The notes beneath the pieces were generated by a model. The model did no database searches. It had not been told where the DNA came from and was given only the letters and a program-made list of their open reading frames with translations. From NCBI GenBank assembly GCA_048013815.1, contig CM106586.1, forward strand, positions 13,764,001 through 13,828,000: a stretch of DNA of 64,000 nt. The letters run 5' to 3'. Below, piece after piece: positions 1-64,000 of this stretch (the first letter of the stretch is position 1; each line of letters opens with the position of its first letter). Both the position numbers and the translations under genes were made by a program. The DNA comes from Setoptus koraiensis. Lineage: Eukaryota > Animalia > Arthropoda.

Positions 1-1915
1 GTATCACAGTGTAACGCCATTATTATTAAAAGCATTATTTAATTATTATTATATTAATTTAATTGTACCGATATTGTCGCACAAAAGTACACAGTAACCA
101 AGTGTCGAATTGACACACGAATATTGATGATTATACGCAACAACAACAAGTGAACAACAAGCCGTCAAGAAGTAAACCGAGACAATTACATTCGAATTCC
201 TCACCGATCTTCTAACTATTCTGGCCACTATCAGCTGTTGTTTGTTGATTGCGCAATAATATTAAAATGTGCAGCATCAACCACAAACCATAACAACCAA
301 GACGCCAAATAAAGACACAGCAAAATGTACAAAATAATAACACAAAAAACGCACACTGCACACGCACACACACAAATAAATAAAAATGAAACAAATGATA
401 ATTGATTGAAAATATCGACAATCGCATCGCTAATAATCCTGCGGCCCTGTGATAAAGCAGCCAAAACAACAACAACAACGACAACAACAAACAAACAAAC
501 AACAAGAAATACTAATTGATTGATTGATTGCCAGCTAGCTACATTGAGTTGATCTCATCTCGACCCAAAATAACTGCGCTACACAGACGCGACGACCAGA
601 TTAGAATCGCACACTACTTGACTTTTGAATTGATGATGATGCAAAGGCGGCAATTTATTTCGGCAATTTATTATTTCTATAGATTATCATAGATTCTGTG
701 TGTATTCTATAGATTCTATAGATTGTTGTTGTTAGATTGTTGCCGGCTGCAGATTCGAGCCATCCCATGTTATTGTGTGTGTGTGTGTTTGTATCATGAT
801 TATTTGATTATCCGCAAAACTTGCTCGCTGCTGCTTGTGAGATCTGGTCTGTAACTTACACAAACTGTGAGTGTGTTTCGGGAAGGGATCGTTATCAACG
901 TTTTTCGTAGCTCGCACTGAATATGCTCTTGTTGTAGTTGTTGTTGTTGTTGTTGTCGTTGTCTGACAACAACAACAAGCGCTGTTGTGCGCTGTTGTGC
1001 GCTGTTGTGAGCTGTTGGCTTCTTCTTGAGACGCACTCAGATGAAATTGATGATAAAATCAAGTCAGTCAGCCAAACAACGATCTTATCTCGATCACATG
1101 TGTGCGCGTGCTAGCGCTTGAGCAATGGCGTTGGGTGGCCAATTAATTAAATTGATTACATTGATACGCGGCTGCGGTGCTGGCGGCGGCGACGACGACC
1201 ACGCCGGCCCAACCAACCAACGATGCACCGACCAATGATATACGACGCTGCTGACTGGGCCCGAGCCGCGTTGTTATGCGATGCGATTTGATCCGATTCG
1301 AAGCGATTCGAAGCGATTTGTCTCAGACTGTTTGTGATTGTGAGTGCCAGTGCCTGCGTGTGTTCAGTTTGCTGCTGCCAGTGGCGCAAAGCTGATAGAG
1401 AGGCCAGTTTAGGTTAAAAAATAATATTGGTCGGTGGGATTTTCGTTTGTCTTTGTTTTGATACAAGCGCATCGATCGAGCCAGCGAAGCCAGCGACACG
1501 AAGCGGGCAACTTGAAGCCGGCGACACAAGACAACAACGTAGAAAACAGCAAGCAACGCAATTGAAATCTAGTGACCAGCAAGCGCCTATCAACGTTTCA
1601 ATCTCGGCGTGTCAAGATCTCAAATAAAATCTCAAATCAAATCAACTCAACTGTGTTGTGTTGTGTGCACTTTATCAAAACTGTTCATCTGCACTTGTTA
1701 TGCGCTTGCGTTTATCCGGCGCGTTTATCCAGCAGCACACGCAACAATTTCCATCTCATTTATTTATCTGGCGCTGCGTTCGCGTTCGAGCTGTGCCGTG
1801 CCGTGATTACTCCGGTGTCACAATTCTAGCTTACATGTCCATCCGCTCGCTGGAGTGTGTATTTGCACACTATGCTTGCTCTATGCGCCGGCCACTCACT
1901 GCACCACTGTACTAG

Positions 1916-2025
1916 CTGCGGTATATCTGCGGTATTATGCGGTATTACGCGGTATTATGCGGTATTATGCGGCGGTATTAGTATATCCGCAGCATTGCAT
2001 ATCTGCGGTATTAGTATATCTGCAG
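1916..2025. repeat. Degenerate tandem array of GCGGTATT(A/AT) units
   Basis: About 7 copies of GCGGTAT are visible. Confidence 0.85.
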
Positions 2026-5000
2026 GCAGGCAGGCAGACGGCGATAACATCTCGCTGGCACATTTGCATAACACAAGTGGGCCTGCATAAGCGGCCATCG
2101 CGCCATGCACCGGCCAGGCCAAAAGTGCAGGCCAGTTATGTAATGTGTTGTGTCATTTGCGATGCCAGCAGCCACTTATGTAATGGCCTCTGCGACGGCT
2201 GCGGCTGCAAGCTGCGAGCTGCAGCAAAGTGCCAACAGTGCCGTCGACTGGACCCGAACTAGATCAAGTTGAAGCGCACCGGAAGTAAGTTACGCACTTT
2301 GCGAATATTCTGCTACTGCAGTCGCTGTTGCCGCTGTTGCCGCCGTCGCCACCGCCGCCAAATAAACTCACACTGGCGACAGCACACTCACCAGCCGGCA
2401 AGAGAGAGAGAGAGCGGATGTAAACACATTACGTCATTGCGCACAATACATTGCCATTTATTATAGCTATTTATGGTGGTGCCGTATGGTGACGCAATTG
2501 CGACTCAACAGCGACAACAACACCGACAGCGCCAACAACGACAGCGACATCAACCTATCAACAGCAGCGGCAGCAGCAGCAGCTCACAAGCAGCGCAACA
2601 CGGCAGCAGCAGCTATTACGCAATTGCAATTGCAAATTCGCAGCCCGGCACACTCCAAATTCATACAGAAGCGCCGACGACGACGACGACGACGACGACG
2701 GTATTTTCGGCGCCGTCAACAACGCGCCGCATTGTCACCGATTGTTGCGCTTGCTGCCAGCAGCCGGCGGCCCCTCAATTTTCTCGAACCACATCGACAG
2801 CAACTACGCGCTGATAGCTATTAGTCGCCTATTATTGGTCGCTATTGATCGCTTGCGAACAAACAGCGCCCTGTCAACACAAGCGACACCTCTAGCGAGC
2901 TTATTCCTCACTGAGCGATTCTCTAGCGATTTTATCCTCCAGCGAGCGATTCTCCAGTGAGCGCATCTCTCGTGAGGCGACTTCGTGCAGCAAAGAAAAC
3001 GCTGCAGATAGGACGGCCAAACGGCGCCAACTCGAACATAACGGCGAAAATAACGCAACAACTCTTCACACAAGCGACGCCCTCTTGTGTTGGGTGGGGC
3101 AACTATCTACAGAAAGTCACTAGCAAGAGGCGCCGCAAATAGTGAGCCAACAACCGACAACCGACAACTTGTTATTGTTGTTATGTAATAATTGGACACT
3201 CATCGTCCACCAGCTTGGCCGGCTTGTGTGTGACGTTGTGGGCAACAGCAGCAACAGGTGAACAACTGTTGATATATGTTACGTATTTAATAGGTGCAAA
3301 GGTGACCCGCACTTCACTTGCGACTCGTAAGTCACGAGACGACCGGACAAGCTTGCCATTCGGTGCCATATGGCACCAGCGAAACAGCCACAGAGAGCGG
3401 CCAACGAGCTCAAGTGAGCTGAATCAGCTGAGCCGAAAAGCGACAGCCAATGTGCGTAGTTTTTGTTGGGTTTCATTTGATGGCGCTTTGCACTGAAAGT
3501 TGCACTGAAAGTTGCTGAGGTTAGAGCAAACTCGAAGCCAATCAAGCACGATAAATAATTAAAACATTAATTATTGATATGCTCAACACAGTGCTTGCTG
3601 ACTGGCAACTATTTAGCTAATTTCAGTTTGATCATCATCAGGTTGATTTCCGATGATGACGCCGGTCGCCCCAATCAATCATAATCATTACATAATGGCC
3701 ATGTTGTGGTCAAAATAATAATGTTGCATCATGTTGGCTGTCAGTGGCGATTTTTGGCCTGGCAGTGGACGAGCGGGCACACAGTCGAGTGAGAATGTGC
3801 TGCTGACCATTGAAACAAGCGGCCAGCCGATTTAAACGGCGCCGAACAAATAGAGAATCGGCCAGCGACCAACGGCGCTGCTGGGCGGCTTCTCGGCGGC
3901 TTCTTCGCAACGCCACCAGGCCGATCAAAACTATGTGTGTGTGTGTTGCGCAGATTTCTCTCCACGACCAACGTAAGCTCAAGGTTAAATTGGGATAATC
4001 ATGCTTGTCGACATCGAGTGTGTGTGTGTGTGTCTATTTAACTGTGGCTTCCACAGGTGAGTTCGCAGGCTCTTAAGAAGCCTCGTGAGTGTGTGCGTTC
4101 TTTTATGAGCTGAAACGAGCTTGTTTATTTGTTCAAAAATCATCATCATCATCATCATTTGGAGGCAGACGAGCGATGGCGCTGCTAGTGGCGCAAACAA
4201 GCCCGAAACTGGAGACTGGAAACAGGAGATGAGAATAGTGGAATTCCTAGCCGCGCACACTCATGATGATAATAATTGAAAGTAGTGAGAGAGAGAGAGA
4301 GAGCCAAAAACTAATCCAATCCGACGCATCTCATTCGGCGCTTGATACTCGTAACTATCTACCTGTGCTCACCTGTGTGATATAAGCGCAGTATATATGC
4401 AATGATGAATCTGCGCCAGATGAATCGCCAAAGTTGAGCCACTGACAGTGGCTGCTGCGGTCAGCCAATGTAGAGCTTCTTCTCTACCTGTTGGCCGCTC
4501 TCTCTCTGTTGCATGATGATCGCCAATGATGATCAATTCAAGGTAAGGCCACGGCTCCGAAGACGAGCTGTCCATCATGAGCGCTTGTAGCGTCAACTGT
4601 GCGCTCGCTGGCCGGTCGGCTGGATATCGTGCCGTCGTCGAGCGCACAATGATTGATTACGTGGGCTAGCATGCGAGCCGGCTCGCCACCTCGGGCAGCG
4701 GGCGTGTTGAGAGGCTGTGCGCTCATCCGGTCGGGCCGCGTCGCCAATACGGCCGACGGGCCGCCAATACGGCCGACGGGCCGCTCCAACGCCAGAAGCG
4801 ACGACCGGGCCGACCGGTCAGTCCGCAAGTGTTGGTGCGGGGGCGTCGGCGATACCCTTTCTCTCAATGTTGTTCCACCGACAGGTACTTTTATTATTAT
4901 TAGGTACTTTTATTATTATTAGATACCTTATTTTGCCCACGGGTCACACATGGCGATGCGGGCACAGCGAGCGGGATAATCGGACAAGAGGCAAATTACA

Positions 5001-5682
5001 CGCATTTACACCTTTACCGGGGCATTTCCGGCCAGAATAAACAGGTAAGCTGGCGACCCGGTTGGGAGGCGCTGGCCCACGGCCGCCGGATAACCGATAA
5101 ATAAATAGCCGAAACTGGAGCGGAGTAGCGGCCGCATGAAGAGCGGCGCTGGTAATTTGCACACGACAATCGACAGCCGGACCATGTGAGCGGCCGGCCG
5201 GCCGGCCAGGCTGTGTTGGGCATCAACACCTCGGCGCAAATTCAACTTGCAAATAAAGAGCGCAGAATGGAAGAAACGAAAAAACGAGATGGTTGCAGCA
5301 ACGGCAGCGAATCGAGTTTTCGGTCGCTGATTGTGTGTGTGTGTATCATTGATTTCTGGCTCTTTTCTGGCTGGCTAACAGCAGCCGGCGAGTTGGTGGC
5401 GAGCCGGCAAAAAAAGAAGAAGAGCAGTTGTAAGAAGATTTGAAAAGTTGTTCTATTTGGCTAGCTCGTCGAAGCTGGCTCGCCGAATTGGAGCCAGAGC
5501 GGCGGCGGCGGCAGCGGCAGTCAGTCAGTCAGTCAAAAGTTGAGCTCACTTGAAAAGTTGCGTCTGTGAGAGCGAGAGCGAGCGAGATACGAGAAAAAGC
5601 TAATGCTCGGCTAGCGAGCATTAGCGAGCTGTGTAATGGCAGTGGCATAAAAGCCTCTTACTGGCTTACGTAACTAGTATAT

Positions 5683-5683
<1 letters not shown>

Positions 5684-5745
<62 letters not shown>

Positions 5746-5752
5746 AGAGAGA
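5684..5752. repeat. Compound (GT)n(AG)n microsatellite
   Basis: Directly visible. Confidence 0.97.
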
Positions 5753-5964
5753 AGAAAGAGATCGATCATCATGATTCATTCAAAATGCAACAACAACAAC
5801 AACAACAGCGGCGGCGGCGGCGGCACCACCAGCAACGAACTGCAACTTGCGCATTGATTATCTAGCCATGGATCAAGACCATGATGATGAAGCAAGCGAG
5901 CTCGATACATGGATAGAGTGCATTGATCCGCGTAGCTAAATTTCCAACAAAAGCCACTGTAACA

Positions 5965-6085
5965 ACAATAACAACAACAGCGGCAACAACAGCAGCAACA
6001 ACGGCGGCAACAACAGCAGCAACAACGGCGGCAACAGCAGCAACAACAGCGCCAACAACAACAGCAACAACAGCGCCAACAACTG
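5965..6085. repeat. CAA/CAG/CGG compound trinucleotide repeat; similar tracts at 6260-6365 and 6590-6680
   Basis: Directly visible; these produce the spurious poly-Cys/Ala/Thr ORFs in the track. Confidence 0.9.
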
Positions 6086-6807
6086 CACAGCCGGCATCGC
6101 CAGCCGGAGCGACCAATGCGAATTGAATTGAACACATGCTAAAAGCGATTTACAATCTAATTTGACTCATCATTTTGCTATTTTTCTTCTCTCTTCTGGC
6201 TGCGCTTTCTTGTTCTCGCTGTCGCTCGCTCTGTCTGTCTCGCTGAGCTTGAATTTAACTCAACCAACAACGGCGGCGGCGGCGGCGGCGACAACAGCGC
6301 CAACAACAACGCCAACAGCAGCAACGACAGCAGCAACAACAGCGCCAACAACAGCAACAACAACAGCACACACACACTCCTACGCCGCTCACATGATACT
6401 CGGCGGTAGCGTAAGCGAGCGAGAAGCGCCAAGACTCGCCGAGCTCACAGTGCGCGCCAGCCGGCTCAATTTCTCACTGATCCGTCCAAAAGGCAACAGC
6501 CATTTAATCTGCTAGCTAGGCACTTTTGCCGGCTCGCTGGCCGGCTCGCTGGCTGGCTCGCTGGCTGGCTCGCTGGCTGGCTCGCTGGCTAGCGGCAGCG
6601 CCAACAGCGACAGCAACAGCGACGCCGCCAACAGCAACAGCAACAACGACGCCGACAGCGACAACGACGCCGCCAACAGCTACCGAGCTCATCGAGCGCA
6701 CGCAGACGATGCCTGCAAAGCCTGTGAGGCAATATGATCTAATAATGTCATTTACCATGCCAGCCAGCTAGTGAGCCGGCGAGCCGCCACCGTCCGCTAC
6801 ACACACA

Positions 6808-6847
6808 CGATTGTGTAATAACTTATTAATAAGTTATTACACAATCG
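6808..6847. repeat. Perfect 40-bp palindrome with no spacer
   Basis: CGATTGTGTAATAACTTATT followed by its exact reverse complement AATAAGTTATTACACAATCG. Confidence 0.97.
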
Positions 6848-7252
6848 GCAGTGTGTTGCCATGTTTTACTGTTACATAACAACGGCCGGCAATGCAACAA
6901 CTATGGTGACAACATGGGCACAGCGCAACAGCAGCGCCAATTAGCAGTGGCAGACACACTAATTATTACAGTTACACACACGCTCATTTGAGTGACCTCA
7001 TTTCGCCGGCCACCGGCAACTTGTTACTCGGTTGCTGTTGCTGTTGCTGTTGCTGTTGCTCGGTGCACATCCAATGGGGGGACACAGTGAATTCGACCGG
7101 CACACACCGAGCGGCCACATGAGCCATCAAGCGCCGACGCTGAGCCAACATGGGCCATCATGGACGCGCCAAGTGGCCATCTGTTGCACTGCATTTATTA
7201 TTGTGCGCGACCACCATAAATTACGTAACCGCCACCTGCCGCTATTGCTGCT

Positions 7253-7500
7253 GCAGCAACAAAAACAACAACAACAGCAACAACAGCAACAACAGCAACA
7301 ACAGCAACAACAGCAACAACAGCAACAACAGCAACAACAGCAACAACAGCAACAACAGCAACAACAGCAACAACAGCAACAACAGCAACAACAGCAACAA
7401 CAGCAACAACAGCAACAACAGCAACAACAGCAACAACAGCAACTACAGCAACTACAGCAACAACAGCAACTACAGCAACTACTGCGCCAACAACAACCAC
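7253..7500 (+). repeat. opa-like (CAACAGCAA)n array, about 19 perfect 9-mers plus variant units
   Basis: Directly visible at about 7272-7442, followed by CTA-variant units. Confidence 0.95.
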
Positions 7501-10500
7501 CACCACCACGACAGCAAGCGACACGCACAAAATGTATCAATGGCCAGCTCAAATGTCACTGGCCATTGAAGCGACAAGTGCGGCTAGCTAACAATGGCAC
7601 ACACAACAGTTAGTTTGCTCATCAATGTTGAGCTCACCACAATTCAAGAGATAGATAGATCGCTCAAATTGTAAAGCTGTTGCTGCTATTCAAGCAAAGA
7701 TTGCATCATTGGTTTGTTTGCAACAGCAAAGACACAACGACAACAACAACGACAACAACAACAACAACAACGACAACGACAACACTGGCCGGTCGTTGCC
7801 TGACCGCTGGCCTGACAGGGCCAGTGCCGCTGACAAACGAACGATAGCAGCCGAAGTGTGGGCTTGGCTCACTCGCCACTTGCCACTCACGCCACCACAT
7901 TGCGTAACTATGAGCTCGTTTTTTGTCGTCGCAGGTTGAGTTGCGTCATGGCTTCCATCTCACATATATTGTATATATATATATTGTGCAGCTCGACTCG
8001 CGTGTCCTGTTAACTGTTCTTAGATGCCACTGTTGCATCATGATGCCACTGTTGTCACTGTTGTCACTGTTGTCACTGTTGGGCCGAGTGCGAGCATCAT
8101 GGTTGCACCATGGTTGCATCATGGCAGGCACAGTGGCGACACAAGCAATAGGAGGCAATAAGAGGAGAAAAATAAAAAACTATTTACTGCACACAATTGT
8201 CCATGCAACTTGTTGTTGTCTGTCCTCTTTTTTCTTCTTGCTCCTCATTTGTGCGATCCCGTGTGCTCCATCAATAGACGAGCGCACATTATTTAAAACA
8301 TTATTTACAACATTACTTACGACATTACTTACAACATCACTTATAACATTGTGTGTGTGTGTCAAGTCTGACAAAACACGGTCTGTGTACGTCGAGCTGG
8401 CCCCACTCTCATACTCGCACACAATATACGTACGTATCTAAATGCGCAAGCCACGCTGAGTGTCTTGTTACATAATAACGTTACTTAACGTTATCTAATG
8501 GCGCAAAGGCTGTTGCGTTAGGCCCAATGGCTCAATAGACAGAGGGCGGCTAGACAGAGACAGAGAGAGAGAGACAGAGAGACAGAGCGAGAGAGAAAAG
8601 TTTGATGCTACCACTAAATAAACTAAATAAACAGCTTACGCAATGCTGTCTGTCTGTCGTGTTGAGTAATGATTGCGCAACAACGACAACGACAGCGACA
8701 GCAACAGCGACAAGAATGTCGCTGTCTGACATGTGAGTAAATAAAGTCAGTCTAATAATAAGAGGAATCTGTCTTGTTGCGTGGCCATTGTGTGCAACAT
8801 TGATCAACACACTGGGCTATTTAAACGCTATTTAGAGCAACTCTCCGGGCTATTCATGCTCATGTGTATACTCATGCGTATATAGGCTCGTTCTTGATTG
8901 ATAATCCTCTCGCTCTTGCTCTCTCATTAGTATCGCGATTTTAATCTTTTGTCTGACTGTCTGTTTGCCGTTTTAGCTGTGATTAATTATTTAAACGCAC
9001 AAGTCAGTCACCTCAATTTGTATTGTGCAGCCAACATAAGACATTGCGAGCAACATGCAAACAGTTTAGGCAGCTCACAATATACATAATAATAATATAC
9101 ATAAAAGCAGCCAGTTATATCTGCGTATCAGTGCATCTCGCTGTTCCGGCTCGCCTCAGATTGATTGATTAAGACACGATTCGACCTGGCGAGATTGCAT
9201 CGCCGGGCACGGGATTGGGTCGTCTCATGAGCGGCATTGTCATGGTCGTGTGCTGTCTCTGGAACTCGTTAGAAGCCGCTCTAATTAACGCAAGCAACAA
9301 TTTGTATCATGTACATGCTGCTGCTGCTGCTGCTGCCAGCCAACGCAGCCTTACTGGCCAAACGGACAGTGCGGCACCAACCGGCACCAGACAGCGACAA
9401 ACGGCCACAAACGGCGACAAACGGCGACAAACGGCGACCAACAGCAACACGTGCCCCGCTCGCGAGTTCCAAGAAGCGCTCGAAGCGTGCTCGCCCTTCG
9501 ATTTGTTTGCGAATCGCCCCTCGAACCGTATCCGCGAACAGTTTGGCTCTTGGCGAATTGGAGCGGCGAAAGGCGAATCGCAGCGAATTGCAGCGACACA
9601 AAGCGAGTCTCGCTTCGCTTTGTGTCGCTGTCGCGGGTCACGTAGCACGCCAGTTCATTGCTACTGATTAACTTGTCGCCCGCATGATGAACAACGACAA
9701 AAGTCATTCACTTTTTTCACTTTTTCACTAAACTCTAGTGACTAAAGTGATTAACTCTCATCCAAAGTTTAAACTTTGAACACTTAAACACTTTGGCGAC
9801 TGACAGCGACTGCAATTTCGTGACAACACAAACATGTTGCCAACATGATGTTGGCAGCCGAGATACAAGCAACACAAACATGATTTACTCCTCTTGTCAC
9901 TGGCCAAAAGTGTCACATTTGACACCGGCCATTATTACGTAACGACCGCCCGTATACGATACGACGTGTATCATGTCTAGACTCATCATGGTGCTGCCAT
10001 TATGCCCAATCTGTACGCTTCTCTGGGGCATCTTGGGCCCGCGAGATTGGCAACAATTGCAAATTGAATCGAGCGTCTTTTAGTGGCGCCATCTCTCGAC
10101 CAGTGCGCCAAACACAAACTGAATCGCAAATAAAATCTCGCTGAATCTCGTGAAATTTTTTTTCGGAGATTTCCATTGAAATTGATATACACCCCAACGA
10201 TTGTACGATACACTCCGACAGTACAGTACTCCAGTAGTACAGTGTCCAACAGTAGTGCGGCCGGTGCAGTGTTGATGCATCTTGGCTTGAGAGCAAAAGT
10301 TTTCTTGTGGCGAACCGAAGCTGGTCGCGATATTACGAGCGCCGCCGACGACGACGACGGCAAAAGTTGAAGCTGACTGTTAATTGTTGCGCCCATTATA
10401 ATAATAATTGCACTGCAGCCAGGCTCTGGTGTTATTATTTAAGTGGACCGCTTCCGAAAATGACCATCGCGGCGAGCACACCAAGTGAATTCAATTAATT

Positions 10501-11585
10501 ATGAGCCGGCCGCTGTGGTGCGTCGCCGTTGTCTGTCCGATCGACAACCAAGCAAACCGAGCGACCGAACGACCGAGCGACCGAACGACCGAGCAACCGA
10601 GCAACATTAATGATCGCAGTGATGGTAGCCGTTCATTAGCGCGCTATCTGCATGTGCCAATCAACTGTGGGCAGCCTCGAAATGGCGACTCGACGACGGA
10701 CAGAGCGGCACAAGGCGAAATGGCAGCGACGAAACGAAAACGAGAACGAAAATGAATGAAAATGAGAATGGTTTATTGTCCGAAATTGTGATTCGCGACT
10801 GACGTGATTCATCTGGTCATCATCGGTTGTTCATTGAAACTAATTTACGCCGCCAGCCATCGTGTGTGTCAAGTGATCCGCTGAAAGTGTCATTGTGTCA
10901 GCCTGTCATCGTCATGCTGCCACTGTTATCATTCTGTGGTGGCTCGTAGTTGTTTGCACTTGTTCAACTGTAACAAGTGATGCTGCACTTGTTGTTCTCA
11001 ACAACAACAACTGACAACTGACCATGCGCTCACGCCAATCAATCGTCGCTCATTACGCCACTGCAATCAACTGCGTCAATCGCCTTTGCTGTGTGTGTGT
11101 GAGTCAATTGAGGAAAATAAATTTAATAAATTTCGCCACAATAAATAGCAACATAATAATTGTAGATTGTGCGCCCATTTTTATCAATTTATCACCACAA
11201 ACTCGGCGAGCAAAAGAAATCGGAAATGCCCATCATGCCTGCGTGGCCACGATGCCGAAATGGTCACATTTCGGCCGTTTCATTTTGAGGCGTCGCCCGA
11301 AACGAGAGGCTCGTGACAGAGACACACAGTCGCGCTTCTTGTCCGACATTTTGTGACATGTTAACGCGCTTGCATTGGCAAGAAAACTCGCCAGCGCCAA
11401 CATGCGATTCTGGCCTAGCACTGACAACAAAAACACACAAAAAACAATTGTCAACTCAATATTTTAGCGACAATATTTTTCATTTTATTTATATTTTATG
11501 AATTTTCTTTTCTATTTTATTGTGTGATACGCGACTAGTCGCTGAATATTGTTGCTGCCAATTTCGAGCAGATTCTCTCCGAAAC

Positions 11586-11637
11586 GAAAAAATCACTAAA
11601 ACTAAAAAATCACTAAAACTAAAAAATCACTAAAACT
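11586..11637. repeat. 17-bp tandem repeat x3 (AAAAAATCACTAAAACT)
   Basis: Directly visible. Confidence 0.9.
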
Positions 11638-14600
11638 CTCAGTTGACAACGCGCAACGCACAATCTGCTGCTAATTTATCTGGGCTAATTAAGGTCTCTC
11701 TTGTTTTAATCAATTTGATTCACAAGAAAAACATCTCAAATAAACAGAGACAACGAACGAAGCGTTAGCAAACAGGGAGGCCGCGTCGGTCGTGTAGGCA
11801 TACATCATCAACTTGTCGCTATATCAACTAAACTCTGATTAATGATTCTTTTTACGCTTGCATAAGAGAAGTCATTGGAGTGTTAATTAACTTAATTGAC
11901 TACTTTTGATTGCTACAGTACATGGCAGGCGCCATAGAGAGCGAGTTTTTTAACCAAGAGGTTCGCTCGACAGCTTAAGTGACACTAGGCACAACAAACT
12001 TTGAGTTGAAAACTCTCAGTTTGTTACAACAAGAATTCTGCTTATCCAAAGAACATTAATTATACCAACACTCACACACCTATTTGCGTCTTTATCCATC
12101 TCTCATATACGATATCTCTCATACATACACAGGGAAAAAATTGTTTTTGTTGTCAAATCGACATTGCTAATCACAGCGCTAATCTTTATCACTTCCTCAG
12201 CATCACATTATACAAATGCGGCCATAACACTAGGTGAGCCATCCTACTCGACTGTCTTGCGCCTCTATTACGCCCGTATTGTGCCTGTATCACGCCAGAC
12301 AGCGTCAGTTAGCTATAGTTAGCCAGCCATACAGCTTGACAGCGAGCTAGAACTATTGATCTAGCAAGCTAATTGAGTGACTAATTTGGTTGGCATAACT
12401 TTTCGGTTAGAAATTGTTTCGCCCATTTAGTGCGCATTTTTTTCGTCGTTTCGCATACGACGCCGCCGCCGCTCACAAATAGATTTAGATATACATGTAA
12501 TACGTAATAAGTACATCAATTGATACGTTGAGAATTGTATGCCAGTTACTCTGTGATGATGATATGTAAACTCTCTACAAATATACTCTATATAAATCTA
12601 TATATATATGACTTGGCAAATGGCGACAAACATGCAGCTAAATGGCATCGCTCAATTTTCGGAGCGGCTTTATTCGCTTTGCCGGCTCTGGCGGGTCCTC
12701 TGTGCCCATACGAGTGCCAGTACCAATCATAATACAATGTATGCAAACATTGTTGCACTTTATCCGTTTGTTTGTTTCATTCATACACTTTATCTACTCA
12801 CTTAATGTGTCTATTTGATGATGATGATGATGTCATCCGACAAACAGCTTTTACGTTCATACATTATATACAATTATGATACAATTATGCACGATGAACA
12901 CACATGATCTATTTCAAGAAAAAAAAACTGAGAATTCCGATGGCTTTTCCAGTGGCGTTATCACTTGCGAGTTTCTCCTAAGCAGACACAAACGTTACAC
13001 AATAGCACTATCATGGCGCATGTAAGCACCATCTTTGATTGATTGACTCTCTAATCTGTTATCTCTAATGTTGTTTCTTTTATATTTCTATTTTAGTTTT
13101 CATCAATTATAAATCCTTATCCTGCTGCTATCTCGGTGCAATAACCGAAAGAAAAATGCTAGCTCTATATCTATCACAACAACTACAAACTGAACCACAA
13201 ACAGACAACTGAACTAAAACGACAAAATATAAAACTACGCGACTCTCGCGACTTCGTTTAGTGAATGTTTGCTTGTGTGTCTGCCTAACTAGACTAATTG
13301 TATTGCTGAGGCCCCGAGGAATGTATCAATCATTCACGACGAGAATCGATAATTGTCGACGAGATAACTTATGAATGACGATTAACAACAACATTTATCG
13401 CAAACATAGAAAGTGTGACTGAAAAGTTGCCACAAGCCAAAAGAAAATTATGCAGATGAACTAGCGACGAAAAATAAACATCACCGAAATTGATGGCCTA
13501 GTTATTGATTCATTGATCATTAGTTGGCTCGATCAATCGTGTTCGAGAGGCGCATTTGTTGATGGCCAATAGCTGTTGTTTGCCATCAAACAAACACACG
13601 AAATGAAGGCAATTTGTTGTCTCTTTCACTCTTATCGACTTTCGATGACATTAAATTAAAATTTATAACGCTGCTAATGACATTACAAGTTACAATTGGC
13701 CGTGTCGACACTCGCACATATCGGCGCAAATGAAGTAAAATTTGCAATTGCGCTGACAGTTATATCATTCATCAATACAAATCGTTATATTTGTTGGCCA
13801 GTGTCGAAATAAATTGTCAGAAATAAATTTATTAATTTATTTCCGAACCGACTGCAGCTGTTGTCTGTGTCCATCGGCAATCATCCTTCGTATGCAAATA
13901 TCGTTATCGTTGACAGTGTATGATATATATTTATATCGGCAATGTCAAAATAGACAGGTGCTGCAATATATATATATCATGTCCGTGGCCAGTCATTACA
14001 ACTAGGCTACTTTGTTATGTTATATATCAGCTAATAGATAGATAGTCAATAGATGAGAGATGATAGATTGGTTACAGCTACTGTTAATAATAAGTGACAA
14101 GTGTAAACCGTCGACCAAACGAATGTACTGATGTATCGGTGAACACTACTTGAGAATGTAATGTTCACAAATGATATAATTTCTTTATGAATAAATATTC
14201 AACAAAATTTAAAACCAAAGTTGCTGTCCGACGATGAACAAGCTAGAACAGTTGCTGTTTGCTAACTAGCATAAATAAATAAGATTTTAACTGAATAAAT
14301 AGCTCGTTAACTGTTGTAGTGCTGACTCGCATAAAATGATTGATTGGTTGTGGGGCAGATTGGACTTTATTAATAGATTTAAATCTATTCTTGCAACTTT
14401 TATGCAATTATTATAATGAGCCCAGATCGTTATGGCGAATAATCCATCATCCTTGTCTACGAACTCTAACAGCATAATTGTTGCCGGCGCCTATACAAAA
14501 TGCCTTGCTCATTCGTTTGAGATAGCGCGCCGCGCGGTAATTTATTGATCCCCTCTACCTCTAATTAAAATTTAAATTGAACTGTTTGATTTATCTGCAC

Positions 14601-16475
14601 CTAAATGGTGCTTGTGTGTCTCAAATACTGTATTGTTGGCCATTTGTTGCGATTAAAAATCATTTCCACACTTCGGCCGCCCGCTGAAAGTTCTTTTCGG
14701 CCAAGGTACAAGTATAACTTGAATCGTAATGGAAATGTTGCCCTAACAAGAGCAAGAAATAAACTAAAACGCGACGTCTCATCTTTATCATCCCGACAGA
14801 TCTGATGAATTAAAGTGAGTGTGTGTGCGATCTAAAGTTGCAGATAAAATTTTGACAAAAATCACTTTGAAATTGACGAATTTTCAACTAGTAATTCTAT
14901 AGCGGCCAGTTGAGCGGCCAGGAAACAATCTATCGGTCTCTTTGATCGCGATGGTCGTTAAACATGTAAATGCGGCCAACAGGACTCAAAATACTATCTC
15001 AAAATACCGCTATAAATCACTAGTAATGGAATGAATAAAAATATTTTTGACTTTTTCTTGATTGCCTCCTCTCCCACGTCATTATCATCTAATAAAACTC
15101 ACAATACTATTTGAGCTATTATTAATTGTCATACATTTATTAATATGTCAACACCGTAGAACTGCTCTCCAATTTAAGTTTATCACATCAACAAGTTGTT
15201 ATAATCTAGCCCGCGAGTTATTTGCTGACTTGTTGCTATATTTTTGTTTACGTTCGCCACTCACGAACAAGTAAACTATGATCTACTCATGATACAATTT
15301 TTGTTATCTAAGAAATGCATTTTCATTGGACTCTCGTTAGTCTAGTGTATTAACTCGGATGGACCAAAATAAAATAGTTGCGCGTCTCGATATCTGGCAA
15401 ACAATCTATTTTTAGCGAGTTTTGTGTGTTGCATAGATAGCGTCTACCGATAGATTATTGTATCAGGACAATTTTCGGTCACCGGCACACACAAGAATCT
15501 GCTAGCTCGCAAGCAGATTTTGATTGATTATTACAATCAATGATATCTTTCAATTAGACAATTCCAATTAGTAGTTGGCTAAAGTCATTACTGATGTGAT
15601 TGAGCATCTTGGCAACAATTGTGCTGGTGTGCGCTTCATGAGTAGCGTAACAATTACCAGCCAATAACAATTGGCAGCATTATAATGGCATCTCTCGTTT
15701 TAAGAGATTGGATCGATCTTGATTATATCAAATGTATAAATGATGTCCCTTTTCTCTCTCTCTCTCTCTCTTCCTTGGTTACAGGCGCAATTGTTGTGCA
15801 ATCGATTAAATCAGATCATTCGTGAGATTGTGTTCGGTTTGTCAATATCAGTTGACGATAGACCAGACATATGGAGATGCTATTGCATTTCACAGTCACA
15901 TGTGTCACACCACAGGAGATTTACGAGTTACTAGTGAACGTATTTATTCAATTGATCCATTGGTTATTCCCTGTTTCAATCTGGGAGAATGGATTTATAT
16001 ACTGTATTGTAGTCAGATACCAATTAGTTGGCGATGCCCGTTGGAATCATCAAATTTTGTCTTATGAAAATTCATCTCATATCAATGAGATGCACAAAAA
16101 AATTGACAACATTGTAACAAACATGTAAATGGTGATGTGAATAATCAGCGGCAAGACTCAAAAATAAACTCTCCGATTGATGAGGTCAATCTCAATCATT
16201 AGTCAAACCCGAAGAATGTTAATCTCACACATAGGTATTTAAATTTTAACAAACACTGACCAGTGACAGGTGGACACCTTCATGAGTCATTTTCGACATA
16301 TATCAGCATTGAAAATGTTAAACATACTGACAACAGTTGGATTAGTCATCAAAATTAACGCATGCCATGCTATATTTCAGACAATAGATTTTCAAAATAG
16401 ACACAACAACCGGTGCTGAGAAATAAGAGACATACAGATATATTTGCCACAAGGCTTTACCGGAGTTTAATCAAT

Positions 16476-19400
16476 ATGGACGCTATTTTTGTATTTGATC
16501 CCAGTAACGATCTGGTATTCGTTAAGACAAACAAATTGTTTCGCAGCAAAATAATCAAATATTCGGTGTCTGTGGGTTTGCTTTGCGAATGGTCCTCGGC
16601 CTCCTCTTCAAGTTATTCATCTTCTATCAATGTTGACAGTGCCAGCCTAAACTCAGCCGACGATTTGGCCAACACTATGTCAATTAATAATAATCCAAGT
16701 AGGCATAAATTTAGACAATTTCGTCAAGCCCACAAGAATGATGAATTTATGATGCGAAGTCTCACCGATCAATCTCAAGAATATCAAAATATCATCATGT
16801 TACTACTGACTCCCTATGCCGCCTCATTGAGATTGGCCTCGTATAATGGAAATTCAAATTTGCCAATTAGTGCAACATGTTCAACAAGTGATTCTACTGA
16901 CGACAAACGAGCCGGAAATAGCAAGAGGCTCATTGGTAAGAATGTGGGCTCAATATTTGGCGCAAGACAGAGGATACGACGGCAACAACAGAGCAGTAGC
17001 GACACCATCTATAGTGGTCAGCAAGAGGACGATGACGAGGACGACTACGACGACAATGACAATGACAGAAATGACCACAACATGATAGACGATTTTAGCC
17101 TGAAAAGAAACAAAATGACCACTTGTCCGCCCCCCATAGATTGCCTGAAAGATTGTTCGGTTGCCTATTGCGAAAGATATGAATACATTTTCATTTACAT
17201 GTGCCAATCTTCAACAAACAAAACGAAAGCTAGTCTATTGTGCGAAAGAATGATGCAAAAAAGAATAGATATTTTTGCCAGAATGTCTCTATTATTGTTT
17301 GGTGCATCATTAAGCTCAATGAAAAGAGAAACAAGACAAGCACTGGCCTTGCGTCAGCTATTTGATAATTGGTTCGGTCGGCAACACGACACAATATTTC
17401 TCATTGAGGTAAGTAATCTATGTTGCACTACTCGGTATCCTCTATTGATTAGCATTAGTCACATGATAATTTATCTTTCTAATTATTTTCCCAAATATTC
17501 TTTCATCATAACTTGTGGCATGCGGCTGAAAAAATGCTCACACAAATTGATGATACCGATGCTAAATTCGCTGATTTCGCCTTTACGTTGGACGATACCG
17601 AAACTGGCGGATTTGGCGTTGTTACTGTTATTATTGCATTAATTCATCATCATTCACCTACGAAAAAAAAAATCGTAATATTGAACCGATGCAACGTTGT
17701 TGTTGATCAATGATCACGAATGACTAAACAAATCACCATTTGAATGAATCACGAACATCTACTACTGTAACAACCGCAAATTATTTACCACACAATCATA
17801 TCAATGCTGCTAAACACACGATGATTGCTTTTGGTCGTAATTTTTTTCTCTCATGTCGCTTCTATATGATGGATGGTGACTGAATACGAATCGCACATTA
17901 TAAATCGCAATTTGCAATTCGCAAATTATAAAATTAATAATAACACCATTGCCATGCATGAAATGATTGCCAACAACTTGTTACTTTTTGGCTCGCTTTC
18001 ATCTCATCATCTGAAACTACACACCACAAAAGGCATTGGAGCGACTCATCGTAAGCGACAATGTAAAAGAGGCTTGCTATCAATCTATGCAATCTTTTTT
18101 AAATATAGTCCGTCAATCAAAATCAGCAACAACAACAACCGATGAAACCTATACACAGGCAATGCTTTTCTCAGATACAAAACTAATAACAAGCTCATCA
18201 TGGTAAGTACACACATAGATAAATCATTTTTCTAGTTCATTTAGTAGATAACATTTCATCATGCAGCTTTGTCTAGTGGTTATTATTGCAAATTGTATTC
18301 AGTTGAATTACTTCTAATCGCTATTGAGCGAGTCTATCACACCCACGCGCTAATGTTAGCAACAAACCAGGGCTGGTCGCCGCCTATAGCAACTGTTCGG
18401 CGTCAAGAAAAGGGCGAGAATTCCCAGAAACAGTTTAGGTCTTGGTGTATTTTTTCTTTTCCATAGGTCATTTTTGGAAAGAAAAAAACTGCCTTCTCGA
18501 AATGGGGCTATGCCTTTCCGAAAATCGTCTCAGCTCTTATAACATCATTCACGATGTGAGTTCGTCCAAACACAACAATTTCGAATAGATGGACAGATAC
18601 TAACTCTCAATCGAGAATCTTCTGTCGCGAATTTTCTGGTCTTACGTGCTGCTCGGTCACATGATGTCGTGTGTCCGAATGCGCCGTGAAATTTTCACAA
18701 CTCTCTTGTGACAATGGCAGTGTGAACGCCCACGGTGCCTTCTAACCTATTTACCATAACCAATCTTGCCTAATGATAACATCTCGAATGAATTCTATTC
18801 TGAATTCAGCCCATAAACGCAACATCTTTTATCTAATTTCGTACATTTCGTTTTATTTCACTTCCTTCGAAAAACAACAACAAAACATGAAATTGTTTTT
18901 TCGGCCAGTCGCAACTGCCGATGCATCAATAAAGAAGATATGCTCATGATTGTTATGCTGCTTAGAGTGTTCAATATGTGGCATAATAAACCATTGAGCA
19001 TGAGCGATGAGAAAGAAAACGATTCGGATGAAGAGGAGCGACAAAATGTAAAATTGAACATGTCCAATGAGTCGGGCAACGAAGACGCTGACGATGAAGA
19101 CGAATACTCGGGCCGGCGTGTCTCGCTATGTGATCGTCGAGACACAACAACTCCAACTGGCGCCTTGTGTAACCAAATCAACTGTTCGCATTCCCGGGAA
19201 ACGACGACAGTTGGAGACCATTCAAATCGGCATTTAGACGATGGCGAGCAAGACAAGGATGATCTCATAAGGATGACAAAACAGAAATGTGCCACTTCAG
19301 AGCCCAATCATCAATGCATGGCGTCGTTTGACAGTTACGACAAACATAGTGAAAATTCCGAAGTAACCTATTTGAGTGATTATGCAAGAAGCAAGCATAC

Positions 19401-22256
19401 TAATGAGATAGTGATGGTCAAGCACCAAGAAAGAAAACATCGAGAATTCGGAGAGAATGAAAACAAAACTATACCCTGTTATTGTTGTGATTATGACCGA
19501 ACGACGCAGACGACGCTCAGGCGGCAAAGGATGGCGAAAAAACAGAGCAAAGGTTTCGTTCATTCAAACAAGAAAACATCCGCGCAACCATTTCCAGATA
19601 GTCTGCTGATATTTTTATCCATATTAGATAAATCGATTCAGCAATCCATTATGGTACCTCACATGATAAGATTTATATCGTTGACCTCAGGTGTGACTGT
19701 GGTACTCATAAGTGAGGTGAGTATGACATGTGTCAGATATCGGATTGCTTTCACTTTAGATTATTTATGCAAAAGTCAGTTAATGTCAATTGAATCGTCT
19801 CGTGAATTATGTGCATGATCTAACCTTACACCCATATGTTCCTAATGATATAACTGACATAAAATGTATTTTCTAGGTGCCAACTTCAACGCTCGGTTTT
19901 CATCTCAACAAGATACTTGCATTATTGAGAAACGATTCTAATCAAGCGCCTGGAGGCAAAATTAATCTCAATCAGGTTGCCAAGATCGGTGATAGTATTA
20001 AAGCGATGAAGGAATACTTTTACTCCATTACGGCTACCAATGAATCTAATGAAAAGAAGAAATCTGTACAGAATTTAGAAAAGCGATCATCATTGCTATT
20101 GTTAGACCGGAGCTTTGACGTTTCAAAAATTTCCACTTTTGGAACTTTCGATTCGAATAGAAGACAGAAATGCGAATCTTTATTCACTAAATTGGAATAT
20201 TTAATGAGCACCATTGTACATCAATACATTACCCAATTAGTTGGACTTCATTGCGACAATCCCAAGCGTGAGGCATTGCTAGCGAATATACGTGAATCAC
20301 TACGAGAGGCCATAGATCTATTCGTGATAAAATATCAATTGAGCCTGACAGATCCGAAACAATCCCAATACAATCAGACACAGAGTGAACAAATCAATCA
20401 AGCTAAATTAATGCTTACTAGTTTAATCAGTAATTATATAGATTTCCTAGCGATAAGATCTCAATGTAACATAAATCTAGGACATCCCTATACTCATGAT
20501 ACTCTTGGTCTCATGTCTTTCGTCTATATTGATCGTTCGAGAAATGAATGTATAATTTCAGCATCAAGTATGAAAAAAGCAATCGCCGAGAATCGCACAA
20601 ACAATGACAAAACAACAATATTATCTAGCTCAGAGAGTATGTATGCCAATAATAGATAGATAATAAATGATTTTGCTTCAAGATCAATTGATTTTTCCTA
20701 TCTTAGAATGAAACTAATCTAACAAAAATAATTTTCAACAATCCACCACCAACAATAAAAAATCTTCTTCATTATTTTTCCGTTTAGAAGATATGAAAGA
20801 TGAAGAAGAGCAACTAGGAACATCACCAGAGTGTTCAATTTTATCTTGTAACTCATCTTCGACATTGACATCAGACTCAACAGATGAATCATTGGGGCCT
20901 AATAGCCGATTCAAGCTCAAACTACCAATTCATTACAGTGACAGTGGTTACAAAAGTAGAAGGAAATACCAGAAGAAAGATCCCTTGCCAAAAGGAACAC
21001 AACGAGCCGAGGATGATCTTGGAAGCTTTGTGAGCTTTATTTATAATCGGCTCGCCAATGGGCACAGTTCATTTTCAAGTAACCACGGCCTACACATTTA
21101 TTCCTACTTCCTGTGGTTCGAAGATACCTCGGTTAGATTTTGTCCCTTTTTCACTACCATTCCAACTTTTTCTGGTCTTTCGATATTCATCTCACAGAAA
21201 CACACCAATCTTGGGCGTTATATGAGTTTAAACGCATCATTGCTCTGATTCAATAATCGATCGTATTAGGAGTAATTAAGTCAGCCAATTAACCAACAGA
21301 TGATATACTGCGTACGCGTAGCATTTCCGCTGATTAATTTTTCGTGCAAACGTTTCCGTTGTCATCGAGAAAAATCTTTCTCTCACAAATAATCTGATTC
21401 AGAGAGAAGGAGGCGTTTCGACTTTTCATTGGACAATTTTCCAATGAAACAGGTCTACCGAAGAACAAGAAAGCTTTTCAAAAGCTTTAATGACTCAGTA
21501 GACTGTCACCTTTTTGTGAAATGGGAATCTTCAGTCCGTATTCACCAACTTTTCTCTCCCGTGTTCATAAAGGATCGATTCTCAATAATCCGATATCTGA
21601 ACCAGATTCAATGTTCGGATTCACAAATTAGAGTGACGCTCTCCGTTGACTCTTTACAAAGATTTGAAATTTCGGTTCTAATGTGTGACTTTTCTTATTG
21701 AGCTGCCAAGAAAAAGATTTCTTTTTTTTTGCGTTATTTGCTTGGATATATGCGTGTTAAGACACTCTCATTCCCTTTTTTCCCTAAAAACAGTATTATT
21801 AATTCAGCATCTCCATTTGTATCCTGATGGATTAAACAGGGCCAACCAATTATGCTGCAACTAAAGTCAAAAGACACTGTCTTTGGTGGGATACGAGAAG
21901 AATATTGCTCCTTCCCTAATGTTATTTGCGACAATTTTTTCGATCAATTGACTAGAAGAGTTAGCAGTTGTCTGGGCCAGATCAAACATGAAGGCGACCG
22001 AACCAATCAAGCTGATGGCCCCAAAAGCGAAAGTGCTTGCAAAAGCGAGGATAGGTGGCCAGATTTCAAGGGTGGTGGACAAGACCATAGAAAAGAAACA
22101 GTGGTGCTGGATGATCGAAATCAACATGAGATAATGTGCTTTGAGCTATTTTGTGTACATATGTCGTCTCAAATTAAGCATCGGCGCCAAATTTTGATTG
22201 ATGCTAAGAAACTGGCAGCTAGATTGTGGTACTTAAGTAGAATCAAGGGAGCCTAA
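16476..22256 (+). CDS. HPS1: Hermansky-Pudlak syndrome 1 (BLOC-3 subunit) homolog, 6 exons, about 1143 aa
   Basis: Exons 16476-17408, 18033-18202, 18909-19716, 19877-20636, 20788-21131 and 21840-22256 all have GT..AG introns with matching phases (0,2,0,1,0), totalling 3432 nt. HPS1-like motifs: N-terminal MDAIFVFDPSNDLVF, IE|ALERLIV, AMLFSDTKLI, EDMLMIVMLL, VPHMIRFISLTSGVTVVLISE, YSYFLWFED, and C-terminal CFELFCVH...AKKLAARLW. Confidence 0.9.
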
Positions 22257-22882
22257 CTGGCGTCGATGAAATGAATGATTAGTAGAGACAACCAAATTGG
22301 AGCTCATTATCAAATAATTTCAGTGAAAGCATAGGCATATACCGATGGTAATTGGATACAATCCCTCAAGAGCTGAGATGCACAGTCTATATCGTGCGAT
22401 AGAATACTGGAGCATGGAGATATTACTTATTTATGAAAAGAACGCATTTTTTATCCAACTTGCGTAGTTTGCATTGTATTGTATAGTGTCTTATTGTTTT
22501 GCTCCAAAATGTTTCCGACCTCGTGCATTTGTAGCACATGATTCGGCAAAATCTATCGAAATGTCCATGCAACGATCACGCTTATAATCGAGAGTTGCTG
22601 TTTTTTACATTATGATCGGTGACAGTGAGGGAGGGAGAGAGAGAATGTAGTGAGTTCGATGGATCATAATAACGATGTTTCAGGGGCGAATAGAGCACAA
22701 GGGGGGGAATGGCTTCAGATAGACTCGTGTCATGGATACAAAATCCACCAAAGGCATGGCAAGGTAACAAAACACATCAAAACTTGCTGTTGTGACATTC
22801 TGATTGCTATTTATAATCCTATTCCAACATCACCGGACTTTCGAAAATTGATATAAAAGTGCTGGCCGCTTTTCGATCGATC

Positions 22883-22888
22883 TATAAA
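22883..22888 (+). promoter_or_regulatory. TATA box (TATAAA) of secreted Cys-rich gene; also present in copies at 28189-28194 and 29077-29082
   Basis: TATAAA lies about 130 bp upstream of the ATG at 23016, inside a block conserved in three copies. Confidence 0.5.
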
Positions 22889-23015
22889 TCGTGTCCAATG
22901 ATAAAACACACCATATCTACAATCATCTATTTCTACAAAGAGTTATCTCTAGAAAATTTTCCTGATAACAAAATACCACGTCAGCCAACTTGTGCAAACT
23001 AACTCGTAATCTACA

Positions 23016-23471
23016 ATGCATATCGCAATCAAATTAACACTGATCTGCGCCATCTCGATGGTTGCATTCTCTTGTTTGGTATCGGCTGATGATGCCAGAT
23101 TGCAAGAATGCCAGTCGGAGTTGTCGGAACTGCAAGAATCTCTCCAATGGGTCCTTTCGACAGGTAAACAGAAACAATTGAAGGGACCATTGCAAAAAGA
23201 GATAACCGCCAAGATGGCGGAGTGCGAAAGAATAGCCCAAGGTCAAGAGCCAGAAGTTGAAGAGCCAGAAGTTCGAAAGCCAGAAGTTCAAGAGCCAGTG
23301 GTTGAAAGGGTTAGAATGTCATGGCCATCGGATGAATGTAGATTTTTCATGGGATACGAAAATTCTGAGCATCATCAGCAAATATGCGACGACTGTTGTA
23401 AAAAATATGATGAAGTTGGTGGGGTGATGTTCAATGAATGCCGCTGTTATCCCAAAAAGTGGAATAAATAA
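23016..23471 (+). CDS. Small secreted Cys-rich protein, paralogue A (151 aa)
   Basis: Intronless ORF with signal peptide (MHIAIKLTLICAISMVAFSCLVSA), a helical segment bounded by two Cys, an EPEV-repeat linker and a C-terminal C-x15-CxxCC-x13-CxC domain. An intact paralogue lies at 29212. Confidence 0.85.
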   Translation: MHIAIKLTLICAISMVAFSCLVSADDARLQECQSELSELQESLQWVLSTGKQKQLKGPLQKEITAKMAECERIAQGQEPEVEEPEVRKPEVQEPVVERVRMSWPSDECRFFMGYENSEHHQQICDDCCKKYDEVGGVMFNECRCYPKKWNK

Positions 23472-23846
23472 TGAATCAAATAAATCTGTGAGATAACGCT
23501 CCAACAATGTACAGTCATCCGCGCATGACTACTAATAATCAATGTCCACTGTTCTCTCATAGTATTGAGGTACTATGAGTAATCTAAAATCATTCTGACA
23601 ACGTTTGCTTCACTAAGAATATGCACCTTGTAAGCTGGTTTATTTAGATAAGTGTAAGGCAAGGTGTTGTCATGTTTTGTGATTTATGTTAATCTGGAGT
23701 TAAATATCTATTATTGATATTGATTATTATAGGCAAACTCTTTTCTTTGAGTGCGTTTAAGAAGCCCAGATGTCGAAACAGATCAGAGTCACATATTGGG
23801 TTTTTATTCTCACTATCTGGTTCCACAACAAAGAATCACATTCAGA

Positions 23847-24575
23847 CTATTTTTTAGAACCTGATTGGCATAGTGTCGCCGGTTGCAACTGGTCACTCTC
23901 TTTTGTTGGTTGATCGGATGCTGTAGTAGCGGCCATTGAGGGATCCCATTTAGACAGATCAACACGGAACAGGCCGTTTAGTGGATCAACGACATATAAG
24001 TGATGCTCGTCAGGTGACAATCGCAATCCTAGTGGGCGCGAACAGCGCGATATTATGATATTTGTGGGTGAATATTGGGCTTGCTCGCCGTAAAAGCGAA
24101 CGTCTGAATCGCAATGGTGAAAATTGGTCGCTGTTTCGGACGTTGTTGCATCCATATGGTCACTTTGATTGGCTTGATAAATGGTCGATGGGCTATTCAA
24201 CATGGCCACCACAGTGGTCGTGTTTCGTCTCGAGTCTACATACAATATAAAACCACCTTCAACTCCCGTGTAAAAGTTGCCCGACAAATCCTCTGCCGAC
24301 GCTTCCGGCGATCTGATTTGGCCCTCAAATAATATCTCGGCGCTGTCCAATTCATCTGAGAATTGATTAGGAAATGAGGCCTTCTCATAGAAACGACGGG
24401 GGTCAAAACTGGGCTCGAATGGTGGCTGAGGCATATAATAGATGAGCAAACCAAATAAAGTTTTGCTTATGAGGAACCATATGAGAAAGCGAAATACGTT
24501 ACAATAGGATTCTTTTATGGTATCACGTTTTACATCCCGTTTGCTACCTCGGGAAAGGTAGCTTCCCATTTCCAT
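23847..24575 (-). pseudogene. Truncated, chimeric duplicate of APMAP (open 242-aa ORF)
   Basis: 24508-23871 is almost identical to 33192-32556. New N-terminus comes from flanking DNA. A roughly 1.17-kb internal deletion removes most of the propeller. Confidence 0.75.
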
Positions 24576-24679
24576 TTTCCATTATGAAACAGGGAGATCG
24601 AATCATCCACATCCAAAATGGGAATGAGAACGGGAAAAAGGGAAACATCTTCTTTCGGAATTGATTTTGGCGCGCACAT

Positions 24680-24745
24680 TCTGGGGCCCCTAAATTCGCC
24701 ACCCGAACCGCCCAAAACCGCCCAAAATTGAGCATGCGCACCCTG
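24680..24745 (-). mobile_element. Possible hAT-like terminus fragment
   Basis: The minus strand begins CAGGGTGCGCATG and is followed by GGGCGG(T/TTT) subterminal repeats. No partner TIR or TSD was found. Confidence 0.3.
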
Positions 24746-25231
24746 GGTGGCAATCCACCCGTATCACCACTGAAAACATATATTTCCGTGTGAGCAAGAA
24801 AAGGTCTATCAAAATCTCAACTAGAGCCCGATTTTTGGAACAATCACGCTATTTTTGAACTCAATGGTTGGGTCGCAGGAAGTTGATATTTACTAAAGGA
24901 GAAATGTCACGATAGTAGTCACGAAGGTTTCAAATCAATGAAGGAATGAAATTCTGTGTGGTTGGGTCGATTTTCGATTAGTCTTCGGCATGAATGCAGG
25001 AATATCTGAGATGTGAGATGCGAGCGTGAGAGTGAGAAGTGTGAGCAAAATTTTCTCCTGTTGAGGGCATCGCACGTGTGAGTGGTATATTTGTTGTATT
25101 TTCTACGTGCGTTAGATTGAACAAATTGCAGAGAAAACTGTATCATGGCTGCAACATTTTGCGCCCGCTCACCATAAAAGAATTCATCTGCTTTAATGAA
25201 AATCTAATAATGGCCTCCGACGAAACCTTAA

Positions 25232-26698
25232 TTAGTCGTATTCACCAGTATCGCGTGTTTTGCAAAACATGTAAACCACAGCTGCAAGAATAACGCCCAG
25301 AAGAACAACCAAAGCTATCAAACCACCTTTGCCAAGACCCAGGAAATGATGAGAATGGTGAGCGACGTGGGTGGAAGCTTGATTGGCTACAGGCATGGGA
25401 TGACCTAAAGTATAGCCTATAACGCCATGGCCTACAACAGAGCCGAATTGAACTTCACCCTCGGGGTCATCCTGATCTTCCGCCAACGATCGCCTAATTG
25501 ATTCGTCGAGAACATTGACTTTGAATATTTGGGAAACTGCGAGTTCGGCCCTGCTACCCAAGCGTCTCTGCAGCCATCCGGTAACTCCGCCTGCTTGCGT
25601 GTAACACTCGATATCTGCATCGAACGAGTTGAAATTTTCAGTTTGCTCGAATTTGTGCACCGGTCGCCTCATTTTTTTTGTCTTGTCCAGGTTGACAGTG
25701 AATAAATTTTCGTCATTCAACATCCCTTGGTCCATTTTTTCCCTTACATCTTCCTCTAAATCGACTTTGGCTTCTATGAGCAGAACGCCCTGACAGAATT
25801 GAACGGCTTCGATCCATTTCTGGACCCTCGGATCGCTGCTCAGACTTCTATCTAAGCTTTCAGCATCGTTTCGGGCCAAATATCCTTTCCAGGCCAACCG
25901 AGAAATCGTGTATATCGAGCTCTGTGCGAATTGTTCAATGAGGTTGCACGCTTTTCTGGTTGCTACAAACTCGTCTACCATACTCTGTGTATTCAATGTC
26001 ATAGCCATGGAAAACTCGGAATCTTGTGTGGGTTTCAGTGATTCAGTGAGTATGAGATTTTCTACTTTTGTAAACACATTTGGGGTGTATTTCATGGCAA
26101 TACTCAGTAGCTTGCGCGTGCTTTTAGAAAGATCCTTGATCTGGCTCTCATCAAGTTTTGTCTTTTTCGCCTCTGACATGGCAATCACTCTGTCTAGACT
26201 TTCCACTAAATCAGAATTACTATTCTCTGCCGATTGTAGTTTCTCCGCCAAAGATTTCTTACAAGTCAGAGCAACTTGGCCTGCTAGAAGTCGGAAAAAG
26301 CGAGCCAATCTATTCCTCTGTATACGTTTGAGGTATTTACCATGACTGGCATTGGCTTTCAACTGTTTGTGAAATTGCAACAATTCATCTGCAAAGTCGG
26401 GCTCGCACACAGAATGACGTGTGCCGGCTTGTTGGACAATTTCCTTCAACGCCCGGATATCATCGAAACCATTTACACTGCGAATACACCTGTTGAGAAT
26501 CGCACTTTTTTCCTCGCTCAATCCATCCGTGTTATCGTTTTCGAGCGCTATCTCTGTGAACTGCAGAAATGCAGGAATCGTCTCGGTTGCTTTCACCGAG
26601 GAAACGCATCCCTCTTTGCTGATAGCTTCGACGTCAGAAGAGTAAATTAAACAAGCACATATCACGTAGACAATAGCGAGCAGTTTCAGTTGAGCCAT
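25232..26698 (-). CDS. Orphan type I membrane protein, family member 1 (488 aa)
   Basis: Intronless ORF with signal peptide, Cys-containing helical ectodomain, DPEGEVQFG motif, His-rich stretch and C-terminal TM helix (GLIALVVLLGVILAAVVYMF). It aligns by eye with 43239 and 48431. Confidence 0.9.
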   Translation of the reverse strand: MAQLKLLAIVYVICACLIYSSDVEAISKEGCVSSVKATETIPAFLQFTEIALENDNTDGLSEEKSAILNRCIRSVNGFDDIRALKEIVQQAGTRHSVCEPDFADELLQFHKQLKANASHGKYLKRIQRNRLARFFRLLAGQVALTCKKSLAEKLQSAENSNSDLVESLDRVIAMSEAKKTKLDESQIKDLSKSTRKLLSIAMKYTPNVFTKVENLILTESLKPTQDSEFSMAMTLNTQSMVDEFVATRKACNLIEQFAQSSIYTISRLAWKGYLARNDAESLDRSLSSDPRVQKWIEAVQFCQGVLLIEAKVDLEEDVREKMDQGMLNDENLFTVNLDKTKKMRRPVHKFEQTENFNSFDADIECYTQAGGVTGWLQRRLGSRAELAVSQIFKVNVLDESIRRSLAEDQDDPEGEVQFGSVVGHGVIGYTLGHPMPVANQASTHVAHHSHHFLGLGKGGLIALVVLLGVILAAVVYMFCKTRDTGEYD

Positions 26699-28030
26699 TT
26701 TGCTGTTATGCTTTCAGAGCTTCTTATTTTTATATTCGATACAATTTCTGGTCACAAATTAACTGGAAATGACCTTTCTCTATGACTTGAATTTTGTTAG
26801 AATTTGTTGGGAAAATACTTATCATCCAAAGGAAGCTTACTTTTCTAGTTGCAATAACTGATGCTTCGAGGTTCATATATGTCGCTATTTATACTAGAGA
26901 TTGAGAAGCTCACTACCTTTTAAAGTTGTGATTGGAAGTCTATTTTTAAATGGTATCTGGAATTCCAATACAAAACTTTGGAAATGTTTTTCTTGTGCTA
27001 CTTGAAAATCTCCTCCCTAGTGAAATAACTAAGGAGTCGAGGTTCGTACCTGTCACTATTTACACTCCAGATTGAGAAGCTCGTTTCATTTTTGAACTGG
27101 TATTGGTATTTCGATATCAAATTTTGAACGCCATCATGAGAGTGTCAGGTGCCAAGAGGCATCCTGCGACTGACGAATCCTCTTTGATCCTAGTTATGAA
27201 AATTTCGTTTAAATCGTCCTCAATAAAATTCATGGGTTTAAACCATTTGGGCACACTAATCTTCACTCAGTTCCCTTTTTCTCAGATGAGCCACATTGCT
27301 GTGACAAGCGGTCTGTTTGAGATTCGACGACAGATGAAATTCTTTGGCGTACCAATTTTCGACTTGATCATCGTACGTCTCTATGTTCCAAAGAACGTTC
27401 CTGTCCTTTGATCATTGCACTGAAACTAATTACTCTGGACTACAAAATCGGTTCAAAACGCTCCACAACGAGTTGAGATCAAGTCCTGATAAATTGCCGG
27501 GCAATATAACACGACTAAATAATCTTGAACTACATCATTCATCCCTTATCGATAATGATGGACAAAACATATCCTATTTTGTTGTTCATACAAATGACCA
27601 ACATACATGTAAAAACCTCAGGAGCAATGCTGATGACTTGGGAGAGACACATTATTGGAATTGATAGAAGCAGGTTTATTCGGAATAGATAGCGACACTT
27701 CTTATTTCGGAGTTCCCATCTGCAATATCATAGGAGGCTTCTGTGGGTAAATTCTATGTGTATTTTTTTCGATAACCCATTAGCAATGCAGCAATTCTCT
27801 GCAAATTGGAATGTCCGAGAAGTTTATCATTATTTGTACAGCTTCTCATCGGTATCGAGATTAAGGATCGAAAAGATAGGGCCATGCTCTGAACCTACTT
27901 TCTGTCTCTTCCGACCATTCAAATTTGCGTGCGTGGGGCAGATCAATTAATGTCCCAATAATTAGTCGACATATTATTGCAATATGAATAAAACTGCAGA
28001 ATAAAATGGTGCAATGGGCTCGCTACTAGT

Positions 28031-28391
28031 GATAGTCTCGTGTCATGGATACAAAATCCACCAAAGGCGATAACAAAACACAGCAAAACTTGCTGTTGTG
28101 ACATTCTGCTTACTATTTATAATCCGATTCCAACGTCACCAGATGTTCGAGAATTGATGAAAAAGTGCTGGCCGCCTTTCGATCGATCTATAAATCTTGT
28201 CCAATGATAAAACACACTATATCTAGAAGCATCTATTTCTACAAACAGTTACCTGAAGCCATTCCCCCCACCCTTTGTGCTATATTCGCCTCTGAAACAT
28301 CGTTATTATGATCCATCGAACTCACTACATTCTCTCTCTCTCTCTCTCCATCACTGTCACCGATCATGATGTAAAAAACAGCAACTCTCGA
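28031..28391. repeat. Extra promoter copy (28031-28250, direct) plus inverted segment (28253-28391) at the duplication junction
   Basis: 28031-28250 matches about 22719-22945. 28253-28391 is the reverse complement of about 22586-22719. Confidence 0.85.
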
Positions 28392-28399
28392 ACTCTATT

Positions 28400-31300
28400 G
28401 TACTTAAGTAGAATCAAGGGAGCCTAACTGGCGTCGATGAAATGAATGATTAGTAGAGACAACCAAATCGGAGCTCATTATCAAATAATTTCAGTGAAAG
28501 CATAGGCATATACCGATGGTAATTGGATACAATCCCTCAAGAGCTGAGATGCACAGTCTATATCGTGCGATAGAATACTGGAGCATGGAGATATTACTTA
28601 TTTATGAAAAGAACGCATTTTTGATCCAACTTGCGTAGTTTGCATTGTATTGTATAGTATTGTCTTATTGTTTTTCTCCAAAATGTTTCCAACCTCGTCC
28701 ATTTGTAGCACATAATTCGGCAAAATCTACTATCTATCAAAATGTCCATGCGTCGATCACACTTATAATCGATAGTTGCTGTTTTTTACCTCATGATCGG
28801 TGACAGTGAGGGAGAGAGAGAGAGAGTTAGAGAATGTAGCGAGTTTGATGGATCATAATGACGATGTTTCAGGGACAAATAGAGCACAAAGGGGGGGGGG
28901 GAATGGCTTCAGATAGTCTCGTGTCAAGAATACAAAAACCAGCAACACAACCCACCTCACAAAACACATAGCAAAACTTGCTGTTGTGACATTCTGATTG
29001 CTATTTATAATCCTATTCCAACGTCACCGGACTTTCGAAAATTGATATAAAAGTGCTGGCCGCTTTTCGATCGATCTATAAATCGTGTCCAATGATAAAA
29101 CACACCATATCTACAAGCATCTATTTCTACAAAGAGTTATCTCTAGAAAATATTTTCCTGATAACAAAATACCACGTCAGCCAACTTGTGCAAACTAACT
29201 CGTAATCTACAATGCATATCGCAATCAAATTAACACTGATCTGCGCCATCTCGATGGTTGCATTCTCTTGTTTGGTATCGGCTGATGATGCCAGAGTACA
29301 AAAATGCCAGTCGGAGTTGTCGGACCTGCAACAATCTCTCAATGAGCTCTCTATGAAGCGACAAACTCGATTGAAGGAACAGCAGGAGCAAAAATTGCAA
29401 CAAGATATAACGGCAAAGATGGCCGAGTGTGAAAGAATAGCCCAAGGTCTTGATCAGCCGGAAGTTCAAGAGCCAGAAGTTCGAAAGCCAGAAGTTCAAG
29501 AGCCAGTGTATGAAAGGGTTAGAATGTCATGGCCATCGGATGAATGTAGATTTTTCATGGGATACGAAAATTTTGAGCATCATCAGCAAATATGCGACGA
29601 CTGTTGTAAAAAATATGACGAAGTTGGTGGGGAGATGTTCAATGAATGCCGCTGTTATCCCAAAAAGTGGAATAAATAATTAATCAAATAAATTTGTGAG
29701 ATTACGCTCTAACGATGTACAGTCATCTGCGCATGACTACAAATAATCAATGTGATACCCTGGCTACTGGAATACAATAAAACAAAATGTCCGAGTTCAC
29801 TTAAATGGCCGAACCTTACATTATCATAACGTTATGAGACAAAAATAATAGAAGGATAATAGAAAAAACTTGCAGGTATCTCTGTACGTGAAAGAGAAGT
29901 TTCACAGTCAATTGCACAGTGACTGTGAGATACTCTCGATTTTGAAATGAAAACAATTATCAGAATCAAAAGCCGTGAAAAGTATATCACATAGAAGGAG
30001 GTTTATCCTGAAGACTTTGCCTCGCCTTACCTCACAAAGACAATTAACTGTATTATTTTTTTTTGCTGGGTTGTAAATCAATTTGTGACGAGTTGTCGCG
30101 ATTAGGAGAGTATATAAACTAGATGCTCGTTCACTCATCCATTCGATAGTTCAGTCAGCCGAGATTAGCATCTCGTGCATCTTAAACTTTGATCGAAGTG
30201 ACAGCAGTTGGCACAAAATCAAAGCATAAATAGAAAAGAAATCAATCGACATGAGTTAATTCATCAGAATCTTCCTGTGCCTAGTCAGGGTAGTTCTCGC
30301 GTCATTTGTCTTGACAATATAAGCAGCAGATGTCATAGAGGAAGATCTAGCAGATATTTCATTCGATGGCTGCGTTGGAATGAGTCCGAAATGACAAAAA
30401 TGAACGACATGGGATCTACCGATTGTTGGCACTATTTGAATATCCAGTCAACCATGGTACAAAATTCTGTACCATGTCGAGGCGCCCTTCAAACCTATAA
30501 AACTATCTAAAGGATACTATTTCAACGAACATCACAAAAGCGACAAACCCAACAAAGATAGTCAGTGCAGTAGGGCAACGATGATAATCGTTATCATCGT
30601 TGGTCTTGCTGTTGTTGACGTCCTGATGTAGAATTTAAGACGGACCAAATTCAACGAAAATATGACGTCTATTGCAAAAATTTATCAGCAGTATGTATGA
30701 CGCACAAAATGTCTATCGTGAAATGAAGCATCTTGAATGTTGCTAGATTGTAAAACGATGGAGTTACCTGGTTTGTACCGGTTTCACTGTGCCGTTGGTA
30801 TTAAAGTGATATACTAACGATTACAAACTCATGTTTAATGGTGGCTCTCTTGATGGGTCGCATGTGGTTAGCATGCGCTCATTTAGGATAAATAGGTAGA
30901 TTTTGTAATAAAAGATAACATTTGTAATAGGATTCCATGAAATGAAGCCCGTCAGAATGGATAGTCAGTTTTTATTTCCCAAAGGAGCATTATAAAAAGA
31001 CGCAGCTGAGATCTAGCACCATAGCAACATAAGCCACTGTTCTCTCCTAGTATTGAGGTATTATGAGTAATCTAAAATCATTCTGACAACGTTGAAATTA
31101 ACTATACAAACGTTTGCTTCACTAAGAATATGCACCTTGTAAGCTGGTTTATTTAGATTAGTGTCAGGCACGGTGTTGTCATGTTTTGTGATGTTTATGT
31201 TAATCTGGAGTTAAATATCTATTATTGATTTTGATTATTATAGGCAAACTCTTTTTCTTGAGCGTGTTTAAGAAGCCAAGATGTCGAAACAGATCAGAGT

Positions 31301-33192
31301 CACATATTGGGTTTTTATTCTCACTATCTGGTTCCACAACAAAGAATCAGATTCAGACTATTTTGCAATGTAGAATCTAATTGGCATTTTCACATCATAA
31401 GATCTTCTATCTACATATGATGTATTCATTTGAAAAAATGAGAGAATTTAAAGTGATATACATCGTCTATCTGGATAGATCTATTACAACCACCCGAGGT
31501 CTATGCGGCCTAAATAACTGTAGACGGCAGAAAACAAGTAGAGATAGCGCTTGACCAATTTCTTCTGTGGCGCTAACATGTTGGTTGTGGTATTGTTGTT
31601 CTCTAATAGAGGATCGCTTATAGAATGTTCTAAATTTGAATTGGAATCTCCTGTATTATCCTCTAGTGTCAATAGAATTTCGCGAGCCTCACTAATATAT
31701 TTCCATTTAGATTCTGGATTGGTCGTTTGCAAAGAGCGTAGTACATTACCACTGCTGTCGTATTGAACAACTAGACCCCTATGACACACATCATTCTCCA
31801 GCAGCCAATTGTTTCGCAATATAAAACCTAGATCGCGGACTCTGTTAGAGCGTAAAATATTGTCACCTAGCCACTCAACGATTCGGCCAATCAGAGATAT
31901 TGACTTCAATGTCATACGTGCCACATTTGGATGTTTCAAAAGAAAATCGGTCATGTCAAATCGATTACCGTCGCTTAGGGCACAAGCACAGGCAACCCAA
32001 TAGGTCTCTTGATCAACGTCGGCCCCTCGTTTTATATTGTCGGGCCAGCCTGCAACCGTAGCCCAAAATTCGGACTGGCCCGCTTTCTCTCCACGTATGT
32101 AATGTTTTATAATTCTCGCATGACCTATGTCCACTATGAGTAAGGCTGGTGTCGTATCCATTAACGTTATACCATTGGGGAAAACCATTTTTCGCTCATC
32201 CACAATGTCACCATTGTCCTCACTGTAGCTAAACGTAGTATTTGTGTCCGCATTCAATTGATCTCCATACCTCGAATAGAAGTCCGCTTGTTTGTATCGA
32301 ACAGGTGTAATTGAGTCCAACACGCTCAATTGTTGAGTGCCTGTGTCAAACCGCAATATTCGTCCAGTGTCATCGTTTTCCAACAATGACAACGAGCATT
32401 CTCGCAATGGCCATTTATTACTAGCGTCTGTCATGTAAATAACGTCTCCATGTGTTGCCCCTCGGAACCAGTCAACAGCCAGATCATCTAACATGACAAT
32501 GCGCGACTGGTTAGTGTGCCCAAGTGATTTGTGGCGTTGTTTTGCGTCAATCAATAGTGTCGCCGGTTGCAACTGGTCACTCTCTTTTGTTGGTTGATCG
32601 GATGCTGTAGTAGCGGCCATTGAGGGATCCCATTTAGACAGATCAACACGGAACAGGCCGTTTAGTGGATCAACGACATATAAGTGATGCTCGTCAGGTG
32701 ACAATCGCAATCCTAGTGGGCGCGAACAGCGCGATATTATGATATTTGTGGGTGAATATTGGGCTTGCTCGCCGTAAAAGCGAACGTCTGAATCGCAATG
32801 GTGAAAATTGGTCGCTGTTTCGGACGTTGTTGCATCCATATGGTCACTTTGATTGGCTTGATAAATGGTCGATGGGCTATTCAACATGGCCACCACAGTG
32901 GTCGTGTTTCGTCTCGAATCTACATACAATATAAAACCACCTTCAACTCCCGTGTAAAAGTTGCCCGACAAATCCTCTGCCGACGCTTCCGGCGATCTGA
33001 TTTGGCCCTCAAATAATATCTCGGCGCTGTCCAATTCATCTGAGAATTGATTAGGAAATGAGGCCTTCTCATAGAAACGACGGGGGTCAAAACTGGGCTC
33101 GAATGGTGGCTGAGGCATATAATAGATGAGCAAACCAAATAAAGTTTTGCTTATGAGGAACCATATGAGAAAGCGAAATACGTTACAATAGG
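28400..33192. repeat. Right copy of segmental duplication, beginning with the last codons and 3' region of HPS1
   Basis: GTACTTAAGTAGAATCAAGGGAGCCTAA at 28400 is identical to the HPS1 3' end at 22229-22256. Confidence 0.9.
29212..29679 (+). CDS. Small secreted Cys-rich protein, paralogue B (155 aa)
   Basis: Same signal peptide and C-terminal Cys domain as 23016..23471, with a divergent middle segment. Confidence 0.85.
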   Translation: MHIAIKLTLICAISMVAFSCLVSADDARVQKCQSELSDLQQSLNELSMKRQTRLKEQQEQKLQQDITAKMAECERIAQGLDQPEVQEPEVRKPEVQEPVYERVRMSWPSDECRFFMGYENFEHHQQICDDCCKKYDEVGGEMFNECRCYPKKWNK

Positions 33193-33382
33193 GCGATTTG
33201 CATTCGCCATCGTCAGTATAACTGTCATTCTTTTTTTGTTTTTCTTTGCTGACACTTCTTTCCTTTGCCGACATATCTACCGTTCTATTGTTTAGGCGCT
33301 CATTTTTCGCCTTCATCGCCAAAGCTTTTGCTCCTGTCATCTGGAATTTATCCTTCGAATGCTTTTCTGTACACACACACAC
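31484..33382 (-). CDS. APMAP: Adipocyte plasma membrane-associated protein / hemomucin / strictosidine synthase-like beta-propeller protein
   Basis: N-terminal TM anchor (FRFLIWFLISKTLFGLLIYY). Family motifs SPEASAEDLSGNFYTGVEGG, CSRPLGLR, DDLAV, YMTDASNKW, GRILRFD, FPNGI and GWPDNIKR. The true start is probably a Met downstream of 33382. Confidence 0.92.
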   Translation of the reverse strand: MCVCTEKHSKDKFQMTGAKALAMKAKNERLNNRTVDMSAKERSVSKEKQKKNDSYTDDGECKSPYCNVFRFLIWFLISKTLFGLLIYYMPQPPFEPSFDPRRFYEKASFPNQFSDELDSAEILFEGQIRSPEASAEDLSGNFYTGVEGGFILYVDSRRNTTTVVAMLNSPSTIYQANQSDHMDATTSETATNFHHCDSDVRFYGEQAQYSPTNIIISRCSRPLGLRLSPDEHHLYVVDPLNGLFRVDLSKWDPSMAATTASDQPTKESDQLQPATLLIDAKQRHKSLGHTNQSRIVMLDDLAVDWFRGATHGDVIYMTDASNKWPLRECSLSLLENDDTGRILRFDTGTQQLSVLDSITPVRYKQADFYSRYGDQLNADTNTTFSYSEDNGDIVDERKMVFPNGITLMDTTPALLIVDIGHARIIKHYIRGEKAGQSEFWATVAGWPDNIKRGADVDQETYWVACACALSDGNRFDMTDFLLKHPNVARMTLKSISLIGRIVEWLGDNILRSNRVRDLGFILRNNWLLENDVCHRGLVVQYDSSGNVLRSLQTTNPESKWKYISEAREILLTLEDNTGDSNSNLEHSISDPLLENNNTTTNMLAPQKKLVKRYLYLFSAVYSYLGRIDLGWL

Positions 33383-33952
33383 ACATATATACTGAAAATT
33401 GTCTATATGGTAATAATTTCTTACGTTACTTGTTTGATGAGTCGAATAGCCTAAGGTGACACTAATCTGAAATCATATCTAGTGTTCATTTAGTAGTACA
33501 TCCACTGATTGGTATAGCGCATTTTTGTAGAGTGCCGGCGGAAAAGATTTTATCGGTCTAAAATAAACTCAGCTGTTTCGTGGCCTCTCTTTGTCTCTAG
33601 TGTCTCTTGTCCCAGATCTGATTTTCTCGCATATGTTAGCGCGTATGTGTCAAGCTGGCCGACGATCGACGTTCAATAGCTGAGATGTCTGTGTACTCTA
33701 TGTATTTCACACTCTATTCATTTGTGTTGTGATGCTTCGCGGTTGTTGTTTTCTGCATAGATCAAAATGGAATGGTGATGTTTGTCTAGACACATGAGAA
33801 CAAGATTACTGTATACAATAAGAAGATTTTCTTCCAACACAATCTATTCAGCTATCTACTTTTGCTTCCATACACTATCTGATCATAAAAAATCCCATTA
33901 CTATCACTGGGAATTAACTAGTGCCGAATAGTTAGTTAGAATTATGATCTCA

Positions 33953-34111
33953 TCATCTCTTATCACCATCTCTAGTCTTTACTATATACTCGAAATGCAT
34001 ATTGTACCCACAATACAACTTTCTACTTTTGCGCATGTAACCAGAGTATTTAGCACTGACTAAAATAGCGAAAATAGTAAAGACGACGAAAGTAAAAACA
34101 CGCGCTAACAT
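33953..34111 (-). CDS. Candidate 52-aa secreted basic peptide
   Basis: MLARVFTFVVFTIFAILVSA looks like a signal peptide and is followed by KYSGYMRKSRKLYCGYNMHFEYIVKTRDGDKR. No homology recognised. Confidence 0.3.
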   Translation of the reverse strand: MLARVFTFVVFTIFAILVSAKYSGYMRKSRKLYCGYNMHFEYIVKTRDGDKR

Positions 34112-35471
34112 TTGACAATAAATGGTAAGCTCATGCCTTTTTCTTGTCTGTTTTCGACTGTTCAATGCGAGTCAATCGATTTTGTTCTCTAAGTTTGGTA
34201 CATTGAATTGGCAATGGAAATTAGATAATAGAAGTGTTGCCACCAATGATTGTTGATCTTCATCAGGTTTCCGATGTGCGTGTGACAAGTTTAGCCGTCG
34301 CTCGCTCAACTGAGCTACCGGTTAACTAAATAGAGAGTTTCGACTTATCGCAACTTTATAAATCAAATGTTATTGCACACAAAGCGGAATAAATTAATTA
34401 GATAAAACCCGTTTGCGCGTCTGTCGCACTTATATCACGAAAATCGCTTGATAAAGTATCTACACAGTAAAGAGCGAAAGGCATTTTAACGTGCTCAACC
34501 AAGCTAGGTGCTTCTAGAGAACTAAAATCTCCATTGTATAAATGTGATGAATCTAATTAAATATCCCAATTGAGGTTGCTACCTGAACATATGAGCTTCT
34601 ATGTGATAGATGCGATGTTGCGGTAGAACATCCATCACTAAATCACCAGTTGGCTAATTCTCAAATCAGGCGTTAATCATATTCGTTCATGAATATTGCC
34701 ATACTAAAGGATGTGAGATAAATCAAATTGATAACAACAACTATTAGATAGATCGGATTTATTCAAGTTCATAAACTCTTAAACTGGGCTAGTTTAGCAA
34801 GCTAGATTGCTTAGCTGTCGTTATTCAAAGCAGCAGTTGATCCGAACAAATAGCCAGTTTTCAAGGAGAACCTATGGATTAACTGATAGTAGTAGGCTCA
34901 CAACGCCATTGAATGCCAGGGAGTCGCACAAAGGTGATGGTTGCTCAACATGAAATAGGATAAGAAATCGCTATTTCCGGGTGTTGAAAGTTACACGATT
35001 TTTGTGCATGTTTGTTCAAGAGAAAAAAACAATGAATAATTGCAATTGCTTTGGCTGCCTCAAAACAATGGCATATTAATTTAATTTGTTTAGTTTTAAA
35101 TAAATCTCATTGTCAATTATGATAAATAGCTACTTGATCGACCAAGGCATTAGATATTTTCACCCTCTTTGAGTATGAAAACAATGCATTTGGTCTTCTT
35201 ATCGGATAATATATACACCCTATTTAGTCGGAAGGAAAAGAGATCTCACTGGATAGCACGAGTCTACATTTACAGGCACAATATCATAAAGGTATATTGA
35301 TCAAATCATGGTATGAATCACTCATCTGACTAATGTTGACTAAAGTAAATCTGCATCTCATTCATTCGGTGCTTGATTTGTTCGAGGATTTGCCGGAGCA
35401 AATTGTCCTTACCTCCCGGCTCTCGCAGGGGGCAGAGGACCTGCCCACCTCACCAGATCACAAGTGATTGG

Positions 35472-35754
35472 TAGTGTTGCGGAGCGATCACGAGCCCCGA
35501 TTCTCTTCTATTTCGACCATTGAGGAAAGGGGCAGAAAGTCGAGTTTCTGCCACTTTCTGCCGGATTATAAACCATTTCTGCCGTTTCTGCCAAATAAAA
35601 GAAATAGCAGAAATGGCAGAAAGTACATACATACATATATTTTAAACTATTGAGATTCTATCGGCACACTAGGTTGATGTAATGTGACGATTTCATCCGA
35701 CTTCACGGATGCGGAGAAACCCCACTCGGAGCGAGAGATCGCTCCACAACACTG
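35472..35754. mobile_element. Old hAT-type MITE (283 bp)
   Basis: TIRs TAGTGTTGCGGAGCGATC / GATCGCTCCACAACACTG; flanks GTGATTGG / GGGATTGC (6/8 match, degenerate 8-bp TSD); internal TTTCTGCC/GGCAGAAA repeats. Confidence 0.7.
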
Positions 35755-36281
35755 GGGATTGCGGGCCGAACTATTCCTGTGCATGGCAAGACCCTAAAAA
35801 TTTTCTAGCGAGTCATTCTTACATGTATACCATAAGGATGATTTTGAGACGTATTTGTAGTCGACGAAAAACCGAAATTCAAACCATTTTCCTCATAATC
35901 ACCGATTGTCACCAACTTGCACATGAGTATCGAAATACGGGTGGTTTTCATGGAAACGAGTAGAAATTTAGCCAAAATTATAAAGAAAAGATGCCCTGCT
36001 GGGGTTTCCGAGAGTCGGTTGCTGGGCACTTGACCACTGATCACTTGTGATATTTGTTGACTTCGGTCAGCCTAACAAAGTTGCGCTGATATTATGCTCT
36101 CTGTCGGAAAACGCAACAAAACCATCGATTCTCGAAGCAGCCTGTACTCACTGTATATGGTGTTTCAAGAATCTATGGATTAAAAACCGAAAAAACCGAG
36201 AAAATGCTACTGTATATTTCCTCCCATAAGAACCGATTCTGGTGGGTTTTAGTGACCTATTTGCCCTACCCTACTGCCCCG

Positions 36282-37143
36282 AAGGGGTTGTCTCATTTTG
36301 GGGTGTTTTTATTTTTGGTCTTCGGTTCTTGAAAATAGGGTATGGTTGGAAAGATCTCTCCGGTGGAGCCAGAAATCTGGTTTATTTCTGTTTCTGGTTT
36401 TTCGTTCACCAGACACGCCCAATTTTCTCAGAATTTCAACTTTGAGGCCCCGTTTCACCCCGAGAGAGCTGAGATACAAGGCTAATTTTCGCTCTAAACG
36501 ACGTCTTCTTCAGTGAACTATAAGGTGAAATAAAAAAAAAGTGAGAAAAGTCGCGCGGTCTTGGGTAAAATTGCGAAAAACCTAGAATACCGGGGTCAAG
36601 ATTTTCTCAAAAATGTGTCTCATATTGTGAAAATTGCATCTCGTTCAACGAGACTTTTCACAAAATAGTGCATATCCATCCACATCTTCAGCGATCGCGC
36701 TGATAAAAAGCTTTTCATTAAACAGTGCGATCGCTGAAGATGTGGATGGATATGCACTATTTTGTGAAAAGCCTCATAAGATCTCCCATGATTTTCACAA
36801 TATAAGGCACATTTTTGAGAAAATCTTGACCCCGGTATTCTAGGTTTTTCGTGATTTTACCCAAGACTGCGCGACTTTTCTCACTATTTTTTTATTTCAC
36901 CTTATAGTTCACTGAAGAAGACGTCGTTTAGAGCGAAAATTAGCCTTGTATCTCAGCTCTCTCGGGGTGAAACGGGGCCTCAAAGTTGAAATTCTGAGAA
37001 AATTGGGCGTGTCTGGTGAACGAAAAACCAGAAACAGAAATAAACCAGATTTCTGGCTCCACCGGAGAGATCTTTCCAACCATACCCTATTTTCAAGAAC
37101 CGAAGACCAAAAATAAAAACATCCCAAAATGAGACAACCCCTT
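36282..37143. mobile_element. Foldback (long inverted repeat) element: about 420-bp arms, 20-bp spacer
   Basis: 36282-36702 is the near-exact reverse complement of 36723-37143. Identical translated ORFs appear on opposite strands in the ORF track (36298+ and 36909-). Confidence 0.9.
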
Positions 37144-37202
37144 TGAGCACGGATCATCCACGGACTGATCGAAAATTCTGGAAAATCACGGATATCCATG
37201 AA

Positions 37203-37670
37203 TAGGGCCAACAGAATCGGTTATCAACCGATTCGGTTCTAGCCAGGGGAAAACTCTGAAACTTCGTATTCGAGCAAAACAAGCATAGATAAGTCGTTTG
37301 AGGGGCACTTGTTTCCACCGAAATCACCGAATTTGTCAGATTTTTCCCATAACTACCGAAAATCCGTCGCCTGGCGTGAACACACAAATAGGCATAGGAA
37401 TTGAAAAATCTGCCAGACTGACAGACGCTTGCATTACATTACATGCTTCAAAGCGGCTGGCGTTCACACACACTCAATTCTATGCTAAAGTTTCAAATCT
37501 TTTAGGTCTATTTATCTGTCGTTGAGGGAGCGCGAAAAAATTTCAACGATTTTTTGTTGCTATCCATGAGCAAAATGTATGTTTCTACCGATTCCTACCG
37601 AAAAAACCCAGGTTTCTGAATGATTTCTACCGATTTAGGGCGAAAATAACTACCGATTCTGTTGGCCCTA
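37203..37670. mobile_element. Young hAT-type MITE (468 bp) with perfect 8-bp TSD
   Basis: TIRs TAGGGCCAACAGAATCGGT / ACCGATTCTGTTGGCCCTA; TSD TCCATGAA at 37195-37202 and 37671-37678; subterminal CTACCGA repeats. Confidence 0.92.
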
Positions 37671-38613
37671 TCCATGAATATCCGTGAGCGTAGATATGGG
37701 TCGAAAGTATCGGTGAGCGTAGAGATGGGACATGTACAATGGATTCAAGGATAATCCGTGACTTTTTTTCAAAACAGATCGGATATTCGCCGGGGATATT
37801 CGAGCGCACCTCTACATGGAACATTAATGAACATTGTGAAATTGAAATACACCCCTTTCCCGCAGACAATAGACCAACTGAGAACAATAGTTTGTTGTGG
37901 CGCCACAAGTTGCATCGCGACAACAACAAAATGTCTGACTGTGTGTGAGTTGCTATCGTGTGTCGGTCGTTTGGCGTCTTACGTCCCAGCGGGTTAGCTT
38001 GTGTGTCTGCAAGCAGTCCACTGGTTGCGTTTTGCACGCTCGCCGATCAAATGTAATCCACAACTTGTCTTTCGATGTTTTCCGCTCAGGGGAGAGGCAT
38101 TATATTGGGTGTGAGGTTCAAATGAGGCATTTTGAACTAAAAAGGCTACGCTGCCTTCCACAGTGCATTTTCTCGCACAAACACTGCGCGTTGCTTCCAA
38201 TGTGCACCGATGTTTTAAGAAATATCCAACAGAGGCGCTGCTCAGAATTCATCCAACGAAGAATGGAGTGCAGCGCCGCCCTTGCGGAGCTTTTGTAAAC
38301 TAATCTAAGTGCACCAGAAAAACATGTGCTTGCTTAAATCGCACAATTCGTGCGTAAGCAAGATTTTGAGCTTGTTTAGCGCCACAGTACAACACAGGCA
38401 CACAATACTACTTTTCACTATCTGTGCTTCTGTGTTGCGCAGGTGTTTCTGTGCATGCCTCGCTTGATCCTAACACCCTATAGTGTGTTTTATCAAGTGC
38501 CGTTTGGAATGAAACGCCTCTAGTTGTTCGCTAGCTGTCTGTTGAGTAGCGTCAACCAGTTGAAACATTTATTGAAACACTCTACTCTCGGCTGTGCTTC
38601 TTTGCGCGCCCGT

Positions 38614-38750
38614 TGCGCCCTTGGCGGAGAAAAAAAGAAAAGCTATTGGAAAAAAAACGCACACAGTACCGTGTCAAAAAGTACAGTACAGTGTGCGTTT
38701 TTTCCAATGGCTTTTTTCCTATTTCTTTTTGAAGCCGCCAGGGCAGCGCA
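38614..38750. repeat. Imperfect inverted repeat of about 135 nt (MITE-like hairpin)
   Basis: GCTATTGGAAAAAAAACGCACACAGTAC pairs with GTACAGTGTGCGTTTTTTCCAATGGC; outer GCCCTTGGCGG pairs with CCGCCAGGGC. Confidence 0.6.
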
Positions 38751-39008
38751 CTATAGATAGATTGCATATTTCAAGATTTCATATTCACTGACTGCGCTCG
38801 ATTAACGTCAATCCCTAGCCAATTAGAGAGTGTTGCCTGTGAACTGGTGCGCCTCCCGTCACGAACGAGAGCCTTCGTCCCACATCGCATCTCAAACGAT
38901 GGGAGATTGGTTGGGAATCTCCCGGTTGGACGAATCTCCCCTAGGGGACTGTTAGCAAATCACGCAGACCACCAAAGGCAACAAGTGAGTCGCGAGTTTC
39001 CACAAACA

Positions 39009-39404
39009 ATGCTATGCTCCTACAAGAAACTTGAGAGTTCCAAGTAGACTCTTCGATACCAAGGTGGTTTCGATCGGTTGACTAGTGTTATTAGTGGCCA
39101 TAGCGGATATATTCCAAAAAATATAGTTGGCCGACCGAACATGCCACGCAAGTTCTTTATCGTCGAGTATCCTCGCGGCGACAAAAGATTTCTTATCGAT
39201 AGAGAAACCAACAGATATTACAGTACATTGAAGTCTAACGGTACCCTGGAGCCTGACGCTATCCAGCGCGCACTCAATCAAAAACAATTATTTCTTTACT
39301 CACTCGGACTCGTGAAAAAAGAGGGACAAACGAAGGAACAAAAAGAGAGAATCGGAAATTTGGAACAAAAAATGAACTTTGAGCCTACCATTATCAGTGA
39401 ATAG
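39009..39404 (+). pseudogene. Orphan coding-like frame with one in-frame TAG at 39045-39047
   Basis: ATG in ACAAACAATG context; the frame continues about 119 codons after the stop with protein-like composition; AATAAA at about 39478. Confidence 0.35.
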
Positions 39405-41350
39405 AAAGCGCAACTCACTAGAAAAATATGTACGTTCCTAAATAAGGGTACCGAAAGTTCACACTGCCGGTGGCAAGAATAAAATCGATATCAATTGAAT
39501 AGCGAAAAACGAGGTCAGCTCTCAATTGATTATAATAATAAATTCAAGTGCGCTGCAAAAAAAAAACAAGGTTCTTTAGATCACTTTGCAGTGGTACTGT
39601 AATATCGTCGAAAATGTTATTTACGTGACTTACTGGCGCTTTGTGGATGAACTAGCATTCAGAACTTCTGAATCAGAAGGGTCAGACTGTCACACGCTAG
39701 CATTTCGAATATGCGATTATTTCATGATATGTATTAGCATGCGATTATCGATTCTCCAAGTTTGCTTCCATGGAAATGAACTAAATGATCCCTTTTATTG
39801 TGCTATAGTTACGGGAGCCAGTCGAAAAGCCGTCGATTGTTGAATTTTCAAATATTCAATGGTTGAAAATTACATTGTCCAACAATAAAAGTCGACTATT
39901 GAATAGTCGAAATTATGCATTTCGAATGGTAATGATTTGGATCATATAAAAAAAAAACTCGTGCTATTCTATTATTCTAATCACTTGGTTCAGAAGTGAA
40001 CCCTAGCTGAACGATGTATTGATGACCGGCTGCATATGAGTCAGTCACGCGGATATAAACTAAGATCATGAGTATGACTAGCTGAATAAATACATGTAAT
40101 TGGATTCATCACGCAAACGCCCATCACCAAAATTAGATCCCAAGTTTTGGTGCTCGACTCAGTTGGTGAATCTAGGTTTGGCTAAAAAGATATAAACAAT
40201 TCATGAAATGCTTCTATTTAAAGGGTGCGTGTGATGCTCGACTAACTCATTCCGGCTATTCTCAATCAATCAGAGGACTTACTTTCATTTACACTGGTTG
40301 TAGTAGTTGATGTCCCAACTGAGGACTTTCTCATAACTGTGAATATGCAGCGAAGCGCTCAAAATATCTCACCAAGCTGACAGCAATTCATAGTTCTGGT
40401 GTGCATTGTGGTCTCCAGTTAAGTGGGAAAATTTCTAAGAATGACAAGAAACTCTCTGATCTTAGGTCTATTCTCAACGAGAGCCTGATTGTATTTAATT
40501 CTATTCGTAGCCAGGTTCTTTAGAATATGATTGGAGCACTAGGAGCTGATCTAATGAGAGATTAAACCCATTAACGAGGCGTGTGTGCATGTGGATAGAC
40601 CGTTCAATGTCTGCAATGACGCAATAACTGGAGGTCAACTCTTTGCTATGCCTGCTTCGGTTGAAAGTAGTCTAACAATGATGTAAGGCAGTTCTGCGAC
40701 ATCTCAGTAACTACAGCTGTAGTAACTCAAAGTTACGTAAGCTAGCTACATCTGTAGCTACATGTAGACACTAACATTGCTATTGTTGTGAGATCAAGTG
40801 CACCAATGACGACGTCTCTCAAGGTCAATCTTTTATTTTCGTTGCCTGTCATGTGAGTGAATCCTATTATATTGCAATGGGATTCTGAATTAATTGTGTA
40901 CTTTGTTCAACATAATTTGAATATTGTCTTTACATCTGATACAGATTTTATCTGCAAGTAACAGACGAACAAGCGGACAAATATACTTCATGTGATTGAT
41001 TATATCAGCATAATAATTAGTACTATATTTGTAGTGTCGACAGAATATATCGGCGGAGAATCACCTGAGCTGACAGATACAACGATATGATGGAGTGTTT
41101 ATGATATTTACAGGAGATTATTAGACGACAGCAAGACAATTGCACCATATTACAGAATCTCTAAATAGTAAATAGATAGCTATTTATCGAAATAAAGCGA
41201 GCAGCCATATTGCCAGAGCAACAAAATCAATGTCACTGTAAAACTCGGCCTATTCAATTAGGATTCATTAGTTATCATCTATATATTTATATATCACTAT
41301 CTATTTATTTATAAAACTAAATTTACTAATCGTCAATTTCGGCCCCCATA

Positions 41351-42202
41351 ATGACCACTGAAAATAAGATACATAAGCTGAAACGCAAGGAACTGGTGGT
41401 GTTTGATTTCGACGATACCCTCGTTGACTGCAACTCAGACACTTGGATTCATCAGTTGGCCCCAGAGAAAACTATCCCAAAAAAACTGTTGTACAGAGAG
41501 GGACAAGATTACTTGGAGCACGTGCAAAAGGTTTTGGATTATTTGCACTCGGAAAAAGTCTCAAAGCAAGACTATATTTCTTGTTTGAGTAAGATGCCCC
41601 AAGTAGATCATATGATTGATACATTGGTTGGAAATTTGGCCAAGCATAGAGATAAATACGATATGATCATTCTGAGTGATGCCAATTCGTTTTTTATATC
41701 AACATTCTTGGAGGCACGGTCTGTTTCGGATTATTTCTCGGCAATACTCACCAACTCAAGCATTTTCAACGACGATGGCCAATTAATATTGAAGGGCTAT
41801 CATGTTCAAGAATTTTGTCCCATTAGCTCCCGTAATTTGTGTAAAGGCGACGCCTTAAAGGATTTCATAGGAAAACAAATGCTATATCACAACACTGTTT
41901 ACACCTGCATTAGTTATGTTGGTGATGGCGAAAATGATTTGTGTCCCAGTACAAAGCTCAGTAACAAAGACAGAATATTTCCTCGAAAAAATTTCCCATT
42001 GCACAGATTGTGCTCTAAACTCAAGCTAAGCCCCACGGATTCTAATGGACACTCATCAGAACGAATAAGAGATGAACTCAATACAATAGTAGCCAGTCTC
42101 AAGTCACCGGTGTTTCCGTGGACCAACGGAAAAGACATACTCGAAATCATTATGCCTAATATGTCGGAGGACAAAAATAACAATGATATCGGAAATGAAT
42201 GA
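41351..42202 (+). CDS. PHOSPHO2: HAD-superfamily phosphatase, PHOSPHO1/PHOSPHO2 (pyridoxal phosphate / phosphoethanolamine phosphatase) family
   Basis: Motif I VVFDFDDTLVDCNSD, ILSDANSFFI, NLCKG and YVGDGENDLCP. PHOSPHO1 versus PHOSPHO2 orthology cannot be resolved by eye. Confidence 0.92.
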   Translation: MTTENKIHKLKRKELVVFDFDDTLVDCNSDTWIHQLAPEKTIPKKLLYREGQDYLEHVQKVLDYLHSEKVSKQDYISCLSKMPQVDHMIDTLVGNLAKHRDKYDMIILSDANSFFISTFLEARSVSDYFSAILTNSSIFNDDGQLILKGYHVQEFCPISSRNLCKGDALKDFIGKQMLYHNTVYTCISYVGDGENDLCPSTKLSNKDRIFPRKNFPLHRLCSKLKLSPTDSNGHSSERIRDELNTIVASLKSPVFPWTNGKDILEIIMPNMSEDKNNNDIGNE

Positions 42203-42719
42203 TCGTATAAGTATAAATATAAAATTATATGTTATGTTCTTCGTCATATAGTATATGTCGCATTTAAATAAATAAATAAAGCACTAGCTTTCGGTTGTAA
42301 ATCTATTTGAATGACTCCATTAAATTGTTGCCACTGGCAACTTGCCAGTCATGGAAAAATAATCGACTGGCTTTGGCGCCAAAAAATCATCACAGTGGCA
42401 AAAAGATTGTTTTTTCCACTGGATTCCAGAAAATATGAATAGAATCTTTCCACTGAATCCATCCAATAGAACAGTCAAAAGTGTTTTTTCACATATTGCA
42501 ACCCATATTGCGAGCGACAACTTCGGATTAGAAATTGCAATTTATTGGCGTTGTACCGGGATTTTCCGGGAAAGTGAATAGTGTTTTCTTGCTCCCCAGA
42601 AACAGCCGAGTTCAACCAGCTACATGGAATGTTGATCGGCGTGTCGGGCAAAGGAAGGTTTCCTTGTTAGTCATTCTAGGTGTATATTGACAGAAGAAAA
42701 TTGAATATTTGAGGCCCCA

Positions 42720-42855
42720 GATGAATCGCACGGTGGCAGTATTTATCTGCACACTAATTTTATAATACACCTTCGGTGAATGTGATGGCGATCTGAGATG
42801 CAACACCTATGCTGGCGGTCTTAAAGGATGACTATTGCAGCGAATTGGTGAACAT
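42720..42855 (+). pseudogene. Fragment of orphan membrane family (C-terminal ectodomain part)
   Basis: Translates FGECDGDLRCNTYAGGLKG*LLQRIGE versus FAELDGDLTCYTYTGGLSGWLIKQMGE in 43239; Trp is replaced by TGA. Confidence 0.75.
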
Positions 42856-42857
42856 TC

Positions 42858-42980
42858 GATTTCTTCTTGCACGCGTTTGTCATCTTCTAAACTGACATCA
42901 ACACTGTTAGTTTCCTCTTTAGCCAAATAGCCTCTCCATGCTAGCCTGGATATTGTATAGATAGGATTTTGAGCATAGGA
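42858..42980 (-). pseudogene. Fragment of orphan membrane family (middle part), opposite orientation
   Basis: Translates SYAQNPIYTISRLAWRGYLAKEETNSVDVSLEDDKRVQE versus YAQNSVYTIAKLAWRGFLASDEKNSVNSSLDEDERVQK. Confidence 0.8.
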
Positions 42981-43238
42981 ATAGCTATTTTAGAGTTCCA
43001 ATTTTTACATTGTCGGTTGTTTCCGCTGAAAGAGACTCATGATCCTCCTATCATAATCATTCATAGGATTCGGCTAAAAATAACTCATCAATAAAATGTC
43101 GCATGCAGAAAATGTTAATTTGGCACAATATCTGTCATATCTAAATATTGAAAAAACTATAGACCTCAGTGAGATATTCATCTCTTCAAGTGCGTAACTG
43201 ACTGACTTCAGCTCAAATTAAGATTTTCGCAGACAAAA

Positions 43239-44798
43239 ATGATGCAATTCAATGAGACGTTGTTATTTGGTTGCCTGATTTTCTTCATCAGCCTGTTGTG
43301 CTCGAGAATCAATGCTGCAGAGCCCGATGAATGGACCAAAGAAAAATGCAGAGAAACTTTCAGGAACATTGTCACTATCAAGGAGTTTCAGTTTTATGCT
43401 AACAAAATTGTAAAGGACGGGAATGACAGGAAATGGATGGACGGTGATGTAATAATGGACACTGCAGCACTGAATAGATGTATGCACAGTGTAGACGGTT
43501 ACGGTGATCTTGAAGCGCTCAAAGAAATTACTGATCAAGTTTCTAACATTCATTCAGTTTGTCAGTCGGAGTTCGCCGATCATTTGTTGGCTTTTGACAG
43601 AAGAATGCGAGACAATTTGGCCAACAACCAGATTCTCTTTTTCACAAGCAAACAAAAACATCGACTAGCTCGATTTTTCACTTTATTAGCTGGTCAGGTG
43701 GCTGTCACTTGCAAAAAGTCACTTTCGAAAAAGCTTGAATCGGCTGAAAATACAAATAGTGATTTAGTCACAAGTTTAGATCTGATCATTGAATCCGTTA
43801 CAATGAGTGTCGAAGGTCGACAACCATCACCATTGTCTGCATCTGTGAATAACAAACTTCCATTTGGCATAAATATGCTAATAGAATTGGCTTTTAGAGG
43901 AAAAACCAAACCAGTTAGCAAAGTGGAAAATTTGATATTGTTAGACTCGATGAAACCAGAACCGGAAGCTACATTGTTCATTGGTGTAACTATAAATGAT
44001 GGTGAAAAGTTTGAGGAATTTGTTAAAACAAAACGGGCTTGTCGCTTGATCGACAAATATGCTCAAAACTCAGTCTACACAATAGCCAAACTAGCTTGGA
44101 GAGGTTTTCTCGCTAGTGATGAGAAAAATAGTGTTAATAGTTCACTGGATGAGGATGAACGTGTGCAGAAATGGATTAAGGCCATTCAATATTGTCATAG
44201 TGTTCTATTGGTCAGAGCAAATTTAGATTTGGAACAAGAGCAGCAAATGCAGCTAGATAAGGATATTCTAAATGATGGCGAACAATTGATTACCATCGAC
44301 ATAGTTAGAGACATTGATCAAAAAGCAATTGACAATCACTCTAATACGGATAGTGACTCGACTGATATGAGACATGTTGGTCATATTTATGAACAAGTGG
44401 ACAGGTTTGCTGAACTAGACGGTGATCTGACATGTTACACGTATACGGGAGGCCTCAGTGGATGGCTAATTAAGCAAATGGGAGAACGATTCGTGTTAAT
44501 AAATCATATGAGAGTGAATGTAAGCGATGAATCATTCAGACGATCCTTACTAAGAGATGATCGAGATACTGAAACTGAGGTTCAATTTGGAGGCACAGCC
44601 GCAACCGTAACTAGTGGATCACATGCAACAACCTCAAGTGTTATTATGGCCCATCATCATTTTTTGTTTAGTCACCATACCGGCATATCAGTGGCAATTG
44701 GCGTTGCGAACCTTGTGCTTATCATAATTGCTGCTCTGTGTCAACTGGGGTCGCCTCCACCACCAGGAGGACGAGGAGGACTGGGAGGACCAATATGA
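43239..44798 (+). CDS. Orphan type I membrane protein, family member 2 (519 aa)
   Basis: Signal peptide; shared motifs HSVC..FAD.LL.F, RLARFF.LLAGQV..TCKKSL, KVENLIL, RVQKWI.A.Q.C and EVQFGG; His tract; TM helix; Pro/Gly tail. Confidence 0.9.
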   Translation: MMQFNETLLFGCLIFFISLLCSRINAAEPDEWTKEKCRETFRNIVTIKEFQFYANKIVKDGNDRKWMDGDVIMDTAALNRCMHSVDGYGDLEALKEITDQVSNIHSVCQSEFADHLLAFDRRMRDNLANNQILFFTSKQKHRLARFFTLLAGQVAVTCKKSLSKKLESAENTNSDLVTSLDLIIESVTMSVEGRQPSPLSASVNNKLPFGINMLIELAFRGKTKPVSKVENLILLDSMKPEPEATLFIGVTINDGEKFEEFVKTKRACRLIDKYAQNSVYTIAKLAWRGFLASDEKNSVNSSLDEDERVQKWIKAIQYCHSVLLVRANLDLEQEQQMQLDKDILNDGEQLITIDIVRDIDQKAIDNHSNTDSDSTDMRHVGHIYEQVDRFAELDGDLTCYTYTGGLSGWLIKQMGERFVLINHMRVNVSDESFRRSLLRDDRDTETEVQFGGTAATVTSGSHATTSSVIMAHHHFLFSHHTGISVAIGVANLVLIIIAALCQLGSPPPPGGRGGLGGPI

Positions 44799-45555
44799 CC
44801 TAAAGTAGATTACCTTAGAATGAAGGGTTTTCACTGCGGAGACATTCATGAGATAGATGCCAATGGATATTCGTCTACAATGGCCACTAGCCAACGAGAA
44901 CACGAAGCGTTCTCGTTGTTTACATATTGCAAAAGAGCTTCTCATTAGAATCATTCCAATCAATTAAATTAGTGATGCAGTATATGAAATAAACGAGGCC
45001 ACTCTTAGATTAAGACAAATGAAAACAATTTATCCCCTCAGTCAGTGGACTGAGGCGGAGAGATCATAGGTCGAGGAGGTGCTGTTGATTTTCCACTCCC
45101 CAGTTCTCCTTAGTTCTCCCTCGATCTTTCAGACCTCGAGAGAAAGAGGAAAACCCCCAGAAAAAAGTATGACTGATTTCGTAACCAGTACCGTGATCAC
45201 GATCTAATAAAGTAAAGGAGTAACACATGTAAGCATCTTGTGCAACGCACGTCTGTGGAAGCGCGTGGCTAGAAGAAGAAGAAGAGTGAAAAACGGAGAC
45301 GAGACTGTCGAGTTATGTGCCAGTTTGCAATACAGTAGTTGTAATAGTGGAGCAATCAGCGAAAACCTCTTCAGATCTCACCAAATCTCTCGTCTGCTGC
45401 CGACTCAGCACGTTTCTATATTTAAAGTTGTAAATCCAAAGAGAGATCTCTCATTAGCTGAATACATTGTTATCACGTACACTTAGGTCTATCGAGTAGG
45501 CAGTTATCTTAGAACAGTTTTATTAATTTATTGACCAGCGCATCATTTACAAACA

Positions 45556-47769
45556 ATGGATCTTTTCGAAATGTTGCCGTCGGAGCTGTTGCTCAGGATC
45601 CTCAGTTATTTGGACTTACTTGATCGATACAATTTAGCCCAAATGTCACAAAGATTGAGCGAGTTAATTCATGATACCAACAGATTTCAAGACGGGTTCG
45701 CTCTCAGTAGCCCCCGATCGGAGCTTCTAGATTGTCAAGTGTTGGAGCCAATTCTTCGTGAGCTGCCAAAAATAAGACGGCTCGACCTGAGCTATGCGAT
45801 CAGAAGATATGTGCCGAGTTCTCATTCCTATCTCATGGATAACTGCAGCTTATTAACCACACTTAATTTGAGTGGCTCATCATTCGCAGCCAACGAGCTC
45901 ACTATGATGCTACGGCCTTTACGACATTTGACGGCGCTCGCACTGGATCATGTCGAGCTAGATGACCCGAATGAATTAAACTTAGCCTTGCCGAACATAT
46001 TCGACAAGCTGTTGCATCTCAGCATAATGGGAATCAAACGAAAACGTTTCCGCGAAGGCGACATCAGAGGATGCATGCTGCGTTCGCTAGATATCAGGAG
46101 GAGTTTCATAGTTGGTGATCCCGACGAACTTGAACACGAGGACGTATGGAGTTGTGAAGAAGCAAACCTTTTTCTGCTCGGTTGTCCACGATTGGAGAGC
46201 CTAGCGTTGACAGTGAAACAAGAGGAGTGGGGGAGCGCTTTTCTTAGCCGTATCTCTCAGCCGCATCATCCCGCGTATACTCGATTGCGCACTCTTGTTC
46301 TTGATCAATGCTACGACGATAATTTGTCATGTGACTTGATGACAATTATTAGCGGCGAACAAGCTGAATTACAGTATGAAAAAAGCACCACTCGCGCCAA
46401 CAAACTTAAAAAAATTACCTGCCCAAAAGCGATACGTGATTTGGAGAATCGTGTGTTGTCAATTTACAATGATTATTGGCTGCCAGAGTATCAACAACAA
46501 ATATTCACCGTGCGATGGAAGCGAGAATTTCGCCATAATATAAATTTTCTCATAGCGTTGCTAGATCGCCGCATACTGGACAATTCGTTCGCAAGAAAAA
46601 TCCATCATTTCAATGATATGCAAATGGTTGAATACGACTGCGTGGGTGATAGAAAGCTGTGGTCAGTCACAGGAATGCCTATATGCCTGAATAATGAGCG
46701 ATTTTTATATTTGAAATTTGAGATAGAAGAATTCTCGTCAGTGAAAAGCGGCATGGCGAAATCAGGCAATTACTTGGTGACCAACAAGAGTCTCGAGCGG
46801 TTCTATCAGGACTCGATCGAGAGGCTAAAAAGAAACATAAGACGCATTGCCGGCGATGCATTGTTGCGTGAAATTATCCAGAAAAGTTGTGGACACGGAA
46901 AAGTCGTGTGTAACTTAGATTCCAATAACCCGCTGAGACCACGTGAGTACGCAAACATACGCACGGCGAACGAGGCCATTAGATCGGCAGTATTCAATCG
47001 AATCACTCTATTGGAGGCACCAGGACAAGAGACGAACAGGATAAAGTCTATCGTGTCATTGGCAACTTATTTATTCAGGACAATACCATGCCTTCCTATA
47101 GAGCCTTGTAGCTCAAAACTATTGATATGCGCAGGTAGTGCCGGTTCGCTCGAGGCTATCGCAAATAAAATCCGCGAATTGGAGGAGTGGACTGACATGG
47201 ATTGGACTGACAATTGGAGTGATTTGTGTGGGTTTAATGCGAATGTGAGAATATTCAGCTCCGACTCTCAGCCGCGACAATCATCTCGTTCCTATTCTGA
47301 TATTTCCATTGATGAAGATATTATTTTTAATATTTCTGATGATGATGACTATGAGGAATGTCACTGTGAGGAGGTCAATGTGGAAAATTTGAGAATCGAC
47401 ACGAGAGATCTAAAAGTCGATGTAGAAGAAAGAAGAATGTTTGGACGCATGTCGTGTACAAGGCGAATTTTCCTCGATGATTTTGGTACCGTTAGAACTA
47501 AGTGCAACGTGATTTTATGCACTTTTCAAGATGCACTCAAATTGTCGGCGTGGAGCAAACTGTTAATCGATTCTTTAATACTTTACGAATGTAACGAGTT
47601 CATTATGTCTGATGTGCATCTGTTATTTCATTTTTTACCCAGACGGACAGTACTTGTGTCCGACAGTAATAAGGAAGACGCTGTATTTACTAGTTTCAAA
47701 AAGATGGGCTTCAAGCCTATATTGCTGAATGATATTTGTTATAGCAAAGACGACATAATAAATATTTAA
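45556..47769 (+). CDS. F-box + leucine-rich-repeat protein with C-terminal degenerate Upf1/NAM7-like (SF1B) helicase domain (737 aa)
   Basis: F-box LFEMLPSELLLRILSYLDLLDRYNLAQMSQRL; LRRs IRRLDLSY, LTTLNLSGS, LTALALDHV, LESLALT and LRTLVLDQC; C-terminal ordered helicase-like motifs (see findings). Confidence 0.85.
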   Translation: MDLFEMLPSELLLRILSYLDLLDRYNLAQMSQRLSELIHDTNRFQDGFALSSPRSELLDCQVLEPILRELPKIRRLDLSYAIRRYVPSSHSYLMDNCSLLTTLNLSGSSFAANELTMMLRPLRHLTALALDHVELDDPNELNLALPNIFDKLLHLSIMGIKRKRFREGDIRGCMLRSLDIRRSFIVGDPDELEHEDVWSCEEANLFLLGCPRLESLALTVKQEEWGSAFLSRISQPHHPAYTRLRTLVLDQCYDDNLSCDLMTIISGEQAELQYEKSTTRANKLKKITCPKAIRDLENRVLSIYNDYWLPEYQQQIFTVRWKREFRHNINFLIALLDRRILDNSFARKIHHFNDMQMVEYDCVGDRKLWSVTGMPICLNNERFLYLKFEIEEFSSVKSGMAKSGNYLVTNKSLERFYQDSIERLKRNIRRIAGDALLREIIQKSCGHGKVVCNLDSNNPLRPREYANIRTANEAIRSAVFNRITLLEAPGQETNRIKSIVSLATYLFRTIPCLPIEPCSSKLLICAGSAGSLEAIANKIRELEEWTDMDWTDNWSDLCGFNANVRIFSSDSQPRQSSRSYSDISIDEDIIFNISDDDDYEECHCEEVNVENLRIDTRDLKVDVEERRMFGRMSCTRRIFLDDFGTVRTKCNVILCTFQDALKLSAWSKLLIDSLILYECNEFIMSDVHLLFHFLPRRTVLVSDSNKEDAVFTSFKKMGFKPILLNDICYSKDDIINI

Positions 47770-47899
47770 TCATTGTAAGTTTAAGTCGTACCGACTCGGT
47801 CATTGAATCAATTAAATTGATTGTTTCAATTATTCAGGATTAGTTGTACGTGTTGTCGATGTTAGTTGTTGCAAAACTGTTGTGTTCTTGTGCACGCAA

Positions 47900-48200
47900 A
47901 TGATCGCTCTAGTCCCTCCAAAGCCGAATCTGAGGCATTTTCCTTCGGGGATGTGTATCTGATAGCAAGAGATTGCATGATATATTCTTTATTGGCGACA
48001 GTAGTACATGGAACGCTCGCCCACTCGTTTGAATAGCCATCCATTAAAACCGCCAGCACAGGAGTAGCATTCCAGTTCGCCATCCATCGCATCAGAAGTG
48101 TACGAGCTTTCATAAATTTGAGTATTATTATTGTTTTTTTCTTCATCTATTCTAACCAAATCGATAATGGGAGATTGATCATTGGGTACCATCTGTGAGT
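47900..48200 (-). pseudogene. Decayed 3' fragment of orphan membrane family
   Basis: IIDLVRIDEE...DAMDGELECYSCAGGFNGWLFKRVGE versus TIDLSRIDEE...DELDSDLVCYTYANGLKGWLLNQLGD in 48431; frameshifted afterwards. Confidence 0.75.
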
Positions 48201-48430
48201 TTTAAAATAGGGTAGAGAAAGGTAGCCCGAGGTGATGCATAGAGGAAAAATTTTCGGTAACAAACCAGGACGACTAGTTTAACTAATCGGAGCATAGCAT
48301 AGTGAATTCAAATTCATATCGATCCAATATCTTCAATAGTTTGCTAGGGGTCAAACTTTATTTTATTATTCTCATTCTGGCATGGTCGAAGCACGGGATG
48401 AATGAACTATTACTATTGGACTAACTATTA

Positions 48431-50041
48431 CTAATAGAATCCCCTCGGAAATCTACCATTGTCTGTATAACACCAGTAACTCAAGAAAAATGCGGCAATT
48501 ATCGCAATGAATACGGATCCCATGCACAGACTAGTGATTATACCTACTTCAGCACCGTGCGAGCCGCCAAGATAGTGATGGTGATGGGCTGCAGCAGTTG
48601 CAAGGTGAGCCCCGGTTGTTGATGTTGCCATCGTTGCCGCAGTGCCGCCAAATTGCACCTCACCCTCGGGATCTTGATAGTCCTGGAACAGCGATTGTTT
48701 GAACGATTCGTCTTTCACATTCACATGAATATATCTCGTTATTAGAAGATCACCCAATTGATTTAATAGCCACCCTTTAAGACCGTTCGCATAAGTGTAG
48801 CATACCAGATCGCTATCTAGTTCATCGAAAATATCTCGCTGTTCAAAGATGTAAATAGATTGATTTTCACTCGAATTGTCTGTTTCTTCATCAATTCTGC
48901 TCAGATCAATTGTGACCAATTGCTCATGATGATCCGAAACATCTCTATTCAGCTTCAATAACGGTCCTTGCTCCACGTCGAGATGCATATCGAGCAATAA
49001 AACGCTCTGGCAATATTGGACGGCTTTTATCCACTTTTGCACACGTTCATTGCCGTCCAGACTTATATCGACACTATTCGATTCATCTCTAGCAAGATAA
49101 CCTTTCCACGCCAGTCTGGGTATTGTATAGACAGAGTTTTGTGCATAAGACTCGATCAGATCGCAAGCCTGTCTGGTTTTCGAGAATGCATCAAATTTAT
49201 CCATGTCATTTACTGTAACACCAAGATAGAATGCAGCTTCCGGTTCCGGTTTCATCGATTCTAACAGTATGATATTTTCTACTCTGTTGAATAACTTTAC
49301 TTTACTCTTTAGAATCAAGTCCAGTAGAAAATTTATGCTAGCCGAAAGTTTTCCATTCAGTTCGGCGGAAACTGCTGATCTCGATTCATCTCTCGCATCT
49401 GCAACATTGAGAATCAATTCAATGCTATCCACTAATCTGCTATTATTCCTTTCGATCTCTTCCAGCTTTTGAGCAAGCGACTTCTTGCATGTGAGAATCA
49501 CTTGACCGGCGAACAAACTAAAAAAACGAGATAGCCTATGCTTTTGTTTACTCGTAAAAAAGAGTATCTTATTGTGTAATATATTCTCTTTCATTCTCCT
49601 GTCGAATTTTAACAATTCATCGGCGAAGTCTTTTTGGCATACCGAATTGATACGTGAAGAATGATCGACGATTTCTTTCAGCTTCCTAAGATCACCATGA
49701 CCATCAATACTGTGCATGCATCTATCCAATGTTGCTCTTTCTATCTTCACATCTTCAGTAGTAAATATTACTTGCTCGTCTTCATCGAAATTCTCCTTAC
49801 CTGACAAAAGATGTTGCAGATGTTGTGTGGATTCTACATCATCTTTTATAAGTTTGCTAGCATAGAACTGAAAATCTTTGATTGTGCGGATGCTTCGGAA
49901 CGCCTCTCTGCATTTTTCTTTTGTCCATAGTTCTGGTTCCGAAGTGAGGGCGCCAGTGGGGAACAAGCTAATGCAGACTATGCAAACAAATAATGCGACT
50001 TCAGTTGTGTACTTCATTGTAGAACTCGAAGAAATCTTCAT
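48431..50041 (-). CDS. Orphan type I membrane protein, family member 3 (536 aa)
   Basis: Signal peptide (the second Met, MKYTTEVALFVCIVCISLFPTGA, is the likely start), family motifs, AHHHH tract, TM helix and short tail. Confidence 0.9.
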   Translation of the reverse strand: MKISSSSTMKYTTEVALFVCIVCISLFPTGALTSEPELWTKEKCREAFRSIRTIKDFQFYASKLIKDDVESTQHLQHLLSGKENFDEDEQVIFTTEDVKIERATLDRCMHSIDGHGDLRKLKEIVDHSSRINSVCQKDFADELLKFDRRMKENILHNKILFFTSKQKHRLSRFFSLFAGQVILTCKKSLAQKLEEIERNNSRLVDSIELILNVADARDESRSAVSAELNGKLSASINFLLDLILKSKVKLFNRVENIILLESMKPEPEAAFYLGVTVNDMDKFDAFSKTRQACDLIESYAQNSVYTIPRLAWKGYLARDESNSVDISLDGNERVQKWIKAVQYCQSVLLLDMHLDVEQGPLLKLNRDVSDHHEQLVTIDLSRIDEETDNSSENQSIYIFEQRDIFDELDSDLVCYTYANGLKGWLLNQLGDLLITRYIHVNVKDESFKQSLFQDYQDPEGEVQFGGTAATMATSTTGAHLATAAAHHHHYLGGSHGAEVGIITSLCMGSVFIAIIAAFFLSYWCYTDNGRFPRGFY

Positions 50042-50850
50042 ATACCGGACACTAACTACAACAATTCCGAATCTCTGGATAATCGATTATCTCATCGCCA
50101 CAGATTCAGTTTTCAAAGTTGTTTTAGAGCGCATTCAAACGTTTTATCGATCATAGCAATATGTGAGTTACTAAAAATTCATCCGAAATACAGGAGCTAT
50201 AAATAACCGTCGTTGGCTTGCTGTTTTGCAACATCAAGACTGTTCGCCAGGGCTGCACTCATCGCAATGGTGTCTGAGAATTTAAACTGTCACATTGACA
50301 CAAAGAATTTCATTTTGGAAATATTTTATCATGGATTGACTATTTTTTTTTGTGGAAAAACAAGTGCCGGATGGACACAATCAGGAGAAAATACTCCTCT
50401 TTTGGGCCAGACTCACAAAATAAGGTCTATTTAGGTTGCATCAAGCGATGCTCATATTCTCAAATATTCTATACTAGTGTTCACGGTATGTATGCATTCT
50501 GTTGACGTTTGCATGTTTTTTCATTAAAGGGTAATCATTGATCTTCTTTTATGCTGATACGGTGTTTACTTTCGCATATATATCTATAGAATTTTTACAT
50601 TATGCTACGATCCTGACCAAATCTAAGATCAAAGAGAATATCTAAAGCGTTGATATTTGACGCAAATCAAATCGGTTGTCGGACATTGATCCTTATTGAT
50701 TTAGTTAGCAGATTGGATCAATTCGCTCAGTCATCCAGTAGATAACCTAATGAAATATTTTTCTATATCGAGCTGTGCAATGTCTCCGCTGACAGGTTGC
50801 CACAATTGACTCTAGCAGAGCTTCAAATGTAGCTCCAATGAGTCATTCAA

Positions 50851-51348
50851 CTAGTGAAAGTGTTCTCCTTCAGATCTAATGGGTATTTTGGAAATCCATT
50901 TCAATATTTTGTTGATCAAAGCCTGGAAAATACTGCACGTAGCTTCAAAGAGGTCGACAATAATTTTGAAATACTTGATAATTGGTAGGACTCTAATAAC
51001 ATTTGCTAATTTATCGCATATAGCAATGTCTGGCACCTCTTCTTCGCTCATTTCACTACTGGCCAACAACTCTCTTGTGAGCCCTGATTCAATAGGATCC
51101 TCTTCCGATTGATCAGTTGCTCACAAGGCTCTGTCGACAAAAGAGCAAATTGTATAAAGTTCGGGCCACGACCCGTCAACAACCCTATAAGGAGACAGTG
51201 CTGCCTCGGTCCCAGGGTCGTCCAATTTTTCATTCGAAAATAAATCAAGTGCACCCAAACTCGGCATGACTAAACATAGGGCAAGCTCCAAAGACAATAA
51301 TCCTGCTGTTGCGTGTTGTATTAAGTTTTTTTGTGACATTGTCATCAA
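50851..51348 (-). pseudogene. Probable decayed secreted-protein gene
   Basis: ORFs 51121..51348 and 50851..51069 share one frame and are separated by a single TGA; hydrophobic N-terminal segment AGLLSLELALCLVMPSLGA. Confidence 0.35.
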
Positions 51349-51575
51349 TTATTTTGATTTTTATTTTTCCTAAATCAACCCGATATAGTAATATATGAAT
51401 GCATATGAAAATAACACAGGCCGCGGCATCGGTCAATGCGGGGGACGGCAGTGGGTCGAAATAAATTCCGACAATTGATTTGTTTGCTTTTTTTTATTGT
51501 GAGATATCCAATGAAATGAAAAATTAAACTCGATGGAAATGGTGCAATTATAAGTTTGAATATGAAATTGAATAT

Positions 51576-52217
51576 CTAGTGCAGCAACCAACTAATGTCT
51601 GCTTGTTCCAGCCTTAGACGCTCGTCACTCAATATAACACTGCTGAGCTGATGTGGACGGGCCAGGCTAGATTTTGTGGGTGTCTTGAACTTTTTTACAT
51701 CTTCGGTCAGATCCGATATGGACTCAGACGAGTCAAATGTTGAATATCTGTTATCTCTACCTGTGGCCGTGATAATACCCAATCTGATCTGACCTGGATC
51801 CGGTTGCGAGCTAGCACTCTTTCCAATGTAAGTGTCCGACGATGTTTCGTCGTCTTCGTCGCCCTCTGGAAGATCAAAATCCTCATATTGCACATTTTCG
51901 TCCGGTGATTTGTCGGATCTGTCTCCCTCTTGGTAGTTTGTATTATTGTTTTTCGTGACTTCAGCACTTGGTAACACACCCAATAACGGCTGGGCTTTAG
52001 TCTTAGTACCCGATTCAAGTGGCTTTGTTGATTGTTGATTCTTTGACAGGTTGTTTAGTTGTTCAACATCTGCAGAATTTACGAAAGAAGTGCAGCTACT
52101 TACGCTCGATTGTGGACGCTGTGAACAATAATTTCGGTAACATTCGAACATGAGAAAGACAAGGAATATCAATAAAATGATACTAATGAGCAAATAGATG
52201 GCGTCATCTGAATTCAT
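51576..52217 (-). CDS. Single-pass (type III-like) membrane protein with disordered Tyr-containing tail (213 aa)
   Basis: N-terminal TM AIYLLISIILLIFLVFLMF, juxtamembrane Cys residues, acidic low-complexity tail with YEDF, YIGK and YSTF. Confidence 0.7.
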   Translation of the reverse strand: MNSDDAIYLLISIILLIFLVFLMFECYRNYCSQRPQSSVSSCTSFVNSADVEQLNNLSKNQQSTKPLESGTKTKAQPLLGVLPSAEVTKNNNTNYQEGDRSDKSPDENVQYEDFDLPEGDEDDETSSDTYIGKSASSQPDPGQIRLGIITATGRDNRYSTFDSSESISDLTEDVKKFKTPTKSSLARPHQLSSVILSDERLRLEQADISWLLH

Positions 52218-53062
52218 ATTTTTTGGGAATCATATCCGGCCCACATTGAGTACGGGCGTCATTATCCAGCAATGTCGAATGAATAATGTTGCCAGCTCGC
52301 GATAAAAAATCGTTTGTCACTGTTATAATCTGCAACTGTTTTTCAATTGTCGCACACAATTGCGCAACGCACATTGTATTGTATAATACATTGTGTACTG
52401 TGTATGTAGACTGAGAGCTCGCGCTTGGCCCCGTTGCCGGGCTCAGTTTTCGGAATGCTGACAAAAGTGATCAACAAAAGAGGCATTCGTTAGTGAATTT
52501 GGAAATTCTAATTATCCCAATTTGTTGCTATATGGATTGTTCCAAAAATTGCGAACTCGACTTGACGATATTACCGAGAAGGTCCAATTGCAGGTGAAAA
52601 TCAACTCGTGAACTGATGATGGGGCGTTAAAGATACAAGAAAAATAAAAATTAGTTCCAGGTACAACTTCGACCATCAGCTAAATCGACCAGAAATTGTT
52701 GTTATTCTATTTTTCTTTCGCGCAGGATGCATGAATAATAGAATATTCGCCAACATTATCATTGAAAATTTTGACTGTACCAATCAAAAGCATTTTTTTT
52801 TCCACTATATCGTGTGCTTATTTTTTCATGTTCAATCTCAATTTCATATTAATCTATCGACGCAATGGCCACAGCAATCAATTAGCCTGAACATGTGTGA
52901 TCAGGTATCTGATTACGTAAGATTTCCAACTTAAAACCTCGCGTCTACAGCTCAAGGCGAAATAGGAGCCAAATTATTCTGTCGTTAGTAGTCTTCTGTT
53001 AATAGTCAAGAATGTAGTGATTGGTTTTTCAAATTTGCTCTCTCTCCCCTCTCCCCCTCTCA

Positions 53063-53064
<2 letters not shown>

Positions 53065-53105
<41 letters not shown>
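53065..53105. repeat. (CT)n/(GA)n microsatellite about 90 bp upstream of the protease-homolog gene
   Basis: Directly visible. Confidence 0.95.
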
Positions 53106-53109
<4 letters not shown>

Positions 53110-53197
53110 GCACCACCAAGCCAGATGATGGTGTGGTTAATTTGTGTGTGACAACATTTATTTATAAAGTCGCGCTTCACTTATAACCTGTAGAAAA

Positions 53198-54991
53198 ATG
53201 TCCCCTCTGTTCGGGTGCCGAAAAATTGGCATCATCTGGTCGTTGTCCATAGCACTCTTACTACTAAACACTTTTTTCTTTGATAAATCACAAGCTCGAC
53301 GGCACAATTCCAATGCCAATATTAATACCGGCGACGAGGACAGCGCCAATAAGGAGAACTCAAAACGAAACGGTTTCAACTTCGACTTACTTGGAGGTAT
53401 CAAGAATACAACAAAAAAAATGGCCTCGTCGCTTTTGCCCATTCTGACACAATCTCATTTGCTTAGTCCCAATACGGGTAAAAATGCTAAAAGAAATCGA
53501 TGGGCCAAAATGCCATCTCAACCTTCCATAAGCAAGCCTACGCCGCCCACTGCTCCAGATGTGGCACCGGCCAAGTCAGTATCAAGCAGCAAATTACCTG
53601 TTGATGCGCCGGTGGACCCAAGTAAAAAACAAAAAAAGCCATCTGGCCAGAAGTCAACTGTGCCACCGCTAGATCCATTCGCGGCCCCAGCTACGCGCAT
53701 TACCAGGAAACCCAAACGCAAGCATAAGAAACGAAAGAAGGACAAAACAAAACAGCCGAAGGCGAGCACCACCACCAAGCCAGTTCAACCGAAGCCGTCT
53801 GGTCACCATGAAAGCCGGAACGATTTGAATCTCAGTGAATGCAAAAATTACAAAAAATTGTACGAATCAAAAGATATTACACAGGACAAAAAGGAAACAT
53901 TGGATCTTTTGTGCAATCCGACGAGACAGCCAGACAATCAAACTGACAGCGGTGCTGAGCCGGCCACGAGAAGCGCCCCAATACCCGCTATGACAGAGCC
54001 AGTGTCCAAGGCCAGCAATGACGTTGCAAAATCAACTATTCAAACGACAACAGAGTCTTGTGGCACCAAAAATTATGCCATGGTCGAGGCGGATAAACAG
54101 CGATTATCGGCGTATAACTTCACAACCGATGTGGACGTAATTAATAAATTTGAAGATTGTGAACTTGGCGAATGGCCCTGGCAGGCTACTGTGCGAGCAG
54201 GATCTAAATTGTGCGGTGGTGTTGTAATAAGTGATAGAATAATTTTGGCGTCGGCTCACTGTTTTCACGATGCAAACATTGATATCAGAAGCAAAAGTGC
54301 CATTGAATCATTCAGCATTGATGCCATTGTCGGTTTGTCGCGTTTAAAGGGTGGCCAGCATCACACTATATACAAATTGGACGAAAAATGTCACAGTACC
54401 CGGAAAACGGAAGAGATAAATTTTTCAATTTTTTATGATTATGTTCTGTTTAGAACAATGAACAAGATCAAAATGGGCAATGTTGTACAGCCCTTGTGTT
54501 TGCAAAAAAATTTAGCTTTAAAAGATTCCACAAATAAGGTGTGTTTTGCCACTGGCTGGCCCGAAATTGACGTAGAACATAATGTTTTCCCCGACAAATT
54601 GACAAGGTTGAGGTTGTTCAAAACGGAATGTTCACCGGCACTAGCTCAATTGGAGAAATCGGCCCATGCAACACAAAACTGTTACCATGGCACTAGAATT
54701 ATTCACGAACAAGTAAAAACACCAACGTCGGAGGCCAAAGAAATGCAAGTCGCCAAACAGCTGTGCGACTTGGGCCATTTTGGTGGGCCTATTTCTTGTT
54801 GGGACAACCAAAATAATAGGTGGTACTTGGAGGGTGTGACCACAGCCGAGCACAACGATTGTAAAAAAATTCATGATTACAAAGAGGGCACCGATTCTAA
54901 ATCAATTAACAAGTCAGTAATCTTCAGCGGTTTCTCCGAAGAACGCGTTGCAAACATCGAGGATTGTATCAGGCGACTGACTACGAGCTAG
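53198..54991 (+). CDS. Secreted trypsin-fold serine protease homolog, predicted inactive (597 aa)
   Basis: Signal peptide, long Pro/Lys/Thr-rich linker, then SCG...GEWPWQA, LCGGVVISDRIILASAHC, YDYVLF, VQPLCL, CFATGW and GHFGGPISC (GDSGGP lost). Confidence 0.9.
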   Translation: MSPLFGCRKIGIIWSLSIALLLLNTFFFDKSQARRHNSNANINTGDEDSANKENSKRNGFNFDLLGGIKNTTKKMASSLLPILTQSHLLSPNTGKNAKRNRWAKMPSQPSISKPTPPTAPDVAPAKSVSSSKLPVDAPVDPSKKQKKPSGQKSTVPPLDPFAAPATRITRKPKRKHKKRKKDKTKQPKASTTTKPVQPKPSGHHESRNDLNLSECKNYKKLYESKDITQDKKETLDLLCNPTRQPDNQTDSGAEPATRSAPIPAMTEPVSKASNDVAKSTIQTTTESCGTKNYAMVEADKQRLSAYNFTTDVDVINKFEDCELGEWPWQATVRAGSKLCGGVVISDRIILASAHCFHDANIDIRSKSAIESFSIDAIVGLSRLKGGQHHTIYKLDEKCHSTRKTEEINFSIFYDYVLFRTMNKIKMGNVVQPLCLQKNLALKDSTNKVCFATGWPEIDVEHNVFPDKLTRLRLFKTECSPALAQLEKSAHATQNCYHGTRIIHEQVKTPTSEAKEMQVAKQLCDLGHFGGPISCWDNQNNRWYLEGVTTAEHNDCKKIHDYKEGTDSKSINKSVIFSGFSEERVANIEDCIRRLTTS

Positions 54992-56083
54992 CTACCATTG
55001 CGTCAATAAATAAATAAAAAAATCTTTAATAATCGCCTCAACAATTTGCATCGCTAATACATCGGCCTCGGTAAGCAACATGAAAAACGAAAAGTGAAAT
55101 TGTCTCGTTTGTTTCCGCTCGTGCTAGAAATGGACCACGCTTCTATGTATTATCTGAAGCAAATTTTTTCCTTTGCCTCGAAGAAAAACTTTCGCTATGA
55201 CACCCATCGATATAGACTGATCGAACTGACCCTCGGAGGCTTGTCGAGAATGTGCTTGTTGTCTATCATTCAATCAAGATTTTTCGCGGTTACTGAAGAT
55301 GATGACTGAGCCCTAAAGTGGAAATTCTTCAGCACTTGGCAAATATTTTCGGCCTGCTATTTGTTTTTTTTTTTTCATTTTCATAATGTCAGAGCCCGTT
55401 GGATATGGATAGTCATTCCGAGTGCGCCTGGAATCAATCACATCAACAACCAAATGTTTGTGTCCTTCATCGCAATTTCGTTAGTGAGCTCTTTTCTCCG
55501 ACAAGCTCGCAATTGCACGAATAGTGAGTGTAACGAGTGAACACAACCTATTTTTATTTTTAAGCGATTTTTTTTTTGATCTCAATAGTTAGTAAATTAT
55601 TCTGGCGGAAAGAGATGAGCGCTCACTAGCTGACTTCATTGATTCACGTGCGCCGGTACATTTAGACAAACAGCTTAAGAAATGAGAAGATTTTTTTTGA
55701 TTGTATTGTTACTACTACACGCAGTCATCACTAATTAGCAGTCCAATAGTAAACAATTGCTTGCTAATTGAGTCGCCCCACCTGTACAAATCTGTTTAGA
55801 TGTGCCTATCTCGCAGAGACACTTACAGGGCACGCGAGCGCCCTTCTCAATTTGTGCAATTCATTTGTTTTTTTCATTTGTTTATTATGCCTCGTTCACA
55901 GATCACAACGACAAGCTCGCTCATTGAGTGTCCGAATCGGTGTTATCCGGACTCACAAAAGTAACTGCTACTGTTATTATTATTATTATTGATTATTATT
56001 ATTTTTTGTATTATTGGTCACTATTAGACAGCCACAAAGAATCGAAAATAATTAAAGTGTTTGAGATTATTTAGTTAAAAATC

Positions 56084-64000: not shown

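Follow-up and report, generated by a model that had tools for sequence, protein, structure and literature searches.

Three intact genes of one family (A, B, and C), accompanied by pseudogene fragments and a candidate upstream element, lie in the window, the 64,000-nucleotide stretch of the Setoptus koraiensis assembly GCA_048013815.1 that was analysed here (CM106586.1:13,764,001-13,828,000, forward strand); all positions are window-based (Table 1). Each gene is a stop-free, intronless open reading frame with exactly the coordinates first read, and full-length pairwise alignment (40-53% identity) identifies the three as paralogues. The single architecture that the original prediction had ascribed to them, namely a signal peptide, a helical Cys-containing ectodomain, a His-rich spacer, one transmembrane (TM) helix, and a short tail, was borne out by hydropathy and AlphaFold, from which the signal peptides and TM helices were assigned: an N-terminal hydrophobic leader and a single C-terminal TM segment, followed by a 10-18-aa tail, are found in all three proteins, and every motif block listed previously is present in the alignment. 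The family motif YTAWWWWTAG upstream of gene A may be TATA-like or, alternatively, MEF2-like.

Table 1. Family genes, gene fragments, and candidate upstream element in the window.
Feature	Position	Strand	Description
Gene A	25232-26698	(-)	488 aa; signal peptide, 6-Cys helical ectodomain, His-rich spacer, TM helix at 25265-25321, 10-aa tail
Candidate shared upstream element TTAAAAATAG	26940-26949	(-)	251 bp 5' of the gene A ATG; family motif YTAWWWWTAG
Fragment Ib	42769-42882	(+)	C..Y.GG..G.L block, one in-frame stop; abuts fragment Ia on the opposite strand
Fragment Ia	42852-42980	(-)	42 aa; AQ..YTI..LAW..RVQ block, stop on each side
Gene B	43239-44798	(+)	519 aa; architecture as gene A; TM helix at 44685-44741; Pro/Gly-rich 18-aa tail
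Fragment II	47911-48183	(-)	~90 codons; variable linker, then CY..GG..GWL, then PEG..FG.GGT; in-frame stop at 47989-47991
Gene C	48431-50041	(-)	536 aa; architecture as gene A; TM helix at 48485-48541; 17-aa tail

The decayed copies reported near 42720-42980 and 47900-48200 are real and correspond to fragments Ia, Ib, and II, with their stop codons. Fragment Ia shares 62-69% identity with B/C-clade members. Fragment II, which has the orientation of gene C and begins ~250 bp 3' of it, is most similar to a copy at C2:20.267 Mb (57%). The DNA flanking the window genes comprises ordinary host genes, and the closest paralogues of A, B, and C all lie outside the window: for gene A at C2:3.187 Mb (89% aa), for gene B on the other chromosome at C1:7.817 Mb (77% aa), and for gene C at C2:13.866 Mb (87% aa; 94% nt across the ectodomain), although the final ~50 codons of this last pair are unrelated. 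Family copies at C2:13,856,337-13,869,894 match the window genes at E 1e-84 to 1e-155.

A copy-number search supported the view of a multicopy family, but on a far larger scale than the small local group initially envisaged: the own-genome census, which spans both chromosomes, returned ~75 intact genes, the three window members included, and 20-25 fragments in a genome totalling ~6,000 genes (eight more divergent own-genome members lie outside the sequence set analysed). The intact copies have open frames of 330-570 codons, and some family copies carry stops. Two formats are distinguished. In the long type (~45 intact copies, among ~49 long matches in the census), the extracellular domain is followed by an extension (CY..GG..GWL, (E/D)VQFGG), a juxtamembrane spacer, a TM helix, and a tail of 5-50 aa containing no recognisable signalling module; the short type (~29 intact copies of 330-390 aa, in tandem clusters) terminates soon after the domain and possesses no TM helix. 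The spacer is a low-complexity segment of 30-90 aa rich in Gly, Ala, Thr, and His; its His-rich character is kept in 41 of 42 long members (a mean of six His between (E/D)VQFGG and the TM helix) and is missing from the secreted forms. GPI anchoring is not indicated for the long members, as a polar tail follows the hydrophobic segment in 42 of 42. The long forms are type I membrane proteins and the short forms are soluble secreted proteins. The original prediction had overlooked the secreted subfamily, the spread of the family across the genome, and the distant homologues described below.

The domain common to both formats spans ~300 aa and is mostly alpha-helical in AlphaFold models, in which it forms a compact globular unit rather than a repeat; with the TM helix, the predicted ectodomain is almost all-helical (pLDDT 80.5, pTM 0.75). 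Across 109 sequences, distant homologues included, five Cys are invariant and one is near-invariant (C31, C71, C98, C146, C251, and C302 in gene A numbering), and the six probably form three disulfides. Beyond these Cys, few polar residues are conserved in the alignment.

Searches against sequence families and against solved and viral structures assigned the family to none of the known protein families or solved folds, in agreement with the earlier reading that no domain could be recognised; a fold relative may yet exist among other predicted structures. Pfam-A hmmscan of the three window proteins and 20 database relatives gave nothing above the gathering score, the best sub-threshold scores being those of T3SchapCesA (13.7 bits vs 29.1), OGFr_N (16.9 vs 22), and PTEN_C2 (20.2 vs 27.1). 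PDB sequence, Foldseek, VIA-align, and BFVD searches were all negative for the family; no chain of a solved structure in the PDB is similar by sequence profile or fold, and a match to a conserved housekeeping family, which would have argued against an orphan family, was sought in the Pfam, PDB, and fold searches without success. A likeness to alpha-pore-forming toxins or F-BAR proteins was rejected, the top Foldseek rows being long-helix noise with TM-scores of ~0.1; long helices are what the ClyA/Cry6/MakA/Nhe alpha-helical pore-forming toxins have in common with the family. Database relatives recovered by word-index, full HMM, and cluster look-ups comprise only Logan, ENA, and JGI proteins without names, and the family is described neither in papers on eriophyoid genomes (PMC7738191, PMC11879100, PMC11920263) nor elsewhere in the literature searched.

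Two kinds of known protein families offer comparisons. Insect odorant-binding proteins (OBPs; PBP_GOBP) are secreted helical carriers with six conserved Cys, and this family is likewise secreted, all-helical, and furnished with six conserved Cys; the two also appear comparable in their expansion by tandem duplication, birth-and-death evolution, and mostly purifying selection. Nevertheless, the OBP domain is ~120 aa with a classic six-Cys spacing, as opposed to ~300 aa with another spacing here, most members of the present family are membrane-anchored, no OBP Pfam or fold match was obtained, and the window proteins, having no PF01395 match, do not belong to the insect OBPs. Parasites, plant-feeding mites among them, carry lineage-specific multigene families of secreted and surface proteins, of which the spider-mite salivary families are an example; these families are also orphan, clustered, expanded, and equipped with signal peptides, but no sequence relationship to the present family is detectable and no positive selection was seen here.

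Outside the genome, orthologues are present in other assemblies, and sequences from other species interleave with at least nine own-genome lineages, of both the long and the short type. A distant family of ~520-aa proteins sharing this layout was detected by profile-profile comparison (probability 99.9%, E 4e-32); the ESM Atlas gave no usable match for this homologue. On JGI contig Ga0268249_1000257, an intronless kinesin adjoins a distant ~520-aa homologue, and its motor domain shares 62-67% identity with that of the own-genome kinesin, the domain being too conserved for taxonomic placement.

The ectodomain is held under purifying selection. Relative to the closest paralogue, ectodomain omega is 0.25 for gene A (95% bootstrap limits 0.14-0.42), 0.26 for gene B (0.19-0.37), and 0.39 for gene C (0.26-0.65); short-type pairs fall at 0.12-0.43 and show no surplus of amino-acid substitutions. 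The data lend no support to arms-race evolution, given that pairwise dN/dS is 0.12-0.48 over 16 pairs and that omega exceeds 1 in no 30-column window among 11 young pairs, although a simple pairwise window analysis may overlook positive selection at few sites. The dN/dS comparison suggested at the outset gives values well below 1, and the proposal of a fast-evolving receptor type devoted to host interaction, gamete recognition, or immunity is not supported by the omega values of the window genes (0.25-0.39, upper bounds <0.66) and by the many lineages shared between species. Birth-and-death evolution, in contrast, is supported by young DNA-level duplicates (dS 0.11-0.17), the at least nine lineages common with other species, and the pseudogene debris. 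Segmental duplication at the DNA level, flanks included (duplicated segments reach 150-450 bp past the ORFs), enlarges the family, pseudogenisation removes members, and 3' ends have been exchanged.

Genes A, B, and C are functional and intronless, and they belong to a large multigene family of the mite lineage. The explanation that we favour, to which as a whole a probability of roughly 0.55 is assigned, adds that the extracellular domain, delivered in two formats, most likely serves as a non-enzymatic binding or recognition module; the sole basis for "non-enzymatic" is that there are no enzyme matches and no conserved catalytic-looking constellation. Long forms would display the domain on mite cell surfaces, and short forms would be released into extracellular fluid or secretions; the long-form tails are short, and therefore any signal would have to be relayed by a partner protein. 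Metal binding or pH sensing beside the membrane may fall to the His-rich spacer, and diversification would proceed through gene number rather than through hypermutation of single genes. An ambitious and unlikely extension holds that the six-Cys helical module adopts a new fold and constitutes a so far undescribed type of extracellular domain, operating in a surface-plus-soluble recognition system (for chemosensing, for self or partner recognition, or for plant molecules) that partly replaces receptor repertoires lost in genome reduction.

Other functions have been weighed against a binding or recognition module. Host-plant manipulation, whereby short forms would act as salivary effectors in pine needle cells and long forms would line the gland or stylet-canal surface, is in keeping with the very probable origin of the genome from an eriophyoid that feeds obligately on plants, with the ~29 secreted paralogues in tandem clusters, and with a lineage-restricted, unannotated family expanded in so small a gene set; it is nonetheless unlikely, since the majority of intact copies are membrane-anchored, the short types evolve under constraint, and many lineages are conserved between species. 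Somewhat more doubtful is a structural or matrix role, in which metal would cross-link the proteins in cuticle, stylet, eggshell, or spermatophore and the His/Gly-rich segment would coordinate the Zn or Cu. The compositional conservation of the His/Gly/Ala-rich spacer and the high copy number, which bulk structural products would fit, speak for this role, but the His-rich part is confined to 30-90 aa between the folded domain and the TM helix and is missing in secreted forms, and the conserved part is a globular domain.

Two non-canonical origins carry far less weight. Descent from domesticated viral or retroelement envelope glycoproteins, relatives of type I fusion proteins, is brought to mind by language-model look-alikes (herpes gH, baculovirus F, paramyxovirus F, and coronavirus S2 at 0.78-0.82, leads only), yet all atlas scores fall below 0.9, the level counted as meaningful. 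This origin is highly improbable and was largely refuted by empty BFVD and Pfam searches: no Pfam viral family (Baculo_F, paramyxovirus F, herpes gH) was matched, and the best BFVD E was 0.2, with no glycoprotein in the top 50. Furthermore, the flanks hold ordinary host genes, the duplicated DNA consists of the gene plus a few hundred bp, and neither the secreted forms lacking a TM helix nor the globular six-Cys helices suit a fusion-protein layout. Non-functional repeated ORFs, whether a decaying repeat family or an assembly artefact, would account for the many fragments and the copies with stops, and the published annotation was made without RNA-seq; still, this reading is scarcely credible and is contradicted by the selection analysis, in which omega is significantly below 1, as well as by the ~75 copies with long open frames, Cys invariance across deep divergence, and the orthologues in other assemblies.

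New here are the census of the whole genome, the secreted subfamily, the distant homologues of ~520 aa, and the selection analysis. Annotated protein resources lack the family, which also escapes homology-guided annotation; this absence, together with the lack of a solved or viral structure match, means that its structure could be determined, and its expression mapped in mite pests of crops and forests, as an inexpensive undertaking, although its practical value is limited for now. Eriophyoid mite genomes rank among the smallest known in arthropods, and many standard gene families have disappeared from them. With ~75 intact members among ~6,000 genes, the family is a candidate for lineage-specific biology, which may lie in plant feeding or manipulation, reproduction, or sensing.

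Genes A, B, and C, the three intronless family members in the window, lie exactly where the original prediction had placed them, each as an uninterrupted open reading frame (ORF). Their translations can be aligned over the full length, A being 40-41% identical to B and C, and B ~53% identical to C; every motif block proposed for them is present in this alignment. The proposed shared architecture also holds, as each protein has a hydrophobic leader at its N-terminus, a Gly/Ala/Thr/His-rich stretch separating the conserved (E/D)VQFGG motif from a single C-terminal hydrophobic segment, and beyond this segment a polar tail of 10-18 aa, with signal peptides and transmembrane (TM) segments assigned from hydropathy and AlphaFold only.

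The published chromosome-level assembly of S. koraiensis, an eriophyoid mite collected from Pinus koraiensis, has two chromosomes (N50 24.53 Mb); gene prediction, for which no RNA-seq was used, gave 5,954 annotated genes (PMC11920263). A six-frame search of its two contigs (24,221,962 and 24,533,333 bp) with gene B returned 109 matches, and a profile of the short, secreted members returned 104. When ORFs were sorted into groups on the basis of 66 loci that were read, ~45 intact long genes (420-574 aa) with a C-terminal TM segment (hydropathy >1.9) were distinguished (~49 long-type matches if damaged copies are counted), together with ~29 intact short genes (330-390 aa) that encode a signal peptide and no TM segment, share their N-terminal ~330 residues with the long genes, and terminate in a short tail that is either basic or acidic. 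Another 20-25 copies are fragments or bear stops, and family copies occur on both chromosomes (C1 and C2), singly and in tandem clusters. Further, more divergent members were detected with a distant-homologue query, among them a 384-aa secreted form (L067). At two loci, L022 (C2:12.802 Mb) and L054 (C2:4.818 Mb), the family ORF is interrupted by 167 codons (~500 bases) of N, which represent either an assembly gap or withheld sequence, so that each copy may be intact or damaged. The lack of introns in the long ORFs is consistent with the intron loss that has been described in eriophyoids (PMC7738191).

Outside this genome, word-index searches yielded 3, 19, and 5 proteins and a full scan with an HMM, covering 1.84 billion representatives, yielded 56, all from Logan, ENA, or JGI assemblies and none with a name, accession, or Pfam domain. 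Thirteen are close (E 1e-69 to 1e-200); among the remainder are ~520-aa proteins of a distant family, laid out as in the mite family, with a signal peptide, conserved Cys, a "...W L.. A Q. C Q G. L" block, a TM segment, and a ~50-aa tail, and the two families match in profile-profile comparison with 99.9% probability (E 4e-32, 272 columns). The alignment of 109 sequences shows five invariant Cys and a sixth that is almost invariant (C31, C71, C98, C146, C251, and C302 in A numbering). With this alignment, AlphaFold modeled protein A (pLDDT 80.5, pTM 0.75) as a compact bundle of ~17 helices and four predicted short strands, in addition to a TM helix and a His-rich spacer that is disordered; a prediction from 29 sequences had reached pLDDT 61. 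The membrane and secreted members have one helical extracellular domain in common, probably disulfide-bearing. A Foldseek search of the PDB (best E 0.4) and a search of the BFVD viral models (best E 0.2) stayed below the tools' noise levels for helical proteins, and a sequence-profile search of the PDB was without match; relative to these two collections, the modeled domain may represent a new fold.

A maximum-likelihood tree built from 74 members separates the short from the long forms (SH-aLRT 99). Genes B and C fall within one 8-member clade and A in another, and the closest paralogue of each lies elsewhere in the genome. Thirteen sequences from other species interleave with at least nine S. 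koraiensis lineages of both formats, and Setoptus-only clades of up to five long or ~25 short copies are sister to single foreign sequences. Several family copies were therefore already present in a common ancestor, with expansion coming later, a conclusion qualified by the foreign sample, in which a single sequence stands for each 50% cluster. Young pairs have a whole-gene dS of 0.14-0.17 (0.106 for the gene C pair, ectodomain only). Nucleotide similarity runs 150-450 bp past the ORFs, which points to segmental duplication at the DNA level. Gene C and its nearest paralogue, L006 (C2:13.866 Mb), share 94% DNA identity across the ectodomain and are unrelated in the last ~50 codons; the 3' end, encoding TM segment and tail, has therefore been exchanged. 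Family-wide, dN and dS both peak in these parts. The decayed family pieces anticipated in the window were confirmed by tBLASTn and direct translation, and birth-and-death evolution is established for the family.

Around gene A, the pairing of small Cys-rich proteins with strictosidine-synthase-like ORFs suggests a local segmental duplication, with gene A inside or amid the duplicated DNA, and the PHOSPHO1/2-type phosphatase near gene B appears to be an ordinary housekeeping neighbor. In a genome-wide survey of the 400 bp 5' of family genes, 28 of 76 family ORFs had YTAWWWWTAG (often TTAAAAATAG or CTAAAAATAG) 130-260 bp 5' of their ATG, as against none of 13 unrelated ORFs. Of the non-redundant upstream regions, 23 of 39 contain AAATAGA, compared with two downstream regions. 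The control set is a small one, and common descent links many of the flanks. The candidate element matches the MEF2 site consensus, but it could simply be the TATA box of the mite.

Features in the window and example tandem clusters elsewhere in the genome
Feature	Position	Strand	Remarks
Gene A	25232-26698	-	488 aa
Gene B	43239-44798	+	519 aa
Gene C	48431-50041	-	536 aa
TM segment, gene A	25265-25321	-
TM segment, gene B	44685-44741	+
TM segment, gene C	48485-48541	-
Gene C region differing from L006	48431-48590	-
Fragment	42852-42980	-	42 aa, stops at both bounds; 62-69% identity to B/C clade
Fragment	42769-42882	+	Adjoins preceding piece on opposite strand; in-frame stop
Fragment	47911-48183	-	~90 codons, one stop; ~250 bp downstream of gene C, same strand
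Small secreted Cys-rich proteins	23016-23471, 29212-29679	+	151 and 155 aa, with 86% identity; one on either side of gene A
Strictosidine-synthase-like (hemomucin-type) ORFs	23847-24575, 31484-33382	-	One beside each Cys-rich protein gene; 242-aa ORF resembles truncated copy of 632-aa ORF
PHOSPHO1/2-type HAD phosphatase	41351-42202	+	Intronless; PF06888, E 2e-61; directly upstream of fragment pair and gene B
F-box ORF	45556-47769	+	737 aa, F-box N-terminal (PF12937/PF00646); between genes B and C
YTAWWWWTAG, gene A	26940-26949	-
YTAWWWWTAG, gene C	50197-50206	-
Tandem cluster	C1:9.767-9.786 Mb
Tandem cluster	C1:0.671-0.681 Mb
Tandem cluster	C2:7.644-7.654 Mb
Tandem cluster	C2:13.856-13.870 Mb

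Selection analysis contradicts the view that the ORFs are non-functional: pairwise dN/dS is 0.12-0.48 (16 pairs), and 1 lies outside the bootstrap limits of all three window ectodomains (A, C, and B). When 11 young long pairs are pooled, most of the ectodomain has a dN/dS of 0.15-0.36; the ratio rises to 0.49-0.73 in the signal peptide, one linker (A338-350), the His-rich spacer, the TM segment, and the tail, and nowhere along the protein exceeds 1. The original prediction had envisaged a fast-evolving host-interaction, gamete-recognition, or immune system; its site of action is not contradicted, although the rapid protein change that it implied was not seen. Descent from a domesticated viral envelope was tested and not supported, and the proposal that the proteins form a His-mediated structural material is weak. 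A role of the short forms as salivary effectors is no more than possible.

The family is real, selectively maintained, and orphan, and comprises type I membrane and secreted proteins. Because the domain has neither a family nor a fold match in the collections searched, and few conserved polar residues besides Cys, it is probably a binding or recognition module, not an enzyme. The tethered format would act at the cell surface and the soluble format in the extracellular fluid, and any signaling by the long forms, given their short tails, would proceed via a partner protein.
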